NCBI GenBank assembly: GCA_964404925.1
Contig: CAYOLW010000001.1
Coordinates: 2,106 to 66,105 of the forward strand
Length of the DNA stretch: 64,000 nucleotides
Reading direction: 5' to 3'
Origin: an uncultured Candidatus Saccharibacteria bacterium
GTDB lineage: Bacteria > Patescibacteriota > Minisyncoccia > Phycocordibacterales > UBA9973
This document shows positions 1 to 64,000 of the stretch, piece by piece. The position numbers and the translations under genes were made by a program. The notes beneath the pieces were generated by a model. That model was not told the origin of the DNA. It did not search any database and saw nothing but the letters and a program-made list of their open reading frames with translations. Positions within the stretch are counted from its first letter, which is position 1, and every line of letters begins with the position of its first letter.

Positions 1-378
1 GAAGATTATAAAAGGTATGTTGAGCCATATTTCACAGGAGACTATGCTGAGTTTTTATTTGTATCTCGTGATAAAGTCAGCACGGATGCGTTTGACGTAG
101 AAGAATGCATAAAAAAAATGGCTCCAGAAATGCTTGAAGTGGCACGTAAACAAGAAACAGAATTATTGTCTTATATAAGCAGTAATACAAAGAAGATTGC
201 TGATAGATCTAAGAAACTATTAGACTTATACAAAAAACCTGGCAACGAAGCAGAGATAAATAGAGTTCAAAATGAAATCGATTCAGACCGAGGAATAATT
301 GAAGGCCAAAAAGAAGAGTTGAAGGCAGTGCGAAAGAGAATTGCAGTGATAGAAAAAATATTAAGCGCAAAAAGCTAG
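1..378 (+). CDS. Hypothetical coiled-coil protein, 5'-truncated at the window edge. The frame is open from position 1 and the listed ATG at 118 is internal.
   Basis: Frame 1 has no stop from 1 to 378. The C-terminal 86 aa are predicted helical and charged. Confidence 0.4.
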   Translation, partial: EDYKRYVEPYFTGDYAEFLFVSRDKVSTDAFDVEECIKKMAPEMLEVARKQETELLSYISSNTKKIADRSKKLLDLYKKPGNEAEINRVQNEIDSDRGIIEGQKEELKAVRKRIAVIEKILSAKS

Positions 379-379
379 T

Positions 380-408
380 TTGACAAAATATGTTTTTTAC
401 AGTATAAT
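380..408 (+). promoter_or_regulatory. Consensus sigma70-type promoter with TTGACA, a 17-bp spacer and TATAAT, upstream of the 491 gene.
   Basis: TTGACA at 380-385, a 17-nt spacer, and TATAAT at 403-408, all seen directly in the sequence. Confidence 0.55.
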
Positions 409-490
409 ATATATTATTCTGTAACTTAATTGGTTTTGTATCTAAATAATTATAAAATAGTTAGTAATATTAATTAATAATAAAAGTACT

Positions 491-2974
491 ATGTTTGGAT
501 TTAACTTTAACAAAAAAGCTAACAACCCACCCAACCCACCAATAGATCCTGATAAAATGAGCAGGAAGCAGAAAGAATCTGCTGCACGTGAGATATTTAA
601 TCAACAAACAGCAACTGAAATACTGGCGCTGATTGAAGCAGAAGAGAAGCCAGCAGGTACACCTCGCCGCAAGGCAATAAGCATAGAGAGGAAAAACGAA
701 ATTACTCGTGAGCATTTTAATAAAAGAAGAGCTGAATTTGATGCACAACTAAAAGAAACACTGGACGGAGATACGAGAAAGGCCCTCGAAAAAACAATGG
801 ATTGGTGGGATGGTCTAGATGAATCGAAAGGAGGAAAGGCACTTAAAATTGGTATTAGCACAACTGTTGTTGTGGGTGGAACCATAGGAGCAGGTGCTGC
901 TTTGGGTATATCACCTGGGCCACTAGGCGCAGCCAGGAAAATACTAACTAGAGTTGGTTTGTCTGTGGCAGCTAATATGATGATGACATCCAATATCCCA
1001 GGACGAATTAAAGAATTATTCAATGGAGATCCAGCACATTCAACCCCAGGACATACACCAGATGAAGGGTGGCTCAAAAAAAATTACAAAAAATTACTGG
1101 TTGGCGGCACAGTGGTAACAATATACATAATGAGTGGACCACTTATGGCTGCGGTATCTGGTGCAGGAATTGCACTCAAGGAAGCTACTAAGAGAATCTA
1201 TGACCATTATATAAAGAAACAAAAAGAACTATCCGAGAAAAAACTCGAGTTGGTGAAAAACGGCTTTACCATAGAAGAAGCTGCTTTTGAAGTGAACAAG
1301 CGAACTCGTAATCCTATAGACATAAAAGTTCTGATTGGAAAACTCGATGAGATGAACAAAGAGTATGATGCTTTTGCCAAAGCAGCTGCTAGTGTAAAAA
1401 CACTGGAAAGACTCAAAGAAGTAACCAACATGGCAGAAACGATGGCGGCCGGTCTCGGAAGTATGGAAATCCATGCTACTGAGTTAGATAAAGTTACTAC
1501 AAGCGATTTAATGCATGGCAGACTAGAACACCAACCACCTCTAGGTGAAGCAAAAGCAGAGGGGGGAGAGAGTGGTAATGTAAAAGCAGAAGGAGAGCTA
1601 AAGGAAAAAAATACAGATAATAACACAAACACACAAGACAATTCTTCTCAAGATGCATTGGCTAAAGCTCGTGCTGATTTAGAAGAAGCTAAAAAAGAAC
1701 TTGAAGAAGCTAACAAAGGTGAGGATAAATCTATATTAGAAAAAGCGGAAGAAAAACTAAAAAATGCAAAAAATGCAGTAGAAAACTTGGCTGAAAAAGC
1801 AAAGAATTCAATTGATAAGACTGTTGAATCTTTAACTCAAGATGAGATAAGGAACATGACTCATGCTGACAATACTGTAGAGGTTAGTTCAAGAGGTGCA
1901 GTAGCTACACTAAATGAACTAAAAGAAAAAATTAAATTACAGTATAAAGACCTAGATAAAGCACCAGAAGAAATACAAGAATTCGTAAAAGGTAAATCAA
2001 TTGAACAAGCTAAAGAATTAGGATTCTATAAACCTGATGAGGTTGCAGAAAGTGCAAACATCCTAAAAGGATCAACTCTATCTATCAATGAAAAAGGTGA
2101 ATTGGTTCTACACGATGCTCGAGATGGAAAATTCATAGTAATAGACGAAGACCATCCATATGGTGGCAAGTTTGGAGACTATATGCACGAAAGAGTTGCA
2201 GTAGGTGGAGGACGTACTGGTGGTTATGACGCACCAGAATTTGTAGGCAACATGCAAGACAACGGATATACGGAACATGATTTTAAAGATCTAGGAGAAG
2301 AGGTAGATTTATATGCAGATGTTCCAGATTTCAAAGAATACATAACAAACTATATCAGAGGAGACTATACAGGAACACCTATGGCTGAATTAGGCGACAC
2401 GTACCGTGAATTGTTGAATAGCGACAAGGATAATGACTTGCCATCACTAGACGAATTGAAGGGTATGACCACAGCAGAAGTTTATAAGAGTATGAAGAAC
2501 ATTGAAAACAATACAGCTTTTGGTGCTGAGCCGGGTGATCAACAGTTTGACTATGAAATCGAAGAAGCACCCGAAAGGATCGAAGTAGACGCTGCTCGCG
2601 TACCACTAAGTAAAAATCCATACGAACTATCAGAAGAACAGCTAAGATCAGCTAATTCCTTGTACGCTAAATTAATAGACCAACTACCGGAAAAAACTGA
2701 GGAAATTTGGAATGAAAGTTTAAAAAATTCCAACGCAACAATTTTAATTCATGGACAAGATGTTGCTAACAATGCACCAGAATTAGCTGGACCAGTAGCA
2801 GCAATTAAATTCCTGTATAATGTAACAGGCCTTGAACCAGCACAACAAACAGATGTGTTAAATCCAGCAGAAACAAATGAACACTATGTGCAACGAGCTA
2901 TACATTATGCTTTTAAAAATGGTTTAAGCATAGAAGGTTTAGAGAGAGCTGGTTTTAGAGAGATTGAGAAATAA
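491..2974 (+). CDS. Large hypothetical membrane-associated coiled-coil protein (827 aa).
   Basis: The N-terminal region is Pro/Asn-rich. Two Gly/Ala-rich hydrophobic segments lie at about aa 115-160 and aa 200-225. A long Lys/Glu-rich helical region follows, with KAEG and EEAKKELEEA repeats, then a globular C-terminus. I do not recognise a family. Confidence 0.5.
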   Translation: MFGFNFNKKANNPPNPPIDPDKMSRKQKESAAREIFNQQTATEILALIEAEEKPAGTPRRKAISIERKNEITREHFNKRRAEFDAQLKETLDGDTRKALEKTMDWWDGLDESKGGKALKIGISTTVVVGGTIGAGAALGISPGPLGAARKILTRVGLSVAANMMMTSNIPGRIKELFNGDPAHSTPGHTPDEGWLKKNYKKLLVGGTVVTIYIMSGPLMAAVSGAGIALKEATKRIYDHYIKKQKELSEKKLELVKNGFTIEEAAFEVNKRTRNPIDIKVLIGKLDEMNKEYDAFAKAAASVKTLERLKEVTNMAETMAAGLGSMEIHATELDKVTTSDLMHGRLEHQPPLGEAKAEGGESGNVKAEGELKEKNTDNNTNTQDNSSQDALAKARADLEEAKKELEEANKGEDKSILEKAEEKLKNAKNAVENLAEKAKNSIDKTVESLTQDEIRNMTHADNTVEVSSRGAVATLNELKEKIKLQYKDLDKAPEEIQEFVKGKSIEQAKELGFYKPDEVAESANILKGSTLSINEKGELVLHDARDGKFIVIDEDHPYGGKFGDYMHERVAVGGGRTGGYDAPEFVGNMQDNGYTEHDFKDLGEEVDLYADVPDFKEYITNYIRGDYTGTPMAELGDTYRELLNSDKDNDLPSLDELKGMTTAEVYKSMKNIENNTAFGAEPGDQQFDYEIEEAPERIEVDAARVPLSKNPYELSEEQLRSANSLYAKLIDQLPEKTEEIWNESLKNSNATILIHGQDVANNAPELAGPVAAIKFLYNVTGLEPAQQTDVLNPAETNEHYVQRAIHYAFKNGLSIEGLERAGFREIEK

Positions 2975-3005
2975 AAAATCTAATTATTAATTATTAATTA
3001 TCTAT

Positions 3006-3326
3006 ATGAACACACAAAACGCACAAAGTGCAATAAGGAACAACATAATAAGTTTATTTGGTATCGACACACTACCAGAAGAAAAACAAGAAGAGGTTAT
3101 AAGTAAAATCGGTAAAATGATTTTTCAAGCTGTTTTGATGAGGGTGCTACCAATGCTTGAAGAAGAAGACCTAAAATCCTATGATGAATTAGTGGCAACT
3201 AAACCAGGACCAGACGAATTAATGGGCTTCCTATTAGATAAAGTCCCTGAATTCCTAGACATAGTAGCAGAAGAATCAGAGAATTTTAGATCAGATGCTG
3301 AAGCAGTCATAAAACAAGTTAACTAA
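3006..3326 (+). CDS. Hypothetical small acidic protein (106 aa).
   Basis: The ORF is followed directly by a rho-independent terminator. Confidence 0.4.
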   Translation: MNTQNAQSAIRNNIISLFGIDTLPEEKQEEVISKIGKMIFQAVLMRVLPMLEEEDLKSYDELVATKPGPDELMGFLLDKVPEFLDIVAEESENFRSDAEAVIKQVN

Positions 3327-3330
3327 ACTA

Positions 3331-3358
3331 AAAACCCCGGGCAACCGGGGTTTTTAGT
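3331..3358 (+). terminator. Rho-independent terminator.
   Basis: The hairpin aaaaccccgg-gcaa-ccggggtttt is followed by a T-run. Confidence 0.7.
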
Positions 3359-3376
3359 TTGTGCTATATTTAGTGG

Positions 3377-5422
3377 ATGCAACACTTAGAAGGACTGAAC
3401 CCTAAACAAAAAGAAGCGGCATCTCATGTGTCTGGACCACTTCTTATCGTAGCTGGAGCTGGTGCAGGTAAAACCAAAACTATAGTACACAGAATTGTTA
3501 ATCTGGTTAAACAAGGCGTGAAACCCGAAGAAATACTGGCTGTGACTTTCACCAACAAGGCTGCTAAAGAAATGCGGGAAAGAGTGGAAAAAGAATTTCA
3601 CAAAAATGCCAGTGAACAGAGTGGTGTGCCGTTTGTTTCAACGTTTCATTCTCTCGGAGTGTTTATCATCAAAGAAAATGCCCCTATGCTGGGGCTTACG
3701 AAACATTTTTCTATATTAGATGAGGGTGATAGCGTTTCACTGGTGAAAGAAATAGTTAAAGAATTCGGTATTGATCCAAAACAGTATGACCCAAAAAAGA
3801 TTAAGGGAATTATTTCACGAGAAAAGGGTAAGTTTGTTAATCAAAGTGATTATGCTGAAAAAGCACTTAACCACGCCGGTGGGCGGGCAGGTTTCGGCAG
3901 CGGTATTGAAAATATTGTCGCCCGTGTTTGGGAAAAATATGAAAGCAAAAAGAAAGCAGAAAATTCATTGGATTTTGATGACCTATTAGTGAAGGCAACA
4001 GAACTACTGATTAATCATGAGGATATACGAGAACGCTACCAAAATAGATGGCAATATGTGCATATCGATGAGTATCAGGATACAAACGAAGTGCAGTACA
4101 GACTTTCAAAAATATTGGCTGAAAAAAATAAAAATATTTGTGTAGTAGGTGATGCTGATCAGAATATTTATTCTTGGCGTGGAGCAAACTTAAAAAATAT
4201 TTTGAGTTTTGAACGCGACTATAAAGATGCAAAAGTTGTACTGCTCGAAGAGAATTATCGTTCAACGCAAAACATATTAGCTGCCGCAAATGAAATAATT
4301 GAGAAGAATCAATTCCGTCCAGAAAAAAATCTTTTTACCAAAAATGAGGAAGGGGAGAAGATATCAATGTATGAAGCGCTAGATGAATCAGACGAGGCAG
4401 AATTTGTGGCAACAAAAATTTTGGAGTTATTAGACGAAGGAAAGCTTAGAGATTTTTCGAGTGGTCTGGTTGAGGGCGCACAGCACAAAGACACAAGCGC
4501 GCCCGACCCAAGGACCCGAGAAAAATCTGCTAAGCTTTCCGAAGTCGCTATCTTGTACAGAGCAAATTTTCAGTCACGAATTTTAGAAGAATCCATGCTA
4601 CGGTACAACATTCCATACCAAGTGCTGGGAGTAAAGTTCTTTGAACGTAAAGAAATAAAAGACACACTAGCCTACCTACGCGCAGCACTCAATCCTGAAA
4701 GTTTATCTGATATAAAAAGAATTATTAATTTCCCAGCTCGAGGAATTGGTAAAGCCAGTTTAGCAAAAATTTTTGCTGGACAGAAAAATGATTTGCCAAT
4801 TAAAATGCAAATTAAACTGCAGAACTTTTATGAACTTCTAGAAGACATCAAAAATGCAATTTTAGAAAACAAAGTTTCAGAGGTTATTAAATATGTAATT
4901 AAAAAGTCTGGGATAGAGGCAGAGTTGCTGGAAGGAGGAGATGAAGAAATGGAGAGACTTGAGAACATTAAAGAATTGGCAACACTTGCACTCAAGTACG
5001 ATAATCTGGAAAACGGATTAGGTGTTGAGAAATTACTTGAGGATGCAGCACTGGCAAGTGACCAAGATTCATTAATAATTAACCGGGAGCAAAAACAAGA
5101 AGTGAATGCGGTTAAACTAATGACTGTCCACGCAGCTAAAGGATTGGAGTTTGATTATGTTTTTATCGTAGGACTAGAGGATGGACTGTTCCCAAACCAA
5201 CGTGCTGGAGAAGTAAAAAACGGAGAGGATGCTGAAGAAGAACGTCGATTGTTTTATGTGGCACTTACTCGGGCTCGAAAAAAAGTATATTTATCTTTTG
5301 CAAACTACCGTACCATATTTGGCTCAAGACAGATCAATGCACCGTCCGAATTCCTCAGTGATATATCACAAGATTTAATCCAAAGAGAACGTGGTAATAT
5401 ATTAAAGACAATATATTTGTAA
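3377..5422 (+). CDS. uvrD: ATP-dependent DNA helicase of the UvrD/PcrA/Rep family.
   Basis: Walker A GAGAGKTKT is near the N-terminus. UvrD-family motifs include TFTNKAAKEM, the DEYQDTN Walker B/DExx motif, VGDADQNIYSWRGA, LEENYRST and the C-terminal VALTRARKKVYLS. Confidence 0.85.
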   Translation: MQHLEGLNPKQKEAASHVSGPLLIVAGAGAGKTKTIVHRIVNLVKQGVKPEEILAVTFTNKAAKEMRERVEKEFHKNASEQSGVPFVSTFHSLGVFIIKENAPMLGLTKHFSILDEGDSVSLVKEIVKEFGIDPKQYDPKKIKGIISREKGKFVNQSDYAEKALNHAGGRAGFGSGIENIVARVWEKYESKKKAENSLDFDDLLVKATELLINHEDIRERYQNRWQYVHIDEYQDTNEVQYRLSKILAEKNKNICVVGDADQNIYSWRGANLKNILSFERDYKDAKVVLLEENYRSTQNILAAANEIIEKNQFRPEKNLFTKNEEGEKISMYEALDESDEAEFVATKILELLDEGKLRDFSSGLVEGAQHKDTSAPDPRTREKSAKLSEVAILYRANFQSRILEESMLRYNIPYQVLGVKFFERKEIKDTLAYLRAALNPESLSDIKRIINFPARGIGKASLAKIFAGQKNDLPIKMQIKLQNFYELLEDIKNAILENKVSEVIKYVIKKSGIEAELLEGGDEEMERLENIKELATLALKYDNLENGLGVEKLLEDAALASDQDSLIINREQKQEVNAVKLMTVHAAKGLEFDYVFIVGLEDGLFPNQRAGEVKNGEDAEEERRLFYVALTRARKKVYLSFANYRTIFGSRQINAPSEFLSDISQDLIQRERGNILKTIYL

Positions 5423-5431
5423 TATTCACCG

Positions 5432-5536
5432 CACGAGATATAAATCTTTTCACGGTACGAAGTTTTTGAAGCTTAAAAACTTCTGCAACGCTCGGCCCGT
5501 CGGCCTCGCGACCCCTAAAAAAGATTATATCTCGTG
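5432..5536 (+). ncRNA. Structured intergenic element, copy A (~105 nt). It has a long outer stem with a single bulge and an inner hairpin, and it ends 11 nt before the rsmA start codon.
   Basis: The outer arms cacgagatataaatctttt and aaaagattatatctcgtg are complementary. The inner hairpin is gaagttttt-gaagctt-aaaaacttc. The second copy at 42573..42675 carries compensatory substitutions in both stems. Confidence 0.5.
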
Positions 5537-5547
5537 CAATAAACCAA

Positions 5548-6336
5548 ATGCATAAAGCAAAAAAATCACTTGGGCAAAATTTTCTTAAATCGGAAGCGGC
5601 CTTACGCGCAATAATTGAAGCTGGAGAAATAAAAAATACTGACACTATTCTCGAGATAGGACCTGGTAAGGGTGCCCTCACAGAGAGACTACTGGAAAAA
5701 GCAGGGAAGGTACTTGCTGTTGAGAAAGATCAAGATTTGATTTTATTCTTGCAAGAAAAATTTAGTGAGGAAATAAAAACCAAAAAACTAATTTTAATAG
5801 AAGGAGATATTTTAGATATAGAAATAAAAGAAAATAAATATAAAGTTATTGCCAATATCCCATACAACATCACCGGTGCAATTTTAAAAAAGTTTTTGTC
5901 TGGAGATAGTCAGCCAGAATTAATGGTTCTTTTAGTGCAGAAAGAAGTGGCAGAGAGAATTGTAACTAGAGATGGTAAAGAAAGCTTGCTTTCTATATCG
6001 GTCAAAGCGTACGGAGAACCCAAGTACATAACCAAGGTAGCCGCCAGGTATTTTAGCCCAGCACCAAAGGTAGACTCAGCTGTGATAAAAATAAGCAATA
6101 TTTCAAAAAATATTTTTACACAAGGAAAGGTTAGCGAACAAGTGTTCTGGGAATTAGTGCGAGCTGGTTTCGCACACAAAAGGAAAAAGTTAATTGGCAA
6201 CCTAAAAACCAATGACAAAAGTACTAACTGGGAAAGAATTTTTGAAAAAACTGGAATCAAAATAGACATTAGACCAGAAAAAGTATCTGTGGAAGAATGG
6301 GTGGCTATTTGCATCAACAAAAATATTGGTAATTAA
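5548..6336 (+). CDS. rsmA: 16S rRNA (adenine1518/1519-N6)-dimethyltransferase RsmA/KsgA.
   Basis: The N-terminal KSLGQNFL motif and SAM-binding LEIGPGKGALT are present, along with the NIPYNIT motif. Length is typical at 262 aa. Confidence 0.9.
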   Translation: MHKAKKSLGQNFLKSEAALRAIIEAGEIKNTDTILEIGPGKGALTERLLEKAGKVLAVEKDQDLILFLQEKFSEEIKTKKLILIEGDILDIEIKENKYKVIANIPYNITGAILKKFLSGDSQPELMVLLVQKEVAERIVTRDGKESLLSISVKAYGEPKYITKVAARYFSPAPKVDSAVIKISNISKNIFTQGKVSEQVFWELVRAGFAHKRKKLIGNLKTNDKSTNWERIFEKTGIKIDIRPEKVSVEEWVAICINKNIGN

Positions 6337-6342
6337 AGGGTA

Positions 6343-6759
6343 TTGGGTTATAATTTGAACATGGAAAGGTTTTTACTTTTTATAGTTTTTGTTTCTTTGT
6401 GTTTTTTTGTCTTAAACCATCCAGTTTATGCTCTTGGCACAACTAAAGATTTCGCTGGGCAAATAATTGCAACCAAGGCAATACAAATCGATGCATTAGA
6501 AAAAGGAAATTATACTTGTGTTGTACCAGGCAAAACCATTCAAATTAAAAGTGTTGGAGTAACAGGATACCAACCAGGAGCTTATTTCATACCTTTTAAT
6601 TCACTTGCACGCTGGCGAAGTAACCTAAAAAGGGGAAAACAGATTTTGGGTCAATATAGTGGAAAATTCTCAATTGTGTGCACCTCAAAAACAGTTCCAC
6701 CAACAGTCCAAACCGTAATGCTGCCAATAGTAGGCATGCATGGAACCCCATCAAAATAA
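6343..6759 (+). CDS. Small secreted hypothetical protein (138 aa).
   Basis: A hydrophobic signal-peptide-like N-terminus (LLFIVFVSLCFFVLNHPVYALG) is present. This is the first gene of the co-directional cluster. Confidence 0.45.
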   Translation: MGYNLNMERFLLFIVFVSLCFFVLNHPVYALGTTKDFAGQIIATKAIQIDALEKGNYTCVVPGKTIQIKSVGVTGYQPGAYFIPFNSLARWRSNLKRGKQILGQYSGKFSIVCTSKTVPPTVQTVMLPIVGMHGTPSK

Positions 6760-6766
6760 TTATAAA

Positions 6767-7825
6767 ATGAATTTTTTAAAAAAAATAAAAAAAATTAGAA
6801 TTAGTAAAAGATACAAGAAATATCTACCTAGTAGTAATTTTATACGTGTAGTTGGTAGTGGTGCTGGTTTTATGTTTGTAGTCTTTCTTATCTTTGGATT
6901 CGGTAATAGTTCAAAGAATTTTTTTAACTCAAAAAAACCAATTTTCAATGAAAATACAACAGTAAGTAGCCTGCTCCAGACCGATACAGATAGTGATGGA
7001 GTTTATGATTGGGAAGAAGCACTGTGGGGAACTGATATTAACAAAAAAGCTTCTTTCAACGACATACCAGACTCTGTTTTTATAGAACAAAGAAAGAGCG
7101 CCTTAGGCGTTGAAGGAGAACAAAACAATAAAGTGTTAAATGAAACAGATCAGTTTGCTCGAGAATTCTTTGCTTCTTATTTAGCGCTCAAGACAGCTGG
7201 TCAAGACCAAGAGACAATTAACAAATTTAGCCAGTCTTTAGGTGAAAAGATTAATAACACCAAATTGGTTGATGTCTACAGCGAAGCAAATATAAAAACA
7301 GCACCAGACAATGATTTTGATGCAAAAAAAGACTATTACTTAATCATACAAGCAGCTTTTGAAAAATATAGAGAATTAGGAATTGGGGATGAATTAGATA
7401 TTGTAAATAAAGGACTTTTAAGTTATACACAAGGTCAAACAAAGGTTAATTATGATAGATTAAAAATGATCGGCCAACTCTACCAAGAATTTGCTAAAAT
7501 TGTTATAGATACAAAAGTACCAAAAAGCTACACTGAAGAACACTTGTCGATGGCTAACACAGCTCACAACACGGGTACTGCTGTTTTGTCTATGGCAAAT
7601 GTGATAGATGACCCATTAGTTGGTTTAACTGGACTAAATCAATATGATTTATATAGCGAGGATTTTATTATGTCTGTAAAAAACCTAGAAGATGATCTTT
7701 TAGAAGAAATTGAGTCAACATATGGTATTAATGAGTACAATACAACCAGCAACGAAGACACCGCAACGGAAAAAGACTATTCTAAATACCCAGATGAAGA
7801 AATTGATTATCTTGATGAAGAATAG
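6767..7825 (+). CDS. N-terminally membrane-anchored hypothetical protein with a very acidic C-terminus.
   Basis: I prefer the ATG at 6767 (MNFLKK) because it follows the upstream stop, whereas the listed 6740 start overlaps the previous gene. One transmembrane segment is GAGFMFVVFLIFGFG. The C-terminus is DEEIDYLDEE. Confidence 0.45.
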   Translation: MNFLKKIKKIRISKRYKKYLPSSNFIRVVGSGAGFMFVVFLIFGFGNSSKNFFNSKKPIFNENTTVSSLLQTDTDSDGVYDWEEALWGTDINKKASFNDIPDSVFIEQRKSALGVEGEQNNKVLNETDQFAREFFASYLALKTAGQDQETINKFSQSLGEKINNTKLVDVYSEANIKTAPDNDFDAKKDYYLIIQAAFEKYRELGIGDELDIVNKGLLSYTQGQTKVNYDRLKMIGQLYQEFAKIVIDTKVPKSYTEEHLSMANTAHNTGTAVLSMANVIDDPLVGLTGLNQYDLYSEDFIMSVKNLEDDLLEEIESTYGINEYNTTSNEDTATEKDYSKYPDEEIDYLDEE

Positions 7826-7856
7826 GTGTTTTCGGTTATAAAATTTATAAGTTATA

Positions 7857-10691
7857 ATGGATAGACAAATGCAAAGCAGTATATTCAAAAACATAGTATC
7901 GGCAATGCTGGTTGCACTTTTTGCTTTTGCGCCAATCCTACAAGTAAAAGAAGCCTTAGCACAATCACAGGGTTCATATAGTTATAGTTCAGGGGGTAAT
8001 GCTAGTGGAGGACTCAAGGGTTATGTAAAAGGTCTAGCTCCCGCAATTGCCCAACTTCCATTATGCCAGAAAGCATTAACAGGTCCAGTTAAAAACATGT
8101 TTAAAGGTATTATAAATAAACTTGGAAAAAAAACTGTAGAAAAAATTTTTAGAAGAAAACTGGAAGAAAAATTGGCTGCTCAACAACAGATAAAAGTTGT
8201 AAACCAGGTGGACAATAAAAAACAAGATAAATTATTGTCAAATGCAAAATCACACAATGAAACCGATAGAGAAGCAAACGACAACGACACTTGTTATAAA
8301 TCAATCGGTCGTATGGTGGTTAAAATGATTTTACAGAAAATAACCTTAAGTACTGTAGAATGGATAAAGAATGGTTTTAATGGTGGACCAGCTTTTGTTC
8401 AAAACCCTGGCAGATTCTTTAAAAATATTGCAAAAGAAGAAGTATTGAAATTCGGCATAGAGTTAAATGCTGGAGCTAATTGTCAGGCAGTTTTCTCTGG
8501 AGATATTACTGGTACGAGTGGTGAAAACGATATAAGTAAATGTATATCACCTTTTGCCAAAGCCTATATGATTGGTTTAGCTGAAACATATAATAAAAAG
8601 TTTTCTGATAATGCTAGGTATTCTTTAAACGAACTTATTGCTAATACTACACCTGAGTACACGGCAGCTAGTTTCTCGGCCGATTTTTCGGCTGGTGGAT
8701 GGAACGCCTGGACAGCCATGACAGAAACACCGGCGAATAACCCTGTTGGTTTTACTGTTATATCTGACATAGAAATAGGCAGGAGAACAGATGGTACAAG
8801 TAAATCAACTGCTGAACAAAAGAAAGAAGCCCTAGAACAGTCTCGTGGTTTCCTTGGAGATTATCGTTGTGCTGATCCAGAAGGTCTAACCCAAGAACAA
8901 GACCGAGAGGAACAAGCCAAACCTGAACCAGACCCGGCTAGATTATGTAAACGTTGGGAATATGTTACCCCCGGAGAAACTGTTGCAGAAGCGGCCACAA
9001 AACTTGTTAACTACCAAGATAACAATCTATTAAAAGCCGAAGATTTAAATGACGCAGTAGCTGCTATTGTAGACGCTTTGATAAGTAGATTAATGGGTGA
9101 TGTTATTAATTATGGCCTAGCAGAGTTTTCAGATGAGGGTGCTGATGGTGATTTGATTATCAACAGTTATGCTATAAATGGTAATTATGAGATTGGCCAG
9201 GCTGAAAAAGACTTTCCTCAACACCTGCAAAGCGAGGGGTGGTTAACGGAGCATCCTAATTTTAATATTCGTACAGACTTAACTCAAGCAATAATAGATG
9301 AGCAAAGAACCTATGTAGAAAAACTAGAAAAACAAAACGAATCTCTTGAGAGGTCTATACTCGGAGCTAAACAAGCTGATTATTGTTTACCAGGACCTTC
9401 ATATGATGTTTATACCTCTATTTCTGATACAGATTTGTTTACTAGTTTTAATGATTTTAGTAGTGGTTTTTTAAAAGGTCGTCAAGAATTAACGGAATTT
9501 GCTCTACAATTTAATCAGTGGACAGCTTTCCAAGTAGCTAATGCTAATGGCTTATTTGTTAATAAAGAAAGAATTGCTAAAAAATTAATAGCAACCTATT
9601 TAGGGGTTAACTTTGGAGTACATGTATATGGTGCATATGGTTATTCAAACGAGGAAGATACAAACAGTAGAAACCAAGACCAGGTTTTAAACAAAGAAGA
9701 TATTCTTGGTTTGCAAAGAAATATATTTACTAGCTACCAAGTTTTAATGCACAATATTTATTTCAATGGTGCAAAATCTATAGCGCCAATGCCTTTAGTA
9801 ACTAAAGAAATAAGAAGTGAGTTAAGTAATGTAGGAGCATATCAGGATATAATTAATGAAAATGATGAAATAATTGCTTTAAAAAGATCTGTAATTCAAC
9901 GTTTAGCAGTAATAAAAAACCTCATAGAGGATTTAGGTCCGGTACCTGAACCAAATGACTCTAATTTTATAGAATACGAAGAAGCAATTAAACCCATAAT
10001 CCAAGATTTTGGTCGATTAACAAATGATATGGTAACAGGTGACGATGTAGCTCAAATAGATACAACGCTCAAAGAAACAGAGGACAAAGAAAAATATATT
10101 TTTGAAGATTTGTTAGAGGCATGTGAGCGTGAAATGCTTGATGTTTATGAAAATGACAAAGAGACATATAGCAGGTTTTGGCGAAGACAACCATATAAAG
10201 AACCAATTTTATATTTATATGGCGACAATGTAGGTGTAGATTACATAAGTGTTACAAACCTGAATGTACCAAAAATACCTCAGCAGCCAGACCACAATTC
10301 ATATGATCCCCATTATCATACACAGTGGAGTGAACAAGCTATCAAAAACTGGAATAGAAACGATATGTTTGCTTATGGTAGTTTTTATTGGAACTACTGG
10401 GTACGACCACACGAGGGAGGAGATGCATTTAATCCTAACGATCCAAAAACCCCTAATCCTCCAGATTTAGTAAAAATAAAAAGTAATTTACAAACAACCT
10501 GCCCTGAGTTTATAGATGTTGTATACTTCTCTTACCCTGGAACCAATGAAGGTCCTACAGGAGAAGAAAAAGGTCAGTTACCAAAAGATATTGAAGGTCT
10601 TGAAGCTGATGGACGAGGATACTCAATAAATTATGGAGATAATATTTGTGGTGTTTTGCATACCATTGAAGACCGAGCTAATATATACTAA
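7857..10691 (+). CDS. Large secreted hypothetical protein (944 aa).
   Basis: The N-terminal signal peptide is IVSAMLVALFAFAPILQVKEALAQ. No transmembrane core is apparent and no family is recognised. Confidence 0.5.
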   Translation: MDRQMQSSIFKNIVSAMLVALFAFAPILQVKEALAQSQGSYSYSSGGNASGGLKGYVKGLAPAIAQLPLCQKALTGPVKNMFKGIINKLGKKTVEKIFRRKLEEKLAAQQQIKVVNQVDNKKQDKLLSNAKSHNETDREANDNDTCYKSIGRMVVKMILQKITLSTVEWIKNGFNGGPAFVQNPGRFFKNIAKEEVLKFGIELNAGANCQAVFSGDITGTSGENDISKCISPFAKAYMIGLAETYNKKFSDNARYSLNELIANTTPEYTAASFSADFSAGGWNAWTAMTETPANNPVGFTVISDIEIGRRTDGTSKSTAEQKKEALEQSRGFLGDYRCADPEGLTQEQDREEQAKPEPDPARLCKRWEYVTPGETVAEAATKLVNYQDNNLLKAEDLNDAVAAIVDALISRLMGDVINYGLAEFSDEGADGDLIINSYAINGNYEIGQAEKDFPQHLQSEGWLTEHPNFNIRTDLTQAIIDEQRTYVEKLEKQNESLERSILGAKQADYCLPGPSYDVYTSISDTDLFTSFNDFSSGFLKGRQELTEFALQFNQWTAFQVANANGLFVNKERIAKKLIATYLGVNFGVHVYGAYGYSNEEDTNSRNQDQVLNKEDILGLQRNIFTSYQVLMHNIYFNGAKSIAPMPLVTKEIRSELSNVGAYQDIINENDEIIALKRSVIQRLAVIKNLIEDLGPVPEPNDSNFIEYEEAIKPIIQDFGRLTNDMVTGDDVAQIDTTLKETEDKEKYIFEDLLEACEREMLDVYENDKETYSRFWRRQPYKEPILYLYGDNVGVDYISVTNLNVPKIPQQPDHNSYDPHYHTQWSEQAIKNWNRNDMFAYGSFYWNYWVRPHEGGDAFNPNDPKTPNPPDLVKIKSNLQTTCPEFIDVVYFSYPGTNEGPTGEEKGQLPKDIEGLEADGRGYSINYGDNICGVLHTIEDRANIY

Positions 10692-10696
10692 CTTAA

Positions 10697-13600
10697 ATGT
10701 TTAAACTAAAAACAAAAATTTTATTATCTATCGCGCTATTGTTAACAACAATACCTATAACCACCTTAGCAGCTTTATATGTTGAGGTTATACCAGTAAC
10801 ACAAAAAAATTTAACGAGTGCAACATTGGTTGGGGTACTAATGGATGATGCTTTTCCAACAGGTGTAAGTACTGAGTATGTAAAATTTAGATATACCACA
10901 ACATCCAGTACTTCATGTGCAAACATGACAACCGAAACAGCAGTACAAACAATAAATTTAGATTTCCAATTACATGAATTTTATAATTTTCAACAACAAT
11001 TAAATTCACTTACTCCACACACTAAATATTACTTTTGTGCTGTAGCTTCTAGTGAAGCAGATTTTTCTGCAAACGTTCTTTATAGTGGAATAAGAGATTT
11101 CACAACAGAACTGCCTCCAGACTTGGCAGATAATGTTGTGACAGGTACCGCAAGTAATATAACACAAAACGGTGCAACAATATATGGAGAAATTTACAAT
11201 GATCACAGCACTCCTATATTTGGAAAATTTAAATATTCAGAAAATTATTCTGTTAGTTGCGCATCATTACCTAATGCTATAAACACACCAGTTCAACCTC
11301 CTGGTGGTGTTGGTGCATCATTGTCTCTTAATTTTTCACACACGTTAACTAACCTAAAAAGCAGCACCACATACTCTTATTGTGCTGTCGGTGATACTAA
11401 CTCTGATTTTCCAAATGCAATTTATGGAGAGGTTAAAGTATTTACTACGCCACCTTCTGCTTCTGGTAATCCAGAAGATATTGGACCAGTTGATACGCAA
11501 GAATCTACGGAAATGGATGACAATGAAGTTACTTTGCAAGGTAATTATTCAGGGGGGGCACCTGGTTTTGCATATTTTAGATTAACAAGTGCTACTGTGC
11601 CTCCTCTTTTTTGTAATGATATTTATGGTTCAGATATGATTGGTATAACCTCTAATGAACCAGACCCTATTGGGTATACAACTGGCGGAGATTTTTCTGT
11701 ACATGTTAACGGACTTGAACCAGAAACAACATATTTTTATTGTGCTATTGTTTCTAACAATGCGCTAACAACAAAATTAAATAAATTAACCTATAGGCCT
11801 CAAATAAAATATGGATCAGTTAAATCATTTAGAACTTTACCTTGTTTAACTTGTAATATTACACAAGTAACAACACTTGGTTCAAATGTAATTGATTCAC
11901 AAAGCGTCAATTTAAAAGGTTCTTACAGAACAAGCAGGCCTGTAAAAATATATTTTGAGTATAGTAAAGATTTTGATGTAAGTACCCCGCCCACAAGTGG
12001 TAATGTTTGGATTCCAACAAACCCACCAAAACTTGGAGGTTTTAATTCTTATGGTAACTATAATTTTTTACTTACTGGACTTGATAGCAATACTAAATAC
12101 AGTTTCAGAATAGTTGGAGAATTAGCTATTGGTGGTGAAATAATCTACGGATCTACTCTAGACTTTACAACAGATGCTTATGATGGTGTTGACCCTATAA
12201 TAACAGAAGACCCTGTAGATGATGTTCCAGTTGAACCAGGTGGAGAAGGTGGAGGTGATGATAATTGTCCAGCTGGAACAATAGGTATATTTCCTGATTG
12301 TACTGTTGGTGAAATAGGCTGTCCAGCAGGATATGAAGGAGTGCCACCAGATTGTGTTAATCTGGGAGGAGGAAGCGGGGATGATGACGCACCGGTTGTA
12401 GAAGTAACAGCTGATCCAATATTTGTTGATCCCGGACAGTCTTCTACTATAACTTGGACTTCTACTAATGCGACGTCTTGTGTTTTAAACGGATACGACA
12501 TACCAACATCAGGATCTGCTGATACTGGTGCTCTCAATACGAGTAAATCGTATTCAGTAATTTGTACAGGACCGGGTGGAGTTGGTTCTGATAATGCTCA
12601 AGTCTACGTAAACATAACAGGCGGAGGTGGGGGTGGTGACATTATCTGGGTTAAAGCTTTGGCTGCACCAGTTTTTGTCACAACAAACAGTTCCTCTGTT
12701 GTATCATGGCAATCAAGCGGTGCAGAATTTTGTGAATCTGGTGGACATGGAAATGGTACTAGCGGTTCTTTTAACACTGGACCACTTACTAGTTCAATGT
12801 CCTACACAATTTCTTGTAGTGGACAATCTGGCAGTGCAGCAAGCACTGCATACATAGAAACACATGATCCTGTTACTCCACCATCTTGTTTCGCAGTACC
12901 ACAAACCCAGTCACTACAATGTCCTGCTGGACAGGTAGGTCTGATCTTACAATCTCGCAGTTCAACTTGTCCTGATCCAAACGGTTCTCCTGTTTGGTCA
13001 AATTGGGAGACAGTGACCAACTCTTGTCAGAGTTCAAGTGGTGGTCCAACTCCACCATCTTGTTTCGCAGTACCACAAACCCAGTCACTACAATGTCCTG
13101 CTGGACAGGTAGGTCTGATCTTACAATCTCGCAGTTCAACTTGTCCTGATCCAAACGGTTCTCCTGTTTGGTCAAATTGGGAGACAGTGACCAACTCTTG
13201 TCAGAGTTCAAGTGGTGGTCCAACTCCACCATCTTGTTTCGCAGTACCACAAACCCAGTCACTACAATGTCCTGCTGGACAGGTAGGTCTGATCTTACAA
13301 TCTCGCAGTTCAACTTGTCCTGATCCAAACGGTTCTCCTGTTTGGTCAAATTGGGAGACAGTGACCAACTCTTGTCAGAGTTCAAGTGGTGGTCCTGGAG
13401 GACCAGGTAGTGGAGTGTTTCCACCGGGACCAGGTAATCCATGGAGCCCTACTGGACCCGGAGGCCCTGGCGGCCCCAATGGTAATGGCGGTACAAACCC
13501 AACCCTACCACAAGGACCAGATAACGATGGTGATGGACTTGGTAATCCAAACGATGATGATACAGACGGGGACTGGGATCCAAATGGAACAGATACAGAC

Positions 13601-14239
13601 GATGATGGTGATGGGATTCCTGATTTAGTTGATGCGACTCCAAACGGACCTGGAAATTCTGATGATTTAGACGGTAATGGAGTAGGTAATGACAAAGACA
13701 ATGATATTGATGGTGATGGTGTACCCAACTATCTAGACAACGATACTGATGCAGATGGTATTCCAAATGCTACAGATTCAGACGATGATGGTGATGGGAT
13801 TCCTGATTGGCTTGACCCTTTACCAAAAGGTCCACACGGAGATAAGGTTGGAGTTATTTTGGGGGTAGGGGATGAGGCCATACCACCTTCGGACGCAATC
13901 GTTCATTATAACGAAGGTGTAGAGACTGTTTTTGCTAGACAAATCAGAAATCGCAACAAACTTTCAGAGAAGTTAGGATATTCAGGCAGAGGCAACCTAG
14001 AATCATTTGCTCAAAATATGGCTCATACACTCTCTCGATATTACTTTGGTTATGTTGACGAAAGCGGCAAAGAAGTGCGTGTGTCAGTACCTGATGTTTC
14101 AGCATATGAGTTGAGGATTGTTGGCAACAAATTAGCTGTTTATGAATATTATCGAAACAAAATAATAGATATACGAGTGCAAAGCATCCAATTCAAGAGT
14201 AAGAATCCGTACGAATATTATTTCCAGAAAAGGTTTTAG
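10697..14239 (+). CDS. Giant surface protein or adhesin (1180 aa). It has a signal peptide, repeated Ig/FN3-like modules, three identical 58-aa Cys-containing tandem repeats, thrombospondin-type-3-like Ca-binding Asp-rich repeats and a C-terminal globular domain.
   Basis: The signal peptide is LLSIALLLTTIPITTLAA. Recurrent module endings are YYFCAV, YSYCAVGD, YFYCAI and YSFRIV...FTT. The DxDxDGxxDxxD-type repeats are DNDGDGLGNPNDDDTDGDWDPNGTDTDDDGDGIPD and related copies. Confidence 0.6.
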   Translation: MFKLKTKILLSIALLLTTIPITTLAALYVEVIPVTQKNLTSATLVGVLMDDAFPTGVSTEYVKFRYTTTSSTSCANMTTETAVQTINLDFQLHEFYNFQQQLNSLTPHTKYYFCAVASSEADFSANVLYSGIRDFTTELPPDLADNVVTGTASNITQNGATIYGEIYNDHSTPIFGKFKYSENYSVSCASLPNAINTPVQPPGGVGASLSLNFSHTLTNLKSSTTYSYCAVGDTNSDFPNAIYGEVKVFTTPPSASGNPEDIGPVDTQESTEMDDNEVTLQGNYSGGAPGFAYFRLTSATVPPLFCNDIYGSDMIGITSNEPDPIGYTTGGDFSVHVNGLEPETTYFYCAIVSNNALTTKLNKLTYRPQIKYGSVKSFRTLPCLTCNITQVTTLGSNVIDSQSVNLKGSYRTSRPVKIYFEYSKDFDVSTPPTSGNVWIPTNPPKLGGFNSYGNYNFLLTGLDSNTKYSFRIVGELAIGGEIIYGSTLDFTTDAYDGVDPIITEDPVDDVPVEPGGEGGGDDNCPAGTIGIFPDCTVGEIGCPAGYEGVPPDCVNLGGGSGDDDAPVVEVTADPIFVDPGQSSTITWTSTNATSCVLNGYDIPTSGSADTGALNTSKSYSVICTGPGGVGSDNAQVYVNITGGGGGGDIIWVKALAAPVFVTTNSSSVVSWQSSGAEFCESGGHGNGTSGSFNTGPLTSSMSYTISCSGQSGSAASTAYIETHDPVTPPSCFAVPQTQSLQCPAGQVGLILQSRSSTCPDPNGSPVWSNWETVTNSCQSSSGGPTPPSCFAVPQTQSLQCPAGQVGLILQSRSSTCPDPNGSPVWSNWETVTNSCQSSSGGPTPPSCFAVPQTQSLQCPAGQVGLILQSRSSTCPDPNGSPVWSNWETVTNSCQSSSGGPGGPGSGVFPPGPGNPWSPTGPGGPGGPNGNGGTNPTLPQGPDNDGDGLGNPNDDDTDGDWDPNGTDTDDDGDGIPDLVDATPNGPGNSDDLDGNGVGNDKDNDIDGDGVPNYLDNDTDADGIPNATDSDDDGDGIPDWLDPLPKGPHGDKVGVILGVGDEAIPPSDAIVHYNEGVETVFARQIRNRNKLSEKLGYSGRGNLESFAQNMAHTLSRYYFGYVDESGKEVRVSVPDVSAYELRIVGNKLAVYEYYRNKIIDIRVQSIQFKSKNPYEYYFQKRF
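12875..13396 (+). repeat. Perfect 3 x 174-bp in-frame tandem repeat inside the adhesin gene. Each unit encodes ...PPSCFAVPQTQSLQCPAGQVGLILQSRSSTCPDPNGSPVWSNWETVTNSCQSSSGGPT.
   Basis: The unit boundary actccaccatcttg recurs at 12875, 13049 and 13223. The three units are identical at every base I compared. Confidence 0.9.
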
Positions 14240-14313
14240 TAGATTTGAGTGAATTGTTAGTCTTATAAAATAGTTTTTGTGTAGCTAATTTGATAGAATA
14301 TTATTAGTTACGA

Positions 14314-17049
14314 ATGAATTTTTCAAAGAAAAAAATTGGTAGAAAAATAGTGTTGTGGACACTGGTCTTGTACTTTGTATTTTTTCCTATTGCTAACACC
14401 TACGCTCAAAACTCAGGAACAACTGGTACCGTCAACAACAACACATATGCAACCAGTGGCGAAACATTGCTTCTTAATAAAGATTTAAGCACTGTAACCA
14501 ATACAACAGCATCGCTTAGTTTTACCGCTAGTACTACTCGCGAAGACCAATACGAACCTCTTTTAGTCAGAATTTATAAAGATAGCAATTTAAACGATGG
14601 AGATAATTCCGGGGTTTGGGATTATTCTACTAATACTGTACCAGCCGGCGTAGAAGAAGCAGTTTTGTGGCAAACAGCTGTTTTAGCCAGTAATACACCG
14701 GGACAAATAAAAGAAGTTACTTTTAGTTCCCTGGAACCAAACACTAATTACTTTGTTGTTGCTTATTTGTATAATGTTAATAAAATTGGTCTGCCATTTT
14801 TCTCTGGAGATTGGGATACTTTAATTACGGTAAATCTAACACTGACAACAGCCAAGGCTGTGGATACACTAGGTACTGTTAATAGTGTGGGTGGATCTAA
14901 TTATCACAATGACCCAGGTCCGGATTTAGGATGTTCTCCTTTATTTTTTGCTACACTAAAAAATTGTTTAGGTGCATTGTTTTACTACGTACTCTATGAA
15001 CCAGCAGCAGCCTTGGCACGACTTGCAGCGCACTTCTTGGACTTCTTTGTTTACTATGCAACTAATAGTGATTCATATAGATCAGAATTCGTACTAAAAG
15101 CTTGGGGGGTTGTAAGAGACGTTTCTAATATGTTTTTCATTGTGGCGCTTATGGTTTTAGCAATACGGATGATACTCGATATAGACAAGGCTCACGTTAA
15201 AAAAACATTGTCTGTCATAATACTAGTAGCACTAGTTATTAACTTTAGTTTATTTATTACTCGAGTGGTTATTGATGCTTCAAACATTCTAGCTAAAGTT
15301 TTCTACAACAACATTTCTTCTGTGGATGCATATGGTAACCCAACAGTTGGTGAAAGTGGAGAAAAATCTATAACCATAGGACTAACTAAGGTCATAGACC
15401 CAGTTAAAATAGTCAATAAACCACAAGACAACCTGAAGAACTTTATTTTTGTGGTATTTCTTTGTTTCTTCCTTATGCTTGGAATGGCATGGATATTCTT
15501 TACCAGCGCTTTGTTTTTCGTAGGGCGGGTAATATCACTATGGTTCTCAATGATTTTTGCGCCACTGGCCTTTATATCATACGCAGTGCCATTTAAAATA
15601 CCTGAATATGGACACACCGAATGGTGGAGTGGTTTATTCAAGGCTGCCTTTATGGCGCCATTGTTTGTATTTTTCTTGTATATAACAGCTTTGTTTGGTG
15701 GTACACTCGGCGCAATACCAGGAGACATTGCAAATGCAGACGATTGGTTTATGTCAGTAGTAGGGGAACTTGTACCATTCATACTTATATTCGGATTATT
15801 AAAAGCAGCTCAAAAAATAGCTAAAGAATATTCAGGTAAATTTGGCGATATGGTAAGTAAAACTGGTGCTGTATTGGGTACATTGGCCCTCGGCGGTGCA
15901 GGACTCGCAACCGCTGCTTTAGGTAGAAAATTCATAGGTTCACAAATTGCTAAAGGTTCACAAAGTCAGAAAGCAATGGATTGGGCGGGGCATAGAATGA
16001 AGTTTGATGAACAACTTAATCAATGGAAGGCCTCAAGCAAAAAAACTCGTGGAGCTAAACCAACCTGGGACCAATATTCTAAGAGTAATGGTGTTGATAG
16101 AAATAATATGGGCTTACGCGAAAGACTGGGAGCTCGTGCTAATTATTCTAAACTAAAAGTTAAGAGTGTTGAGCATGCTCGCCACGAACTTGAAGAAACA
16201 AAGAAGAAGCTTGGTTATGAAGGGGTTAATAACAATCAACTAGGTGGACAAGCTCAAAAAGATATTAAAGATCAATTCTTAAAAGACCATAAGTCAGAGT
16301 TTGAGAACTCAGTTAGGAACGGTAACGAGGTTCTGGTTGTTAATGTAAACGGAATAGACACTATTGTAAAAGGCCAAAATGAATACGAGGCAACCATGCG
16401 AAAAGTACTAAGTAAAGAAGTTTTGGGTGATGGCGATAAGACAAAAGAAGCTGAAGCAATTAAAGACGGTGATGCCATGTATAAACGTGTTGATAAAATA
16501 GACCCTGCAACAGGCCAAGTAATGAAAGACTCTCGTGGAAGGAAACTCACCGAAGATAAACTAGTATTAACTGATCAGGGTAGGAAGAAGGTAGAAAATA
16601 GACTGCATACAAGCTACAACAAAGAGGTTGGTGAGAAGGTCAAGAAAATGTCTGAAGTTAAGTATGAACATCTAGAAACAGAAGCAAAAATGAAATTAGG
16701 GGTTAAAGACAGACTGTCTGCTAGATCTGATGTTGGTACATATGACACCAGGAATCTGTCTCAGATAATTACCAAAATGTCTGCCAAAGATAAAATGTGG
16801 ATGGGAGGTATCCTTGGGTTAATGGTTGGAGGCATACGTGGCGGATTTAAGTCATTAAAACTAGACATGGGCAAAGGCCAAGGCGATTGGAAAAAGGACC
16901 TCGGTAGTACTATTACAGAAGCCTTGAAGAAGGCACCATCTGATTTTAAAGTTAATGTCAATCTAAGTGGTGGAGGAGGTGGAGGGGGAGGACATGGTGG
17001 CGGCGGCGATCATGGCGGTGGACACGGGGGAGGACATGGAGGACACTAA
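14314..17049 (+). CDS. Polytopic membrane protein (911 aa) with a secreted N-domain, a multi-TM core, a long charged cytoplasmic tail and a Gly/His-rich C-terminus. The topology is VirB6/TrbL/TcpH/PrgH-like.
   Basis: A signal/anchor sequence is followed by at least six hydrophobic helices between about aa 200 and 520. The protein sits two genes upstream of VirB4. The C-terminus is GGGGGGGHGGGGDHGGGHGGGHGGH. Confidence 0.45.
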   Translation: MNFSKKKIGRKIVLWTLVLYFVFFPIANTYAQNSGTTGTVNNNTYATSGETLLLNKDLSTVTNTTASLSFTASTTREDQYEPLLVRIYKDSNLNDGDNSGVWDYSTNTVPAGVEEAVLWQTAVLASNTPGQIKEVTFSSLEPNTNYFVVAYLYNVNKIGLPFFSGDWDTLITVNLTLTTAKAVDTLGTVNSVGGSNYHNDPGPDLGCSPLFFATLKNCLGALFYYVLYEPAAALARLAAHFLDFFVYYATNSDSYRSEFVLKAWGVVRDVSNMFFIVALMVLAIRMILDIDKAHVKKTLSVIILVALVINFSLFITRVVIDASNILAKVFYNNISSVDAYGNPTVGESGEKSITIGLTKVIDPVKIVNKPQDNLKNFIFVVFLCFFLMLGMAWIFFTSALFFVGRVISLWFSMIFAPLAFISYAVPFKIPEYGHTEWWSGLFKAAFMAPLFVFFLYITALFGGTLGAIPGDIANADDWFMSVVGELVPFILIFGLLKAAQKIAKEYSGKFGDMVSKTGAVLGTLALGGAGLATAALGRKFIGSQIAKGSQSQKAMDWAGHRMKFDEQLNQWKASSKKTRGAKPTWDQYSKSNGVDRNNMGLRERLGARANYSKLKVKSVEHARHELEETKKKLGYEGVNNNQLGGQAQKDIKDQFLKDHKSEFENSVRNGNEVLVVNVNGIDTIVKGQNEYEATMRKVLSKEVLGDGDKTKEAEAIKDGDAMYKRVDKIDPATGQVMKDSRGRKLTEDKLVLTDQGRKKVENRLHTSYNKEVGEKVKKMSEVKYEHLETEAKMKLGVKDRLSARSDVGTYDTRNLSQIITKMSAKDKMWMGGILGLMVGGIRGGFKSLKLDMGKGQGDWKKDLGSTITEALKKAPSDFKVNVNLSGGGGGGGGHGGGGDHGGGHGGGHGGH

Positions 17050-17055
17050 AAATAT

Positions 17056-18036
17056 ATGGATAAAGAAGATTTACAAAAAGTAATAGCAGAATATCACACA
17101 AGGTTGTCACCAAGGCTACAACAAGTTTTCTCTTCGCTTGGCTGGCTAGAAACATTGAAATCAATTGGGGACAGGTACAAACTCGACGATTCTCAAATGA
17201 ACGACCTCTCAATAGAGACAACCATGCTTATGCTTGGGGCTACGCACTGGAGTGACTATGCCAAACATTTGTTTGATGTAATGAAACTACCTCAATCTAA
17301 ACTAGACGAAGTGTTGGGTGAAATAAAAACTTTCGTCTATGGACCAGTAGAAGAAGAATTATCTGACGCTTACTATATTAATGCAATAATTCTAGAAGAG
17401 GTTGAAAAAAACATGGTTGAAGAAGAAAGCAAGTTAGTGCAGGCTGGTCTTGATGAAAGATTCAAGAAACTTGAACCAAGGATTCAGAAAATTGTACAAG
17501 ATTCTAATTATCAAGTTAAAATTTATTCAATTGGTAAAAGGAATAATTTAACCTTTGCCCAAATAACTGAACTAGAAGAAGTTATTACTGAAACAATATT
17601 AGGGAATATTCCCATAGACAAGTTCGAGGGGGAACTAAAAAACCGAGCGAACCTACCCACAGAAAGAATGGATTTTATTGTTAACGAAGTAAACGATAAA
17701 ATCCTTAGAGATATTAGAAGCTCAATCTTAAGTCTGGGTAGGCAGTCTGAAAACAAAGAAAATAGTCTAACTCTAAAACCAAACCATTCTATTTCTAATA
17801 GATTAAACATTAGTATTGAAGCAGAAAAGAAATTAGCCCCAATCGAACCAGAAAAAAAAGAAGAAGTATCCTCCACAAACTCAATCATAGCAGCTAAAAT
17901 GCAAGATTCTTTTAGTATGCCTAAAGTTACAACTGAATATACAATTGGTAAAATAAGCAAAGAATCTGACAAACCAACAACTAATACTGAAGTAAAAAAA
18001 TGGAGTGATCCATACCGCACAGATCCCAACGAATAG
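17056..18036 (+). CDS. Hypothetical soluble protein (326 aa) in the T4SS-like cluster.
   Basis: The ORF is tightly packed against its neighbours and no family is recognised. Confidence 0.4.
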   Translation: MDKEDLQKVIAEYHTRLSPRLQQVFSSLGWLETLKSIGDRYKLDDSQMNDLSIETTMLMLGATHWSDYAKHLFDVMKLPQSKLDEVLGEIKTFVYGPVEEELSDAYYINAIILEEVEKNMVEEESKLVQAGLDERFKKLEPRIQKIVQDSNYQVKIYSIGKRNNLTFAQITELEEVITETILGNIPIDKFEGELKNRANLPTERMDFIVNEVNDKILRDIRSSILSLGRQSENKENSLTLKPNHSISNRLNISIEAEKKLAPIEPEKKEEVSSTNSIIAAKMQDSFSMPKVTTEYTIGKISKESDKPTTNTEVKKWSDPYRTDPNE

Positions 18037-18090
18037 TATCGTTTTAATTCAAATACTTGTATAATAGATAAAGTCCAAAGGACTTTATCT

Positions 18091-18519
18091 ATGCAATTTA
18101 AAGTTCCACAATTTTTAGATATTGAAGACAAGATATTCGGCCCATTTACTTTTAGCGAATTCGTTTATTTAGCAGGAGGGGCAGGTCTGTGTTATGTGCT
18201 TTTTAAATTGCTTGGTTTTTTTGTAGGTTTTGTACCGATACTTTTGGTTGGTGGATTTTCTTTGGCTTTAGTTTTCTATAGACCAAACGGTAAACCTTTT
18301 ATAAATATGGTTGAGAATAGTATTAGTTACTATACTCAAAACAGATTATATGTATGGAAAAGACAAGACAGAAGTGATAATAAAAACAAACAACCAATAA
18401 ACAATGCAGTGTTAACAGAAAATGAACACATAGTTAAATTAAACAAAAGTAAACTTAAGGATTTATCATGGAGTTTAGATGTACTTGATGTTAAAAACAA
18501 AAGTGAAGAAAATATTTAA
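18091..18519 (+). CDS. Small two-TM membrane protein. Its size and its position immediately upstream of VirB4 are VirB3/PrgI-like.
   Basis: Two hydrophobic helices are YLAGGAGLCYVLFKLLGFFVGF and VPILLVGGFSLALVFY. The assignment rests on position alone, without sequence-family support. Confidence 0.3.
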   Translation: MQFKVPQFLDIEDKIFGPFTFSEFVYLAGGAGLCYVLFKLLGFFVGFVPILLVGGFSLALVFYRPNGKPFINMVENSISYYTQNRLYVWKRQDRSDNKNKQPINNAVLTENEHIVKLNKSKLKDLSWSLDVLDVKNKSEENI

Positions 18520-18524
18520 TTAAA

Positions 18525-19175
18525 ATGGCACTAAACGCACGCGCAACTCAAGATTTTGTACCTATCAAAGAAGTAAGAGATGGGGTAATAATGCTAAAAG
18601 ATGGCAGTTTGCGTGCCGTTGTTTTGGCTAATTCTATAAACTTATCTTTAAAATCAGAAGACGAACAAAAAGCTACTATTATGCAATTTCAGTCTTTCTT
18701 GAATACATTAGACTTCCCGGTACAAATTTCTATTCAATCAAGACGTTTAGATATTAGACCTTATTTATTACTCTTGGAGAATCGAGTGAAGGTACAAACA
18801 GAACCCTTGCTTAAAATGCAAACACAGGAATATATGGAGTTTATTCGAAGTTTTACAGATACGGTTAGTATTATGACAAAAAGTTTCTTTGTGGTTGTGC
18901 CGTATACAGAATCGGTGGTAACCGAAAACAGCAATCCTCTATCTAAGCTACTTGCTTTTGGTAATAAAAAAAATGTAGCTTTAGAAGTAGAAATGGATTT
19001 CGAAGAAAAAAGGTCACAACTAGAACAACGTGTTGGTGTTATACAACAAGGTTTGTCTCGATGTGGAATAAAAACAGCACAGCTCGGCACCGAAGAGGTA
19101 ATTGAGGTATTATATAAAGTATTTAATCCAGGCGAATTAGAAGGTAAAATAAAATTAGAAAACACAGAACAGTAA
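18525..19175 (+). CDS. VirB4/TrbE-like N-terminal region (216 aa), encoded as a separate ORF from the ATPase part.
   Basis: The stop TAA at 19173-19175 is followed one nt later by the ATG of the ATPase ORF, in a different frame. Together the two ORFs give 827 aa, a typical VirB4 size. The N-terminal-domain pattern FVPIKEVRDGVIMLKDGSLRAVVL is like Gram-positive VirB4 N-termini. Confidence 0.5.
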   Translation: MALNARATQDFVPIKEVRDGVIMLKDGSLRAVVLANSINLSLKSEDEQKATIMQFQSFLNTLDFPVQISIQSRRLDIRPYLLLLENRVKVQTEPLLKMQTQEYMEFIRSFTDTVSIMTKSFFVVVPYTESVVTENSNPLSKLLAFGNKKNVALEVEMDFEEKRSQLEQRVGVIQQGLSRCGIKTAQLGTEEVIEVLYKVFNPGELEGKIKLENTEQ

Positions 19176-19176
19176 T

Positions 19177-21012
19177 ATGGGATTATTTGATTCAATTTTA
19201 GGTGGTGACAAAACGGACAACAATAAAAAGCCGACAATATTGCCGATACTACCTGAGGAAATACACGAATCAGCGGCACTAGAACTCCAAGACGTAATTG
19301 CGCCTTCAGCTTTAAAAATAAATCCTAAATCTATCAATCTGGGGGATAAAATAGCTCGAACCTTCTTTATTATTTCTTATCCTAGATATTTGGCCGATAA
19401 CTGGTTTTCTCCAATTATTAACTTGGATCAAATTTTTGATGTATCAGTATATGTAAATCCAGTAGACACTTCTTTGGCAATGCGTCAGTTCCAAAAGAAA
19501 GTGGCTGAGGTAGAAAGCCAGATCAATACTCGTGAATCCAAAGGTATTGTACGTGACCCAATGCTAGACACAGCTTACCAGGATTTAGAAGAACTACGAG
19601 ATAAACTTATTCAAGCTCAAGAAAAGATGTTCGATGTAGGTATTTACATAACTATCTATGCTAATAATGAAATGGAGCTTTTTAAGGTTGAGAACGAAGT
19701 AAAATCCATTTTAGAATCAAAATTAATATACATTAAACCAGCCCTTTTCCAGCAAGAAGAAGGTTTTATGAGCGTGGTGCCTGTAGATACCGATAGGCTT
19801 AATATTACCCAGAGATTAAATTCTGAACCACTTTCTTCTGTGTTTCCTTTTATTTCTTTTGACTTAACTTCAGATAAAGGAATATTGTATGGTGTCAATA
19901 GACACAATTCTTCTTTGGTTATTTTTGATCGATTTTCTCTTGAGAACTATAACTCTGTTACTTTTGCTAAATCAGGTAGTGGTAAAAGTTATGCTACAAA
20001 ACTAGAAATTTTACGTAGTCTAATGTTTGATATTGATGTCATTGTCATAGACCCTGAAAGGGAATATGAATTCTTGTCTGAGGCTGTAGGAGGAAGGTAC
20101 TTCAACATCTCTCTTTCCTCAGATCACCACATAAACCCATTTGATTTACCTGTTCCCAGAGAGGACGAAACACCAGAAGACGTATTACGCTCAAATATAA
20201 TTAACTTGGTTGGTTTATTTAGATTGATGCTAGGTGGACTAACACCCGAAGAAGATGCTTTAGTTGACCGGGCGATATCTGAAACATACGCTATTAAAGA
20301 CATTACACCAGACTCTGATTTCACTAATATTGAACCTCCACTTTTGTCTGACTTTGAAATGGTTCTTTCTGGAATGGAAGGTTCTGAGTCTGTTGTGCAG
20401 AGATTGGTAAAATATACCAAAGGTTCTTGGTCCACGTTCATTAACCGACCGTCCAACGTAGATATCAACAAAAAGTTTGTTGTTTTCTCTGTTCGTGATA
20501 TGGAAGATGAATTAAAGCCAATCGCCATGTATATAGTTACTCACTATATATGGAATACAATCCGTAAAAACCTAAAGAAAAGACTTTTAGTAGTGGACGA
20601 GGCTTGGTGGATGATGAAATCTGAAGACACAGCATCTTTCTTGTATTCACTAGCTAAAAGAGGCCGCAAATACTATCTAGGTCTGGCTACAATAACTCAA
20701 GACGCTGCGGACTTTATGAAATCTCCGTACGGTGTACCTATTGTTACCAACTCATCAATCCAAATACTCCTCAAACAATCCCCAAGTACCATTGAAGTGC
20801 TCCAAAAGATATTTAATCTAACCGATGAAGAAAAATATCTTTTACTTGAATCTGGGGTAGGGGAAGGTATATTCTTTGCCGGTTTGAAGCATGTTGCTAT
20901 TAAGGTTGTAGCTTCTTACACAGAAGATCAAATCATTACTTCAGACCCATCACAAATATTGGCTATCAAAAAATCAAAAGACGATTTTGAAGAAGTGTCA
21001 CAAGGAAAGTAA
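19177..21012 (+). CDS. virB4: Type IV secretion/conjugation ATPase VirB4/TrbE/CagE-like (AAA_10/DUF87 type), C-terminal ATPase part.
   Basis: Walker A is AKSGSGKSY and Walker B is LLVVDEAW. The arrangement of RGRKYYLGLATITQD and the C-terminal TEDQI region is typical of VirB4-family ATPases. Confidence 0.85.
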   Translation: MGLFDSILGGDKTDNNKKPTILPILPEEIHESAALELQDVIAPSALKINPKSINLGDKIARTFFIISYPRYLADNWFSPIINLDQIFDVSVYVNPVDTSLAMRQFQKKVAEVESQINTRESKGIVRDPMLDTAYQDLEELRDKLIQAQEKMFDVGIYITIYANNEMELFKVENEVKSILESKLIYIKPALFQQEEGFMSVVPVDTDRLNITQRLNSEPLSSVFPFISFDLTSDKGILYGVNRHNSSLVIFDRFSLENYNSVTFAKSGSGKSYATKLEILRSLMFDIDVIVIDPEREYEFLSEAVGGRYFNISLSSDHHINPFDLPVPREDETPEDVLRSNIINLVGLFRLMLGGLTPEEDALVDRAISETYAIKDITPDSDFTNIEPPLLSDFEMVLSGMEGSESVVQRLVKYTKGSWSTFINRPSNVDINKKFVVFSVRDMEDELKPIAMYIVTHYIWNTIRKNLKKRLLVVDEAWWMMKSEDTASFLYSLAKRGRKYYLGLATITQDAADFMKSPYGVPIVTNSSIQILLKQSPSTIEVLQKIFNLTDEEKYLLLESGVGEGIFFAGLKHVAIKVVASYTEDQIITSDPSQILAIKKSKDDFEEVSQGK

Positions 21013-21023
21013 AGTGTTATAAT

Positions 21024-22037
21024 ATGCAAAGCATGTTTAATAAAAATATGTTAAGAAAAACATCTCTATTAATCTTGGTTTTGTCTTTTATTGTTTCCTT
21101 TACAGGAGTGAACAATGTTTTTGCACAACAAATTCAAGATAACGATATATTGATGAGCGTATATCCCAAATATCCAAAACCAGGGGATAATGTTCGTGTC
21201 TCAATTAACAGTTATACTGTTAATCTTGATAAGTCGTTTATTGTTTGGTCTTTAAATGGGGAAGAAAGGTCTAGGGGAATCGGTAAAAAGACATTTTCTT
21301 TTGACTTAGAAAAAACAAATAGTCAAAATCAGGTTACAGCTTCTATTGATTTGGTGGGTGGTATTACTGTTGTTAAAAGTAATACTATTGTTGCTTCGGA
21401 TATAGACATGCTTTGGGAAGCGGTAGATTCATACGTACCACCATTTTATAGAGGCAAGGCCCTTGGTGTACAAGACGGTAGTTTCAAGATTGTTGCTATA
21501 CCGAGTATTTTGTCCTCTGGTGGAAAAGTAAGCCCTAACAACCTTTCATATGTTTGGAAAAAAGACGGTGATGGCCAAGTAGGCGCTTCTGGTTTTGGTA
21601 AAAATTACCTTATCTTTACTAAAAGCTACCTTGATTCAGAAAACGAAATAGAGGTTGAAGCATCAGATATTGAAGGCAAAGTAAAAACAGGTAATAAAAT
21701 TATGGTGACAGGTTTAAAGAAACCAAAGGTTGTCTTATATAAAAAAGACTCTAAAATAGGCTTTAGATTAAACCAAGCACTGAGTGATAATTATAGTATT
21801 TCCGAACCAACAACAATAATTGCAGTTCCGTACTTCTTTTCTTTTAGCAATATCAATTCAGAGGATATGGCTTTTACCTGGTCAGCGGGCGGTAAACAAA
21901 TACAACCAAACAGAAATAAAAATGAAATAACAGTTATTCCACCCAAAGAAAGGGGTGGTACTGATATTTCATTAGCAGTAGAAAAAGCTAATTCTTTCTA
22001 CCAGAGTGTTAAAAAAAGGATCAATGTTGATTTTTAA
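21024..22037 (+). CDS. Secreted hypothetical protein (337 aa), predicted beta-rich.
   Basis: The signal peptide is LLILVLSFIVSFTGVNNVFAQQ. Confidence 0.45.
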   Translation: MQSMFNKNMLRKTSLLILVLSFIVSFTGVNNVFAQQIQDNDILMSVYPKYPKPGDNVRVSINSYTVNLDKSFIVWSLNGEERSRGIGKKTFSFDLEKTNSQNQVTASIDLVGGITVVKSNTIVASDIDMLWEAVDSYVPPFYRGKALGVQDGSFKIVAIPSILSSGGKVSPNNLSYVWKKDGDGQVGASGFGKNYLIFTKSYLDSENEIEVEASDIEGKVKTGNKIMVTGLKKPKVVLYKKDSKIGFRLNQALSDNYSISEPTTIIAVPYFFSFSNINSEDMAFTWSAGGKQIQPNRNKNEITVIPPKERGGTDISLAVEKANSFYQSVKKRINVDF

Positions 22038-23100
22038 TGAAAAAATAAAAAAGGTTACTGCTTTTATTTTTATACTGTTCTTTTGTGTTGGTTTTATAAT
22101 AAAAACACCTGTAATTATAGCCCAGGACCCTTGCACAACAGATTCAGATGGTGATGGACTTGTGGATGGAATGGATCCAATAAATGATACAACCAGCCAA
22201 ACTAATCCAAATATAATAAATTGTAATGAATTACAAAACACTCAAAATGATAGCGATGTAACATACACACTACTCGAACCTATTGGTGATTTGAGTAAAT
22301 TTAATGCAACTCAACCTTGTCCTTTGGTTGATTATATTAATAAATTTATAAAAATATTCCTTGGTATTTGTGCTGCACTTGCTATGGTGATGATTGTTGT
22401 TGGGGGACTCCAATACATGACCAGTGAATTATTGTCTTCAAAAGAAGCGGGAGTTAAGCAAATTCAAGGCGCGGCTTTTGGTTTTATTATGGCACTGGCC
22501 GCTTATGCTATTTTAAACACCGTTAATGCTGATTTACTTAACTTCTGTCCACACATACCAGATGCAAAAGTAACAGTTGTTGAAGATATAAGTGACGAGG
22601 CAACCACCTTAACAGGTGGAGGTAAAGCAACATACCACCCATACAAAGCTTATTCTCCTAATAATGCTTGCCCAGGACAACCAGGTAAAGAAACAAGCAC
22701 TTGTGTAAAAATGAACACAACTAATTTACCTAAAAAATATGATCAGAGTTTAGAAAAAGACACTCTAGATAAAATGGTAATATTTGATAACATCATGCGT
22801 TCTAAAGGAATTGTATGGTATGTGACTGAAGGGTGGCCAGCATCTAGCTCACATAAATCTAGTTGTCATGGTAATGGAACATGCTTAGACTTAAATACAC
22901 CAAACGCAACACCAGAAACAGTTAAATTAATGATTGGCGGTTTAATAGCTGTTGGTATGTGCCCAAACTATGAAATTTTACAGTCTGGAGGTATTACCAG
23001 GGAACAACTTAATGCTATTGGTATTCCCGATGCACGTATTTGGGTTACCAAAGGTACAGGGGCTCATATACATGTTGTTAATGCTAGGTGTGGTAGTTAA
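22006..23100 (+). CDS. Membrane-anchored cell-wall peptidase. An N-terminal anchor and Asp-rich Ca-binding-like motif are followed by a pilin-like double hydrophobic helix and a C-terminal LAS/M15 (VanY-like) metallopeptidase domain.
   Basis: The M15/LAS signature S-x-H-x-x-G-x-[AC]-x-D appears as SCHGNGTCLD, and HxH appears as GAHIHV near the C-terminus. The TSP3-like motif is TDSDGDGLVDGMDP. The paired hydrophobic helices are FLGICAALAMVMIVVGG and AFGFIMALAAYAIL. The start may instead be the in-frame ATG at 22024. Confidence 0.5.
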   Translation: MLKKGSMLIFNEKIKKVTAFIFILFFCVGFIIKTPVIIAQDPCTTDSDGDGLVDGMDPINDTTSQTNPNIINCNELQNTQNDSDVTYTLLEPIGDLSKFNATQPCPLVDYINKFIKIFLGICAALAMVMIVVGGLQYMTSELLSSKEAGVKQIQGAAFGFIMALAAYAILNTVNADLLNFCPHIPDAKVTVVEDISDEATTLTGGGKATYHPYKAYSPNNACPGQPGKETSTCVKMNTTNLPKKYDQSLEKDTLDKMVIFDNIMRSKGIVWYVTEGWPASSSHKSSCHGNGTCLDLNTPNATPETVKLMIGGLIAVGMCPNYEILQSGGITREQLNAIGIPDARIWVTKGTGAHIHVVNARCGS

Positions 23101-23125
23101 TCTGCTATAATATATTTAAATAAAT

Positions 23126-24442
23126 ATGTCCAAAAAAAATATAATTCTTTTAGCTGTTTTAATACTAATCATTGGACTGGTTGTGCTAGTTGCGTCTTTG
23201 CCTAAAAAAAGCAACGAGCCGGGTAGCGAAGGTGGAACAAACTTTTTCTCTGATTTATTTAATTTAGTTGGATTAAAGAACAAAAACTCTGATGATGGCA
23301 CACCAACCAAAAACATAGGTGGCACACCAGGCGGGGAAGAGGCAAGAGGTTCTTTATTTAAAATGTCTTCAATGCCTGTGGCAGGTTTTGGTGTATTAAA
23401 AAGAGAAGTTTACACTTATGTAGCACCACCAGAAGTAACAGATTTAGCTTCCAGCACTGAAAATGATACCAGAACCAATACTTTAAGTGTTCCAGAAACA
23501 GAATACAAACTAGATGTTAGATATGTTACAGCTGAAAATGGCAGTATCTATCAATATGACATTGAAAACGGACAAGAAAAGAAGTATTCAAGCTCTGTAC
23601 TACCGTATATGTACGAAGCCTTTTTTGGTAAAAATGCCTCATCAATTGCACTCAGATATATATCAGTGAACAAGCCAACAATCGAGACTTTTGTTCGTCA
23701 GTTACCAGAAGACCTACTGGGTTCAGATGCTGAACCTGAGGATAAAATATCTGGTAATTTCTTACCTCAAAACATAAATGATATTTCTATTTCTCCGGAT
23801 GGTATGAATATGTTTTATCTTTTAAAGATTTCATCCGGGATATCCGGCACTGTAGCGTCTTTGTCTGGTGCAAATAAAAACCAGGTGTTTGATTCAAGTT
23901 ATACAGAGTGGCTGTCTCAGTGGCCAAACAAGGATTTAATCACTGTTACGACCAAACCTGCTGCTGGTATTCCAGGTTTTATGTATGGAATCAATCCAAA
24001 CATAAAAGACTTTAAAAAAATATTAGGGGGTGTTAATGGTTTAACCACACTTACTAGCCCAAACGGTAAACTAGTCTTGTACTCTGCCGATGATTTAAAT
24101 CTATACTTATATGACACAGAAGAGAATAATTCAAAAAATTTAAATGTTCGTACATTACCTGAAAAATGTGTTTGGGGTGCATTAAGTGATCGTGTTTTTT
24201 GTGCTGTACCCCAGTATATTAATACTGATAAATACCCGGACTCTTGGTACCAAGGAGAAGTCTCTTTTATAGACTCATTAGAAGAAGTTTCTTTAACAGG
24301 TGGATTGCCTATCACTTTGACAAAAGAAGGGGAGGTTATTGACCCGATAGACGCAATTAAACTAACATTAAGTGAAGATGGCAACTTCTTGTTCTTTATG
24401 AATAAGAAAGATTTATATCTATGGGGTTTGCGTTTAAAATAA
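23126..24442 (+). CDS. N-terminally anchored extracytoplasmic protein (438 aa) with TolB/PD40-like beta-propeller repeat signatures.
   Basis: The transmembrane segment is IILLAVLILIIGLVVLVASL. Repeat-like segments are SPDGMNMFYLL and SPNGKLVLYSADDLNLYLYD. Confidence 0.35.
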   Translation: MSKKNIILLAVLILIIGLVVLVASLPKKSNEPGSEGGTNFFSDLFNLVGLKNKNSDDGTPTKNIGGTPGGEEARGSLFKMSSMPVAGFGVLKREVYTYVAPPEVTDLASSTENDTRTNTLSVPETEYKLDVRYVTAENGSIYQYDIENGQEKKYSSSVLPYMYEAFFGKNASSIALRYISVNKPTIETFVRQLPEDLLGSDAEPEDKISGNFLPQNINDISISPDGMNMFYLLKISSGISGTVASLSGANKNQVFDSSYTEWLSQWPNKDLITVTTKPAAGIPGFMYGINPNIKDFKKILGGVNGLTTLTSPNGKLVLYSADDLNLYLYDTEENNSKNLNVRTLPEKCVWGALSDRVFCAVPQYINTDKYPDSWYQGEVSFIDSLEEVSLTGGLPITLTKEGEVIDPIDAIKLTLSEDGNFLFFMNKKDLYLWGLRLK

Positions 24443-24443
24443 A

Positions 24444-24923
24444 CTAGATTTGCCCTACATACCTAATAACCACACGCCTATCGCGGCCAACACCATTTGA
24501 TTCTGTTTTTAAATCATTAGCGAGTGACAATATCTCATGTACAATCCTCCTGTCGTAGGCAGACATTGGCTCAAGCTCTATGCTTGATTTAAAGTACCTT
24601 GCTCGCTCTGCCATCATATGGACTAAACTTTTCAAAGTCTCAATCTTTTTCTTTTGAAAACCATTTATATCAACTACAATGTTTTCGTTTGGGGTTTTAC
24701 TTGTTGGATTTTTTGATTCAACGATCCTGCGAACAATATGATTAAGTGCTTGCAGCGCTTCTCCTTCGCGGCTTAGAAATGGGTGAGCATTATTAAGCTC
24801 AACAGAGAAACAGTGACCACCTAATTCATCGTCTAAAACACACTCAGTAACAACAACATTATCTGAAACGTTAGTTTTATCAATTAGTTCTTTGATTATT
24901 GTTTTTATTTCTTCTTTGTTCAT
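24444..24923 (-). CDS. jag: Jag/KhpB-like RNA-binding protein with an R3H domain.
   Basis: The gene lies downstream of yidC in the conserved rpmH-rnpA-yidD-yidC-jag order. The R3H-type motif is YDRRIVHEIL. Confidence 0.65.
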   Translation of the reverse strand: MNKEEIKTIIKELIDKTNVSDNVVVTECVLDDELGGHCFSVELNNAHPFLSREGEALQALNHIVRRIVESKNPTSKTPNENIVVDINGFQKKKIETLKSLVHMMAERARYFKSSIELEPMSAYDRRIVHEILSLANDLKTESNGVGRDRRVVIRYVGQI

Positions 24924-24927
24924 ATAT

Positions 24928-25656
24928 TTATTTTGTGTTTAAAGTAAGAACCTCTTTTTTCTTGGCTAAATATATCTGTTGCAGGGTAGCAAAAACATTA
25001 CTTGTTATCCAATATAATGCAATTGCCCCAGAAATGCTATAGGCAATAAAGGTAACAACAACAGGGAAGACATATTTCATTTGAATTTGTAAGCTTTTTT
25101 GTAGACTTTCATTAAAAGAACCCTTGGTTGCAGTACTAACTGGTGGCTTAGGCATAAAATACGCTTGGAGGAACTGAGACAAACCAGCCAAAACAGCTAA
25201 AATAATACTTTTACTTGTTAGGTCCAACAAACCTAGGAAATTATTACTAGTAATTGTTGGTATTGGGGTAAAGGAGTACAAAGTGCTTGGATCTATATTT
25301 ATACCTTTATAGAAAGCATAGTATAAAGCAAAAATAATCGGTATCTGAATTAAAACCAGTAAACAACCTGAAAAAGGATTGGTTTTGTTTGTTTTATATA
25401 ATTCAAAAGTTAGTCGAGCTTGTTCTTCTTTGGTCTTACCAGAATTCTTTATTTTATCAATTTCAGGCTGTATCAGGTTCATTTTAACCTGACTTTTTAT
25501 AGATTTACTAGCCAAAGGGAAGAGGATTACCTTGACCAAAACGGTTAATAAAATAACAGCTAAGCCGATATCCCCACCAGGAACCAAGGCCACAAAAGCA
25601 GCCAACAGGTTAACCATTGGTTTATAAAGTAGCATTTCCCATAAACTATGTAACAT
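24928..25656 (-). CDS. yidC: Membrane protein insertase YidC/Oxa1 (short form).
   Basis: Five hydrophobic helices are present with a conserved YidC core (PLASKSIKSQVKMNLIQPEI, LIQIPIIFALY). The operon position is conserved. Confidence 0.85.
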   Translation of the reverse strand: MLHSLWEMLLYKPMVNLLAAFVALVPGGDIGLAVILLTVLVKVILFPLASKSIKSQVKMNLIQPEIDKIKNSGKTKEEQARLTFELYKTNKTNPFSGCLLVLIQIPIIFALYYAFYKGINIDPSTLYSFTPIPTITSNNFLGLLDLTSKSIILAVLAGLSQFLQAYFMPKPPVSTATKGSFNESLQKSLQIQMKYVFPVVVTFIAYSISGAIALYWITSNVFATLQQIYLAKKKEVLTLNTK

Positions 25657-25692
25657 CCAACCATTCTATACTAAAAGAACAGAATTTCAAAG

Positions 25693-25902
25693 TTATGGCA
25701 CAGGATCTATATGGTTCTTTTGCCAAGGATGGCAACGCAAAATCCTAAAAAAGCTTAAAACTACACCTTTAAGTGCACCATGTTTTTGTATTGCTTCTTT
25801 TGCGTAACTTGAACAGGTGGGGTAAAAGACACAAGAGGGTTTTTTGAGCGGACTTATGTTTTTCTGATATAAATCAATTAATTTTATTAAGTATTTTTTC
25901 AA
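25693..25902 (-). CDS. yidD: Membrane protein insertion efficiency factor YidD.
   Basis: YYQKNISP...[23 protein letters not shown] matches the YidD hallmark CxFxPTCSxY. Confidence 0.8.
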
Positions 25903-26200
25903 CGTCTTGTTTGATTAATTCAGTGTTTATTTCTTTATTTTTTAAAGTAAAAACACCATTAAAACCCAACGGGAGTTTATGCATAAAACTCTTTATAGCT
26001 AAATAACCCTTTCTTTTTAAGGCATTTCTCTTGTTGGCTAGTTTTTCCACCTTCTTAGAAACAACAAAAGACACCTTAGGTGGTGTTTTTAAGGTGCTTT
26101 TATAAAATTTAAGGCCTACATTTTTACCCCAAAAAGAAACACCTTTTTGAAAAACAGTGCCCACATCCTTTCTAGTTGTTCTATTTTTCTTAGGTAGCAT
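25874..26200 (-). CDS. rnpA: RNase P protein component RnpA.
   Basis: A basic 108-aa protein lies immediately downstream of rpmH and contains RnpA-like [10 protein letters not shown]. Its start overlaps the rpmH stop in a TAATG junction. Confidence 0.85.
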
Positions 26201-26346
26201 TAAGCCTTCTTTTGCACTGCCAGGCGAGCTCGTCCTTTTTGACGTCTTCGGGCCAGAACCTTTTTACCATTCTTAGTCTTGTTTCTAACTAAAAATCCGT
26301 GGGTTTTGGCTCGTTTTCGTTTTTTAGGATTATATGTTTGTGACAT
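26200..26346 (-). CDS. rpmH: 50S ribosomal protein L34. It is absent from the ORF track because it is under 60 aa.
   Basis: Manual minus-strand translation gives [48 protein letters not shown]. This is the classic L34 sequence. Confidence 0.85.
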
Positions 26347-26483
26347 TCGGGAAGTATACTGTAAAAGCAGGCTAAAGTCAAAACCCTTATTTATTAAAAT
26401 ATATATCTTATCAACAGGTTATTAACATATTTTATAACTTTTAATAATTTGTGTATTAGGTCTCGAATAGTATAATTTGTCCC
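26347..26483 (+). promoter_or_regulatory. rpmH/dnaA divergent control region. It holds DnaA-box-like sites and a dnaA promoter whose TATAAT is 7 nt from the ATG.
   Basis: TTATCAACA is an 8/9 DnaA box. TTGTGT, a 16-nt spacer and TATAAT at 26466-26471 lie just before the ATG at 26484, so dnaA is possibly leaderless. Confidence 0.4.
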
Positions 26484-27830
26484 ATGGATACTAAACAGCT
26501 TTGGAAAAATTGCTTGGGGGAGATTGAACTTGGTGTTTCAAAAGCTAATTTCAGTACTTGGTTTAAAAATACCAGTATTGTTAAGGAGGATGGTGGTGTT
26601 ATATACATCGGTGTACCTAATGAATTCGTAAGAGACTGGCTGAAGAATAAATATCATAAACTAATAACCAAAACCCTTACAGATACCTACGACACATTAC
26701 GCGCTGTTGAATACATAATAAGTAAAACAGACCACAATAAAGCAGAACCGGCTCCGGTTATCGCTGAAAGCACTATAAACAAAGAGTTACCCCTAAAAGA
26801 CCTTTATGTCAGCCCAGAAGACAACCTAAATCCACGCTATCGTTTTGATTCTTTTATTGTTGGTGGTTTTAATGAGTTAGCTTATGCGGCCGCACAAGCA
26901 ATCATCGAATCTCCTGGTACAAAATACAATCCATTTTTTGTATATGGTAATACAGGGCTTGGGAAGACCCACTTATTACAGTCTGTTGGTAATGGTATTA
27001 AAGAAAAATACCCAAACAAAAAGGTTTATTACCTAACTTTGGAGAAATTTGCTACAGATTTTATAAATTCACTCCAAGGGAACAAAGCCAACTCTTTCAA
27101 AGAAAAATATAGAAAATATGACCTATTAATCATAGATGATATTCAATTTATTGGTAAAATGGAGAAAATACAAGAAGAATTGTTTCATACTTTCAATACT
27201 TTTTATGAAAGTAATAAACAAATTATATTTTCTTCTGACAAACACCCAAACTATATACCTGAATTAGCTGACCGGCTCAAGTCTCGTTTCGCTGCTGGTA
27301 TGATTGTGGATGTTTCAGAGCCAGAATATGAGTCTAGATTAGCTATTCTAAAAATAAAAACAAAAGAACAGGGTATTGAGTTAGAACAAGACAGCCTAGA
27401 ATTCGTGGCTTCGTCTATTCGAGGGAATATAAGAGAGCTTGAAGGTTGTCTAAACTCAATCGCATGCCAAGCAAAACTAAAAGGGAAGCAATTGTCTTTA
27501 GTAGAGATCAAAAACATACTTAAGAACAATATAAAACCCAAGAAAACAGTAGCTGTAAAAGATGTGGTTAAGATAGTTAGCGACCATTACAACATCGAGG
27601 AAGCCGCTGTATACGACAAAACAAGACGTAAAGAAATTGTACGTGCTAGACAATTAATAATGTATATCTTGCGGGAAGATTTTAATGTTTCCTACCCTTT
27701 AATTGGACAGAAACTTGGTGGTAAAGATCACACAACCGTTATTCACTCTTATTTAAAAATTAAAGAGGACTTAAAAAATGATCCACAGTTATTACAAGAG
27801 TTGGAGCAGGTGCGTATTATGTTTAAATAG
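26484..27830 (+). CDS. dnaA: Chromosomal replication initiator DnaA.
   Basis: Walker A is GNTGLGKTHL and the box is IDDIQFIGKMEKIQEEFFHTFN. The C-terminal DNA-binding domain has the DnaA signature ...IGQKLGGKDHTTVIHS. Confidence 0.95.
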   Translation: MDTKQLWKNCLGEIELGVSKANFSTWFKNTSIVKEDGGVIYIGVPNEFVRDWLKNKYHKLITKTLTDTYDTLRAVEYIISKTDHNKAEPAPVIAESTINKELPLKDLYVSPEDNLNPRYRFDSFIVGGFNELAYAAAQAIIESPGTKYNPFFVYGNTGLGKTHLLQSVGNGIKEKYPNKKVYYLTLEKFATDFINSLQGNKANSFKEKYRKYDLLIIDDIQFIGKMEKIQEELFHTFNTFYESNKQIIFSSDKHPNYIPELADRLKSRFAAGMIVDVSEPEYESRLAILKIKTKEQGIELEQDSLEFVASSIRGNIRELEGCLNSIACQAKLKGKQLSLVEIKNILKNNIKPKKTVAVKDVVKIVSDHYNIEEAAVYDKTRRKEIVRARQLIMYILREDFNVSYPLIGQKLGGKDHTTVIHSYLKIKEDLKNDPQLLQELEQVRIMFK

Positions 27831-28058
27831 CTGTGTATAAAGTGTTTATTTTTAATTAATGTTGTGTTAATTATTTGTTGAAAGAAAATTGTTTTTAGAA
27901 AGTTTTACCAATAGGTGTGTATAAACCAAAATTAACATAACAAGTAATCAACACCACTAATTCAATTCAAATCTTTATAAATAACACATAAAAGATTTAT
28001 CCACTTATCAACACCCCTAATAATATTAATAGATTTAATATATAAAGATATAAACATT
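27831..28058 (+). promoter_or_regulatory. Putative oriC, an AT-rich dnaA-dnaN intergenic region with at least four DnaA-box-like 9-mers.
   Basis: TGTGTATAA (reverse complement TTATACACA) occurs at 27832-27840 and 27916-27924. TTATCCACT is at 27997-28005 and TTATCAACA at 28005-28013. The region also has AT-rich tracts. Confidence 0.55.
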
Positions 28059-29156
28059 ATGAAACTCGAATGTGGGATAGAAAAAATTAAGAACGCGATT
28101 TCATTAACAGAGCGAGTAACAAGTGGTAATCTAACCCTACCAGTTTTAAACTCAATACTTTTAATTGCAGAAGGGAAGAATCTGAAACTTAGATCAACCA
28201 ATCTGTCTATTGGTGTAGAGGTGGATATACCAGCCAAGATTGAAGTAGAGGGAACTATAGCTATCACTGGAACGTCTCTTTCTAATGCTTTTACAAATAT
28301 ACACGGAAATGAAAACATCACCCTAGAGGTAGAGAATGGGAATCTTTTAGTTAAAACTAAAAAAAGTAAAATACGTTTTAAAGCAAACCCTCATGAAGAT
28401 TTCCCAACCATACCAAAAGTAGAAGGGAATAGTTTTGAAATTGAAAACAAAAAATTAATAGAAGGTATAAAATCAGTTTACTATAGTGCTTCAGTTACAG
28501 ATATTAAACCAGAAATATCAAGTGTTTATATTTATAAAGAGGAAGAGAACCTTGTTTTTGTATCTACAGATTCTTTTCGTTTAGCGGAGAAGAGGGTTAA
28601 AATAAAGAAAAGTTTTGATTTGAGTGGTATTTTAATACCTTATAAAAATATCCCAGAAATAATTAGGATTCTAGGTGAAGTGAATGAGGTTATTCAAGTT
28701 AGTTTTAATAAAAACCAAATATCTTTCTACGTTTCTGGTATATATTTAACATCCAGGATTGTTGACGGGGGTTTCCCTGATTATAAACAAATAATACCAA
28801 AAACATTTAGCACAGAAATTGTTTTACTTAAACAAGATTTATTGAACGCTTTAAAATTATCAAATATATTTTCTGACAAGTTCAATCAATTAAACTTAAA
28901 AGTTGATGTAAAAAATAAAAATTTAGAACTTTTTTCTGAGAATACTAATGTTGGAGAAAATAAAACTCAAATAGACGCAGCTATAACAGGAGAGGATACT
29001 GAATTAAGTTTTAATTATAAATATTTTCTAGACTGTTTTCCTTCATTAACTACAGATAGTGTAGTTATTAAAATAAACAACTCCTCAAAACCAATGGTTA
29101 TTGAACCTGTATCAGACAAGTCTTTTACTTACCTGGTAATGCCAATGAATAAGTAA
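28059..29156 (+). CDS. dnaN: DNA polymerase III beta sliding clamp.
   Basis: The gene is 365 aa, sits immediately after dnaA, and begins with MKLECGIEKIKNAISLTERVTS, a typical DnaN N-terminus. Confidence 0.9.
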   Translation: MKLECGIEKIKNAISLTERVTSGNLTLPVLNSILLIAEGKNLKLRSTNLSIGVEVDIPAKIEVEGTIAITGTSLSNAFTNIHGNENITLEVENGNLLVKTKKSKIRFKANPHEDFPTIPKVEGNSFEIENKKLIEGIKSVYYSASVTDIKPEISSVYIYKEEENLVFVSTDSFRLAEKRVKIKKSFDLSGILIPYKNIPEIIRILGEVNEVIQVSFNKNQISFYVSGIYLTSRIVDGGFPDYKQIIPKTFSTEIVLLKQDLLNALKLSNIFSDKFNQLNLKVDVKNKNLELFSENTNVGENKTQIDAAITGEDTELSFNYKYFLDCFPSLTTDSVVIKINNSSKPMVIEPVSDKSFTYLVMPMNK

Positions 29157-29160
29157 TCTT

Positions 29161-29418
29161 ATGCCAGAGATTAGCGAACTACTTCTACGTTTCGAAAAAA
29201 TACTTGGTGGACAAAGAAATCAAAAACACATAATTATTGAAATTGTAAAAGACAAAATAAATATATCTTTGAACACGGACTCAATAACACTTAAAAACGG
29301 AGTTGTTTTTTTTAAAGTTAAGCCAATTATTAAAAACGAAATCTTATTTAAAAAAGATGAGCTTTTAATGGAGATAAAAAAAGAAATTCCTGGTTTAGTT
29401 GTGGAGGATATTAGGTGA
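29161..29418 (+). CDS. Small protein (85 aa), possibly DUF721/DciA-like, in the position after dnaN.
   Basis: The position after dnaN fits. The C-terminal pattern LKNGVVFFKVKPIIKNEILFKKDELLMEIKKEI resembles the DUF721 fold pattern. This identification is weak. Confidence 0.35.
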   Translation: MPEISELLLRFEKILGGQRNQKHIIIEIVKDKINISLNTDSITLKNGVVFFKVKPIIKNEILFKKDELLMEIKKEIPGLVVEDIR

Positions 29419-31977
29419 TTATCGTACTTTAAAATGTACAACAGATTCTGTTTTGTTATATACAGAGTCGTAAACAATGAGTTTGAATTCGTTGTTGTCG
29501 GATAAATTAGTCAACTTGTTTGGTATAAAAGAGTAACTAAAAGGTATGCTTATTGTATCTAAATAAATTCCATTAATTAAAACATCAGCTTTTGTTATTG
29601 GGTACGCACCAGAACTATTAGCTTGTAAACTAATTAATTCATTAGCGTTGTAATATGTATCACTATTCGGTTGAATTATTTCAACCTTAGGTTTTGAACC
29701 TTCGGTGTGAAGTCTGTCTGTTTCAGATGGTTTTGTATATATAAAATCATTTCCATATCTATAGCTATTGTTTTTCCACCAGTTTTGTACACCAACTTCC
29801 CAGTGTGAGAATTGTGGGTCGTTGGATGGGTTGGTTGGGGGTGGACCCATAATGTTGTTTTTATTTACCCAATATAGGATGGAGTGAACATTTGTTAAAA
29901 CCTTCTCTACTCGAGTTTCTTTTGGTGTTAAATTGGTGGCTAAAGCACCAGTTAATTTATCAACATAAAAGCTTTCGTTTCCTTGCCACAAACCACGTAA
30001 TACTGGTTTGTACTCACTTGGGTCAAAGTATATATCAGGTTTTTCAAACTTTTCTTCAGGTAGTTTCGTTAAAGCATAAGAAATAAAATTATTCCAAATA
30101 GGACCTGCTACAGCCGAACCTCCTTTTTTCATTGGTTTATTGTCGTTATTACCAGCCCACACACCTACTGCTATGGATGGGGTATAACCAACAGTCCAAG
30201 CGTCTTTGTTGTTATTAGTGGTACCGGTTTTTACCGCCACCTGGTGTCCAGAAACTACTAGACTTGAATTTGATCCAAATGTTGGTGTGCGAGCAGTATT
30301 ATCAGATAAAATATCTGAAACCAACAATGCTGTGTTTCTTGGTAAAACATCAACTGGGTTTGGTTTATATTCTTCTAAAATATTTCCATCCCTATCCTCA
30401 ACCTTAAGTATTCCTGTGTATTTATTTTTTATACCACTATTAGCAAAAACACTATAAGCTGAAGTTATATCAAGTAAGCTTACTTCGCCACCTCCAATAA
30501 CAAGTGTTAATCCATAGCGGTTAATATCCGAAAGGGTTGTTATACCCATTTCCTCAGCTGTTTTTAAAGAGTCTTTAAGTCCAGATAAATAAAATAGTTT
30601 AACAGCTGGTATGTTTATAGATTGGGCTAATGCATTTCTGAGACTTAATGGTCCACGAAACTTGCCATCATAGTTGTCCGGCATATAACAATTTGCTTGA
30701 TCGCGTCCTGGTAGAGCTTTGCCATAAGGGTCACAGGTTGTTTGGAATTCAGTTGGCACATCAAATAAAACTGTATCAGGGGTAAAGCCTTTATTAAAAG
30801 CAGTAGCGTAGATAAATGGTTTAAAAGAAGAGCCTGGCTGCCTCACAGCTGTACCTACATTAAAGTTTCCATCAACCAACTTGTCATTGTAGTCACGAGA
30901 GCCTACCATTGTGATTAAATGCCCTGTTTTAGGGTCTATTGCTACAAGAGCAGCGTTGCTACCATTCCAGTCTTTTTCGTTCTGTAGAGCGCCGTTTTTC
31001 ACATATTCTTCAGCTTTTTGTTGCAAGTCATAATCAAGGGTGGTTGTGACTCGTAAACCTCTTTCTTCAACAGCCTCTTCGCCGTATTTTTTTTCTAAAT
31101 AATCCTTAATGAAGAAAACAAAATGAGGCGCTTTAATTCCACCAGCTTCTTTAGGCAAGAAAACAACAACTTCGTTTTTTGCTTTGTCATATTCTTCTTG
31201 GTTTATGTATCCAAGTTGTTTCATTCTAAATAAAACCAAGTTTTTTCTTTCATCTAATTTATCTCTATTTTTTCCATAAGGTGATAGTTTGGTTGGGGAT
31301 TGAGGTACAGCTGCCATATACGCAGCTTCAGTTACATTTAAATCATAAGAATGTTTACCAAAATATGTTTTAGAAGCTTCTTCAATTCCGTAGATAGTAC
31401 CTCCATAAGGTGCCTCGTTCAAATATAGTTCAAGTATTTTTTCTTTCGTTAGTTTTTGTTCAATCTTTATAGCTAAAACCCATTCTTTGATTTTGCGACT
31501 AATTTTCTTTTCGGATGTGAGTAAGGTGTTTTTAATAAGTTGTTGGGTTATGGTAGAACCACCTCCACCAATACCTATATTAAATATATTTGATAAAACT
31601 GCCCGAATCGTAGAGGTAACTCGCACACCACTATGTTGATAAAATTCAGCATCTTCGATGGCAACGGTTGCATTTTTGATATTAACCCCCATATCTCCAA
31701 AAGGAATACTAGTCCTTTTGGTATCGGCATGTATGTCGTACAACAACACTTCACCAGTCCTGTCATAAATTTTTGTTGAGTTTACAATCTTTCTATCCTC
31801 AAAGTCATTAAAATCAGGTATATCCATTAAAGACAACCAAACAACCAGGCTTCCTGTGGTTAGTAAAAATAAACTTAAAAAACCCATCCAAAAATTCTTA
31901 CCAAAAAAAAACTTTCTTTTTTTGTTTTTCTTTATATGAATAATATTTTTTAATATTTTCTTAGATTTTTTTATCAC
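29419..31977 (-). CDS. Class A penicillin-binding protein (bifunctional glycosyltransferase/transpeptidase, PBP1A-like) with an extra C-terminal domain.
   Basis: GT51 motifs are EDAEFYQHSGV and GGSTITQQLIKN. Transpeptidase motifs are SSFKP (SxxK) and KTGTT (KTG). The N-terminal membrane anchor is GFLSLFLLTTGSLVVWL. Confidence 0.9.
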   Translation of the reverse strand: MIKKSKKILKNIIHIKKNKKRKFFFGKNFWMGFLSLFLLTTGSLVVWLSLMDIPDFNDFEDRKIVNSTKIYDRTGEVLLYDIHADTKRTSIPFGDMGVNIKNATVAIEDAEFYQHSGVRVTSTIRAVLSNIFNIGIGGGGSTITQQLIKNTLLTSEKKISRKIKEWVLAIKIEQKLTKEKILELYLNEAPYGGTIYGIEEASKTYFGKHSYDLNVTEAAYMAAVPQSPTKLSPYGKNRDKLDERKNLVLFRMKQLGYINQEEYDKAKNEVVVFLPKEAGGIKAPHFVFFIKDYLEKKYGEEAVEERGLRVTTTLDYDLQQKAEEYVKNGALQNEKDWNGSNAALVAIDPKTGHLITMVGSRDYNDKLVDGNFNVGTAVRQPGSSFKPFIYATAFNKGFTPDTVLFDVPTEFQTTCDPYGKALPGRDQANCYMPDNYDGKFRGPLSLRNALAQSINIPAVKLFYLSGLKDSLKTAEEMGITTLSDINRYGLTLVIGGGEVSLLDITSAYSVFANSGIKNKYTGILKVEDRDGNILEEYKPNPVDVLPRNTALLVSDILSDNTARTPTFGSNSSLVVSGHQVAVKTGTTNNNKDAWTVGYTPSIAVGVWAGNNDNKPMKKGGSAVAGPIWNNFISYALTKLPEEKFEKPDIYFDPSEYKPVLRGLWQGNESFYVDKLTGALATNLTPKETRVEKVLTNVHSILYWVNKNNIMGPPPTNPSNDPQFSHWEVGVQNWWKNNSYRYGNDFIYTKPSETDRLHTEGSKPKVEIIQPNSDTYYNANELISLQANSSGAYPITKADVLINGIYLDTISIPFSYSFIPNKLTNLSDNNEFKLIVYDSVYNKTESVVHFKVR

Positions 31978-32029
31978 GGCCTTATTTTAGCTTAAAAACT
32001 ATGTATAATCCATACTAGTAACACAATCA

Positions 32030-32057
32030 AAAAACCTGGGTTACTCCCAGGTTTTTT
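32030..32057 (-). terminator. Bidirectional rho-independent terminator with an A-run, the stem acctggg/cccaggt, and a T-run.
   Basis: The sequence is aaaaaacctgggttactcccaggtttttt. It lies downstream of the small acidic ORF on the minus strand. Confidence 0.65.
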
Positions 32058-32066
32058 GATTTTTAT

Positions 32067-32231
32067 TCAGTATCCATCCTCATTGTCGTCGCCAAATCCA
32101 CCAAAAACTTTATCATCTTCTAAATCAAGATCATCCACCATTGGATCGAAATCATCAGCATCTTCTCCATCAAAATCTTTTTCTTCAGCTAAATCACCAC
32201 CCTCTTTCTCTTCTTCGTTTTTGTAACTCAT
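32067..32231 (-). CDS. Small extremely acidic protein (54 aa), not in the ORF track.
   Basis: Manual translation gives MSYKNEEEKEGGDLAEEKDFDGEDADDFDPMVDDLDLEDDKVFGGFGDDNEDGY. It is co-directional with and downstream of ruvB-ruvC, and is followed by a terminator. Confidence 0.35.
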   Translation of the reverse strand: MSYKNEEEKEGGDLAEEKDFDGEDADDFDPMVDDLDLEDDKVFGGFGDDNEDGY

Positions 32232-32337
32232 TTAAACAAAAATATATATAATTTTTTTACCGACCTTTTAATTTGAGTAATTAATATCAAAATATAAAAA
32301 CCAAAGCAAGACAATTTTTTTAAATATGTGGAAAACC

Positions 32338-32811
32338 CTACCTTAAGTGAGCAAAAGCAGTCAGGGCAATGGCAATAGCGTCAAGTTCGTCGTCTGAGTT
32401 TTTGCTTTTATCTAGGGTAATTAGTAATTTAACCATTTTAATTACATCTCTTTTTTCAGCACGGCCATACCCTGTTGTAGCTATTTTAATTTGCAGTGGT
32501 GTAGCTTCGAATACTTTTAGCCCAGCTAAGCCGCTTTCGTATACAACCACACCTCGTGCCTCAGCTACTTTCATAGCTGTTTTTTGGTTGGTGTTTAGAA
32601 AAAGAGTTTCTATGGATAGAACTTCTGGTTTGTATATATTAATTATTTCTTTAATTTTATTACCCACCAATACCAACCTCTCATTAAAAGGTAGGGTAGG
32701 GGAAGTTTTGAAGCATTCAGAAAAAACTAGGTTCTCTTTTGTGTTGCCAGTTTTTTCAACTATAGCTATTCCAAGTCTTTCATATCCAGGGTCTATTCCT
32801 AATATTCGCAT
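32338..32811 (-). CDS. ruvC: Holliday junction resolvase RuvC.
   Basis: The N-terminus MRILGIDPGYERLGIAIVE carries the catalytic Asp, and the length is typical. Confidence 0.9.
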   Translation of the reverse strand: MRILGIDPGYERLGIAIVEKTGNTKENLVFSECFKTSPTLPFNERLVLVGNKIKEIINIYKPEVLSIETLFLNTNQKTAMKVAEARGVVVYESGLAGLKVFEATPLQIKIATTGYGRAEKRDVIKMVKLLITLDKSKNSDDELDAIAIALTAFAHLR

Positions 32812-32817
32812 ACAAAT

Positions 32818-33807
32818 CTATTCTTTAAACTCGTAACCCAAATGCTCGTATGCTTTTTTTGTAGCGATGCGGCCGCGGGTTGTACGTTCGATTAAACCAA
32901 GCTGGATTAGGTATGGTTCAACCACTTCTTCTACTGTTGCATCTTCTTCACTCATGGCTGCTGCGATGGTTTTAAGCCCAACAGGGCCGCCGTTAAATTT
33001 ATCAATCACTATTTCTAAATACTTTCTGTCTCCATTATTTAAACCCAACTCATCTATTTCAAGCATAGCTAAAGCTTCCTTAACTAATTTTGTTTCTGGT
33101 TTTTTTTTACTTACTTGAGCAAAGTCGCGAACCCTTTTTAATAAATAGTTTGCAATACGAGGGGTGAATCGACTGCGAGTAGCTATTTCAAATAAAGCTT
33201 CTTTATCTACTTCAATGTTCAGTAGGTTGCTAGACCTTTTTAATATCTCAGCAACTTCTTGGTTAGTGTAGAACTCCATTCTAAAAGCTCCACCAGAAAA
33301 TCTAGACCGAAGAGGGGAGGATATCATTGCAGCTCGAGTAGTGGCCGCAATCATTGTAAATGGTGGTAGGTCAAGTTGGATGGTTCTAGCAGAAGGTCCT
33401 TTGCCAATTATAATGTCCAAAACACCAGACTCCATAGCTGGGTATAGAACCTCCTCAACCATTTTATTTAGTCGATGTATTTCATCAATAAATAAAATAT
33501 CTCCAGGAGATAGATTGGTTAGGATTGAAGCTAGATCACCAACCTTCTCAATTGCTGGTCCAGAGGTTATTTTCATTTGTTTACCAGTTTCTTTGGCGAT
33601 TAAGTGTGCCAAGGTTGTTTTTCCTAAACCTGGTGGTCCGTAAAAAAGGATGTGTTCGGGTGTGTGTCCGCGTTCATAGGCAGCCTGAAGGAGTATTTTA
33701 AGGTTGTCTTTTATGTGTTTTTGGCCAATATAGTCATCCCAAGATTGTGGCCGGAGTGTCTGGTCTAAATTGCTATCAGTATTAATTTCTTTTATATTGT
33801 TTTCCAT
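32818..33807 (-). CDS. ruvB: Holliday junction branch-migration helicase RuvB.
   Basis: Walker A is [11 protein letters not shown]. Walker B/sensor is [10 protein letters not shown], and the RuvB-specific C-terminal winged helix is present. Confidence 0.95.
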
Positions 33808-33822
33808 TTTTCACTTGACCTT

Positions 33823-33838
33823 GTCGTTCGCGAACGAC
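33823..33838. promoter_or_regulatory. Perfect 16-bp palindrome GTCGTTCGCGAACGAC about 15 nt upstream of the ruvB start, a candidate operator (an SOS-box-like GTTC/GAAC core).
   Basis: The palindrome is exact and is flanked by the direct repeats TTGACC and TTGACA. Confidence 0.4.
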
Positions 33839-33842
33839 GGGG

Positions 33843-33871
33843 TTGACATATTAATTTAATTATGCTATATT
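33843..33871 (+). promoter_or_regulatory. Sigma70-like promoter with TTGACA, a 17-nt spacer and TATATT, pointing into a gene-free region.
   Basis: TTGACA at 33843-33848, a 17-nt spacer, and TATATT at 33866-33871. Confidence 0.45.
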
Positions 33872-33877
33872 ACAGAA

Positions 33878-34160
33878 AGTTTAAGATATTGACAGTTTAT
33901 CAACAGGCCTTTCCACATTATATCATTTGGCAGGGAAATTGAAGAGTTATAATTTAAAAGTAAGAGAAGAGGGTTCTAATCTCTAAGCAATCAGCCTCTG
34001 GTTCTACAGCTGTGCGTAGGACGTCCTGGATATTTATTAAATTTTCTGGGTCTATCCTTCAAGGAGTTGTTACTTTTGGGGCAAAGCCCTAAAAGGATTG
34101 TTTAGAGATTAGGATTCTTTTTTTATTTAAACCACCAAGTTAGGTGGTTTTTATATTTTA
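33878..34160 (+). ncRNA. Candidate small RNA of unknown identity (~280 nt), running from a promoter to an intrinsic terminator with no ORF and no ATG on that strand.
   Basis: The promoter at 33843-33871 and the terminator hairpin aaccacc-aagtta-ggtggtt plus T-run at 34128-34160 bracket the unit. An internal perfect palindrome aggacgtcct is present. No tmRNA, RNase P or SRP signature motifs were seen. Confidence 0.3.
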
Positions 34161-34849
34161 TACTTTTCGTAGTTTAAACAAAAATCTTTACCACCTACTT
34201 TAAAACTTGAGTACGAATCATTAATTATGTTCATTGCTTCTTCTGGTGTTTTAACGTGAAAGATTAGATTATAGTCTTCTTTGTCTAAATATTTTTTTGC
34301 TAAAGGTTCTTCTTTTATCCAACGGAGTAATCCTTCCCATTCGTTGCCCATTAAAATAATTGGAATGTTACAAATATGATGCACTTGCACAAGTTGCCAT
34401 GTATAAAAAAGTTCTAGGATTGTACCTAACCCCCCAGGGCATACTACCACTGCATTTGTAAGGGTCATAAATTCGTCTAGTCTTCCTGAGAAACGATTAA
34501 ACTGTTCTTTGTATTCTACTGAATCATTAAACTTTTGTTCCCAAGGAAGCTTTATCCCTATTCCTATAGAGTGTGCACCTGTTTTACCTATTGCTTGTCC
34601 TTCTAAATGACCTTCGTTGCCTGCTTTCATTAAACCAGGACCACCACCAGTTATTACATCGATACCTGTTTCCCCGAGCATTTTAGCTAAGTGTTTAACT
34701 TGTTTGTAGATTTCATCATTGTTTTCTATTCTCGAACTACCAAAAATGGTCACTCGGAAATGTTGCTTGTCTTTTTTTAAAAAAAAGTTGAACACCTTGT
34801 TTTTCATATGTTCCACTATAAGATTATTCTTCGTATAGGTCAACAACAC
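34151..34849 (-). CDS. LOG-family protein (putative cytokinin riboside 5'-monophosphate phosphoribohydrolase/lysine decarboxylase-like, TIGR00730 type).
   Basis: The GGGPGLMKAGNEG and PGGLGTILELF motifs match the LOG-family GGGxGxM and PGGxGTxxE. Confidence 0.8.
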   Translation of the reverse strand: MLLTYTKNNLIVEHMKNKVFNFFLKKDKQHFRVTIFGSSRIENNDEIYKQVKHLAKMLGETGIDVITGGGPGLMKAGNEGHLEGQAIGKTGAHSIGIGIKLPWEQKFNDSVEYKEQFNRFSGRLDEFMTLTNAVVVCPGGLGTILELFYTWQLVQVHHICNIPIILMGNEWEGLLRWIKEEPLAKKYLDKEDYNLIFHVKTPEEAMNIINDSYSSFKVGGKDFCLNYEKYKI

Positions 34850-36521
34850 CAGATACTTCTTCGATAGAGGTTATGCCATTTAATATTTTTACCACCCCGT
34901 CTTGTCTCATGGACAAAATACCTTGGTGTTTAGCAATACTTTTTATTTCTCGTTCTGAAGGGTTTTCCGGCATTATTTTTTCAAGTGACTCATCTGTTTT
35001 GACTGCTTCAAAAATACCGATTCTACCTTTGTATCCTGTATTGTTACATTTTTCACAACCTGTTGGGTAAAAGAAGTGCAACTCTTGGTCTTTTTGAAGT
35101 CCATATTTTTTCAATTCTTTACCCTCTGTTTCCATGGTTGCTAATATGTTTTTCATTATTTCCAACTCTCTTTCTTTGGGTGCTTTTTCTATTTTGCAAA
35201 ATTGGCATAATTTTCTAACCAAACGTTGTGCTATTGAAAGAGAAAGTGCTGAAACAAGAATTTTTGGATTGACCTTAAGGTCAATCAAGCGGGGGATTGC
35301 ACCGGCTGCGTTGTTGGTGTGCAGCGTAGAGAAAACCATGTGACCAGTCAATGCAGCCTGGACAGCTGTTTCAGCCGTGTCTGGGTCACGTATTTCACCC
35401 ACCATGATTACATCAGGGTCTTGTCGTAATGCAGCTTTCATTCCTTCGGCGAACCCATACTTAGCATCGTCTTCTTTTTGAGTTTGGGTTATTCCACGTA
35501 GACGGTACTCCACCGGATCTTCAATAGTAATTATTTTTATTTCTGGAGAATAAATTCTGCGCAAGAATGCATACAGTGTGGTGGTTTTACCGCTACCAGT
35601 TGGACCTGTTACCAGAATCAATCCATTGGGCTTAGCTATTTCTTCTTTAATAATTCCAAACAAATACGGCTCAATACCCATATCTTCCAAATCAATCTGA
35701 ATTGATTTGGGATCCAAGATACGCATCACAATGGATTCTCCGTATGATCCAGGAATCATTGAAGTACGAATAGATAACTCTTCTTCACCTTCGGTTATAG
35801 AGAATCTACCGTCCTGGGAATTTTTAGAAGTAAGCTTCATTCCAGAAAGAAGTTTAATTCTAGAGTTTATTAGGTGGTAGGTGTCGAGTCCAAAAAAATC
35901 AATGTCTTGCAAAACACCATCGAGTCTAAAACGCAGTCGTCCACGATCGTTTTCTGGCTCGATGTGTATATCAGATGCCTTAATAGCAATAGCTCCAGCT
36001 AGAATTATTTCCAAGATTCTTGATATTCGGTGGACTTTGTTCGTCTCCATTTCTTTTTTGACCATGCTTGAAATATCTTGGATATGATTTATGTTTTCAG
36101 CTGTTTTGCGTAAAATCTCAGATGAAATATCAAGGCCACCAATTCTGGAGTTTTCGGCTAATGAAAGTTCTGTATACCTTTCCCAGACTTTTTCAATACT
36201 ACCTAAAGATGCCATATAAAAAACTGGAACCAGCCCATGACGTAGTACATCTTCACGGATTCGTTCCTTTAATTCGTCAGTTGGTGTTCTAAGTGCAACA
36301 TAAATATTTTTACCGACAAGTTTAAATGGACCAATTTTTAACTCTCGGGCATCAGCTTCTGAAATAGCACGCAATGATTCATTGTCTATACCGAGTCTGT
36401 ATAGGTCTACGTAAGGCAGATTGTATTTTGTTTCAGCCAGCATGGAGACCAACTGTTCTTCTTCTTTCCTGCGCAATTCATCAATCTGTTTATTTTGTTT
36501 ATCTTCATCAAAGGATGACAT
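34824..36521 (-). CDS. pilB: Type II secretion/type IV pilus assembly ATPase (GspE/PilB family).
   Basis: An N-terminal GSPII_E_N-like domain is present, with Walker A GPTGSGKTTTL, Asp/His boxes, and a tetracysteine motif CEKCNNTGYKGRIG. The gene overlaps the LOG gene by 26 nt. No other pilus genes are adjacent. Confidence 0.85.
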   Translation of the reverse strand: MSSFDEDKQNKQIDELRRKEEEQLVSMLAETKYNLPYVDLYRLGIDNESLRAISEADARELKIGPFKLVGKNIYVALRTPTDELKERIREDVLRHGLVPVFYMASLGSIEKVWERYTELSLAENSRIGGLDISSEILRKTAENINHIQDISSMVKKEMETNKVHRISRILEIILAGAIAIKASDIHIEPENDRGRLRFRLDGVLQDIDFFGLDTYHLINSRIKLLSGMKLTSKNSQDGRFSITEGEEELSIRTSMIPGSYGESIVMRILDPKSIQIDLEDMGIEPYLFGIIKEEIAKPNGLILVTGPTGSGKTTTLYAFLRRIYSPEIKIITIEDPVEYRLRGITQTQKEDDAKYGFAEGMKAALRQDPDVIMVGEIRDPDTAETAVQAALTGHMVFSTLHTNNAAGAIPRLIDLKVNPKILVSALSLSIAQRLVRKLCQFCKIEKAPKERELEIMKNILATMETEGKELKKYGLQKDQELHFFYPTGCEKCNNTGYKGRIGIFEAVKTDESLEKIMPENPSEREIKSIAKHQGILSMRQDGVVKILNGITSIEEVSGVVDLYEE

Positions 36522-36559
36522 TTGTTATTTATTATATAGCAAAGAAGTGAAATGGTATA

Positions 36560-39019
36560 ATGCAGGCAATGAAGAAAGACAAGAAGGTTTTGGTTCTACT
36601 CGACGCGCATGCGATTATTCATCGGGCATATCATGCATTGCCTGACTTTTCAGCGTCCACCGGAGAACCAACAGGTGCACTCTATGGGCTTTCAAACATG
36701 CTCATGAAAATAATTGATGATTTAAAGCCTGACTACATTGTGGCTTGTTATGATTTACCAGAAAAAACATTTAGACACGAAGCCTATGATGGATACAAGG
36801 CTGGCCGAGCTAAATCTGATCCAGCATTGATTGCACAGCTTATAAGTTCTCGTAAAATATTTGAAGCATTTAATATACCAATATATGATGCACCTGGGTT
36901 TGAAGCTGATGATGAGCTTGGCACAATTGCTGAAATGATGAAAAGCGAAAAAGAAGTGGAGGTGGTTATCGCTTCAGGGGATATGGATACAATGCAGCTT
37001 GTCGACGGTAAAAGGGTTCAGGTATATACACTAAAGAAAGGAATTAACGACACAATACTTTATGATGAGGATGCTGTTGTAGCTCGATTTGGATTTGCGC
37101 CAGAATTTCTTCCAGACTATAAGGGACTACGGGGCGACCCTTCGGACAACATAATAGGTATTAAAGGAATTGGAGAAAAAACAGCCACCACTTTAATACA
37201 AAAATTCGGTACAGTTGAAAAGATGTACGAAGCTTTGAAAAAAGTAGGCGCTCAAGATGATTTTAAAAAGTTTGGAATTACAGAAAGAATATTTAATCTA
37301 TTAAAAGACGGAGAAGAAGAAGCGTTGTTTTCTAAAACATTAGCAACCATCAGGCGAGATGCACCGATAGATTTCAAGCTTCCAGAGAAGACTTTCTGGC
37401 AGAATGCAGATGTAAAAAAAATAGAGAAAACTTTTAATGAATTTGAATTTCGTAGTTTGTTTGTCCGCTTACGTAATTTTTTTAGTGCTGGAGAAAGCCA
37501 GGAAAATTTACATGAATTTGTTCAGGTCCTCGGGTTGCCCGCGCAGAATTATAACAAAAGTTCGGGCTCAACCAGACCGCTCACAAATTCAGTAAATTCT
37601 ACTGGCGAAATTAATCCACAAGAATTAGAAGAAACCGCTATTGCACTCTGGCTCGTAAATTCAGAGATTTCTAATCCGAACTTGGATGATATTTTGCGTT
37701 TTGCTAAAACCTATGATTTTAAAGTGGCTCGTGATTTTATATTTGGCAGACTAAAAGGGGATGGGATAGAAAAGGTTTTTACAGAAATAGAAAAACCGAT
37801 TATTGGAATAGTGCATACAATGGAAGAGAGGGGTATCCTGCTTGATCAAGCATACTTTAAAAAAATAAGTGAAGATTATCAGAAAGAATTAGATTCTCTG
37901 ACTAAAAAGATTTATACCCTCGCTGGTACAGAGTTCAACATAAATTCACCCAAGCAAATAGCAGAAGTGCTTTTTGAAAAAATGGGAATAAAAACAAACA
38001 AAAAACGTGGTGCATCAGGTAGTTTTTCTACCAAAGCATCAATTCTAGAAGAGTTAGAAGAGGGGAATCCAATCATCACAGAAATAATGTCATACCGTGA
38101 GATTTCAAAACTACTCTCCACATATATTAATGTATTACCAAGTATGGTTGCAGAAGATGGTAGGCTGCACGCTAAATTTATCCAAAACGCTACTACCACT
38201 GGAAGATTCTCCTCACTTGATCCTAATCTACAAAACTTGCCAATAAAAAGTGAACTTGGTCGCAAAATCCGCGATGGTTTCGTAGCTGCACCAGGACACC
38301 AACTACTCGCACTTGATTACTCGCAGATTGAGCTACGGGTGGCAGCGATATTGTCCGGGGATGAAAACCTAACTCAGATTTTTGCTGAAGGCAAAGATGT
38401 GCATAGTGGAGTGGCGTCTTTTGTCTTTGGTGTGCCGATAGACAAGGTGGATAAAGAAATGCGCCGGAAGGCCAAGGTTATAAACTTTGGCATTATATAT
38501 GGTATGGGGGTGACAGCTTTGCGTAAGAACCTGGGTGGCACTCGCGAAGAAGCACAGAAATTTTATGATAATTACTTCCGTCAATTTAAAGGCGTGGCAG
38601 AATACCTTGAACAGACAAAAGAATTCGCTAAAGCCAAAGGCTATACCGAAACCCTATTTGGCCGCCGCCGATACTTTAAAGATATTAATTCAAGGCTACC
38701 TTTCCTGAAAAATATGGCTGAACGTACAGCCACCAATGCACCTATTCAGGGTACCGCGACCGCAGACATAATCAAACTCGCAATCCGGTACGCACATGAA
38801 GATTTAGAAAAAGCAGGACTTTTGAAAAAAGTACATTTGATACTTCAAATCCATGATGAGCTTGTGTATGAAGTAGAAGATTCTGTATTACAACAAGCAA
38901 CCGAAATAATAAAAAATGCCATGGAAGGCGTGCTGGCTCGATCATATATAAAATACAAAACAGAAATTACACTTATTGTCGGCTATGGCGCGGGCAAAAA
39001 CCTGGGGGAGGTGAAATAA
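36560..39019 (+). CDS. polA: DNA polymerase I with a 5'-3' exonuclease domain and a polymerase domain. The middle region lacks recognisable 3'-5' exonuclease motifs.
   Basis: The 5' nuclease N-terminus is VLVLLDAHAIIHRAYHAL. Pol motif A is DYSQIELR, motif B is RRKAKVINFGIIYG, and motif C is QIHDELVYEV. The true start may be the second ATG at 36569, which lies right after TATAAT at 36556-36561. Confidence 0.9.
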   Translation: MQAMKKDKKVLVLLDAHAIIHRAYHALPDFSASTGEPTGALYGLSNMLMKIIDDLKPDYIVACYDLPEKTFRHEAYDGYKAGRAKSDPALIAQLISSRKIFEAFNIPIYDAPGFEADDELGTIAEMMKSEKEVEVVIASGDMDTMQLVDGKRVQVYTLKKGINDTILYDEDAVVARFGFAPEFLPDYKGLRGDPSDNIIGIKGIGEKTATTLIQKFGTVEKMYEALKKVGAQDDFKKFGITERIFNLLKDGEEEALFSKTLATIRRDAPIDFKLPEKTFWQNADVKKIEKTFNEFEFRSLFVRLRNFFSAGESQENLHEFVQVLGLPAQNYNKSSGSTRPLTNSVNSTGEINPQELEETAIALWLVNSEISNPNLDDILRFAKTYDFKVARDFIFGRLKGDGIEKVFTEIEKPIIGIVHTMEERGILLDQAYFKKISEDYQKELDSLTKKIYTLAGTEFNINSPKQIAEVLFEKMGIKTNKKRGASGSFSTKASILEELEEGNPIITEIMSYREISKLLSTYINVLPSMVAEDGRLHAKFIQNATTTGRFSSLDPNLQNLPIKSELGRKIRDGFVAAPGHQLLALDYSQIELRVAAILSGDENLTQIFAEGKDVHSGVASFVFGVPIDKVDKEMRRKAKVINFGIIYGMGVTALRKNLGGTREEAQKFYDNYFRQFKGVAEYLEQTKEFAKAKGYTETLFGRRRYFKDINSRLPFLKNMAERTATNAPIQGTATADIIKLAIRYAHEDLEKAGLLKKVHLILQIHDELVYEVEDSVLQQATEIIKNAMEGVLARSYIKYKTEITLIVGYGAGKNLGEVK
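37528..37578 (+). repeat. GC-rich palindromic in-frame insertion within polA, encoding ...LGLPAQNYNKSSGSTRP.... It is a degenerate member of the family also found in uvrA and uvrC.
   Basis: The arms gggttgcccg and cgggctcaacc are near-complementary around an AT-rich loop. The core ggNtcaacc encodes G-S-T in the host frame. Confidence 0.45.
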
Positions 39020-39098
39020 CATCCTTGACTAAAAGCACAGAAGTTGTATAAATGGTTTAAGTAAACCCGCTCTTTTCACTTTTTAAACCACCTCCAAC

Positions 39099-39455
39099 AT
39101 GGAAGACTTCATTAACTATCTTCACGAACTTTTTCTGCCGGTGTGTGGCCCATGGTTAGAAGATGTTATACCTTTGCTTGGTTACGTTAATTCTATCGCT
39201 AATGTAATTTACTTATACTTTGGTTTTAGATATACAAAGACACCAAGGCTTGCAGATATTTTTGGAACAGGTGTTTGGTTGCCGGTTCTAATAATTGTTT
39301 GTTTGTCGGGCGTTTATTATAAAAATGCTCACCAGACTATATCTTTTTTTATTGCGTTAGTGTTTTTGTTAACACACCTTATTTTGTTAGTTGTTCGTTA
39401 TAAAAAACGAAAAAAGGCCATAAAACACAGAACCAAAAAACAAAAGAAAAAGTAA
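39099..39455 (+). CDS. Small membrane protein (118 aa) with a basic C-tail.
   Basis: There are three hydrophobic segments. The ORF is followed by a terminator. Confidence 0.4.
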   Translation: MEDFINYLHELFLPVCGPWLEDVIPLLGYVNSIANVIYLYFGFRYTKTPRLADIFGTGVWLPVLIIVCLSGVYYKNAHQTISFFIALVFLLTHLILLVVRYKKRKKAIKHRTKKQKKK

Positions 39456-39458
39456 GTC

Positions 39459-39487
39459 AGCCCTGCACCCCACAGGGCTTTTTTATT
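39459..39487 (+). terminator. Rho-independent terminator.
   Basis: The hairpin agccctg-cacccca-cagggct is followed by a T-run. Confidence 0.65.
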
Positions 39488-39564
39488 TGACAAATCTGTG
39501 TTTTCTTGTAGAGTGAATTTTGAACCCTAATTCTTCGTTAATTTCATAAAAAATCTCTGATAAT

Positions 39565-40605
39565 ATGAAAAGATATCTCTATTTTTTAGCTTTCTGCTTT
39601 TTTTTAAGCGGATGCAGCTTTGGAGATATCGATTCTCCAGAAGCTGCTTACTTTTTTGTCAAAGGATGGATGCCAAATACATTAATGGCATTTCTTTTTT
39701 GTTTTGGAATGGCGATTATTATAGTCGCTACGTGGTCTTTATTTGTTAAGGGGATTGCTTTTTTATACCGTAATATACGGGATATAAAAAACTGGTTCTT
39801 GAACGGATGGAATTACTTTGTGATTGCTTGTATCTGTTTGTTTCTAACAACAATCAGGGACAAGTGGCCAGACTGGATTTGGGATTGGTATCAAGCCTCC
39901 CACCCGGTGTGGTTAACTGCCGAAAACAATATATTTGTTAATGATACAACCTATTCCATAGCTGGTATCGGTGAGATTCAGGAACAAACTATTGTGGACA
40001 TGTACTTGAAACGTTTGAGAGACAGCACTCAATCTGAATATGAGTATAACTCAGTCGTTAAACTTTTTAATGAACTGCAAGACACTCTGAAACTTAGAAC
40101 AGTGTTGTCTCTATACGAGCCAATAAATATTGAATGTGGAATGAACCCATTTCGTGTCCGTGATGACGGGCGTGCGGCGGGGCTTATTCAGTTCACAAAC
40201 GATGGACTTGAAAACATTTTTTATAAAGGCAAAAGGGTTACTCTAGATGCTGTGAAAGAGTGTTGTAAAGTTCGCGACATAGATATGATGTGTAGCATTA
40301 CAAAGATGTATTTGTTGAATGTATTTAAATCTAAAAAAGCATTCAGTAAATATATTGATGTGTATATTGCTATATTTGCACCGGCTCACGTGGGTAAAGA
40401 CGACAACTTTGTCTTGTACCAAGGCAAAAACAACGACGAATATTACTTGAATGCTGGTTTTGATGGCTGGTATTTAAGTAACGCTGGACAAATTCTTTAT
40501 GCCAAAAGTATGAAGGATTACAAGATCACAATCCTGGAAGTTAAACTAACTGTAATCGCAAAACGAGAACGGTTAATGAAACAATATCTAAAACAAAATC
40601 ATTAA
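39565..40605 (+). CDS. Lipoprotein/membrane protein with a lytic-transglycosylase (SLT)-like catalytic motif.
   Basis: The lipobox FLSGCSF is followed by transmembrane segments. ECGMNPFRVRDDGRAAGLIQF matches the SLT E-[SC]-G-x-N...A-x-G-L-[MI]-Q active-site pattern. Confidence 0.45.
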   Translation: MKRYLYFLAFCFFLSGCSFGDIDSPEAAYFFVKGWMPNTLMAFLFCFGMAIIIVATWSLFVKGIAFLYRNIRDIKNWFLNGWNYFVIACICLFLTTIRDKWPDWIWDWYQASHPVWLTAENNIFVNDTTYSIAGIGEIQEQTIVDMYLKRLRDSTQSEYEYNSVVKLFNELQDTLKLRTVLSLYEPINIECGMNPFRVRDDGRAAGLIQFTNDGLENIFYKGKRVTLDAVKECCKVRDIDMMCSITKMYLLNVFKSKKAFSKYIDVYIAIFAPAHVGKDDNFVLYQGKNNDEYYLNAGFDGWYLSNAGQILYAKSMKDYKITILEVKLTVIAKRERLMKQYLKQNH

Positions 40606-40617
40606 AATCACACCGCC

Positions 40618-41511
40618 ATGACAAAAAGATTTTTTTCATTGCTGACGTGCGTTTTATTGCTTTCAGTGGTAAACGCGCAAAAAAGAAACCCTGCCCAAGA
40701 GGAAAAGTTGGGAACACAAATTAACCCTGACCTAGTGTTGAACGATGTGGTTGCCACAATGGGCAACCGTGTTTTTCAGAAGCCAGAAGGGGATGTTTCC
40801 TTTGTTTTCTCAGGGCATGTATTGACCTATGTTGCCCGCGGGAACAAGGATTATGTTGATATTCTTTCCGCCTTAGGTGAGCCCAGAAAGTCCAAATATG
40901 GACCACTTAAAGGTATCTACATTGGTAAAGAATATGTAGCAGGCAGAAGTGTTGAACCAGGCAGAGACCCAGATCCACCAAGAAATCTTAAGACGAAAGA
41001 AGATAAGTATCGGTGGGCTATTACCAACAGCATTTCCAGGGCTGCAGATTATTCAGAAGCTAACAGTCCCGAAATATATCGCGAAGTAGGTTATACGTGG
41101 AGTGAATTCCTGCGCATGGTTATGCCATATATGGGCCTTGTTGTTATTCTGTTGTGTGTTTTGTGGTTATTCCACGACGGACTTGGAAGAGAGTTGGTAA
41201 AAAACTTGAGTTGGCGAAATTTCGGAGTTGGGAAAGGGATATTCTCTTTTTGGGTTGTTATAACAGTGATTTATGTTGTTACTTTGTTGTGTGTAGGTGC
41301 TGGACTTGTGATTAATGCCGGCCTTGCTTTTTTTGAAGGCTACACAAGCAGTGATAATATTTTATGGCCCGCTGCGCAATGTATCGGTATCACATACCTT
41401 GTTGGTATTGGTATTGATTGGCTTGTAAGTTCTGACAAGTACACCACATCAGTTAATCAAATGTGGCTGGCGCAAGCGTCAGGTCACGGCAAAGGACATG
41501 ATCACGATTAA
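40618..41511 (+). CDS. Secreted or membrane hypothetical protein (297 aa) with a C-terminal transmembrane cluster and a His-rich tail.
   Basis: The signal peptide is LLTCVLLLSVVNAQ. C-terminal hydrophobic helices are present, and the tail is GHGKGHDHD. Confidence 0.4.
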   Translation: MTKRFFSLLTCVLLLSVVNAQKRNPAQEEKLGTQINPDLVLNDVVATMGNRVFQKPEGDVSFVFSGHVLTYVARGNKDYVDILSALGEPRKSKYGPLKGIYIGKEYVAGRSVEPGRDPDPPRNLKTKEDKYRWAITNSISRAADYSEANSPEIYREVGYTWSEFLRMVMPYMGLVVILLCVLWLFHDGLGRELVKNLSWRNFGVGKGIFSFWVVITVIYVVTLLCVGAGLVINAGLAFFEGYTSSDNILWPAAQCIGITYLVGIGIDWLVSSDKYTTSVNQMWLAQASGHGKGHDHD

Positions 41512-41523
41512 AACAAAAACATT

Positions 41524-41937
41524 ATGTTGGTTCCAAGATTAGATAAATCAGCTAAAATAGCGCTCGCACTTCTTGCGCTGACCTGTACACTTATCACTAT
41601 TTTTCTACCAGAAGTCTGGTACGATTTATGGAGAATGGTGAAATTTGTAATTCACTATTTTTCTATTGTTGTGTTTTTTATTTCAATCGGCTTTGTTTTT
41701 TACATCAATAACGAAAGGAAAAAACACAAAGAAGCAGAAAAGGGTGAGGCGAAAACCATTGTCATTCCGCAAACGGTTCTCGAAAAAATAAAAATAACAC
41801 TTGCGGATTCAGTGATTGCTTGGGTTGTAATAGGGGTGATTGCATTTTTGCTTTTCACAATAACCAAAGAGGCCCCAGTACCCGGATTTAGGGATGCGAA
41901 CGGCAACAAAATTGAACAAACCATTATCAGAGATTGA
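41524..41937 (+). CDS. Hypothetical membrane protein (137 aa).
   Basis: Three hydrophobic helices are present. Confidence 0.4.
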   Translation: MLVPRLDKSAKIALALLALTCTLITIFLPEVWYDLWRMVKFVIHYFSIVVFFISIGFVFYINNERKKHKEAEKGEAKTIVIPQTVLEKIKITLADSVIAWVVIGVIAFLLFTITKEAPVPGFRDANGNKIEQTIIRD

Positions 41938-41992
41938 TTAAACCCAATACCCCCTAGGGTTTACCTATATGGATTATCAGGGGGAAATTACC

Positions 41993-42025
41993 AAACGGTA
42001 CTCGAACGAGTACCGTTTTTTTATT
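41993..42025 (+). terminator. Rho-independent terminator.
   Basis: The hairpin aaacggtactcg-aa-cgagtaccgttt is followed by a 7-T run. Confidence 0.7.
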
Positions 42026-42055
42026 GCCAAAATATTTGTGTTAATGTGGTAGAAT

Positions 42056-42568
42056 ATGGTTATGGAACCTGAGAATGTACAAGAATCAAAAGACGAGAAA
42101 TTAGAGAGGGAAGCCAAGCATTTGGTTCACCACGTGTTGGCTCACTCATACACTGTTTATTTCTTTGTGCTTTTGGTGGGGGTGGCGCTGGATATGCTTT
42201 TCCCAATTCGTGTTTTTCCTCAGTATTTAAATACTGTTGGCATAGTCATGCTTCTTTTGTCTTCGGCTCTTATAGTCTGGGCTCAGACAAGCTCCATCGG
42301 CAGTCAGCACCACAGAAACAACAAAGAAGACTTAACCCACGATCATTTCAGATGTGGGCCGTACCGCTATAGCCGCACACCGACACATTGGGGACTCTTT
42401 CTTTTGGTATTAGGTTTCGGACTTATAATAAATGCATTCTTTATTACGATTCTAACTATTGTTTCATTTTTTATTACTAAGGTCACATTGATAGCTAAAG
42501 AGGAGAAAATCCTAGAAAGCCGCTACGGTGAGCCGTACAAAGAGTATAAAAAATCAGTCAAACTGTAA
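42056..42568 (+). CDS. Polytopic membrane protein with a possible ICMT/phospholipid methyltransferase-like fold.
   Basis: Four to five transmembrane helices are present. The C-terminal-half motif GPYRYSRTPTHWG resembles the ICMT-family G-x-Y-x-x-x-R-H-P-x-Y motif. This identification is weak. Confidence 0.35.
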   Translation: MVMEPENVQESKDEKLEREAKHLVHHVLAHSYTVYFFVLLVGVALDMLFPIRVFPQYLNTVGIVMLLLSSALIVWAQTSSIGSQHHRNNKEDLTHDHFRCGPYRYSRTPTHWGLFLLVLGFGLIINAFFITILTIVSFFITKVTLIAKEEKILESRYGEPYKEYKKSVKL

Positions 42569-42572
42569 TCAA

Positions 42573-42675
42573 GCAGTATATAAACTTTTTTCCGGTACGA
42601 AATTTTTGAAGCTTAAAAATTTCTGAAGTTGGCTCGCCGTCGCTCGCCAAACCCCTTCAAAAAGTTATATACTGC
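42573..42675 (+). ncRNA. Structured intergenic element, copy B (~103 nt). It ends 7 nt before the likely holA start.
   Basis: The outer arms gcagtatataaactttttt and aaaaagttatatactgc have the same 1-nt bulge as copy A. The inner hairpin gaaattttt-gaagctt-aaaaatttc carries a compensatory g/c-to-a/t change relative to copy A. Confidence 0.5.
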
Positions 42676-42682
42676 TTTCATC

Positions 42683-43330
42683 ATGATTTACCTTTTCGCT
42701 GGCGATGATGCTGACAAGAAAATAGCCAACTATCAAAAGTTTATAACTTTACTGCCCAAGGAAACAGAAGTTTTTAAAATTGCCCGCAATAACTTCGATA
42801 AAGTAGAAATAGAAAGCTTTTTCTCTGGGTCTGGTCTTTTCTTTAAAACATGTGCGGTTGTATTTTCTAATATTTTAGAAAGGGAAGACGAAAGGGGTTT
42901 TGTTTTTTCTAAACTAAATGAATTAGCAGATTCACTGAACACTTTTGTTTTTATTGAAAGTAAATTATTAAAATCTGAACTTGATGAATTCAAAGAGGTT
43001 AAAGCTCAAATAAATTATTTTGAATTACCAAAAGAAAAACACGAAAAATATAATAATTTTATATTAGCCAATGACTTGGGTGCCAGGGATAAGAAAAGTC
43101 TCTGGTTGCATTATCGTGAGGCGGTTGATTTGGGTGTGGGGCTTGAAGAATTGGTTGGGGTAATGTTCTGGAAGGTTAAAGATATGCTCGTAAAGGGTTT
43201 GTACGGCAAGTGGCAAAAGGAGGAATTGCAAAAAGTGGGTGCCAGGTTATCCTACCTGTTGCCTGAGGCCCGTCGTGAAGGTCGCGACGCCGAAATAGCC
43301 TTCGAGCAGTTTATACTAGAAATTTTTTAA
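42683..43330 (+). CDS. holA: Short DNA polymerase III delta subunit (HolA)-like protein.
   Basis: I prefer the start MIYLFAGDD at 42683, because the listed 42629 start lies inside the structured element. The N-terminal YLF-G-D-D and the SGSGLFFKTCAVVF pattern resemble holA N-domains. The protein is about 216 aa, shorter than canonical. Confidence 0.5.
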   Translation: MIYLFAGDDADKKIANYQKFITLLPKETEVFKIARNNFDKVEIESFFSGSGLFFKTCAVVFSNILEREDERGFVFSKLNELADSLNTFVFIESKLLKSELDEFKEVKAQINYFELPKEKHEKYNNFILANDLGARDKKSLWLHYREAVDLGVGLEELVGVMFWKVKDMLVKGLYGKWQKEELQKVGARLSYLLPEARREGRDAEIAFEQFILEIF

Positions 43331-43403
43331 TGTGCGCCCAGCAGGAATCGAACCTGCGACCATCTCCTTAAAAGGGAGCTGCTCTACCAGCTGAGCTATG
43401 GGC
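43331..43403 (-). tRNA. tRNA-Lys (anticodon UUU).
   Basis: Manual fold gives acceptor GCGCCCA/UGGGCGC, a D-arm GCUC-AGCUGGUAGA-GAGC, an anticodon stem GCUCC/GGAGA with loop CUUUUAA, and a T-arm GCAGG-UUCGAUU-CCUGC. The sequence closely resembles E. coli tRNA-Lys. Confidence 0.85.
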
Positions 43404-43427
43404 GCGTAGTGTGATAATATAGTAAAC

Positions 43428-45545
43428 GTGTCGCAAAATCAAGGAAAGGTATTTAAATTAAAGAGTGAATACAAACCTGCCGGGGATCAACCCAAGGCTA
43501 TTTCTGAATTGGTGGATGGTCTTAAAAAAGGAATGAAAAAGCAAACCCTCCTCGGTGCCACCGGTACTGGTAAGACTTTCACCATGGCGAATGTTATTGC
43601 TGAGTATAATCGTCCAGCTTTGGTTATTGCGCACAATAAGACACTGGCTGCTCAGCTGGCCCAAGAGTTCAAAGCATTTTTTCCTGATGCTGCGGTGCAC
43701 TATTTTGTTTCTTATTACGATTACTATCAACCCGAAGCCTATATGCCAGTATCAGATACTTATATAGAAAAAGATGCTCAGATTAACAAAGAGATAGACC
43801 GTTTGCGACATGCTTCAACCCAGGCATTGCTTACTCGACCCGATACAATCATCGTTGCATCGGTATCTTGTATTTATGGTTTAGGTTCTCCCAAGGAGTA
43901 CGAAAAAGTAAATATGAAACTAGAGGCAGGAATGAAGATAGATAGAAACACTCTAATGAAGAGGTTGATTGAAATACATTTTTCAAGGACCAACGCAGAC
44001 CTTTTGCCTGGAACTTTTCGTGCGGTAGGGCCCAAGGTTGAATTTATGCCAGTTTCAGAGAATATCATGTACTCAATAGAGTTTGGTATTACTGGAGTGG
44101 ATAAAATATTTAAAATAGATCCAGTCTCGATGAGAATAGTCCAAGAAGAGAAGCACGTTTTTATTTTTCCAGCCAAGCACTTCATTACTGAAGATAAAAA
44201 AGTAAAAATTGCATTAGATAATATCAAAAAGGAACTAGCTCTTCAGTTAAAGAAATTTGAAAAGGAAGGAAAGTTGCTTGAAGCAGAGAGGATAAAAAGG
44301 AGGACTAACTACGATCTAGCTATGATAAAAGAAGTTGGCTACTGTAGCGGAATAGAAAATTACTCCAGGCATTTGTCTGGGAAAAAAGAAGGTGAGGCTC
44401 CAGACACACTCCTGTCGTATTTTCCAGATGGATTCCTGACAATTATCGATGAATCGCATGTGACCTTGCCGCAACTTTCTGGTATGTATGCTGGCGATGC
44501 TTCTCGCAAAACGACTTTAGTTGAATATGGATTTCGCCTACCTAGCGCAAAAGACAACCGACCACTTAAGTATCCTGAGTTTGGAGAAAGAATTAATTCG
44601 GTAATTTATACCAGTGCTACTCCTGGAGATTTAGAAAGAGAAGAAAGCGCCCAGATTGTAGAACAGATAATTCGTCCAACAGGGCTTGTTGATCCAGAAA
44701 CAATAATCCGTCCAGTTTCCGAGAAGGGTAAATATCCAGGCCAAATTCAAGATTTCATTATTGAAACAGAAGTTACTATAAAACGAGGTTATAGGGTTTT
44801 GGCGACAACCCTCACTAAGAAAATGGCTGAAGACTTATCTGTATACCTAAAGGATAAAAAAATTAAGGCTGAGTATCTACATAGTGATATTAAAACGATA
44901 GACAGAATAAAAATTCTTACAGAATTCCGTAAGGGTAAATTTGATGTATTAGTAGGTGTTAACTTGTTGCGTGAAGGTCTGGATTTGCCTGAGGTGGCAT
45001 TGATTGGAATTTTTGATGCTGACAAAGAAGGATTCTTGCGTAGCGAAACAGCATTGATTCAAACCATTGGCCGAGCTGCCCGTAATGCTGAGGGCCGAGT
45101 TATTTTATATGCTGATCAACTAACCGGATCTATGGACCGTGCACTAGGGGAGACTAAACGCCGTCGAGACATACAGATTGCTTATAATAAGAAGCACGGT
45201 ATAACACCCAAAACTATATTGAAAAACATTAAAGATATTACCGAAGAACTTGAAAGCGAGCACAGTAAGGCTGTAAATGCTGAACTTAATATAGACTTAG
45301 AGGTGTTCAAAAAAGCATATGCAAAAGAGTTGAAATTAGATAAAACAAAAATTACTAAACAAAAAGATGGAACAACAGAGGTAAAACTGCACATGTCAGA
45401 CGAAGAGCGCAGTGATTTGGTGTATGAAAAAATAATAAAAATAAAAGAGAAAGAAATGAATAAAGCAGTGAAGGAACTTGATTTTGAAACTGCCGCTATA
45501 TTGCGCGATGAAATTGTTGTTTTGCGCGAAAGGTCTAAAAAGTAA
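43428..45545 (+). CDS. uvrB: Excinuclease ABC subunit B.
   Basis: The N-terminus FKLKSEYKPAGDQPKAI and Walker A GATGTGKTFT are present. The helicase motif is DESH. The C-terminal UvrB/UvrC interaction helix is FETAAILRDEIVVLRE. Confidence 0.95.
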   Translation: MSQNQGKVFKLKSEYKPAGDQPKAISELVDGLKKGMKKQTLLGATGTGKTFTMANVIAEYNRPALVIAHNKTLAAQLAQEFKAFFPDAAVHYFVSYYDYYQPEAYMPVSDTYIEKDAQINKEIDRLRHASTQALLTRPDTIIVASVSCIYGLGSPKEYEKVNMKLEAGMKIDRNTLMKRLIEIHFSRTNADLLPGTFRAVGPKVEFMPVSENIMYSIEFGITGVDKIFKIDPVSMRIVQEEKHVFIFPAKHFITEDKKVKIALDNIKKELALQLKKFEKEGKLLEAERIKRRTNYDLAMIKEVGYCSGIENYSRHLSGKKEGEAPDTLLSYFPDGFLTIIDESHVTLPQLSGMYAGDASRKTTLVEYGFRLPSAKDNRPLKYPEFGERINSVIYTSATPGDLEREESAQIVEQIIRPTGLVDPETIIRPVSEKGKYPGQIQDFIIETEVTIKRGYRVLATTLTKKMAEDLSVYLKDKKIKAEYLHSDIKTIDRIKILTEFRKGKFDVLVGVNLLREGLDLPEVALIGIFDADKEGFLRSETALIQTIGRAARNAEGRVILYADQLTGSMDRALGETKRRRDIQIAYNKKHGITPKTILKNIKDITEELESEHSKAVNAELNIDLEVFKKAYAKELKLDKTKITKQKDGTTEVKLHMSDEERSDLVYEKIIKIKEKEMNKAVKELDFETAAILRDEIVVLRERSKK

Positions 45546-45562
45546 TTTGGTATACTAGTTAA

Positions 45563-46213
45563 ATGGCAAACATATTGGAAATAGGGGGCGGCAGGACTCC
45601 ATTTTTTATAAGGTACAAGATACCACTCAATAATGAAGATGTTTATATTGCGATAGACTCAGATAAGGAAAATATTCAAATGGCAGAATACTCTCTCCAT
45701 CATCATTTTAAAGAACCAAAACAATTATATAAAACACAAATTAAACAAGCGGATGCGTCCGTGGGCGTCCCTTATCCAGATAATTATTTTGATAAAGTTG
45801 TAATTAGTAACACTTTTTCTGCACCAATCCATAAAAATTGGGATGAGAATGGGTACACCGTAAAAACAAAAATTGGTGAAGAAATAGTTGAACGCAAAAT
45901 TCGTGAAGCATCTTCTAATGAAGACCCTTTTTATATTGAAAGAAGAAAAATGCTAGATGAGGCACTGAGGGTTCTGAAGACTGGGGGAGAATTGTTTATT
46001 TACACTGATTTGATAATCTACGGAATAGAATCATATGAGCGTTTAGTTAAAGAATTAAAAAACGATTATTTTATGTCTTATGTATTTGATACCAAAGAAG
46101 CTTCTAGGATAGACACCTTAAATAAGCAAAAATTAGTATCCAATGAATTTTGTTGTTGTTTCAGGGCGGAAGTTTTACCAAGGTCTGAGGTACACAGAGT
46201 TATTAAGGTTTAG
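45563..46213 (+). CDS. Putative class I SAM-dependent methyltransferase (216 aa).
   Basis: Motif I is LEIGGG, followed by an acidic post-I AIDSD and a motif II/III-like KVVISN ... LKTGGELFIY. The substrate is unknown. Confidence 0.45.
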   Translation: MANILEIGGGRTPFFIRYKIPLNNEDVYIAIDSDKENIQMAEYSLHHHFKEPKQLYKTQIKQADASVGVPYPDNYFDKVVISNTFSAPIHKNWDENGYTVKTKIGEEIVERKIREASSNEDPFYIERRKMLDEALRVLKTGGELFIYTDLIIYGIESYERLVKELKNDYFMSYVFDTKEASRIDTLNKQKLVSNEFCCCFRAEVLPRSEVHRVIKV

Positions 46214-46242
46214 CTTATAAAAAGACACCATATAATTGGCTT

Positions 46243-46270
46243 TGTCAATTAGGGTTGATTTTGCTATAAT
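46243..46270 (+). promoter_or_regulatory. Promoter for uvrA with TTGTCA, a 17-nt spacer and TATAAT.
   Basis: TTGTCA at 46243-46248 and TATAAT at 46265-46270, 9 nt before the ATG at 46280. Confidence 0.5.
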
Positions 46271-46279
46271 ACAACGTTC

Positions 46280-48910
46280 ATGAAAGATAAAAAATCAGAC
46301 AAACACGAATCTATAATTATTCGCGGAGCCAGGACACACAATCTGCGTAATATTGATGTGGAGATGCCCCGTAACAAAATGACGGTTATTACTGGTGTTT
46401 CAGGTTCTGGTAAATCTTCTCTTGCTTTTGACACAGTGTTTGCTGAGGGGCAGAGGAGGTATGTGGAATCACTTTCTTCATATGCTCGACAGTTTTTAAA
46501 CCAAATGCCCAAACCAGATGTGGACGAGATTACCGGACTTTCTCCAGCCATATCAATTGATCAAAAATCCAGGTCTAACAACCCTCGTTCAACAGTAGCA
46601 ACCATTACTGAAATCTACGACTACCTGCGTGTGATGTACGCCCGCATTGGGCACCCGCACTGTCCAGAGTGTGGTGAAGAAATCAAGAAACTGTCTAATG
46701 AAGAAATATTAAATTTTGTTTTAGATAAAGTTAATAGTTTCAGTAAGGCAAAAAAGGGCACCAAAAAAGTTCTAGATGTAGAGTGGAATGAAACTGAAAT
46801 AAGTATTTATGCACCTGTGGTCCGTGGACGTAAAGGGGAGTACTATCAGCTTTTATATGATTTGCTTGGTAAGGGTTTTACTCAAATACGATTAGATGGT
46901 GAGATAAAAAACTTGCGTGAACAAATAACCTTATCAAAAAACAAAGCCCACACCATTGAAGTTTTGGTTGATCACTTTGCATTGCATGAATTTATCGACA
47001 ATAAAGACACAGCCAAGACACGTCTGGCTGAAGCCTTGGAACGTGCCTTATTAGAATCTGACGGGTTAGTAAACATTAAAGTAAGCGATGAAGAGTTTCT
47101 AATGTCAGCTAAATTTGCTTGTAAAAATGATGGTTTTTCCTTTCCAGAAGTTGAACCAAGACTTTTCTCATTTAATTCACCGTATGGTGCCTGCCCAACA
47201 TGTAATGGACTTGGAACGAAATACTTTGGTGGGTTAGACCCATGTGATGATTGTCAGGGTGCACGACTAAGAAAAGAAGCGTTACATGTATTCTTGAGGT
47301 CGGATTCCCGAGGTTCGACCTCGGGAGGGGTAAATATTTTAGATTTAGCAAATCTCTCTGTTGCTGAGGCTTATGCTTTTTTTAAAAATTTAAAATTATC
47401 CGACAAAGAAAAAGAAATATCGCTACCGGTAGTTAGAGAAATAACTGACCGAATCAAATTCATGCTTGATGTAGGGCTCGACTACTTGCAACTTTCTCGT
47501 AAGGCCAACACCCTCTCCGGCGGGGAAGCACAGCGTATCAGGCTTGCTTCACAATTGGGCTCACGGCTCGTAGGTGCATTGTATGTGCTCGACGAGCCAA
47601 CGATTGGATTACACCAGCGGGATAATGATAGACTTATTAAAACATTGCTTGATTTGAGAGATTTAGGAAATACTATTTTAGTTGTTGAACATGATGAAGA
47701 CACTATCTATGCATCAGACTATATTGTGGATATTGGGCCTAAGGCTGGTGTGCATGGAGGGAATGTGGTTGTGTCTGGATATCTAGAAGATTTATTGACT
47801 GCTAAAAAGAACACCAGTGGATCACGTACCTTATCTTATTTGAGAGAAGAAACCAGAATAGAGATTCCTGAAAAGCGTCGTGATGCTAAAGGATGGCTCA
47901 AAATAGTTGGTGGAAAGGTTTTTAATATAGACAATATTAATGTTGAAATACCGCTAGGAGTAATGACTTGCATAACTGGAGTTTCAGGTAGTGGTAAGAG
48001 CTCTTTTATGTATGAAATTTTACACAAGAACCTGCAAGCTAGGTATGAAAGGAAATACCGTACAGCGGAAGTTTTTAACTGTTCTTCTTTTACTGGAACC
48101 GAGTATCTATCCAGAACTGTTCTGATAGATCAGTCACCAATTGGAAGAACACCTAGATCTAATATAGCTACTTATACCGGTACTTTTACGCACATCCGGG
48201 ATTTGTTTGCTGAGACCGAAGAATCAAAGTTCCGTGGTTGGAAGTCCAATAGATTTTCTTTTAATGTTAAAGGTGGTCGCTGTGAAGCTTGTGAAGGTAA
48301 TGGTGAGATAGCTGTTGAAATGCACTTTTTGCCAACAGTCTATGTAACCTGTGATGTATGCGGTGGAAAAAGATTTGATAAAGAAACACTGACAGTCAAA
48401 TATAAAAAGAAAAATATTTATGAAGTTTTGCGAATGACGGTAGAAGAAGGACTTGAATTCTTTAAGGATATTCCAGCTGTATATGATAGATTAGCTACAT
48501 TGATTGATGTTGGTTTAGGTTATCTAGAACTGGGTCAATCTGCCACAACCCTCTCCGGCGGGGAAGCACAGCGCGTAAAAATATCGAGTGAACTTTTTGA
48601 ATACCGAATGTCCCACCTACGTTCAGAGAAGACTATTTATTTATTGGACGAACCAACTGTAGGGTTACACTACGATGATGTAGCCAAACTACTAGAAGTA
48701 TTACAAAAGCTGGTTACCAAAGGAAACGCAGTTGTTTTAATTGAACATAATTTAGATATAATAAAAAGTGCTGATTATTTAATTGATTTTGGTCCCGAAG
48801 GTGGTACTGGTGGTGGTAATGTGGTTGCTCGTGGCACCCCAGAAGAGGTGGCTAATTCTCCTAAGAGTCATACAGGTAAATATTTGAAGAAAGTTTTACG
48901 CAAAAAATAA
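46280..48910 (+). CDS. uvrA: Excinuclease ABC subunit A.
   Basis: Two ABC modules are present: Walker A GVSGSGKSS twice, and signature LSGGEAQR twice. Zinc-finger cysteines are CPECGEE and CEACEG...CDVCGG. Confidence 0.95.
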   Translation: MKDKKSDKHESIIIRGARTHNLRNIDVEMPRNKMTVITGVSGSGKSSLAFDTVFAEGQRRYVESLSSYARQFLNQMPKPDVDEITGLSPAISIDQKSRSNNPRSTVATITEIYDYLRVMYARIGHPHCPECGEEIKKLSNEEILNFVLDKVNSFSKAKKGTKKVLDVEWNETEISIYAPVVRGRKGEYYQLLYDLLGKGFTQIRLDGEIKNLREQITLSKNKAHTIEVLVDHFALHEFIDNKDTAKTRLAEALERALLESDGLVNIKVSDEEFLMSAKFACKNDGFSFPEVEPRLFSFNSPYGACPTCNGLGTKYFGGLDPCDDCQGARLRKEALHVFLRSDSRGSTSGGVNILDLANLSVAEAYAFFKNLKLSDKEKEISLPVVREITDRIKFMLDVGLDYLQLSRKANTLSGGEAQRIRLASQLGSRLVGALYVLDEPTIGLHQRDNDRLIKTLLDLRDLGNTILVVEHDEDTIYASDYIVDIGPKAGVHGGNVVVSGYLEDLLTAKKNTSGSRTLSYLREETRIEIPEKRRDAKGWLKIVGGKVFNIDNINVEIPLGVMTCITGVSGSGKSSFMYEILHKNLQARYERKYRTAEVFNCSSFTGTEYLSRTVLIDQSPIGRTPRSNIATYTGTFTHIRDLFAETEESKFRGWKSNRFSFNVKGGRCEACEGNGEIAVEMHFLPTVYVTCDVCGGKRFDKETLTVKYKKKNIYEVLRMTVEEGLEFFKDIPAVYDRLATLIDVGLGYLELGQSATTLSGGEAQRVKISSELFEYRMSHLRSEKTIYLLDEPTVGLHYDDVAKLLEVLQKLVTKGNAVVLIEHNLDIIKSADYLIDFGPEGGTGGGNVVARGTPEEVANSPKSHTGKYLKKVLRKK
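47297..47327 (+). repeat. GC-rich palindromic in-frame element within uvrA, encoding ...RSDSRGSTSGG....
   Basis: The sequence is gaggtcggattcccgaggttcgacctcgggag, with arms cccgagg/cctcggg and gaggtcg/cgacctc. Its core matches the uvrC copies. Confidence 0.5.
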
Positions 48911-50203
48911 ATGAAACTAGAAAGTTTTAAAAAATTAAATTTACCGGAAAAACCAGGGGTTTATTTTTTCTTGGGTTATGAAAAATCGGGGTTGAACCCC
49001 GGGAATTCTAGGGGTTCAACCCCTGAAATATCTGGAAACGTACTTTACATCGGCAAGGCAACCAGTTTGCGTGACCGAGTTCGGAGTTATTTTTCTAAAG
49101 ATCTTATTGAAACTCGCGGTCCACTTTTAGTGGATATGGTTTGGAAGGCTACTGACATTAAATGGCAGGAAACAGAAAGTGTACTCGAAGCCCTAATCCT
49201 TGAAGCTAATTTAATAAAGAAACATCAGCCGTATTACAATACCAAAGAAAAAGACGACAAAAGCTTTAATTATGTTTGTATTACTTCTGAAAAAAGAATA
49301 CGTGTTATAAGAGGTAAGGATTTAAAACAAACAAAAGAAAAGTTCAAAAATACATTTGGTCCATATACTAACGGAGGACAACTGCGTGAAGCGTTAAAAA
49401 TAATTCGAAAGTTCTTCCCATTCATAGAAGACCGAAAGGGAACTAAAGGCAAAGAAGAATTTTACCGTCAGATAAAATTGATGCCCGAGAACATGAAAGA
49501 CAACACTAAAAATATTCGTAATATAATTTACTTCTTTGAAGGTAAGAAGAAAAAGATTATTAGCGGGCTAGTTCGAGAAATGAAGTCTTTGGCTAAAACA
49601 AAAAAATTTGAAGAAGCAAATGAAATAAAGAAAAAGATTTTTGCCCTAAATCATATTAATGACATTGCTTTGATTAAAAACGACTTGGCGGGCGGGAAGA
49701 GGTTGGACCTCGGGGGTTCTAGAGGTCCAACCTCAAAGAGCCATCAAACATTTCGTATTGAAGCCTATGATATAGCCCATATGGCTGGCAGGAACATGGT
49801 GGGCGTAATGACAGTGGTGGAAAATGGAGAAATAAATAAAAGAGAGTATAAGAAATTTAAAATCAAAACCCAATCTAATGCTAACGACACAGGTGCACTA
49901 ACCGAGGTATTGGAGAGGAGGTTTGGCCACCTTGAGTGGCAATTACCTAATCTGATTGTGGTTGATGGCGGAAAAGCTCAGATAAATTTTGCCGAGAAGG
50001 TTCTACAAAGAATGAATATACAAATACCAATAGTATCTGTCTTGAAAGACGAAAGGCATAGACCCAAAAACATTTTAGGTGACAAAGATTTAGCTAGAAA
50101 GTATGAGAGAGAAATACTACTGGCCAATGCTGAGGCTCACAGGTTCTCTATTGGTTATCATAAACAAATGCGGAATAAAAACTTTTTACCCAATGCAAAG
50201 TAA
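48911..50203 (+). CDS. uvrC: Excinuclease ABC subunit C (short form, 430 aa). It has a GIY-YIG nuclease and a UvrC middle/RNase H-like domain. The C-terminal HhH region appears absent.
   Basis: The GIY-YIG region is PGVYFFLGY...VLYIGKATSLRDRVRSYF, interrupted by a ~14-aa insertion. The gene directly follows uvrA. Confidence 0.8.
   Translation: MKLESFKKLNLPEKPGVYFFLGYEKSGLNPGNSRGSTPEISGNVLYIGKATSLRDRVRSYFSKDLIETRGPLLVDMVWKATDIKWQETESVLEALILEANLIKKHQPYYNTKEKDDKSFNYVCITSEKRIRVIRGKDLKQTKEKFKNTFGPYTNGGQLREALKIIRKFFPFIEDRKGTKGKEEFYRQIKLMPENMKDNTKNIRNIIYFFEGKKKKIISGLVREMKSLAKTKKFEEANEIKKKIFALNHINDIALIKNDLAGGKRLDLGGSRGPTSKSHQTFRIEAYDIAHMAGRNMVGVMTVVENGEINKREYKKFKIKTQSNANDTGALTEVLERRFGHLEWQLPNLIVVDGGKAQINFAEKVLQRMNIQIPIVSVLKDERHRPKNILGDKDLARKYEREILLANAEAHRFSIGYHKQMRNKNFLPNAK
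48988..49023 (+). repeat. GC-rich palindromic in-frame element within the uvrC GIY-YIG motif, encoding SGLNPGNSRGSTPE.
   Basis: The arms ggggttgaacccc and ggggttcaacccc are exact reverse complements, and the loop is gggaattcta. Confidence 0.6.
49699..49734 (+). repeat. Second GC-rich palindromic in-frame element within uvrC, encoding LDLGGSRGPTSK.
   Basis: The arms gaggttggacctc and gaggtccaacctc are exact reverse complements. The loop gggggttcta is nearly identical to the loop of the first uvrC copy. Confidence 0.6.
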
Positions 50204-50669
50204 ACAAAATATTTTAATATTAAACGACATTCGTGGAGCTGAAAATGTGGGTGCTATGTTTCGCACCGCTGATGCAGCCGGGGTCCATAAAATTTATTTG
50301 GTTGGCTATACGCCAACACCTATCGATAGATTTGGACGCAAACAAAAGTCTATAGCTAAGACAGCCCTGGGTGCTGAAGATTATATACCCTGGGAACAGG
50401 TAAAAAGTATAAATACACTTATTAATAAACTCCACAAAAACGGTTTCCAAATTATTGCCATAGAACAAGATGAAAATTCAGTAAATTACAAAAAAGTAAA
50501 ATTGAAAGACAAGAACGCTATAATAATGGGTAGCGAGGTAGATGGTGTAGCTAAAAATGTTTTAGCTAAATGTGACGTGATTGCCGAGATACCCATGCAA
50601 GGTAAAAAAGAGTCCTTGAACGTTTCTGTGGCTTGTGGGGTGGCGTTATACGGTTTATTGGGTAAATAG
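50193..50669 (+). CDS. SpoU/TrmH-family RNA 2'-O-methyltransferase (TrmL-like, about 158 aa).
   Basis: I prefer the start at 50193 (MQSKQNILIL), because the listed 50103 start overlaps uvrC. The protein has the SPOUT motifs NVGAMFRTADAAG, IMGSEVDGV and the C-terminal ESLNVSVACGVALY. Confidence 0.75.
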   Translation: MQSKQNILILNDIRGAENVGAMFRTADAAGVHKIYLVGYTPTPIDRFGRKQKSIAKTALGAEDYIPWEQVKSINTLINKLHKNGFQIIAIEQDENSVNYKKVKLKDKNAIIMGSEVDGVAKNVLAKCDVIAEIPMQGKKESLNVSVACGVALYGLLGK

Positions 50670-50670
50670 T

Positions 50671-50823
50671 TTACCAATACGACTCACCAGTGTTAAGCGG
50701 TGTTGGTGGTTTGATAAATGGACCACCACCGCCTTCAGACTCGTACCTTTGTGGGCCGCCTGTCCAGAGCCAAAAAAACCAAAGCAGTATTACAATTCCA
50801 ATAAATCCTAAAATTATTCTCAT
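50671..50823 (-). CDS. Possible 50-aa single-TM, Gly/Pro-rich membrane peptide (unlisted).
   Basis: Manual translation gives MRIILGFIGIVILLWFFWLWTGGPQRYESEGGGGPFIKPPTPLNTGESYW. No homology is recognised. Confidence 0.25.
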   Translation of the reverse strand: MRIILGFIGIVILLWFFWLWTGGPQRYESEGGGGPFIKPPTPLNTGESYW

Positions 50824-50897
50824 CCCAGTACTAAAAATTTAAATGTTAATTTTAATTTATTTACCCGTAATCAAAATTTTAGTACGGGACAAGTAAA

Positions 50898-51743
50898 TTA
50901 AATTTGATGTTTGTCGCAAAAATGTGCGCTACGGCCATTTACTACTTTTCGTATTATAACACCATGGCAGGACTTTTTCTTGCATTTTTCACCACGAAGA
51001 CCATAGACAGTGTGTTCTGACTGGAAATTTCCTTTTTCGCCATAGACATTAATATAATCTGACATTGAATCACCTCCAAAATCGATACCTTTATTTAAGA
51101 GTATTTTAGTGGATTCATAAATTTTTCGCAGTTCTTTGTTATTAATGTTTCGCACTAGTCTCTCTGGGTGTACATCGGCGCGCCACAGTACCTCATCTGA
51201 ATATATATTACCAACACCAACAAGTATACTTTGATCCATTAAAACTGTTTTTATCTTGCCGTTTGGTTTCTTGGTTAATCTTTCTTTGAATGTTTCAAGT
51301 GTGAAGCCTTTTTCTAGTGGCTCAGGACCGAGGTCTTTCAAGTGTTTAGACTCGTGCATATTTTTAGTATCAAGTAGAGTCATCTTGCCAAATTTGCGCG
51401 GATCAGAAAAAGCGAGTTTTTTACCACCGGATAAGGTAAACAAGACGTGAACATATTTATCGTGATTTTTGACGAGCATTCGCCCTGTCATTTTCATATG
51501 TACTAAAATCGTTTTATTCCCCGACAGGTGTATTAGAATATTTTTGGCTCGACGTTTAACTTCTGTTATCTTTTTACCAACTACTTCCTTTTTAAAAATA
51601 TTGAAAAATGCGGGTTCGGATACCGTGTCTTTTTTCCTTTTGTCTTTGGTTCTAAGGTCAGTCCAAACATCAAGGATTTTATGTCCTACGATTTCTTTCT
51701 GTAACCCTAAAACGGTGGTTTCTACCTCTGGTAACTCGGGCAT
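50898..51743 (-). CDS. mutM: Formamidopyrimidine-DNA glycosylase (Fpg/MutM; the Nei family is not excluded).
   Basis: The N-terminus is MPELPEVETT, with catalytic Pro2 and Glu3. The H2TH region is present. The C-terminal zinc finger is CKKKSC...CDKHQ. Confidence 0.9.
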   Translation of the reverse strand: MPELPEVETTVLGLQKEIVGHKILDVWTDLRTKDKRKKDTVSEPAFFNIFKKEVVGKKITEVKRRAKNILIHLSGNKTILVHMKMTGRMLVKNHDKYVHVLFTLSGGKKLAFSDPRKFGKMTLLDTKNMHESKHLKDLGPEPLEKGFTLETFKERLTKKPNGKIKTVLMDQSILVGVGNIYSDEVLWRADVHPERLVRNINNKELRKIYESTKILLNKGIDFGGDSMSDYINVYGEKGNFQSEHTVYGLRGEKCKKKSCHGVIIRKVVNGRSAHFCDKHQI

Positions 51744-52306
51744 TATTTATTTCCTAAGAATTTTAAAGCTTCCTTTATTTTTGTATTTGTGTCGGCCTCA
51801 GGGTTTAGCTGTTTTAAAATATCACGTACTTCATTTTCTCGATAGCCTATTGCTTTGAGTGCCTCAAGCACATCAAGATTGTTGCTATAACCATCTGCTA
51901 ATGTTTCTTTGCCTAATTTATCTCGAAGTTCAAGGATTATTTTTTCAGCAGTTTTTTTACCAATACCAGATATTTTATTTAAATAAGCCAAGTCTCCAGT
52001 TTTAATAGATCGAGTAAGGGTCTCCACTCCTGAGACTGAGAGTATGCCCATTGCACCCTTAGGTCCAATACCAGACACGCCAAGTAGTAGTTCAAATAAA
52101 GACAATTCTTTTAAATCCTTAAATCCATAAAGGTCGAAAGCATCTTCTCTTACGTGTGTATGTAAATACAAAAATGTTTCTAATTCATTGCCTATACCTA
52201 GCAACAACTCTGGCAACACCGAAATACGGTAGCCAATACCATTATTTTCTACCAAAATATGCTTTTCCCCCCTATGTATTATCTTGCCGCGGATGCTTCC
52301 AAACAT
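51743..52306 (-). CDS. ruvA: Holliday junction DNA helicase subunit RuvA.
   Basis: The N-terminus is MFGSIRGKI, followed by an OB fold and the tandem HhH LLGVSGIGPKGAMGIL ... ISGIGKKTAEKIILEL. The gene is separated from ruvBC by about 18 kb. Confidence 0.85.
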   Translation of the reverse strand: MFGSIRGKIIHRGEKHILVENNGIGYRISVLPELLLGIGNELETFLYLHTHVREDAFDLYGFKDLKELSLFELLLGVSGIGPKGAMGILSVSGVETLTRSIKTGDLAYLNKISGIGKKTAEKIILELRDKLGKETLADGYSNNLDVLEALKAIGYRENEVRDILKQLNPEADTNTKIKEALKFLGNK

Positions 52307-52382
52307 AGGCTAATAATAGCATATTAGTTATTTGACACACCTGGGATTTGCCTTTTTAGTTACTTTTTGTTAAATTACCTTT

Positions 52383-52634
52383 ATGCCAATAACAAAATCA
52401 GCTAAAAAAGCAATTCGCGTTTCTGCTCGCAAAAAGGCAGTTAATGACCAGAACAAGCGCCGCGTAAAGGACGTAATCAAGAAGTTTGAGAAAACAGTCA
52501 AAGCTGACAAGAAAACAGCCGAGTCTATGCTATCCAACGCTTACGCTACTATTGATAAAGCTGCTAAGCGAGGTGTCATAAAGAAGAACAATGCGGCTCG
52601 CAAGAAATCTCGTCTAGCTAGACTAGTTAAGTAA
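52383..52634 (+). CDS. rpsT: 30S ribosomal protein S20.
   Basis: MPITKSAKKAIRVSARKKAVNDQNKRRVK... is typical of S20. Confidence 0.9.
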   Translation: MPITKSAKKAIRVSARKKAVNDQNKRRVKDVIKKFEKTVKADKKTAESMLSNAYATIDKAAKRGVIKKNNAARKKSRLARLVK

Positions 52635-52655
52635 TACACGAGATAAACATACTTA

Positions 52656-52684
52656 AAACCCGCGAAAGCGGGTTTTCTTTTAGC
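52656..52684 (+). terminator. Rho-independent terminator after rpsT.
   Basis: The hairpin aaaacccgc-gaaa-gcgggtttt is followed by a T-run. Confidence 0.75.
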
Positions 52685-52685
52685 C

Positions 52686-53498
52686 ATGTTTAAAAAAGAA
52701 AATCTGTTTAAAACAATTTTAAAAATAGTCACAATAATATTTGCTATTATTGGTTTTATTTTTGTCATGGTTTTTTGTGCTATGCAGTTCGGGTGGTTAA
52801 ATGTGCCAGGTACGATTAAAGATCGTAATTCATTTTTCTCTGAAATTAAAAAGAAGCCAAATTTTGCTTTTACTCCGGAGTGGGGAGTGTTAGGAGATGC
52901 ATTTCTTAAAGATAAAGAAGTTATACAAAAGGTATCATCCGAGACTGATATATCAGAACGCATGTTGATTGCTACTATTACCCCTGAACAGTTACGTTTC
53001 TTTACCTCCAACCGAGAGTCATATAAAAAGTATTTTGAACCACTTAAGATTCTAGGTGTTATGTCTCAGTTTTCTTTAGGTGTGTCTGGGATGAAACCAG
53101 AAACTGCTATTTTTATAGAAAAAAACTTAACAGATAAACAGTCGCCATTTTATCTTGGTAAAAAGTATGAAAAAATATTAGCCTATCAAGAAGGGGAAGA
53201 CCGTAATGCTGTTTTATATCAAAGACTAACAAATCCAAAAGATCGTTACTATCAATATTTATATACAGCTTTGTTTATTAAACAAATAGAGAAACAGTGG
53301 AATGACGCAGGATATAATGTTGAAAACAAGCCAGAAATTATTGCTACTATTTTTAATTTAGGATTTGATAAATCCAAACCTAAAAGAAATCCAGTTTTAG
53401 GTGGAGCGGAAGTTTCACTTGGTGGGGAGACATATATTTTTGGGGAACTAGCCTATCAGTTTTATTTTTCTGATGAGCTAAAATCCTATTTTCCATAG
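52686..53498 (+). CDS. N-terminally anchored hypothetical protein (270 aa).
   Basis: The transmembrane segment is ILKIVTIIFAIIGFIFVMVFCAM. No family is recognised. Confidence 0.4.
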   Translation: MFKKENLFKTILKIVTIIFAIIGFIFVMVFCAMQFGWLNVPGTIKDRNSFFSEIKKKPNFAFTPEWGVLGDAFLKDKEVIQKVSSETDISERMLIATITPEQLRFFTSNRESYKKYFEPLKILGVMSQFSLGVSGMKPETAIFIEKNLTDKQSPFYLGKKYEKILAYQEGEDRNAVLYQRLTNPKDRYYQYLYTALFIKQIEKQWNDAGYNVENKPEIIATIFNLGFDKSKPKRNPVLGGAEVSLGGETYIFGELAYQFYFSDELKSYFP

Positions 53499-53501
53499 AG
53501 T

Positions 53502-54185
53502 TTAGAGTTGTAAAAGAGACAAGAATTTTTCTAACTCTGTTCCAGTAATTTCTCGTGTTTGATTTTGTTTTAAATCTCCAAGTTTGATGTTCATCACTCG
53601 AATACGTTTTAATTCTGCTACTTCTTGAAATAGCGCTACACACATTCGGCGAATTTGGTGTTTCTTTCCTTCGGTTAAGGTAACTCTGAATTTATCTACA
53701 TCTAGTATTTCTACTTTACATGGTTTGGTTTGATAACCTTCTATATTTACACCCTTCTCCATTTTGTCTTTGAAGCTAGATCGTAAGTGGCCTTTAACTC
53801 GCACATCATATCCTTTCTCGTGTTCAAATTTTGGATTCAAAAGCCTGTCAGTTATTCTTCCGTCATTCGTAAGCAGCATGAGTCCGTGTGAGGCTTTGTC
53901 GATGCGGCCAACAGGGAATACTCCAGCCGTTTTTAATTTGGGCATTCTTTCGATTATGTCTTCTGTTTGTACGCCAATTGGTTTATTGTAAGCAAAGTAA
54001 ACATACTTTTGCTTTTCTAAGCCTTTGACATCTACCTTGTCTGATTCACCTACCTTGTCTCCGAGCTTGGCTTTTTTACCATTTATAAAAACTTTGCCCG
54101 ACTCAATAAGTACATCAGCGCCTCGGCGAGTCGAAATACCCTTCAAAGCTAAATATTTATTAATACGCATGGGATAATTTTCCAT
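53502..54185 (-). CDS. rRNA pseudouridine synthase (RsuA/RluB family) with an N-terminal S4 domain.
   Basis: The S4 region is MRINKYLALKGISTRRGADVLIESGKVFINGK. The catalytic motif is GRIDKASHGLMLLTNDG. Confidence 0.8.
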   Translation of the reverse strand: MENYPMRINKYLALKGISTRRGADVLIESGKVFINGKKAKLGDKVGESDKVDVKGLEKQKYVYFAYNKPIGVQTEDIIERMPKLKTAGVFPVGRIDKASHGLMLLTNDGRITDRLLNPKFEHEKGYDVRVKGHLRSSFKDKMEKGVNIEGYQTKPCKVEILDVDKFRVTLTEGKKHQIRRMCVALFQEVAELKRIRVMNIKLGDLKQNQTREITGTELEKFLSLLQL

Positions 54186-54264
54186 TACCGCATTATAGAC
54201 TTTTTTATAAAAACTGCTAATGTAGGAGTATTACCCATCGTTTTGATGAGTAGGGTTTAAATAT

Positions 54265-54339
54265 GCCCTCGTAGTTTAATGGATAGAATGCGAGCTTGCG
54301 GAGTTTGCGATCCAGGTTCGATTCCTGGCGAGGGCACCA
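54265..54339 (+). tRNA. tRNA-Arg (anticodon GCG by manual fold), with CCA encoded.
   Basis: The acceptor is GCCCUCG/CGAGGGC with discriminator A and CCA. The D-loop is UAAUGGAUAG. The anticodon stem CGAGC/GUUUG has two G-U pairs, and the loop UUGCGGA gives anticodon G34-C35-G36. The T-arm is CCAGG-UUCGAUU-CCUGG. Confidence 0.7.
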
Positions 54340-54395
54340 AAACAAAACTTAAAAACACTTACATAAGAGTAAGTGTTTTTAAGTTTTGTTTCCAC
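54340..54395 (+). terminator. Long perfect palindrome (arms of about 24 bp) after the tRNA-Arg gene, a likely terminator.
   Basis: The arms aaaacaaaacttaaaaacacttac and taagtgtttttaagttttgtttcc are separated by ataagag. Confidence 0.55.
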
Positions 54396-54406
54396 AACCA
54401 ATTAGT

Positions 54407-54435
54407 TTGACGTATACCCCCTGGGGGTATAGACT
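54407..54435 (+). promoter_or_regulatory. Copper-operon promoter with an embedded CsoR-type operator. The perfect 9-1-9 palindrome TATACCCCC-T-GGGGGTATA sits between the -35 and -10 elements.
   Basis: TTGACG is at 54407-54412, the palindrome at 54413-54431, and TAGACT or TATAGA follows. It matches the GC-rich ATACC...GGTAT architecture of known CsoR operators and lies directly upstream of csoR. Confidence 0.7.
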
Positions 54436-54441
54436 GTAGAC

Positions 54442-54720
54442 ATGCATACAGATAATAAAAAAAGCGATAAGCAAAAATTAATTAAAAGATTAAAAATAAT
54501 CGAAGGACAAGTGCGCGGGCTGCAAGGGATGATCGACAAAGATACATATTGTATTGATGTAATTACTCAGACTTCAGCGATCAAGCAGGGTTTGTCAGGT
54601 GTTGAGGATGAACTTTTGAAGGGCCACTTGGGCCATTGTGTTGTAAACCAAATCAAAAGAGGGGAAACAGATAAAGCTACCAAAGAAATATTAAAAGTTT
54701 ATCAATTAAAGAAAAAATAA
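54442..54720 (+). CDS. csoR: Copper-sensing transcriptional repressor CsoR (CsoR/RcnR, DUF156 family).
   Basis: RLKIIEGQVRGLQGMIDKDTYCIDVITQTSAI...HLGHCV is present, with the conserved metal-ligand Cys and His-Cys. Confidence 0.85.
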   Translation: MHTDNKKSDKQKLIKRLKIIEGQVRGLQGMIDKDTYCIDVITQTSAIKQGLSGVEDELLKGHLGHCVVNQIKRGETDKATKEILKVYQLKKK

Positions 54721-54724
54721 TTTT

Positions 54725-55288
54725 ATGTCTAAAATTTCAACAACGTTAGCCGTTTCTCTCATGGTTGTTACTGGCGTACTGGGGGGAGTAGTAGGATACG
54801 CCAACACTCCAGAATATAAATCTAGCATGTATGATAAAACAACCATGGATCTGGGTCGGGCAGATAGAACCCTTGACCTTCGGTATATTAATGCAATGGT
54901 TGCTCACCATAGAGGGGCGATGCTTTTAGCAGAGCAAGTATTAACACAAACCGAGCGTCCAGAAATGAAAGGACTTGCAGAGATGATTTTAAAAGACGAA
55001 CCAGCGGCAATCGACGAACTTTATCGATGGAAGGCAGATTGGTATAAAGATACCCGCAAGGTAAAAGATTCTGTGGTGTCGAATCTCGGAACATACGATG
55101 AAAAATTCGACCTCCGTTTCCTTAACGCTCTCATTGCACACCATGAAGCGGGCTTGTTAATGACCAGTGAAGTAAAGGCTAAGTCCAGCAGGAATGAGAT
55201 TTTAAATAACGCAGATGCAGTAGATGCATTCTTGACGACAACATCAAAGGTTTTAAAAGATTGGAGGGCAGAGTGGTATAACATCTAA
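54725..55288 (+). CDS. DUF305-family protein (tandem four-helix repeats), secreted or anchored and associated with copper resistance.
   Basis: Two HH-containing repeats are [14 protein letters not shown] and [14 protein letters not shown]. An N-terminal hydrophobic segment is present. Confidence 0.7.
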
Positions 55289-55302
55289 CACAAAATTTTT
55301 AT

Positions 55303-57573
55303 ATGGCTAACAAAATACTAAAAATTAAAGGAATGCATTGTGCAAGTTGTGCCGCTATCATCACCAACAAAGTTTCAAAGCTGCCAGGAGTAGATAGTAT
55401 CAATGTTAATCCCGCAACAGAAAAAGCGATGGTGTCTTTTAACGCAGAGGTGGTTTCTGTGCCTCAAATGAATAGTGAGATTGAGAAACTTGGGTATGCA
55501 TTTCTTGATGAAGACGAATCAAAAACAATAGAAGACCACAGTATGCATACAGGGATGAACCAATCCAAAGATGAAAAGATGAAAGAATTACTGGACATGA
55601 AAACAAAGACCCAATTTGTTCTGCCCGTCGCCCTCCTCGTTTTTGTTCTTATGATGTGGGACATTGGTGCCAAGTTGGTCACTTCCATCCCAAACATTCC
55701 TTTACCAATGTCTATCTTCAACACCATTTCTATGGTGCTTGCGAGTATTGTAATTTTTTGGATTGGGCAACCTTTTTTGAAAGGAGTAGTGAGGTTTTTT
55801 AAGTATCGTGTTGCTAACATGGATACCTTGATAGGTATTGGAACTCTTGTTGCGTATCTTTATAGTATTAGCATTACATTATTTCCGCAGATTAGAATCG
55901 CTTTAAATCTTCCGGAATTTACATATTTTGATGTTACTATCGTTGTTATTGGTTTTGTAATGCTCGGCAAATACTTGGAAGCACGATCAAAACTTCGTAC
56001 CGGGGAAGCGATAGAAAAACTTCTGGGCCTTCAGGCAAAAACAGCATTACTCTGGCGCGATGGCGTAGAGGTTGAAGTTCCTGTAAATGAAGTGCAAATA
56101 GGAGACACTCTTATTGTAAAGCCAGGGTCAAAAATACCGGTTGACGGAGTTATTGTTGAAGGATACTCATCTCTCGATGAGTCTATGATTACAGGAGAAT
56201 CCATTCCTGTAGATAAAAAAGTAGGGGACTTGGTGGTGGGGGCAACAATTAATAAACAAGGCAATTTCAAATTTAAAGCTACAAAAGTTGGGTCTGATAC
56301 CGTGCTTGCTCAGATAATAAAAATGGTGGAAGAAGCACAGGGTTCCCGTGCCCCTATTCAGGCTTTAGCTGATAAAATATCTAGTGTATTTGTACCAGTT
56401 GTCCTGGTTATAGCAATACTGGCACTAGTCACTTGGCTTACTATTGGTGCGTCGTTTCTAGGATTCTCGAGTGCTCTTTCTTACGGCATCCTTTCTTTTG
56501 TCGGTGTTTTAGTCATTGCTTGTCCTTGTGCATTAGGACTTGCTACTCCAACCGCGATTATTGTTGGAGTGGGTAAAGGGGCAGAATACGGCATCCTTAT
56601 TCGAAACGCTGAAGCGCTAGAGAAGCTCAGTCACGTAGATACTATAGTGCTTGATAAGACAGGAACAATTACCAAAGGGAAACCAGAAGTTACAGATGTC
56701 ATCTCTCTTGATTCTGGATGGACAGAAAAAGACTTGCTTCTTGTAAGTGCAAGTATAGAAAAACTTTCAGAGCATCCTCTGGCAGACGCTGTTGTTGCTA
56801 AAGCCAAAGAGCAAAAAATTGAACTTGAAACAGTTGCAAATTTTCAAGCCTTTGAAGGGGTTGGGGTAGAAGGTACGATCAATAATAAGCATATATCAAT
56901 CCATAAACCATCCGGAGATAATTCAAAAGAAAGCAAGATTAAGTATCTGCAAGAGCAAGGAAAAACTGTTGTGATTGTAGAAGTTGATAAAAAACAGATT
57001 GGGCTTATTGCGCTTTCAGATACATTAAAGGAAGAGTCAAAAGAGGCCATTGTGAAACTTCATGCTAGAAATATTAAAGTAATAATGTTGACTGGTGATA
57101 ACCATTTAGCAGCAAATTACATTGCAAAACTTGCAGGCATTGATGAGGTCATTGCAGAGGTAATGTCACAAGAAAAGAGTGGCAAAATAAAGGAATTACA
57201 AGACAAGGGTGCTATTGTGGCAATGGTTGGTGACGGCATCAACGATGCCCCAGCGCTGGTACAAGCCGATGTGGGTATAGCTATGGGCACTGGCACAGAC
57301 GTAGCCATAGAGTCCGCAGGAATAACCCTCCTGGGTGGTGATGTTTCAAAAATCGCCAAGACGATAAAGTTGTCCAAGATTACCATGAGGGGAATAAAAC
57401 AAAACCTGTTCTGGGCCTTCGTTTTCAATGTTGTTGGCATACCACTTGCAGCCGGGCTATTCTATCCTATTTTTGGCTGGTTCTTGTCTCCAGTTTTTGC
57501 AGGGATGGCTATGGCGATGTCTTCCGTATCTGTGGTTGGAAACTCTCTTAGAATTAAAAGTATTAAATTATAA
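55303..57573 (+). CDS. copA: Copper-translocating P1B-type ATPase CopA.
   Basis: The HMA motif is GMHCASCA. The membrane motif is CPC, the phosphorylation site is DKTGTIT, and the hinge GDGINDAP is present. Confidence 0.95.
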
Positions 57574-57576
57574 TTT

Positions 57577-58590
57577 ATGCAAAAATATACATTTCATGTT
57601 TCGGGTACACATTGTGCATCGTGCAAAATCTTGATTGAAGATGTTTTGAAAGAGCAGGATATTGTTCAAACCGCAGAAGTAAATTTGAAGAATCAAACAG
57701 TTTCAGTAGAAAGTTCTCAGGATGTAGCCGAAGAAGAGCTAGCACAAACTTTAACCGAGAAAATAAAACCTCATGGTTATACTTTATCTGTTGAAAAAGT
57801 AATTCAAGAAAAACAAAGCATTGATGTTATTTGGACTGCGATACCCATTGGACTTCTTTTTCTGGCCTTGTTTTTTGTATTACAGAAGTCTGGGGTTTTA
57901 AATTTAGGATTTGGTAGTACAGTTACTCCAGTTACTAGTTTCTTTATCGGACTCATTGCTTCAGTGTCTTCGTGTTTGGCTGTTGTAGGCGGACTGGTTC
58001 TTTCACTTTCTGCCAAGGTTTCCGAAGACGGGGATAATACGATAGATAAAAAGAATTTTACCCTTTTCCATGTCGGTAGAATCGCAAGTTTTGCACTACT
58101 TGGTGGTGTGCTCGGATCAGTCGGGGGAGTGTTAGGGGTTAACTTTATATTTACTGCAATACTCGGAATTCTCGCTTCAGTTATCATGCTTCTCTTAGGG
58201 CTCAATCTTGTAGGAATTTTCGCCAGGAATAAAGTTACACTGCCTGCAGGACTTTTTAACTTTTTTAGGAAAATAGAACACAAGACTTTGACTCCACTTA
58301 TCATTGGTTTTGCTACATTCTTTCTCCCGTGTGGCTTCACTCAATCAATGCAGGTAGTAGCACTTTCTAGTGGGTCATTTGTATCGGGAATGTTAATCAT
58401 GCTCACCTTCTCACTTGGCACGTTGCCTGTGCTGGCGTTGCTTTCTTTTGGTTCGGCTTCTTTCGCACACTCTCGTTACGCACCACTTTTCTTCAAGTCT
58501 GCTGGGGTAGTAGTGATCGGACTTGGACTTTTCGCACTTCTTTCTGGACTTGCCGGACTAGGTATTATTCCGCCGTTGTTTAATATATAG
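57577..58590 (+). CDS. HMA-domain protein fused to a DsbD_2/CcdA-like multi-TM domain, a putative metal-handling membrane protein.
   Basis: The N-terminal motif is GTHCASCK. The membrane core carries FFLPCGFTQSMQVVALSSGS...FSLGTLP, a DsbD_2-type pattern. Confidence 0.6.
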   Translation: MQKYTFHVSGTHCASCKILIEDVLKEQDIVQTAEVNLKNQTVSVESSQDVAEEELAQTLTEKIKPHGYTLSVEKVIQEKQSIDVIWTAIPIGLLFLALFFVLQKSGVLNLGFGSTVTPVTSFFIGLIASVSSCLAVVGGLVLSLSAKVSEDGDNTIDKKNFTLFHVGRIASFALLGGVLGSVGGVLGVNFIFTAILGILASVIMLLLGLNLVGIFARNKVTLPAGLFNFFRKIEHKTLTPLIIGFATFFLPCGFTQSMQVVALSSGSFVSGMLIMLTFSLGTLPVLALLSFGSASFAHSRYAPLFFKSAGVVVIGLGLFALLSGLAGLGIIPPLFNI

Positions 58591-58594
58591 TAAG

Positions 58595-59029
58595 ATGAAA
58601 CAACCAATGCAAAGTTCAAAAAATACAAAAGAAGACAAAAAAATAACAAGATCTGTTCTGATCGTAATCGCAGTTCTGTTTTTTGTAGGGCTTGGTTTTG
58701 TGGTTTCAAGTGGCCCAAAAAATTCAAACTCAGGCAGCGTAGTGGAAAATGTAGCAATAAAAGACGGTGTGCAGTATGTGACCATTAATGCTAAAGGAGG
58801 GTATTTGCCAAGAGTTTCAAGCGCCAAGGCAGATATACCAACAAAGTTAATTATGAATACCACTGGTACCTTTGACTGCTCAGCTTCTCTTACTATTCCA
58901 AAACTCGGGATTAGAAAAATGCTACCCCCTAATGGCGAGGAGATAATAGATTTAGGTATTCCAAAGGTTGGTACCTTAGATGGGTTGTGTAGTATGGGGA
59001 TGTACAGTTTCTCGATCGACTTCAAATAG
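58595..59029 (+). CDS. Small anchored protein with a possible cupredoxin-like beta-sandwich.
   Basis: The N-terminal transmembrane segment is followed by the C-terminal ...GTFDCSASL...GLCSMGMY pattern, which is reminiscent of cupredoxin-like proteins in copper operons. This identification is weak. Confidence 0.35.
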   Translation: MKQPMQSSKNTKEDKKITRSVLIVIAVLFFVGLGFVVSSGPKNSNSGSVVENVAIKDGVQYVTINAKGGYLPRVSSAKADIPTKLIMNTTGTFDCSASLTIPKLGIRKMLPPNGEEIIDLGIPKVGTLDGLCSMGMYSFSIDFK

Positions 59030-59077
59030 TCTAAGTTAAATTTAAATCGTATTCTCAATAGAGGCCAAAAATAGATA

Positions 59078-59554
59078 CTAGAAACCTATTGCGTTCATTA
59101 TCTTTTCGGTTGGGTGTTCAGCCATTTCTTCTTCTTCAACACCAGCATCTAAAAAGATTGCTTGGATGTCTTCTGCTTGTTCGTTTTCTATTGGTATGGA
59201 TAAATAATGAGCAAACATCTTTTTTGTTTTTAAAAATAGCATGGGTGTTGCGTCGTTCTTTACCCAAAAGGTTAGTATTTCGTTATGAGAGAAAAATGTT
59301 TTATCAACCAGGAGACCTTTTTCGTTTAATTCATATCTGGTTATTCCAGGATGTTTCCCAGCTAAATAACCCATCATTAATCCACCTAACACTAAAAATA
59401 TAGCAAAGAAATAATTTTCATAAATTATTGAGGCGATTGAGCCACAAATGACTATAACGCCAAGTGCCCAATACCAGTCATTGGTTTTTTCTTGGTGGAT
59501 ATATTCAGGTTTGTCCCACACGACTATATCTGTATTTTCTGTAGAATTAATCAC
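59078..59554 (-). CDS. Hypothetical membrane protein (158 aa) with two transmembrane segments.
   Basis: The hydrophobic segments are YWALGVIVICGSIASIIYENYFFAIFLVLGGLMMGYLAG. Confidence 0.4.
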   Translation of the reverse strand: MINSTENTDIVVWDKPEYIHQEKTNDWYWALGVIVICGSIASIIYENYFFAIFLVLGGLMMGYLAGKHPGITRYELNEKGLLVDKTFFSHNEILTFWVKNDATPMLFLKTKKMFAHYLSIPIENEQAEDIQAIFLDAGVEEEEMAEHPTEKIMNAIGF

Positions 59555-59609
59555 CTGTGTATTATATCAAACCCACCCAAAAAGTGTCTATTATTTTTAT
59601 TAGCCTTTA

Positions 59610-61262
59610 GTGTATAATGCGGCTATGGAGAAAAAAAATGCGTCAGAAGTTTTCGTCGAATGTTTAGAAAATGAAGGGGTGGAGTATGTTTTCGGAGTCC
59701 CTGGTGAAGAGAACCTGACATTTCTAGAAGCATTACGCAAATCTAAAATTAAATTTATTACTACCAGGCATGAACAGGGTGCGGTATTTATGGCGGCAAC
59801 TTTTGGGCGGCTGACCGGCAAGGTTGGTGTAGCTATGTCGACCTTGGGGCCCGGGGCTACTAATCTTTTTACTGGGGTGGCTTATGCATATCTAGGTGGT
59901 ATGCCGCTACTTGTAATAACAGGACAGAAGCCAATAAAAAACAGTAAGCAAGGAAAATTTCAAATAATCAATGTGGTAAAAATGTTAAACCCAGTTACCA
60001 AATACGCGGAAACTATTATATCAGGTAACCGTGTTCCTGGAATGGTAACCGAGGCTATCAGTTTGGCAGAAAGCGAGAGACCTGGTCCAGTGCACCTTGA
60101 ATTACCAGAAGACATCGCTGAGGAGGGGTGCGATGCTACACCGATAAATTTCTATAAAGTTAGAAGGCCTATCGCTGATGATAAAGCAATTGATTTAGCT
60201 ATGTCTGAAATAGAAAATGCCAAGAGTCCAATTATCGTTATTGCCTCAGGCGGCAACAGAAAACTTGTTCGCAAACAACTAAAGAACTTTATCGACAAAA
60301 CGGGCATACCTTATGTGGCTACTCAAATGGGCAAAGGAGTAGAAGATGAATTTTCACAATTCTATATTGGAACTACGGCTCTGTCTGCTGGAGATTATAT
60401 ACACGAAGCATTGAATGCTGCTGACTTAATAATATCGATTGGTCATGATGTTAGTGAAAAACCACCGATAGTTCTCGACGGTAAAAAACACAAAACAATC
60501 CATATTAATTTTTACCCAGCATCAATCGATGAAGTGTATGTACCTAGCCTGGAGGTGGTGGGTGATATATCCCACACACTGTGGGCATTTTCTGAAAAAA
60601 TAAAAGTAAATCCAGATTGGGATTTCAGAAAGTTCTTTGCTGTTAGAGACACCATTAATGACGATATTGTTAAATTTTCTACAGACAACAGTTTCCCTAT
60701 GCGACCCGAGAGGATTGTAGCAGACGTACAAAAAGTTTTACCAGCTGATGGAATGCTGGCGCTGGATAATGGTATGTATAAAATATGGTTTGCCAGGAAT
60801 TTTAAAGCTCGAGAACAAAATAGCCTTCTACTTGATAATGCATTAGCGACTATGGGTGCGGGCCTGCCTGCTGGTATCGTTGCCAAAATGATTAATAAAG
60901 ACAAGAAAGTTTTAGTAGTGGCTGGAGACGGTGGTTTTATGATGAATGTAGCTGAACTTGAAACAGCAGTTAGGCTTAAGCTAGATTTAGTAGTGCTTAT
61001 TCTAAACGATTCAGGTTACGGAATGATCCGGTGGAAGCAAGGTAATATGCGTTTACCAGAATTTGGCCTTGATTTTAGTAATCCTGATTTTGTAAAACTA
61101 GCTGAATCATTTAGGGCACATGGATATCGAATCAGCAAAGCAGAAGATTTAGCGAGTACACTAGAAAATGCTTTTTCCCAAAGTGGAGTTTCTGTAATCG
61201 ATTGTCCAATTGATTACAAAGTAGCTAATGAATCATTAGACGCTATAAAAAATAAAAAATAA
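59610..61262 (+). CDS. Thiamine-diphosphate enzyme of the acetolactate synthase family (ALS large subunit or catabolic AlsS-like).
   Basis: The N-terminal Pyr domain is GVEYVFGVPGEENL and the C-terminal PP domain is GDGGFMMNVAELETAVR. Length is 550 aa, and the start may be the ATG at 59625. Confidence 0.8.
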   Translation: MYNAAMEKKNASEVFVECLENEGVEYVFGVPGEENLTFLEALRKSKIKFITTRHEQGAVFMAATFGRLTGKVGVAMSTLGPGATNLFTGVAYAYLGGMPLLVITGQKPIKNSKQGKFQIINVVKMLNPVTKYAETIISGNRVPGMVTEAISLAESERPGPVHLELPEDIAEEGCDATPINFYKVRRPIADDKAIDLAMSEIENAKSPIIVIASGGNRKLVRKQLKNFIDKTGIPYVATQMGKGVEDEFSQFYIGTTALSAGDYIHEALNAADLIISIGHDVSEKPPIVLDGKKHKTIHINFYPASIDEVYVPSLEVVGDISHTLWAFSEKIKVNPDWDFRKFFAVRDTINDDIVKFSTDNSFPMRPERIVADVQKVLPADGMLALDNGMYKIWFARNFKAREQNSLLLDNALATMGAGLPAGIVAKMINKDKKVLVVAGDGGFMMNVAELETAVRLKLDLVVLILNDSGYGMIRWKQGNMRLPEFGLDFSNPDFVKLAESFRAHGYRISKAEDLASTLENAFSQSGVSVIDCPIDYKVANESLDAIKNKK

Positions 61263-61263
61263 T

Positions 61264-62628
61264 ATGCCAATACAAACTAAAAATCCATATACGGAAAAGG
61301 TTGAAAAAACCTTTAAATCACTTAGTCACAAGCAAATTCATGCCGGGGTTAAAAAAGCCGAAAAAGCATATGAATCTTGGAGAGATATTCCATTAAAGAA
61401 GAGGGTGCAGTATGTGAAAAAGATTGCAAAAGTTTTAAGGAAAAACAAAGAAGTATATGCAGAGATAATTACCCGTGAAGTTGGCAAACCCATAACTCAG
61501 TCAATCGCTGAAATAGAAAAATCTGCCTGGAATGCAGAATATATTGCTGAAAATGGACCCAAATTTTTAGCTGATGAGCATATAAAAACTGAAGCTTTAG
61601 AAAGCTTTGTGCGGTATGAGTCGCTCGGGGTTGTGTTGGCAGTCATGCCTTGGAATTTTCCAATGTGGCAAGTGTTTCGTTTTGCCTCTTTGGCACTACT
61701 TGCAGGTAATGCCTGTATTTTGAAACATGCTTCTAATGTGCCCCAGACTGCTTTGCTCATAGAGAGGATAATCCTTGAAGCTGGAATTCCAAGGGATACC
61801 TTTCAAAGTTTATTTATAGAATCTCGTGACATTGAAGAAGTTATTAAGCAAGATTCTGTGCAGATAGTAATACTCACAGGCGGTGAGAAGGCAGGCAGTG
61901 AAGTAGGGGCTTTGGCTGGTAAATATATTAAAAAAAGTGTGCTTGAACTCGGAGGTGCTGACCCGTACATAATACTTAAAGACGCAGATTTAGAAAAAGC
62001 AGTAAAAGAGGGAGTGAAGGCCCGAATGTTAAATGCCGGACAGGTATGTATATCTCCGAAGAGGTTTATTATAGAAGAGAAAGTTTATGATAAAGTTCGT
62101 GATTTATTCATTCGCGAATTAGATATGGTTAAAGTAGGAAATCCAATAGATAAAGAAACCACGTTAGGTCCTCTAGCCAGAGAAGATTCTAGAGAAGAGT
62201 TGAATGATCAGATACAACGTGCAATCAAAAAAGGTGCAAGAATAGTGCGTGGAGGTAAAAAGATTCCAGGCACTGGATATTTCTATGAGCCGACGCTACT
62301 CGACAATATTACAAAAAATAATCCTGCATTTACAGAAGAACTTTTTGGTCCGGTTGTTTGTCTTGTGAAAGCAAAAGATTGGAAAGACGCAGTGATTTTA
62401 GCCAATGATCACATCTATGGACTTGCTGGTTCTGTGTGGGGAAAGAATGATAAAATCATAAGAGAAATTGCTGACAAGCTTGTTGTGGGAACTGTGTCTG
62501 TGAACAGTATTGTTGTATCAGATCCAAGGCTTCCTTTGGGTGGCGCCAAGCGTTCAGGTTATGGGCGTGAAATGGCTTCGCACGGTATTCGGGAGTTTAC
62601 TAATATAAAAACTATTGTAATTAAATAA
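61264..62628 (+). CDS. NAD(P)-dependent aldehyde dehydrogenase, succinate-semialdehyde dehydrogenase-like.
   Basis: ALDH motifs are VMPWNFPMWQ, the Glu in LELGGADP, and the catalytic Cys in GQVCISPKRF. Length is 454 aa. Confidence 0.85.
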   Translation: MPIQTKNPYTEKVEKTFKSLSHKQIHAGVKKAEKAYESWRDIPLKKRVQYVKKIAKVLRKNKEVYAEIITREVGKPITQSIAEIEKSAWNAEYIAENGPKFLADEHIKTEALESFVRYESLGVVLAVMPWNFPMWQVFRFASLALLAGNACILKHASNVPQTALLIERIILEAGIPRDTFQSLFIESRDIEEVIKQDSVQIVILTGGEKAGSEVGALAGKYIKKSVLELGGADPYIILKDADLEKAVKEGVKARMLNAGQVCISPKRFIIEEKVYDKVRDLFIRELDMVKVGNPIDKETTLGPLAREDSREELNDQIQRAIKKGARIVRGGKKIPGTGYFYEPTLLDNITKNNPAFTEELFGPVVCLVKAKDWKDAVILANDHIYGLAGSVWGKNDKIIREIADKLVVGTVSVNSIVVSDPRLPLGGAKRSGYGREMASHGIREFTNIKTIVIK

Positions 62629-62642
62629 TATTGAATAATTTT

Positions 62643-62672
62643 AGCCCTTCTATTTATGGAGGGCTTGTTTGT
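62643..62672 (+). terminator. Rho-independent terminator after the ALDH gene.
   Basis: The hairpin agccct-tctatttatgg-agggct is followed by a T-rich tail. Confidence 0.5.
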
Positions 62673-62761
62673 AATTATAATCTGTTCGAATCGGCATCAG
62701 TCGTATGAGAAGTCGAACTCAGATTATTATCTCAAATTATTAAAATAAATATATAAATTTT

Positions 62762-63427
62762 ATGAAAACAAATAAGAAAGTTCTGATAGTTGGTGTTTTT
62801 GCTTTAGCGTTTGCCTTTACTGTTTCTCCTAGTTTAGTATCAGCAGATTTTTCTCAAATAAGCGGATCAAGCACTATGACAGTTGGCTCAAGAGGGGAAA
62901 ATGTTCGAAGCCTGCAGAAGTTTATTAGTTCTAATGTAGATATGTATCCTTCTGGTGTTCAAGATGGAAACTTTGGTCTACAAACTAAAAATGGTGTTAT
63001 CCAGTTTCAACTTGCATACAATCTAGCAGCCGACGGTATTGTTGGAACCAGTACTCGCAACAAGATAAATACTGTTATTACTGCTGGTAGGGGTATTGAT
63101 GTGTCTGGTCCTATGATAAATAATTTAGCGGTTACTATATCTGGCCGAAATGCTACTATATCATTTAATACTAATGAACCTGTGAAGACAACAGCCTTTT
63201 TCGATACTAACTCTATTAATTGGAGCAATTGGGATGATTCAGTTACATCACTTGCAATACCAGCAATATCTGGAATGCAAAACACTGATTCAAATTTTAG
63301 TACATCTAAGCAGATAGTTTTAACTAATCTTTCTGCAAATACAAACTATAATTATACAGTTACTGCAACTGACCCAAGTGGAAATATCTCAGTAGTGTGG
63401 CCAAAGGTGTTTAGAACAGCACAGTAA
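62762..63427 (+). CDS. Secreted protein with a peptidoglycan-binding (PG_binding_1-like) domain followed by an FN3-like domain.
   Basis: The signal peptide is VLIVGVFALAFAFTVSPSLVSA. The PG-binding pattern is VRSLQKFI...DGNFGLQTKNGVIQFQLAYNLAADGIVGTSTRNKI. Confidence 0.6.
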   Translation: MKTNKKVLIVGVFALAFAFTVSPSLVSADFSQISGSSTMTVGSRGENVRSLQKFISSNVDMYPSGVQDGNFGLQTKNGVIQFQLAYNLAADGIVGTSTRNKINTVITAGRGIDVSGPMINNLAVTISGRNATISFNTNEPVKTTAFFDTNSINWSNWDDSVTSLAIPAISGMQNTDSNFSTSKQIVLTNLSANTNYNYTVTATDPSGNISVVWPKVFRTAQ

Positions 63428-63434
63428 AGTGTTA

Positions 63435-63480
63435 AGCCATAAATAAAAAACCACTTTAAAAGTGGTTTTTTATTTATGGC
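63435..63480. terminator. 46-bp perfect palindrome between convergent genes, acting as a bidirectional terminator.
   Basis: The arms gccataaataaaaaaccactttt and aaaagtggttttttatttatggc are exact reverse complements of each other. Confidence 0.7.
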
Positions 63481-63989
63481 TTATAAAGCAACTTTAGCTT
63501 TTCGAGCCCACGATGTAATTGTACTGCTAAATAGTTTTTTGAGTGGCCAGTAATAAGTGACATTTCTTCAAGAGATAAATCTTGTACATGCCGCATTCGC
63601 ATAATCTTGCGGTACGCTATTGGTAATTTACTGATTAATAAAACAGCAGCTTTGCCATCTAAAATATGTAACATTCTATTAGAAGTGTTTTCGCTCGGCT
63701 CAAACCCTTTTTCTAGCAAAGAGTCCAAAGATACTGCCTTATGTTTTCTATACTGATCAATTATCAGAGCATTTAATACGTGAAATAGAAATGATTTCAT
63801 CGTTTCTATTTTTCCAACTTTTACCAAGTATTTCCATGTTTTAAGGAAGGTATCTTGAACTAAATCATCACTTACTGCATGATCGCCAGTTTTAAAAAAT
63901 GCTCGGGCATTCAGGCCTCTCCCATAGTCCTTGTGTGCTAGAGATATTATGGCTTGCCGCAAGATTCTTTGTTTTGGAGTCATGGTCAT
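63474..63989 (-). CDS. ECF-type RNA polymerase sigma-70 family factor.
   Basis: Region 2 is DLVQDTFLKTWKYL...IIDQYRK. Region 4 is YRKIMRMRHVQDLSLEEMSLITGHSKNYLAVQLHRGLEKLK. Confidence 0.75.
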   Translation of the reverse strand: MTMTPKQRILRQAIISLAHKDYGRGLNARAFFKTGDHAVSDDLVQDTFLKTWKYLVKVGKIETMKSFLFHVLNALIIDQYRKHKAVSLDSLLEKGFEPSENTSNRMLHILDGKAAVLLISKLPIAYRKIMRMRHVQDLSLEEMSLITGHSKNYLAVQLHRGLEKLKLLYKP

Positions 63990-64000
63990 GTGATTAAGCC

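Follow-up and report, generated by a model that had tools for sequence, protein, structure and literature searches.

The window, that is, the whole 64,000-nucleotide stretch of DNA analysed here from an uncultured Candidatus Saccharibacteria bacterium, contains two look-alike elements of 107 nt each, both on the + strand (the strand as given, 5' to 3'). Copy A (5431-5537) starts 8 nt past the uvrD stop codon (5420-5422) and ends 10 nt ahead of the rsmA ATG (5548), and copy B (42571-42677) starts 2 nt past another stop codon (42566-42568) and ends 5 nt ahead of an ATG at 42683. A preliminary description of this DNA had reported two such elements, and both were found where it placed them, with refined ends; its distance of 7-11 nt to the next start codon is only approximate, the real gaps being 10 nt for copy A and 5 nt for copy B. 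Pfam confirms uvrD and rsmA around copy A and shows the membrane-protein gene before copy B to be a PEMT-family membrane methyltransferase. The gene after copy B, which had been called holA-like, has no Pfam match, and the name is not upheld. A 32-nt core, GGTACGAARTTTTTGAAGCTTAAAAAYTTCTG, had been described as identical in the two copies, and it does occur exactly twice in the 64-kb window, both times on the + strand, where chance expectation is none (100 shuffles of the window). When the whole 64 kb was searched with the covariance model and the filters switched off, copies A and B alone were recovered, and the next best match reached 18.5 bits.

In both copies, folding gives one three-way junction formed by a long closing stem of variable sequence (P1: 13 bp and 5-6 bp separated by a single bulged base), an AU-rich hairpin (P2), and a GC-rich hairpin with a CGUC loop (P3), together with a short helix, GGU/ACC (P1b). 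The folding z-scores are -7.7 (A) and -6.4 (B) with RNA parameters and -6.6 (A) and -6.3 (B) with DNA parameters, with no shuffled sequence folding equally well. The features of the two copies, both assigned to family 1 as defined below, are as follows.

5431-5537, + strand (the reverse complement folds better): copy A, whole element, family 1; 106.7 bits, E 1e-26
5431-5450, + strand: copy A, 5' arm of P1; 13 bp, bulged A5444, 6 bp; partner 5519-5537; in MFE and centroid structures and with DNA parameters
5454-5458, + strand: copy A, junction GGTAC; GGT pairs with ACC at 5511-5513 (P1b), AC unpaired
5459-5483, + strand: copy A, P2 (GAAGTTTTT GAAGCTT AAAAACTTC); AU-rich, AAGCTT palindrome, one extra G at the tip
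5489-5510, + strand: copy A, P3 (CGC TC GGCC CGTC GGCC TC GCG); GC-rich, CGTC loop
5519-5537, + strand: copy A, 3' arm of P1; from folding
42571-42677, + strand: copy B, whole element, family 1; 115.2 bits, E 5e-29
42571-42590, + strand: copy B, 5' arm of P1; bulged A42584; partner 42659-42677
42594-42598, + strand: copy B, junction GGTAC
42599-42623, + strand: copy B, P2; from folding
42629-42650, + strand: copy B, P3 (TTGGC TC GC CGTC GC TC GCCAA); from folding and covariation
42659-42677, + strand: copy B, 3' arm of P1; from folding

The outer arms differ between the copies (A, GCACGAG.../...CTCGTGC; B, AAGCAGT.../...ACTGCTT) yet are complementary within each, the same single base is bulged in both (A5444 and A42584), and the R and Y positions of the core represent a G-C to A-U swap in the inner hairpin; on all three points the preliminary description was correct. 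P3 contains a conserved tandem U.C/C.U mismatch, which on the other strand is a tandem G.A.

With Rfam 15 at the gathering threshold, the window yielded two tRNAs only, and in a permissive search of the element the best hit, a plant miRNA hairpin, reached 24.7 bits where its threshold is 100; no Rfam family matches the element. A pattern scan of one genome per species, with the middle of P2 left free, found 44 exact-pattern loci in 28 species genomes, several of which have more than one locus. The host labels are nearly all from Patescibacteria (Nomurabacteria, Paceibacterota, Vogelbacteria, Patescibacteria), and all but a few of these copies share the fold of the window copies. The covariance model R1 identified 50 strong copies in the loci, six of which the pattern had missed; in these six, the base of P2 reads GGA/UCC or AGA/UCU, and these are further compensatory changes. 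The preliminary description had allowed for a chance duplication, with only the two window copies in existence, and these 50 further copies show otherwise. Across family 1 the element is about 105-165 nt long, with two copies in the window and up to five within the examined parts of one genome. A scan of viral contigs gave two matches, both attributed to chance; they lie inside ORFs, and neither is recognised by the covariance model. One locus (L031; JAMPXW010000001.1, a 277-kb contig labelled as a Burkholderiales MAG) has two family-1 copies and about 37% G+C locally; a Patescibacteria contig has probably been mis-binned here. About 100 nt downstream of one full copy there is a truncated extra one with P2 and linker only (L034, 3659-3711, 22 bits).

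Covariation was evaluated in an alignment of 45 copies (A2) with the structure imposed. Standard pairs occupy 87% of the paired cells against 73.5% after shuffling, double-sided (compensatory) changes number 242 against 82, and the covariation score is 0.36 compared with at most 0.12 when the partners are slid. The earlier proposal of a selected structure rather than a decaying repeat is supported. Covariation is strong in all three stems, and variation is concentrated in P1 and P3: compensatory changes occur at 3 of 11 pairs in P2 and at 8 of 9 in P3, and the three pairs of P1b are invariant in 45 of 45 sequences, GGTAC being fixed by the search pattern. Since the pattern also fixed the P2 base and the loop, the invariance of these parts is in part a product of the search, and conservation of the core is inflated. 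The core of family 1 consists of the GGUAC junction, the AU-rich hairpin, a UGAAGU linker, the GC-rich hairpin with CGUC loop and tandem mismatch, and an AAACCCC junction, while the closing stem drifts in sequence with its complementarity kept. The two window spacers are copies of a previously undescribed family of hairpin-forming repeats in Paceibacteria (CPR). In the searchable literature, no report of MITE, REP, RPE, or structured RNAs was found for CPR/Patescibacteria, and we know of no description of small repeat families in this group.

If pairing were maintained in the sense mRNA, G.U pairs would be expected to be tolerated on the + strand; the opposite is observed. On the + strand, mismatches in P1 are A.C or C.A in 37 cases and G.U in 9, and A.C/C.A is G.U on the minus strand. 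The same holds for P1 in sense copies between tandem genes (12 A.C/C.A, 1 G.U) and for P3 (13 and 3). In extended arms, a pyrimidine internal loop on the + strand corresponds to a purine loop on the minus strand; of the alternatives, tandem G.A and the purine loop give the greater stabilisation. Of 52 copies, 48 fold more stably as the minus strand (mean -40.6 vs -34.9 kcal/mol), a count to be read with the proviso that conserved features are not independent between copies, so that the P1 counts are the cleaner evidence for the asymmetry. Copies inside genes, described below, show the same asymmetry whichever strand is transcribed. Since it is independent of the direction of transcription, the asymmetry is a property of the element and not of the transcript, which suggests that selection acts on a folded single strand, whether ssDNA or an RNA specific to the element. 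With respect to GC skew, orientation has a weak bias only (33:19). Therefore, a dependence on the replication fork is not supported, as a strong bias would be expected for ssDNA transposition of the IS200/IS605 kind.

Orientation was also counted relative to flanking ORFs of at least 100 aa. Between tandem genes there are 21 sense and 7 antisense copies, and a further 8 lie between convergent and 3 between divergent genes. The 3:1 sense bias in tandem contexts hints that orientation matters at the RNA level. When all ORFs of the 44 loci (8 kb each) were clustered, no neighbour family recurred in more than three loci, and the few that recurred at all were ordinary syntenic genes. On one flank or both, nearly every copy adjoins a stop codon and often runs a few bases into it; the arms begin 0-10 nt past stop codons. 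Across 46 copies, the next start codon may overlap the element or lie as far as several hundred nt away. As read from the sequence, each of the three frames of the core's + strand contains a stop codon, so that a gene overrun by the element terminates inside it; family 1 was seen only outside genes or overlapping gene ends.

Ahead of the window genes, Shine-Dalgarno motifs are essentially absent, which leaves little for an 'RBS-occluding' structure to occlude. In many window genes, a TATAAT-like box, frequently TGnTATAAT, ends 6-12 nt ahead of the start codon (e.g. 3377, 21024, 23126, 26484, 34824-36521 on the minus strand, 43428, 46280, and 53502-54185 on the minus strand), and this suggests widespread leaderless mRNAs. 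No promoter consensus was found in the element. A scan of 5300-5700 for intrinsic terminators, defined as a GC-rich stem-loop with an immediate T run, was negative; an intrinsic terminator was rejected for the element, which looks different from the genome's own terminator-like hairpins (A-tract, GC stem, T-tract). Such hairpins are present elsewhere in the window (3325-3360, 32025-32061, 41983-42028, 54340-54391, and 63433-63483), one of them directly after tRNA-Arg. Each stands at a gene end, is perfect or near-perfect over 16-25 bp, and is flanked by an A-tract and, on the opposite side, a T-tract. They probably act as intrinsic terminators in both directions, and they are unrelated to the element.

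The element behaves as an insertion, as can be seen from empty and filled orthologous sites. In L028 a convergent TrmH-like/fpg pair has 6 nt between the stop codons, whereas the orthologous pair in L011 (80% and 36% identity) is 199 nt apart, the gap being occupied by two elements back to back in opposite orientations. In genome MFTH01, three copies (L010, L023, L028) are near-identical over about 130 nt, arms included, within unrelated flanks, which indicates that the arms travel with the core. The spacer upstream of a conserved 349-aa gene contains family 1 in sense (L013), family 1 in antisense (L027), or the second family described below (L017). Further orthologous spacers (L001/L007, L009/L026, L024/L034) contain an element in each of the two species, with arms that differ. 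The arms are always complementary and differ between copies, with one subfamily having the common ends AATTACAAAACTC...GAGTTTTGTAATT. No direct repeat that would mark a target-site duplication was evident at the ends of the three near-identical copies or of the rsmA insertions, where the filled/empty pairs compared are too distant to give exact boundaries. A search of the loci for a longer autonomous element with the same arm ends returned only noise, and no transposase, RAYT, or other mobilising enzyme is linked to the element among the clustered ORFs of the 44 loci (8 kb each). The nearest RsmA to the window protein is 68% identical; the window genome thus has no close relative, and gain or loss of copies A and B themselves is not seen.

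An alternative origin, in which the core was inserted into the loop of a pre-existing terminator hairpin and the arms are host-derived, was rejected since the empty orthologous site has just 6 nt, near-identical copies bring their arms along, and the order of A- and T-tracts is opposite to that in the genome's terminators.

Two further arrangements were observed among the copies. A family-1 and a second-family copy back to back in opposite orientations jointly fill one gap at L044 825-1047 and at L011 4583-4809, which recalls BIME-style REP pairs. Also, elements with different cores have in common an outer-arm module whose asymmetric internal loop is conserved (AAACUC UUUCU CGG ... CC UUCAAC GAGUUU): it is present in family 1 (L007, L013, L015-L018, L022, L027, L037, L038) and with other cores (L111, L039, L119, L031 6285-6414, L020 6772-6864). 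The elements therefore look modular.

The second family surfaced through weak R1 matches. Its members run from the arms through (C)AC to an AU-rich hairpin, whose loop is CUGCUG, and then, past a short linker, to a CUCGGNNCGUCNNCCUCCG-type hairpin. A model built from seven of its copies (R2) recovers family 1 at E 1e-9 to 1e-2, and the two families are therefore related. They have in common the P3 hairpin with its tandem U.C/C.U mismatch, and one subfamily of each also has the outer-arm module AAACUCUUUCUCGG...CCUUCAACGAGUUU. In 80 metagenomic loci chosen only for encoding an RsmA relative (337 kb), R2 found 25 copies. Several of the sister-family elements lie in frame inside rsmA (L075, L068, L055, L054, L063) and uvrD (L068, L051), and the ORFs remain intact. 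The in-gene elements are as follows.

L075, 2794-2885: in-gene sister element
L068, 2789-2880: in-gene sister element
L068, 1436-1527: in-gene sister element
L055, 2794-2886: in-gene sister element
L054, 1112-1204: in-gene sister element
L063, 395-488: in-gene sister element
L051, 1443-1536: in-gene sister element

Relative to the window protein, the RsmA of L075 is longer by about 30 residues, inserted between 94 and 95, and the UvrD proteins of L068 and L051 have similar inserts; one peptide encoded by an inserted element is ..SIAQADELSIANFQQKIMCGFQNN.... Since P2 is palindromic, KFSAENF is encoded in both orientations (L068, L063). In an alignment of RsmA proteins, this loop is an insertion hot spot with elements in either orientation; the RsmA proteins of L068 and L063, for instance, are 80% identical and have their elements in opposite orientations. 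The hot spot also houses unrelated palindromes, and the close relatives L050 and L060 have nothing there. In-frame palindromic insertion is a behaviour described for Rickettsia palindromic elements (RPEs).

Other RsmA proteins have inserts of 20-49 aa, after about residue 95 in window numbering (L047, L057, L082, L098, L085), after about 190 (L065, L066, L070, L074), or after 28 (L051). These look unrelated to the superfamily; those of L047 and L082 are strong DNA hairpins, and one is a recurring Pro/Gly-rich peptide, PPLLVEGGVGGGD...PPRPxGTPP. The surface loops of RsmA look like dumping grounds for several repeat families.

Among known systems, REP sequences and REPINs (RAYT-associated; Pseudomonas, E. 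coli) resemble the element in being extragenic hairpins of about 100 nt with many copies per genome, which lie after genes and between convergent genes in either orientation and in which correlated changes keep the arms complementary. The folded single strand of REPINs is thought to be the substrate of a trans-acting enzyme, as is proposed here for the element. However, the taxon differs (Patescibacteria), alignments show no conserved GT(A/G)G (GTAG-type) 5' tetranucleotide at the arm ends, and no RAYT gene lies beside any copy in the 44 loci of 8 kb. Moreover, REPINs have a short spacer between two REPs, whereas the element has a conserved three-way-junction core at the hairpin tip. RPEs are likewise palindromic repeats of 100-150 bp found in the intergenic DNA of a reduced genome. 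Their in-frame insertion with preservation of the ORF has its counterpart only in the sister family (rsmA, uvrD); the window family, unlike RPEs, has stops in all three + frames and was not seen inside genes. The host phylum also differs, and a relationship in sequence is not expected.

Bacterial MITEs, among them Correia/NEMIS elements of Neisseria, RUP and BOX of Streptococcus, and ERIC of enterobacteria, are also short and non-coding, with inverted ends and without a transposase of their own, and are co-transcribed with their neighbours, so that long mRNA hairpins are possible. The element is short, non-coding, and present in several copies per genome, as MITEs are; however, classical MITEs have conserved terminal inverted repeats and a visible target duplication, whereas the element has variable arms and a conserved centre, and no duplication was found. 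Integron attC sites similarly retain the structure of a folded strand with free stem sequence, and extrahelical or mismatched bases mark one strand. An attC identity was nevertheless rejected, since the arms (...ATATAAAC / GTTATAT...) have neither R''/R' boxes (RYYYAAC/GTTRRRY) nor a conserved GTTRRRY, and the context is one of housekeeping neighbours (uvrD, rsmA) without a cassette array or integrase. Overall, small palindromic repeats, including in-frame ones, are known; the family, its three-way-junction core, and its occurrence across Paceibacteria appear in neither Rfam nor the searchable literature.

The elements occur in many copies at unrelated sites and in both orientations, with filled and empty orthologous sites, no linked gene, and covarying pairing. 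The reading we favour, to which we assign a probability of about 0.62, is that the window elements are a non-autonomous, non-coding, palindromic mobile repeat of the REPIN/RPE/MITE type, which belongs to a larger Paceibacteria/Patescibacteria superfamily. The preliminary description had offered a leader or RBS-occluding RNA, a REP/BIME-like element, and a processing or termination signal; the second comes closest, the first fares poorly as set out below, and for the third no terminator was found at 5300-5700. In a possible scheme, movement or copying of the element would pass through a single strand in folded form, most likely the complement of the strand given here, as ssDNA or possibly RNA. 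A trans-acting enzyme encoded elsewhere may recognise the fold by its shape together with the conserved junction and loop bases. Selection on the fold would then act through the element's own propagation, perhaps aided by hairpin-templated repair, and it is proposed that covariation could arise in this manner without any function for the host. Copies may survive only where they are harmless, which in genomes as compact as these would be directly after stop codons or in surface loops of proteins. The window copies would simply be co-transcribed in sense within the uvrD-rsmA spacer and the spacer between the PEMT-family gene and the next gene, and any influence of the hairpins on mRNA 3' ends or processing there would be a side effect.

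Several observations count against a mobile repeat. Even within a single genome, conservation of the core greatly exceeds that of the arms, which is unusual for a merely selfish repeat and could reflect a host function or gene conversion. Neither a mobilising enzyme nor a target duplication was found, and the 3:1 sense bias and the weakness of the GC-skew bias also fit poorly.

The sense bias and the high conservation of the core keep in play the main rival, a host-beneficial REP-type element, which is unlikely but deserves serious consideration: it might protect mRNA 3' ends against exonucleases, insulate adjacent transcription units, serve as an RNase III site between cistrons, or be a DNA site for nucleoid or topology proteins, and it may have a once-mobile origin with its copies now retained. 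Such a role would agree with the stop codons adjoining nearly all copies, with the sense bias between tandem genes, and with the occupation of the same spacers across species (L001/L007, L009/L026, L024/L034). It would also agree with a core that is near-identical across genomes whose flanking proteins are just 55-80% identical, and, as both strands fold, a hairpin role would be largely independent of orientation. However, orthologous sites with different subfamilies or orientations indicate turnover rather than conservation, relatives manage with a 6-nt spacer, and sister elements lie inside coding sequence. Sense copies gather A.C and not G.U, and pairing in the sense mRNA is therefore not what is preserved; a simple hairpin role also leaves the invariant junction and loop bases unexplained. 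In addition, the genome has ordinary intrinsic terminators elsewhere, and the element has no terminator signature.

It is improbable that the invariant core itself is an active module, either a new self-cleaving or self-ligating ribozyme or a folded ssDNA that takes over one of the host's universal enzymes of replication, repair, or recombination. If so, the elements would have spread through streamlined CPR genomes and into essential genes without a dedicated transposase. In a variant of this reading, the host would by now depend on the fold, which for that reason would be retained where it lies, coding sequence included.

It is very unlikely that the element is an active RNA in its own right, either a small RNA gene present in many copies or a new class of self-cleaving ribozyme, in which the three-way junction would serve as the core for catalysis or protein binding and the variable stem as a mere clamp. 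The three-way junction, the invariant unpaired bases, the covarying stems, and a core conserved far above the arms would suit such an RNA, and there is a superficial likeness to a type III hammerhead (CUGANGA ... GAAA, A9 and G12 being conserved, and an NUH triplet for cleavage) in the GUA before hairpin 1, the CUGAAGU between the hairpins, and, in some copies, GAAAC after hairpin 2. A hammerhead was nonetheless rejected, since the linker CUGAAGU has U and not A at position 9, G12 is missing in many copies (CAAAACC, CCAAACC), and GAAA follows hairpin 2 in only part of them; hammerhead and other ribozyme models of Rfam gave no match to the element even at E up to 10. Furthermore, with arms that begin 0-10 nt after stop codons the element has no space for its own promoter, its better-folding strand mostly runs antisense to the genes around it, and sister elements are translated as protein. 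A cis-regulatory leader on the + strand, acting on the gene downstream of it (rsmA, or that at 42683) by covering or uncovering its start or ribosome-binding site, in line with the leader idea of the preliminary description, is scarcely credible: its structure is strong and covarying and both window copies lie in sense 5-10 nt before a start codon, but orientations are mixed, with 7 copies antisense and 8 between convergent genes, the distance to the next start is too variable (overlap to several hundred nt), the downstream genes are unrelated and without a recurring family, the window genes lack Shine-Dalgarno sites and have boxes suggestive of leaderless mRNAs, the + strand is the worse-folding one even in sense copies, and the element behaves as an insertion, with near-identical copies at unrelated sites of one genome and an orthologous gene pair without it just 6 nt apart.

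The genomes of Patescibacteria are among the smallest and most streamlined of all bacteria. The findings suggest that a widespread repeat family with elaborate structure fills intergenic gaps there, provides stop codons and C-terminal residues to some genes, and, in the sister family, is translated within essential proteins (RsmA, UvrD). If the mobile-repeat reading is true, selfish DNA would be an active force even in minimal genomes. The elements will mislead screens for non-coding RNAs and riboswitches, as their covariation is genuine and yet probably not regulatory. They also add insertions to protein alignments and confuse gene callers: a mechanical ORF call in the window, 42629-43330, begins at a TTG within P3 of copy B, where the ATG at 42683 is the likelier start. 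The models R1 and R2 provide a means to annotate the elements and might also permit phylogenetic profiling for the enzyme that recognises the fold.

Apart from this superfamily, the window contains another kind of repeat. Three head-to-tail units of 174 nt, 99-100% identical, lie at 12875-13396 inside an ORF of 1180 aa (10697-14239), and degenerate Asp/Gly-rich repeats are found nearby at 13511-13833.

Follow-up and report, generated by a model that had tools for sequence, protein, structure and literature searches.

In the window analyzed here (a stretch of DNA of 64 kb), the genes at positions 6343-24442 of the forward strand very probably form a vertically inherited, origin-proximal, and non-conjugative secretion system of type IV (T4SS) of the Patescibacteria clade, descended from monoderm MPF_FATA conjugation machinery. 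This copy sits in a Nomurabacteria-like genome of the Paceibacteria. The system had already been published as a Patescibacteria-clade T4SS (Wang 2023, PMC10633639; Quinonero-Coronel 2025, PMC12102498), and the label "orphan" that a sequence-only reading had given it was abandoned for this reason. One point, the swapping of pilin tail types between species, goes beyond what was found in these two studies. The proposal of a chromosomal, relaxase-less Gram-positive-type core (VirB3/VirB4/VirB6-like components plus a wall hydrolase), and not an ICE, was supported by the component matches and by the lack of T4CP, relaxase, and integrase genes in the window.

Position and conservation of the cluster

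The ORF list contains 12 tightly packed co-directional ORFs, with inter-gene gaps of -32 to +74 bp (Table 1). The packing agreed with the earlier reading, which had counted thirteen genes, a number that would be reached by including rsmA. This gene flanks the cluster on one side and jag-yidC-rnpA-dnaA-dnaN on the other, within a chromosomal housekeeping context (UvrD and RsmA; Jag-YidC-RnpA, DnaA, DnaN, and PBP1). The probable oriC is ~3.4 kb away, and five DnaA-box-like sites are clustered in an AT-rich dnaA-dnaN spacer. The GC content equals that of the flanks except within the variable 1180-aa gene, where it climbs to 0.45 at 12-14 kb. Elsewhere in the window, the PilB ATPase noted earlier was recovered with T2SSE, and the putative SLT-like lipoprotein at 39565 gave no Pfam match, and this label was not confirmed.

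Table 1. Features of the T4SS cluster and its surroundings (positions in the window).
Feature	Position	Strand	Basis and remarks
Small exported protein, 138 aa, TTG start	6343..6759	+	Signal-like N-terminus; variable
Bitopic membrane protein, 361 aa	6740..7825	+	TM at residues 34-52; conserved accessory
Exported protein, 944 aa	7857..10691	+	Signal-like N-terminus; conserved accessory
Exported surface protein, 1180 aa	10697..14239	+	fn3-type repeats; variable, adhesin-like
Tandem repeat, 3 x 174 bp, perfect	12875..13395	+	TRF; inside the 1180-aa ORF
Extended VirB6/TrbL-like polytopic channel protein (putative), 911 aa	14314..17049	+	Homologues, topology, weak fold matches
Cytoplasmic protein, 326 aa	17056..18036	+	Two helical repeats; conserved accessory
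PrgI-family (VirB3-like) 2-TM protein, 142 aa	18091..18519	+	Pfam PrgI
TrsD-like protein, 216 aa	18525..19175	+	Matches N-terminal part of VirB4 models
VirB4 ATPase, CD1110 (MPF_FATA) type, 611 aa	19177..21012	+	NCBIfam conju_CD1110
Exported protein, 337 aa	21024..22037	+	Signal-like N-terminus; conserved accessory
VirB2-like pilin + LAS zinc peptidase domain, 364 aa	22006..23100	+	Pfam T4SS_pilin, Foldseek, profiles
VirB2-like pilin hairpin of the 364-aa protein	22261..22542	+	Residues 86-179
Hedgehog/DD-peptidase (LAS, M15A-like) domain of the 364-aa protein	22549..23097	+	Residues 182-364
Bitopic membrane protein, 438 aa	23126..24442	+	TM at residues 6-24; conserved accessory
DnaA-box-like sites (5)	27779..28013		Clustered
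PilB-like ATPase	34824..36521	-	T2SSE, E 8e-111

The order rsmA-361-944-911-326-PrgI-TrsD-VirB4-337-pilin-438-jag-yidC-rnpA-dnaA-dnaN (numbers are protein lengths) recurs in roughly 80 Paceibacteria species representatives, which confirmed the synteny that the earlier reading had suggested checking. Recurrence of this order in so many species and HMM E-values down to about 1e-110 put the cluster far beyond chance. In tblastn, the median identity to the window was 82.5% for VirB4, 77.6% for DnaA, 64% for DnaN, and 61% for YidC, versus 40% for the pilin, 39% for the 438-aa, 34% for the 337-aa, 33% for the 911-aa, and 28% for the 944-aa protein. These sequence comparisons indicate a cytoplasmic motor under very strong constraint and exposed parts that are evolving fast. 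Five conserved members belong to no known family, namely four envelope proteins (361, 944, 337, and 438 aa) and one cytoplasmic protein (326 aa).

Components of the machine

The 611-aa ATPase passed the curated cut-off of NCBIfam conju_CD1110 (368 bits, cut-off 325; E 7.8e-110) and matched Pfam P-loop_TraG, AAA_10, and DUF87. The Walker A (AKSGSGKS) and Walker B (LLVVDE) motifs, already recognized in the earlier reading, were located at residues 264 and 470. This VirB4, with identities of 75-91% within Paceibacteria and of 29-36% to the VirB4 of monoderm plasmids, is the predicted motor of the system. The 216-aa protein aligned to the N-terminal 130-200 positions of VirB4 models (VirB4_plasma, E 4.5e-12; TrsD, 1.8e-6; CD1110, 3e-6; also VirB4_CagE), and in all 80 loci its ORF is separate and lies directly upstream of virB4. 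It corresponds to the VirB4 N-terminal domain, encoded as a gene of its own.

The topology of the cluster proteins was deduced from hydropathy, which gave no TM segment for the 216-, 611-, and 326-aa proteins. The 142-aa protein in the VirB3 position, previously described from its two TM segments, matched Pfam PrgI (E 1e-6, 29.6 bits, cut-off 27), with a TM hairpin at residues 24-61, and is present in 76 of 80 loci. The 911-aa protein was found to be polytopic as announced, with a hydrophobic segment at the N-terminus and, from residue 266 to 536, ~7 TM segments. It consists of a signal/TM1, an fn3 ectodomain (~50-195), a helical TM bundle (215-526), and a helical cytoplasmic domain (532-872) followed by a Gly/His tail. 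The protein itself had no direct match to the VirB6/TrbL models of Pfam and NCBIfam, but its homologues passed the Pfam TrbL/VirB6 cut-off. Fold matches, to TrwI/VirB6 and DotA (Foldseek E 0.18), were weak, as was the hhalign comparison with a CD1112 VirB6 (E 0.016, 3% probability). These indirect results suggest an extended VirB6/TrbL-like channel component. No VirB8-like protein was identified in the cluster.

The 364-aa protein starts with a signal peptide, which is followed by a short Asp-rich segment, a pilin hairpin, and a C-terminal zinc peptidase domain; the alternative database start (22024) gives 358 aa. Matches to Pfam T4SS_pilin (30.5 bits, cut-off 26.6) and NCBIfam Mbov_0395 pilin-like (E 6.5e-5) showed that the hydrolase is fused to a VirB2-like pilin, which the earlier reading of an N-terminally anchored protein with a LAS domain had missed. 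The anchoring proposed for the 361- and 438-aa proteins was upheld, with one N-terminal TM each. In the AF2 model, the hairpin helices span residues 106-139 and 143-172, and the tail has a pLDDT of 80-95. The four best Foldseek matches of this tail were Hedgehog N-domains (E 4.7e-3), and the tail-family profile aligned to the Shh/Ihh/Dhh N-domains (E 3.4e-6) over a TEGW...H...H-x6-D...E core. E275, H283, H288, D295, E323, and H354 are invariant in the family, which is found almost exclusively C-terminal to VirB2-like pilins (120 of 124 near-full-length relatives). An insertion of ~25 residues separates the catalytic Glu from the last His, and the Pfam M15, VanY, and HH_signal models gave no match to the tail. 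The LAS assignment of the earlier reading was thus confirmed at the superfamily level, with profile and predicted fold in agreement. With a globular tail of 185 aa, the pilin may fail to polymerise unless it is processed.

Among 65 syntenic pilin orthologues, the N-terminal signal and pilin module is conserved and the C-terminal enzymatic domain is replaced, with 19 unrelated tail types (clusters) that are swapped independently of VirB4 relatedness. In the orthologue P0233, for example, residues 7-198 are 77% identical, after which a YkuD tail follows. All identified tails are peptidoglycan-active domains; none is a nuclease or a deaminase. No immunity gene was found beside the pilin, from which at most 26 bp lead to the next conserved gene in most loci.

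Hydropathy gave signal-peptide-like N-termini for the 138-, 944-, 1180-, and 337-aa proteins, in agreement with their proposed secretion. Homologues of the 138-aa protein were found by tblastn in only 2 of 80 loci, neither Pfam nor NCBIfam matched it, and the rsmA-to-361 gap is below 100 bp in most relatives; it is variable and does not count among the conserved members. The notion of giant adhesins was weakly supported for the 1180-aa protein and not for the 944-aa protein, which shows no adhesin signature and matched no PDB sequence, and for which 35 orthologues yielded no Pfam family. The latter occupies the same position in 47 loci, with a conserved core at about residues 150-340. The 1180-aa protein, present in 14 of 80 loci, matched Pfam Pur_ac_phosph_N/fn3 and contains fn3-type, Cys-rich, and Asp-rich (TSP3-like) repeats. 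Its conserved C-terminal module of ~125 aa (residues 1052-1180) is 50-55% identical and its N-terminal repeats vary. Its gene is a variable, adhesin-like accessory. The tandem repeat inside its gene (TRF, 100% matches, score 1042), visible in the translation, encodes three identical 58-aa Cys-containing units.

The 361-aa protein, at the same position in 36 loci, has an acidic ectodomain with a TSP3-like Asp-rich Ca-binding motif, no PDB match, and an invariant W91 within a D..DWEE..LWGTD motif. TSP3_bac matched three members of a mixed 361+326 set and was assigned to the 361-aa family from the motif. The 326-aa protein (46 loci, same position) gave no Pfam or PDB match and has an invariant D-P-Y motif (D318, P319, and Y320) at its extreme C-terminus. 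The 337-aa protein (76 of 80 loci, same position) had no PDB sequence match, and the 438-aa protein was found in 67 loci. A mixed 438+337 scan, which did not identify the members matched, yielded PD40 in four members and PG_binding_1 in two, as well as Ig-type matches (PKD_3 in three members and BiPBP_C in one) not assignable to either family. Since the 438-aa family profile matched TolB (E 0.006), the PD40 and PG_binding_1 matches were assigned to this family, and a TolB/PD40-like beta-propeller ectodomain is probable.

Proposed function and alternatives

The assembly of this T4SS, its substrates, and its host-directed role can be pictured as follows. The VirB4 ATPase, made as two proteins (a TrsD-like N-domain and the CD1110-type motor), would dock on the membrane via PrgI/VirB3 and the extended VirB6-like protein and form with them a cytoplasmic-membrane translocon. 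The sole VirB2-like pilin would be exported by Sec and inserted as a hairpin of two helices whose ends both lie outside, and its zinc peptidase domain would therefore be extracellular. There, it could cut peptide links of peptidoglycan, taking the role of VirB1, and may remain exposed on a pilus-like structure or be shed from it. The 361-, 944-, 337-, and 438-aa proteins would together span the wall and form the surface part, specific to this lineage, with the 326-aa protein as a cytoplasmic partner and the fn3-repeat protein as an optional adhesin. By extrapolation from one Saccharibacteria species, such a machine would let the cell exchange material with a host cell on contact, by exporting proteins and/or taking up host molecules, and would not serve DNA conjugation. 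Some cultivated Paceibacteria relatives were reported with archaeal hosts (PMC12102498), which would weaken a role of the hydrolase on host peptidoglycan.

A remnant or active ICE, or a plasmid-derived transfer region moving DNA between cells, might be suspected from the CD1110 conjugation family of VirB4, the core order collinear with a Clostridium plasmid transfer region, and the relaxases found in ~3% of Patescibacteria genomes (PMC12102498). However, the window contains no relaxase, T4CP, or integrase, as the earlier reading had stated, and the cluster is therefore not considered an ICE; a T4CP or relaxase could be encoded elsewhere in the genome. The lack of a tRNA-adjacent junction in the window, the GC content matching the flanks, and the fixed oriC-adjacent position with identical flanks in ~80 species also make this explanation very improbable. 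Moreover, VirB4 is more conserved than DnaA, a pattern expected of a core gene and not of a mobile element. DNA uptake by a competence machine like H. pylori ComB or archaeal Ced, feeding a nucleotide-auxotrophic cell, appears unlikely, and less likely than the other roles offered earlier. T4SS-based DNA importers exist, and a window devoid of relaxase and T4CP is compatible with import, but the VirB4-CedB match (E 3.6e-10, 39 bits) is far under the cut-off of 700 and no gene for ComEC or a DNA-binding receptor lies beside the cluster in the window. In addition, competence of S. epibionticum needs type IV pili and ComEC, and its comEC is dispensable for viability whereas its T4SS is essential (PMC12857230).

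We also consider it improbable that the cluster encodes solely an adhesion organelle, in which VirB4 would power a pilus or surface fibre for host attachment without substrate translocation. The sole pilin bears a bulky enzymatic domain, 66 of 80 loci do without the adhesin-like 1180-aa gene, which is thus dispensable, and the large conserved cytoplasmic domain of the extended VirB6, like the conserved cytoplasmic 326-aa partner, suggests substrate handling, even though a VirB2-like pilin, an fn3-repeat surface protein, fast-evolving exposed parts, and the lack of a T4CP to recruit substrates would suit such an organelle. A rather unlikely alternative is a self-directed envelope machine derived from a T4SS, with which the cell would export and position surface proteins and wall-remodelling enzymes of its own in order to grow or divide. 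It would suit the oriC-proximal housekeeping context beside yidC and the PBP1 gene, the hydrolase tethered in the producer's own membrane, the lack of an immunity gene, and the PG_binding_1 matches of the mixed scan. Nevertheless, a conserved self wall would not readily explain 19 unrelated, phylogeny-independent tail types, and the known essentiality concerns epibiotic co-culture (PMC10633639), a setting that fits both this reading and host-contact transfer.

Comparison with known systems

The tail resembles the Hedgehog/DD-peptidase (LAS, M15A) zinc peptidases (PMC6027127, PMC8052667) in its core residues and best fold match, and differs from them by its insertion and by the lack of a Pfam M15, VanY, or HH_signal match. 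Among monoderm conjugative T4SS of the CD1110/CTn2-pCF10 type (MPF_FATA), that of the C. botulinum plasmid pCDC3875 shares the order VirB6/TrbL - PrgI - (x) - VirB4 - (x) - peptidoglycan hydrolase, and the window VirB4, 29-36% identical to VirB4 of monoderm plasmids, passes the CD1110 cut-off. The plasmid differs from the window in encoding a VirD4-like T4CP (CD1115) and a MOBP relaxase. Its VirB4 is unsplit (797 aa), its VirB6 is short (260 aa), it lacks a pilin, its SLT-type hydrolase is therefore free of any pilin fusion, and it is mobile, not fixed at oriC.

Polymorphic toxin/effector systems combine a conserved N-terminal trafficking part with a swappable C-terminal domain. The pilin orthologues show the same arrangement, but differ in having no adjacent immunity gene and peptidoglycan-active identified tails.

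In Saccharibacteria, epibiotic growth requires the counterpart of this system, in which no coupling or relaxase protein could be recognised (PMC10633639); essentiality was shown for Southlakia epibionticum only. As in the window, the T4SS of strain ML1 (SEML1_0006-0019) is oriC-proximal, with a VirB4 (612 aa) preceded by a small partner, PrgI, VirB6/TrbL-like proteins of ~1000 aa with helical cytoplasmic domains, and PF18895 pilins and wall hydrolases adjoining virB4. It has an array of six separate small pilins, a separate triple lysozyme-like protein (SEML1_0006), and an NTF2-like (VirB8-like) protein, whereas in the window cluster the LAS peptidase is joined to the one pilin and a VirB8-like counterpart was not found.

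The Patescibacteria clade described in PMC12102498 has TrsD/PrgI/VirB6/VirB2-like components without relaxases, and its Paceibacteria T4SS neighbour dnaA/dnaN/rnpA/ksgA. The window likewise combines VirB4 and a TrsD-like gene next to it with PrgI/VirB3, a VirB6-like protein, and, close to virB4, a VirB2-like pilin. It also shares the chromosomal location beside dnaA, dnaN, rnpA, and ksgA/rsmA and the lack of a nearby relaxase or T4CP. Nothing differs at the system level, and the window is one more member. According to a term search of its main text, three points go beyond that study: the fusion of the sole pilin to a wall hydrolase that changes in type from species to species, the conserved accessory genes (361, 944, 326, 337, and 438), which are unnamed there, and an operon directed toward oriC.

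Layout and conservation of the cluster

The ORF list gave 12 co-directional ORFs, encoding in order proteins of 138, 361, 944, 1180, 911, 326, 142, 216, 611, 337, 364, and 438 aa (named hereafter by their length); adjacent ORFs overlap by at most 32 bp or lie at most 74 bp apart. The tight co-directional packing reported in the sequence-only reading was thus recovered, but its count of thirteen genes is reached only when rsmA is included. A hydropathy scan showed signal-like N-termini in 138, 944, 1180, and 337, single N-terminal anchors in 361 and 438, a 2-TM hairpin in 142, a polytopic profile for 911, and the absence of TM segments in 216, 611, and 326. These topologies agree with those first proposed, except for the 364-aa protein, which had been described as N-terminally anchored and carries a signal peptide followed by a two-helix hairpin. 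A promoter and terminator scan returned the same counts as shuffled sequences, and therefore gave no information on operon structure.

Positions of the cluster and of the other features located in the window
Feature	Position	Strand	Remark
827-aa ORF	491-2974	+	upstream of uvrD
Cluster	6343-24442	+	12 genes
138-aa ORF	6343-6759	+	TTG start
Tandem repeat	12875-13395		perfect, 3 x 174 bp, 100% identity, inside the 1180-aa surface-protein gene
326-aa ORF	17056-18036	+	between VirB6 and PrgI
VirB4 (611 aa)	19177-21012	+
DnaA	26484-27830
DnaA-box-like 9-mers	27779-28013		five, in the dnaA-dnaN spacer
PilB-like ATPase	34824-36521	-	T2SSE, E 8e-111
346-aa ORF	39565-40605	+	no Pfam match

The cluster is preceded by UvrD and RsmA and followed by Jag, YidC, and RnpA on the minus strand, then by DnaA, DnaN, and a class A PBP. 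Since the DnaA-box-like 9-mers are grouped in an AT-rich spacer (GC 0.25), oriC is probably located about 3.4 kb from the cluster end. Transcription of the 18-kb T4SS operon runs toward this probable origin, so that it meets the leftward fork head-on and converges with that of jag-yidC-rnpA. About 80 species share this orientation, an unusual one for an operon under such high constraint. The remaining part of the window encodes housekeeping functions (RuvCB, a lone PilB-like ATPase, PolA, UvrABC, Fpg, a P-type ATPase, and others). The PilB ATPase noticed earlier is real; it lies alone between a LOG/SLOG-family gene and polA, and pilC, pilM, and pilN are absent from the window. The 346-aa ORF had been called SLT-like, a label that its Pfam scan did not bear out. 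The 827-aa ORF matched no Pfam family at E ≤0.001.

Scanning 185,579 species genomes yielded 589 VirB4 relatives, of which the best 80 all came from Paceibacteria, Nomurabacteria, or "Patescibacteria" MAGs. Wherever the contig reaches, these 80 loci display the order rsmA-361-944-(1180)-911-326-PrgI-TrsD-VirB4-337-pilin-438-jag-yidC-rnpA-dnaA-dnaN-pbp, so that the synteny test suggested with the first description found the arrangement kept in about 80 species. Median identities to the window proteins across the 80 loci were 82.5% for VirB4, 77.6% for DnaA, 68.8% for TrsD, 64.2% for DnaN, 60.9% for YidC, and 53.4% for PrgI, VirB4 being more conserved than DnaA, DnaN, and YidC in the same loci. 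On the exposed or accessory side, they were 40.1% for the pilin, 39.4% for 438, 34.2% for 337, 32.6% for 911, 30.7% for 326, and 27.9% for both 361 and 944. These sequence comparisons indicate very strong constraint on the cytoplasmic motor and fast evolution of the exposed parts.

The Paceibacteria reference anatomy consists of 10 conserved genes, two variable genes, and a split VirB4. The first variable gene encodes the 138-aa protein, which was detectable in 2 of the 80 loci and is not a conserved cluster member; the gap between rsmA and the 361-aa gene is shorter than 100 bp in most relatives. The second encodes the 1180-aa protein, which contains fn3-type repeats (Pfam) and, at its C-terminus, a conserved module of about 125 aa, and was found in only 14 of the 80 loci. 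The giant adhesins of the sequence-only reading are plausible just for this optional protein, and not for 944, which matched no family. Around the tandem repeat within its gene, GC is locally raised (0.45 versus about 0.36), and the repeat reflects either a recent expansion or an assembly collapse/expansion.

Motor, channel, and conserved partners

The 611-aa ATPase scored 368 bits with the NCBIfam conju_CD1110 model, above the curated cut-off of 325 (E 7.8e-110), and also matched Pfam P-loop_TraG (E 1e-23). The Walker A (AKSGSGKS, residue 264) and Walker B (LLVVDE, residue 470) motifs were both located, and the VirB4-family assignment made from the sequence is thereby upheld. Its nearest neighbors are hundreds of Paceibacteria/Patescibacteria MAG proteins that are 75-91% identical, while the best VirB4s among 2982 plasmid records, all from monoderms, are 29-36% identical. 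Judged by nearest neighbors, this VirB4 thus appears to belong to the Patescibacteria clade, and not among the VirB4s of plasmids or ICEs. A phmmer search with VirB4 against the window ORFs found only VirB4 itself.

The 216-aa ORF matched four VirB4/TrsD models over their N-terminal 130-200 positions (E 4.5e-12 to 1e-4) and fell under the full-length model cut-offs, as expected of a fragment. VirB4 is therefore encoded in two parts, a TrsD-like gene and the motor. The TrsD-like gene is a separate ORF in all 80 loci, which rules out a frameshift artefact as the source of the split. The 142-aa protein, present in 76 of the 80 loci, scored 29.6 bits with Pfam PrgI (cut-off 27), in agreement with the 2-TM protein previously placed in the VirB3 position.

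Direct Pfam and NCBIfam scans gave no match for 138, 361, 944, 911, 326, 337, or 438, and searches against PDB sequences, including profile searches, gave none for 911, 337, 944, 361, or 326. For the 911-aa protein, a Pfam scan of 41 orthologues did not return TrbL either. However, two of its distant homologues in the databases, P0221 (E 2.5e-18) and P0223 (E 1.4e-16), exceed the Pfam TrbL/VirB6 cut-off (29.9 and 28.5 bits versus 25.9), and residues 226-542 of the 911-aa protein align with the TrbL-bearing part of P0221 (E 1e-26); the hhalign comparison with the CD1112 VirB6 was just suggestive. Through these distant homologues, the 911-aa protein is a probable VirB6/TrbL-type polytopic channel subunit. 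Its AlphaFold2 model, built from 96 sequences with a mean pLDDT of 76 (>90 in the membrane core), shows a signal/TM1 segment, a helical TM bundle (215-526), a helical cytoplasmic domain (532-872), and a Gly/His tail.

Five further proteins (361, 944, 326, 337, and 438) are conserved at fixed positions and belong to no described family. Two of the Pfam scans were run on mixed sets of orthologues (438 with 337, and 361 with 326), in which the members hit were not told apart. TSP3_bac, matched by three members of the 361 and 326 set, was assigned to the 361 family because 361 has a TSP3-like D..DWEE motif. Likewise, PD40 (four members) and PG_binding_1 (two members) were assigned to the 438 family because the 438 profile has a weak TolB match (E 0.006); PKD_3 and BiPBP_C matches in the same set come from either family. 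The cytoplasmic 326-aa protein has two internal helical repeats and ends in an invariant D-P-Y (residues 318-320, 'K.DPYRE') that could be a docking peptide or a secretion signal. No similarity was detected by hhalign between the profiles of 326, 438, and 337 and the unnamed genes of the Clostridium CD1110 transfer region. When a VirB8-like (NTF2-fold) protein was sought, neither sequence nor profile searches gave a match for 361, 337, or 438, the last of which resembles a PD40 propeller; VirB8 has been found in few Patescibacteria (PMC12102498).

The pilin and its C-terminal tails

The 364-aa protein had been described as an anchored peptidase, a view that overlooked a VirB2-like pilin domain. 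It scored 30.5 bits with Pfam T4SS_pilin (cut-off 26.6) and has an NCBIfam Mbov_0395 pilin-like match, and no other ORF in the window has a pilin domain. Among 41 syntenic orthologues, T4SS_pilin was detected in 37 and TrbC in 15 (Pfam). By the positive-inside rule, the Lys-rich loop that joins the two pilin helices is predicted to be cytoplasmic, which would place the C-terminal tail (residues 182-364) outside the cell.

These 183 residues gave no Pfam match, including M15, VanY, and HH_signal, and, as a single sequence, reached only E about 1 against Hedgehog N-domains. In the AF2 model, the tail has a pLDDT of 80-95, and all of its top four Foldseek matches in the PDB were to the N-domains of Shh and Dhh (E 4.7e-3 to 1.5e-2, probability 0.91-1.0). 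When 1.84 billion representatives were searched exhaustively with HMMER, 221 relatives were recovered at E ≤0.001, and a 25-sequence tail profile matched the Sonic, Indian, and Desert Hedgehog N-domains with E 3.4e-6 to 1e-3, in an alignment covering the TEGW...H...H-x6-D...YE core. The family-invariant residues are E275, H283, H288, D295, E323, and H354 (H-I-H), with the H288-x6-D295 spacing. Hedgehog N-domains fall among the LAS/Hh-DD-peptidase zinc peptidases, which form a subgroup of M15A and include bacterial peptidoglycan peptidases (PMC6027127, PMC8052667, PMC4102407). Taken together, the structural matches, the relatives, and the family profile assign the tail to the LAS superfamily, and the modelled fold and the Zn-ligand pattern H-x(3-6)-D ... 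H with a catalytic Glu or His predict a peptidase. The LAS/M15 call of the sequence-only reading was thus right at the superfamily level. This LAS/Hedgehog-type tail is the probable cell-wall hydrolase of the cluster. The Hedgehog-like tail is almost solely a pilin appendage, as 120 of 124 near-full-length relatives also have a pilin domain.

BLAST detected no similarity of the tail to the M15_4 and VanY tails of two other proteins, P0242 and P0243; the LAS link came via the Hedgehog N-domains. Pfam scans of the tails of the 41 syntenic orthologues identified NlpC/P60 (10), Amidase_5 (5), YkuD (4), VanY (4), SLT_2 (2), and CHAP (2), as well as Amidase_2, Peptidase_M15_4, and Extensin-like_C in one orthologue each, and 65 orthologue tails cluster into 19 mutually unrelated groups. 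In one homologue (P0233), 77% identity to the window pilin over residues 7-198 ends at a sharp breakpoint behind the pilin domain, where a YkuD domain takes over. Tail type was shared by 9 of the 46 pairs with at least 90% VirB4 identity, by 62 of 572 at 85-90%, and by 89 of 1001 below 80%, and its sharing is therefore nearly independent of VirB4 relatedness. A conserved N-terminal module with replaceable C-terminal domains is a trait that these pilins share with polymorphic toxins. However, no immunity gene follows the pilin; the next gene is the 438-aa homologue, after a gap of at most 26 bp in most loci (25 bp in the window), and a classical toxin-immunity reading was rejected for want of a slot.

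It is possible, although we hold this only tentatively, that the sole VirB2-like pilin carries interchangeable peptidoglycan-cleaving domains that breach the host wall at the contact site, and that tail type tracks host wall chemistry and not symbiont phylogeny. The tail would then either be freed by processing at the conserved NP.LL junction or stay exposed outside the cell, at the channel mouth or along a pilus-like fibre. If tails do track the host, the host range of uncultured Paceibacteria could be predicted from the tail type in their genomes, and if they act on host walls, the muropeptide specificity of purified tails would offer a testable handle on function.

Proposed function and comparison with known systems

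That the cluster is a non-conjugative T4SS of the Patescibacteria clade is very probable. On the most likely reading, VirB4 powers an envelope machine that would serve contact-dependent exchange with a host, and the pilin-borne peptidase would fill the VirB1 role. An integrative conjugative element, or any conjugative element, is a highly improbable reading and was rejected: the synteny is fixed, with the same flanks in about 80 species, the GC content of the cluster matches that of its flanks, and mobility genes were not found in the window. Scanning of the window ORFs of at least 216 aa found neither a relaxase nor a coupling protein (VirD4/TcpA), and no integrase was found in the window, as the sequence-only reading had claimed; the two tRNAs are more than 18 kb from the cluster. 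DNA import is an unlikely function in view of Saccharibacteria genetics, where comEC is dispensable and the T4SS essential (PMC12857230, PMC10633639), and of a CedB score below threshold. We give an adhesion-only organelle an equally low probability, and see a small chance that the envelope machine is self-directed.

The preferred reading, a machine for exchange with the host, can be set beside several described systems. In C. botulinum, a plasmid carries a collinear core, VirD4-x-VirB6-PrgI-x-VirB4-x-SLT hydrolase. In Saccharibacteria, the counterpart was shown by Tn-seq to be essential for epibiotic growth and has no recognizable coupling or relaxase protein (Wang et al. 2023, PMC10633639), and a 2025 review speculated that the T4SS forms a pilus-like conduit through which exchange with the host takes place (PMC12857230). 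The Patescibacteria T4SS is one of the small number of machines on which the epibiotic life of this very large uncultured group is known to depend. Quinonero-Coronel et al. (2025, PMC12102498) described a monophyletic Patescibacteria VirB4 clade, which is nested in the monoderm conjugation class MPF_FATA and occurs in about 80% of genomes, with TrsD, PrgI, VirB6, and VirB2-like pilins near virB4 and relaxases almost absent; in Paceibacteria, virB4 is close to dnaA, dnaN, rnpA, ksgA, and rpmH. A term search of that paper found no mention of pilin-hydrolase fusions, and we found no other paper on them, so that, as far as we could find, swapped hydrolase tails on a single pilin go beyond published descriptions. 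The window cluster itself is a further instance of the system described by Quinonero-Coronel et al., and not a new system.

Follow-up and report, generated by a model that had tools for sequence, protein, structure and literature searches.

The question raised by this locus is whether three identical tandem repeats, lying within the gene of a putative surface protein, represent a recent expansion, an array kept uniform over time, an on/off switch or an error of assembly. In the window, the whole stretch of 64 kb that was analysed, a single tandem repeat was detected, at 12875-13395 (Tandem Repeats Finder: period 174, 3.0 copies, 100% matches, 0 indels, score 1042). The three 174-bp repeats that an earlier note had placed at 12875, 13049 and 13223 are real, and their boundaries were located by repeat search and blastn as follows.

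12875-13048, forward strand: repeat unit 1, consisting of linker TPPS, the four-Cys module (C731-C777) and linker QSSSGGP (module HMM at residues 728-784, 105.3 bits)
13049-13222, forward strand: repeat unit 2, 174/174 identical to unit 1
13223-13396, forward strand: repeat unit 3, 173/174 identical, with a synonymous difference at its last base marking the array boundary

The perfect period of 174 runs through 521 consecutive bases and cannot have arisen by chance. Base 13396 is T instead of A, changing CCA to CCT, and is the sole difference between units. No further copy of the unit was found elsewhere in the window at DNA or protein level. An ORF of 189 aa on the reverse strand (12873-13442) was judged to be a by-product of the repeat and not a gene.

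The array lies in frame within an ORF of 1180 aa (10697-14239), 174 bp being equal to 58 codons, and its translation gives three copies of TPPSCFAVPQTQSLQCPAGQVGLILQSRSSTCPDPNGSPVWSNWETVTNSCQSSSGGP with four Cys apiece, which bears out the 58-aa four-Cys module previously proposed for each unit. Units are joined at GGTCCA followed by ACTCCACC (junction-spanning sequence GGTGGTCCAACTCCACC). The module HMM spans residues 728-784, 786-842 and 844-900 end to end, each 174-bp unit containing one complete module and its linker. With near-identical units of a multiple of three bases inside an ORF, the array is a domain-level intragenic tandem repeat.

This arithmetic bears on the phase variation by slipped-strand mispairing that had been suggested for the array. 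In such a contingency locus, a change in repeat number would switch the protein on and off, and a perfect tandem repeat within a putative surface-protein gene is what draws attention to it. Slipped-strand phase variation is driven by tracts of 1-9 bp, units of few bases, whereas the unit found here is far longer; changes by whole units stay in frame, and the array lies entirely inside the ORF. A tandem-repeat scan of the window showed neither homopolymers nor short-unit tracts within the gene or upstream of it. The contingency locus was refuted on frame arithmetic, neither a frame shift nor a short unit being present, and can hardly be credited. The array is probably an ordinary, recent in-frame domain duplication, which alters the length of the protein and not its on/off state.

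The host gene and the regions of its product were delineated by translation, family searches and alignment of orthologues.

10697-14239, forward strand: host gene (ORF and translation) of a predicted secreted multidomain protein of 1180 aa, the length-variable slot gene of a Patescibacteria type IV secretion system (T4SS) locus
10697-10774, forward strand: predicted Sec signal peptide MFKLKTKILLSIALLLTTIPITTLAA, based on features of the translation
10775-12250, forward strand: about four Fn3-like / purple-acid-phosphatase-N-like beta-sandwich repeats (Pfam PF16656, E=8.3e-11, 42.7 bits, cut-off 30; fn3 at 24.4 bits, slightly under its cut-off of 25)
12257-12361, forward strand: two short Cys loops CPAGxxGxxPxC at residues ~521-555, from the translation
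12383-12874, forward strand: two putative Ig-like domains of ~80-90 aa (...SSTITWTSTNATSC...), from the translation and orthologue conservation, with weak Pfam matches only, ending directly before the array
13397-13513, forward strand: Gly/Pro-rich linker GGPGSGVFPPGPGNPWSPTGPGGPGGPNGNGG..., from the translation, conserved in orthologues right after the variable site
13514-13831, forward strand: Asp-rich thrombospondin type-3 (calcium-binding) repeats in three stretches (Pfam PF02412 TSP_3, E=3.1e-6, 27.2 bits, cut-off 25)
13853-14236, forward strand: conserved C-terminal domain of ~125 aa (...ATPPSDAIVHYNEGVETVFARQI...YEYYFQKRF), the sole part common to all slot proteins

The order of domains is therefore given by four Fn3-like repeats, the Cys loops, two Ig-like domains, the modules, the Gly/Pro linker, the type-3 repeats and the C-terminal domain. 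Residues of the Cys loops are invariant in the orthologue alignment (A2), and the orthologue P0004 carries the NCBI name 'thrombospondin type 3 repeat-containing protein'. Export of the protein is suggested by its signal-peptide-like N-terminus and by the Fn3-like and type-3 domains; no anchor was recognised. The predicted signal peptide lacks a lipobox Cys and the C-terminus lacks LPXTG, and no adhesin family of Pfam or NCBIfam matched the protein. It is a plausible adhesin only because of its signal peptide, its Fn3-like/Ig-like/type-3 architecture and the position of its gene in the T4SS locus.

The surroundings of the gene were identified as follows.

5548-6336: KsgA, identified by family searches
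7857-10691, forward strand: conserved secreted protein of 944 aa, the fixed upstream neighbour of the slot gene (synteny in 19 loci)
14314-17049, forward strand: polytopic membrane protein of 911 aa, downstream of the slot gene, with an N-terminal ectodomain, a Gly/His-rich tail and at least six hydrophobic segments in its translation (synteny conserved)
18091-18519, forward strand: PrgI (VirB3-like) T4SS component (Pfam PF12666, E=1e-6, 29.6 bits, cut-off 27)
19177-21012, forward strand: VirB4-type T4SS ATPase (Pfam PF19044 P-loop_TraG, E=1.1e-23, plus AAA_10 and DUF87)
22006-23100, forward strand: protein with a T4SS pilin (VirB2-like) domain (Pfam PF18895, E=3.9e-7, 30.5 bits, cut-off 26.6)

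YidC, Jag (R3H domain), DnaA and DnaN are encoded at 24.4-29.2 kb. The 944-aa protein belongs to no Pfam or NCBIfam family. No family model matched the 911-aa protein; it stands in a VirB6/PrgH-like position and its topology is compatible with such a role, from which a VirB6 identity may be proposed. Rfam and tRNA scans of the window yielded two tRNAs only, neither of them near the array. The combination of VirB4, PrgI/VirB3 and a VirB2-like pilin near dnaA/dnaN and ksgA, with the slot gene as a conserved member, identifies a chromosomal, MPF-FATA-like T4SS locus in a Paceibacteria-type Patescibacteria genome, and the order of the window matches that of the published locus near dnaA and ksgA (PMC12102498). 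The order UvrD-KsgA-g138-g361-g944-slot-polytopic protein-g326-PrgI-g216-VirB4 was kept in about 21 loci from Paceibacteria, Nomurabacteria and Saccharibacteria-labelled metagenome-assembled genomes (MAGs). Within this otherwise conserved locus the slot gene is the most length-variable member. Its proteins range from 431 to 1942 aa, with a median coverage of 0.40 versus 0.8-0.98 for most neighbours. In 21 loci, phmmer matched the C-terminal domain to the very end of the slot ORF (E 1e-24 to 1e-49); the domain gave no Pfam match above noise and no PDB match. Independent near-perfect in-frame repeats were found in two slot genes of other lineages, L007 (306 bp, 97%) and L015 (63 bp, 97%), the latter by tandem amplification of a 21-aa unit related to the CPAGxxGxxPxC loops. 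Among slot genes, only those of this Paceibacteria clade contain the four-Cys module.

The module comprises ~47 aa with four Cys. A structure prediction of the unit, as the earlier note had advised, produced a three-stranded beta fold (AlphaFold2, pLDDT 86.6 and 90.3) with strands at 8-14, 22-30 and 44-48. The module is thus predicted to be a disulfide-stapled three-stranded beta domain, and the strand topology predicts pairing of Cys 1-3 and 2-4. Its profile found 515 cluster representatives with a threshold of E≤1e-3, of which 210 remained at E≤1e-10. C15, C50, G21 and W43 are conserved at 99-100% and C31 at 96%. Copies per protein are diverged and number mostly 2-8 (usual range 2-11). One unit of the array corresponds to one autonomously folding domain, as indicated by the end-to-end HMM matches, the AlphaFold2 pLDDT and the presence of the same module, singly spaced, in the 515 clusters. 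Three variants of the module gave no match in Pfam at E≤10, no family was matched in NCBIfam (E≤1) or PHROGs, and searches against the PDB, by sequence profile and by Foldseek with two models, returned nothing below E~1. The BFVD entry H6BJ76 resembles the module at Foldseek E=1.1e-5, TM 0.85 and 37% identity. Judged by its profile, the four-Cys module is a widespread domain family undescribed by Pfam and NCBIfam, and with 515 or more clusters and a confident predicted fold it merits a family definition.

Partners of the module include PilS_N pilin-like proteins (type IVb), cadherin/Big_9 proteins and a TadG-related protein, all of them extracellular, and the module is also present on phage-like contigs. 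The PilS_N, TadG-related and phage-like arrays contain the same module (profile E down to 1e-53); unlike the window protein, they hang on pilin-like or phage structural proteins and their copies have diverged. Among 146 multi-copy module proteins the median identity of the best pair of copies is 46%, and identical copies occur only in the window protein (P0001). The next-best pairs reach 95%, 95% and 92%, and recent duplications therefore recur in the module family.

The thrombospondin type-1 repeat (TSR, PF00090) was considered as an identity for the module, which is likewise small (~50 aa), Cys-stabilised, three-stranded and extracellular, has the WSxW motif as well as a conserved Arg in the adjacent strand, and adjoins thrombospondin type-3 repeats in the same protein. 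This candidate was rejected, with no PF00090 match at E≤10 and a probability of 11% in hhalign against human TSP-1 TSR2-3. The TSR has six Cys and the module four; in the TSR an N-terminal WxxWxxW strand is stacked on RxR, whereas the single WxxW of the module is C-terminal to a conserved Q-x-R strand. No TSR was present in the Foldseek PDB results of the module.

The singularity of the identical copies, 1 in 146 proteins, is also what an assembly artefact would produce. The true number of units could be two or more than three, or the copies could differ slightly, if a loop in the graph was unrolled by guess. At 522 bp for the whole array and 174 bp for a single unit, the repeat is longer than typical short reads and k-mers, so that short reads give no direct count of the copies. 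In de Bruijn assembly, the number of passes through a loop can be derived from coverage, and minor differences among the copies can be smoothed out. The exact protein was found on a single NCBI contig only, and a contig look-up for it returned nothing on record. Nevertheless, a unit-to-unit junction is present, which could only arise from two or more real copies. The array is interior to a contig of 286.6 kb, away from ends or joins, its phase matches the boundaries of domain plus linker with the frame kept, and repeats of 92-97% identity in other assemblies, in the module family and in slot genes, are not artefact-like. An incorrect unit number or composition is considered unlikely.

Orthologues of the window protein come from Paceibacteria MAGs. 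At the same inter-domain site they hold 0, 2 or 3 modules, three being the number in the window. P0003, P0004/L005 and L027 have none and contain Gly/Asn-rich filler instead; L001-L004 have two, which are old and diverged. Despite 90% identity, P0003 and P0166 are distinguished by a Gly/Asn-rich insert of 39 aa at the variable site. Among 90% clusters, the length variants P0025 and P0170 have the same number of modules. Protein-guided scans of metagenome and genome contigs for close relatives of the window protein found nothing nearer than ~65% identity, and a degenerate DNA pattern of the unit had 0 matches in metagenome contigs. The length variation claimed in the earlier note is thus supported, by module number or the 39-aa indel among orthologues; the phase variation claimed with it is not, the 58-codon unit preserving the frame.

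In the orthologues with two copies, the copies share 55-59% identity within a protein, whereas between species each is 78-95% conserved. General concerted evolution is therefore absent, and lasting homogenisation is not characteristic of this array. The very recent expansion proposed in the earlier note agrees with base-level identity here versus 55-59% between copies in the orthologous clade. An old array could still be held identical by continuous gene conversion, possibly selected for identical multivalent binding units. Some surface proteins maintain arrays of identical units, and synonymous sites of the array are identical too, as strong homogenisation would give. Such homogenisation is missing from the sister clade, the family median for the best pair is low, and the linkers are also identical, which is simplest under recent duplication. 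This explanation is regarded as improbable.

The origin of the unit was assessed from its composition and its relatives. Local GC at the array is 0.45-0.48 versus 0.37 for the window, and the window module is 47% identical to the modules of the orthologue versus 57-67% to those of unrelated proteins. These values, with the closer match to unrelated proteins (up to 61-67%) and the occurrence of the module on phage-like contigs, would suit a block that was transferred horizontally, with a phage or a different bacterium as a possible donor, and amplified afterwards. However, at 0.26 the GC3 of the unit is in line with its host gene (0.21) and the neighbouring genes (0.23-0.30). The raised GC stems from codon positions 1 and 2 because of amino-acid composition. 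Modules at the same site in the orthologous clade are consistent with vertical inheritance, and identities of ~50-60% over ~50 aa carry too little information to place the window module at this site by descent. Based on GC3 the unit DNA is taken to be native to the host genome; foreign origin was rejected on that ground and a transferred cassette is very improbable.

The array is probably a genuine and very recent in-frame tandem amplification, from one ancestral unit to three, in a variable extracellular stalk. An initial duplication with breakpoints in the linkers would have been followed by unequal homologous recombination, or replication template switching, between identical 174-bp units. 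Slipped-strand mispairing, named in the earlier note, concerns units of few bases and does not fit. Because the unit equals 58 codons, every event would gain or lose one whole folded module. Length, reach and valency of the stalk would be altered and expression would remain unswitched. The stalk would link the distal beta-sandwich domains to the C-terminal domain, through which the protein presumably docks to the cell or T4SS; a spacer or adhesion role, with surface attachment via the C-terminal domain, may be proposed.

Surface proteins of Gram-positive bacteria offer known examples of intragenic tandem domain repeats, among them G5-E in Staphylococcus epidermidis Aap/SasG and Rib/alpha-C in group B streptococci, families with documented copy-number polymorphism between strains. 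As in these families, a single in-frame unit encodes one small domain that folds outside the cell, the units match very closely in nucleotide sequence, stalk length is set by unit number and changes would be expected through homologous recombination. The window module resembles neither G5 nor Rib nor any Pfam family in sequence, or significantly in fold; structures of Aap G5 were among its Foldseek PDB matches, far from significance (E~7). The predicted disulfide-stapled module with four Cys, the Candidate Phyla Radiation (CPR) host and the position of the gene in a T4SS locus are further differences. Taken alone, the array is a textbook case of stalk growth in a surface protein by domain duplication.

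The position of the gene recalls that of the genes for PrgA/PrgB/PrgC of pCF10, surface adhesins whose genes precede the conjugative T4SS genes in Gram-positive bacteria (PMC12102498, PMC12857230). Here also, a large secreted protein is encoded just upstream of PrgI/VirB3 and VirB4 of an MPF-FATA-like T4SS. It has no homology with PrgB, and neither an adhesin family of Pfam or NCBIfam nor a cell-wall sorting signal (LPXTG) links it to PrgB-like T4SS-associated adhesins. A published survey did not find recognisable or PrgB-like adhesins in Patescibacteria T4SS loci (PMC12102498). Unlike the Gram-positive conjugative systems, the Patescibacteria T4SS is encoded on the chromosome without a relaxase and is believed to have been repurposed. 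It proved essential to epibiotic growth in the only species examined (PMC10633639).

A wider and tentative reading, which is more doubtful than the recent amplification itself, is that the slot protein might be the missing host-recognition or adhesion component of this essential, repurposed T4SS. Docked by its C-terminal domain, it would have its distal part rapidly rebuilt by module insertion and tandem amplification, tuning reach or specificity to different host cells, and the module might be a new 'reach' domain common to pili, phage structural proteins and CPR surface proteins. If so, the three identical modules would be a snapshot of this remodelling of the distal part in progress. The identical units offer a simple PCR or long-read marker of population heterogeneity in an uncultured lineage, and a rapidly remodelled secreted protein fixed in the T4SS locus is a concrete candidate for host contact.

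Tandem Repeats Finder detected a single tandem array in the window, at 12875-13395, with a period of 174 bp, 3.0 copies, 100% matches and no indels. Three units were delimited by blastn and a repeat search:

12875-13048, repeat unit 1
13049-13222, repeat unit 2
13223-13396, repeat unit 3

The only difference among the units is the last base of unit 3 (A to T), a synonymous change that marks the array boundary. The array is in frame within the ORF at 10697-14239 (1180 aa) and every unit is translated as TPPSCFAVPQTQSLQCPAGQVGLILQSRSSTCPDPNGSPVWSNWETVTNSCQSSSGGP, a four-Cys module with its linker. The three identical four-Cys repeats of 174 bp which the earlier note placed in the 1180-aa gene were thus confirmed by Tandem Repeats Finder, blastn and translation. 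Judged by base composition the array DNA looks native, since the GC3 of the unit (0.26) fits that of the gene (0.21). A 189-aa ORF with an ATG start lies antisense to the array (12873-13442, minus strand); rather than a gene, it most likely arises because the repeated sequence is free of stops.

The host protein consists of the following parts, in order:

signal-peptide-like N-terminus
about four Fn3-like/PAP-N-like beta sandwiches (PF16656, E=8.3e-11)
12257-12361, two CPAGxxGxxPxC loops, CPAGTIGIFPDC and CPAGYEGVPPDC
two Ig-like domains
three four-Cys modules
Gly/Pro linker
thrombospondin type-3 calcium-binding repeats (PF02412, above cut-off)
13853-14236, conserved C-terminal domain of about 125 aa

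The exact protein was found on a single NCBI contig of 286.6 kb and its orthologues originate from Paceibacteria MAGs. The short Cys loops are invariant among the orthologues; they resemble the CPAGxxG turn of the module and a 21-aa unit amplified in the homologous locus L015. Between the second Ig-like domain and an FPPGPGNPW linker, the orthologues have a variable junction. Orthologue P0002 and loci L001-L004 carry two modules there, which share 55-59% identity, whereas either module taken alone is 78-95% conserved between species. P0003, P0004/L005 and L027 have no modules at the junction, with a Gly/Asn-rich filler in place, and P0003 and P0166, although 90% identical, differ by a 39-aa insert exactly at this position. 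As the orthologues differ here in modules, filler and insert, the junction is a length-variable linker, and the proposed length variation was upheld. Phase variation, proposed along with it, was not: 174 is 3×58, so a change in unit number always keeps the frame. The old two-copy arrays have diverged, so concerted evolution is not the norm at the junction. The window module is 47% identical to the modules of the orthologue, versus 57-67% to modules in unrelated proteins; at this junction it may have descended vertically or been inserted independently. L004 (JAGXTH010000017.1) is a 5.2-kb contig that was assigned, probably wrongly, to a ‘Simkania sp.’ bin; on it are a Patescibacteria version of this gene with two modules and the gene of the adjacent polytopic membrane protein.

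In the 146 proteins that have two or more full modules, the best-matching pair of modules within each protein was scored. Median identity was 46%, and 100% was reached in the window protein only, followed by pairs at 95%, 95%, 92%, 88% and 87%. These pairs of 87-95% indicate repeated recent duplication in the module family, and the window array is the freshest duplication seen among the surveyed proteins. Assembler loop resolution and bubble flattening could have produced both the three-copy count and the absolute identity, but the existence of a unit-to-unit junction requires at least two genuine copies. A recent amplification is the most plausible origin of the three identical copies; set against the 55-59% of the old two-copy orthologue arrays, they bear out the recombinational expansion suggested earlier. 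If 1e-6 to 1e-7 substitutions per site and year are assumed, the amplification would fall, very roughly, within the last thousands or tens of thousands of years.

A profile (A1) was built from the window unit and the two diverged modules of P0002. Of 1.84 billion cluster representatives, 515 matched it at E≤1e-3, of which 210 reached E≤1e-10. After re-scoring of the best 150 matches, the host protein and its homologues, the module was present in 152 proteins, all except one with 2-8 copies. The consensus of 301 modules is C-x-P-x2-[EQ]-T-[QR]-x3-C-P-x-G-x2-G-x-I-x-Q-x-R-x3-C-P-x(3-8)-W-x2-W-x3-S-N-T-C, in which three Cys out of four, along with a Gly and a Trp, are each conserved in at least 96% of the modules. 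A three-stranded beta fold was confidently predicted by AlphaFold2 (pLDDT 86.6 with three sequences, 90.3 with 57). No match to the module was found in Pfam (E≤10), among NCBIfam families, or in the PDB by sequence profile search or Foldseek. With its WSxW and Q-x-R motifs the module is reminiscent of thrombospondin type-1 repeats; however, the hhalign probability was just 11% and the number of Cys and the motif order differ, so the module is not such a repeat.

The partner domains of the module are extracellular. It occurs in PilS_N type IVb pilin-like proteins, one of which adjoins pilMNO, in a protein with Big_9/cadherin and FGE-sulfatase domains and in a PG_binding_1 protein; a degenerate copy is present in a TadG-related protein of the tad locus on Ancylobacter pratisalsi plasmid pLGM. 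Module proteins were also found on IMG/VR contigs and in one Caudoviricetes record, and BFVD entry H6BJ76 resembles the module (Foldseek E=1.1e-5, TM 0.85, 37% identity). On the phage-like contig L033, P0175 (7271-8500), a module protein of the type of P0019, is flanked by Laminin_G_3 giants and a phage lysozyme. L034 and L035 are likewise phage-like contigs with P0019-type proteins, and MW202481.1 was grouped with these carriers. Across the 120 relatives listed for P0019, no Pfam annotation and no name beyond ‘hypothetical protein’ was present. Many relatives lie on contigs of about 63-65 kb, which points to a class of phage genomes that would employ the module in a protein for structure or host recognition.

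The array gene occupies a fixed slot in a type IV secretion system (T4SS) locus, with the order UvrD-KsgA-g138-g361-g944-[slot]-polytopic membrane protein-g326-PrgI-g216-VirB4-...-T4SS pilin (g numbers denote unnamed proteins), followed by YidC, Jag, DnaA and DnaN. The order from UvrD to VirB4 (window 3377-24442) is kept in about 21 loci of diverse Patescibacteria (L001-L023). The origin genes lie within one interval:

24444-29156, origin gene set, adjoining the T4SS cluster on its downstream side
within this interval, Jag (R3H domain) and YidC on the minus strand, then DnaA and DnaN

Patescibacteria T4SS are reported as chromosomal, relaxase-less and MPF-FATA-like, near dnaA and ksgA (PMC12102498; PMC12857230). 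The gene order of the window matches this description, and its origin gene set agrees with the reported origin-proximal placement (PMC12102498). In Southlakia epibionticum this T4SS is essential for epibiotic growth (PMC10633639).

No other members of the locus vary nearly as much as the slot protein and the polytopic membrane protein: their median coverage by homologues is 0.40 and 0.41, against 0.8-0.98 for KsgA, g361, g944, PrgI and g216. For VirB4 it is 0.69, but several of the loci end within the VirB4 gene. In length, slot proteins vary between 431 and 1942 aa, and all that they have in common is a domain of about 125 aa (...ATPPxDAIVRYHEGIETVFARQI...YEYYF) that forms the very C-terminus of each (L003-L023) and for which no Pfam or PDB relative was found. 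Further partial copies of this domain lie inside L022, L007 and L016, and in another ORF of L001 (3-1514; E=1e-7). Four slot genes from other Patescibacteria lineages carry in-frame repeats of other Cys-containing units than the four-Cys module: L007 (306 bp ×1.9, 97%, 7065-7643; 102 aa), L015 (63 bp ×2.7, 97%, 6287-6454; 21 aa, WTGVYPNCTAPGGGSGNCPTG), L006 (279 bp ×4.1, 75%, 6577-7715; 93 aa) and L020 (63 bp ×3.1, 75%, 7678-7869; 21 aa). The slot gene thus habitually evolves by tandem duplication, which argues that the window repeat is biological.

The polytopic membrane protein ends in a Gly/His-rich tail, GGGGGGGGHGGGGDHGGGHGGGHGGH (16960-17046), which may bind metal; its L027 homologue has a similar, longer tail (about 4650-4797). 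Two intergenic copies of a 48-nt direct repeat, with 88% identity between them, lie 3' of the UvrD-like gene (5438-5485) and 3' of a gene ending at 42568 (42578-42625). The repeat contains a hairpin with a 9-bp stem, GAAGTTTTT-GAAGCTT-AAAAACTTC, and had no match in Rfam.

In the array, a whole domain has been triplicated in frame together with its linker, at a variable site between domains of a predicted secreted protein encoded in the T4SS locus; the array belongs to the known class of domain-level tandem repeats in surface proteins. The 174-bp units would act as substrates for unequal homologous recombination or template switching and would thereby be gained or lost, which would change stalk length or valency; the C-terminal domain would dock the protein and the distal domains would contact the host cell. 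To regard the slot protein as a putative adhesin is reasonable; the window protein matched no adhesin family, and a survey found no adhesins in Patescibacteria T4SS loci (PMC12102498). The window array exposes a four-Cys domain family without annotation, and also reveals a hypervariable, predicted secreted protein built into the T4SS locus of Patescibacteria.
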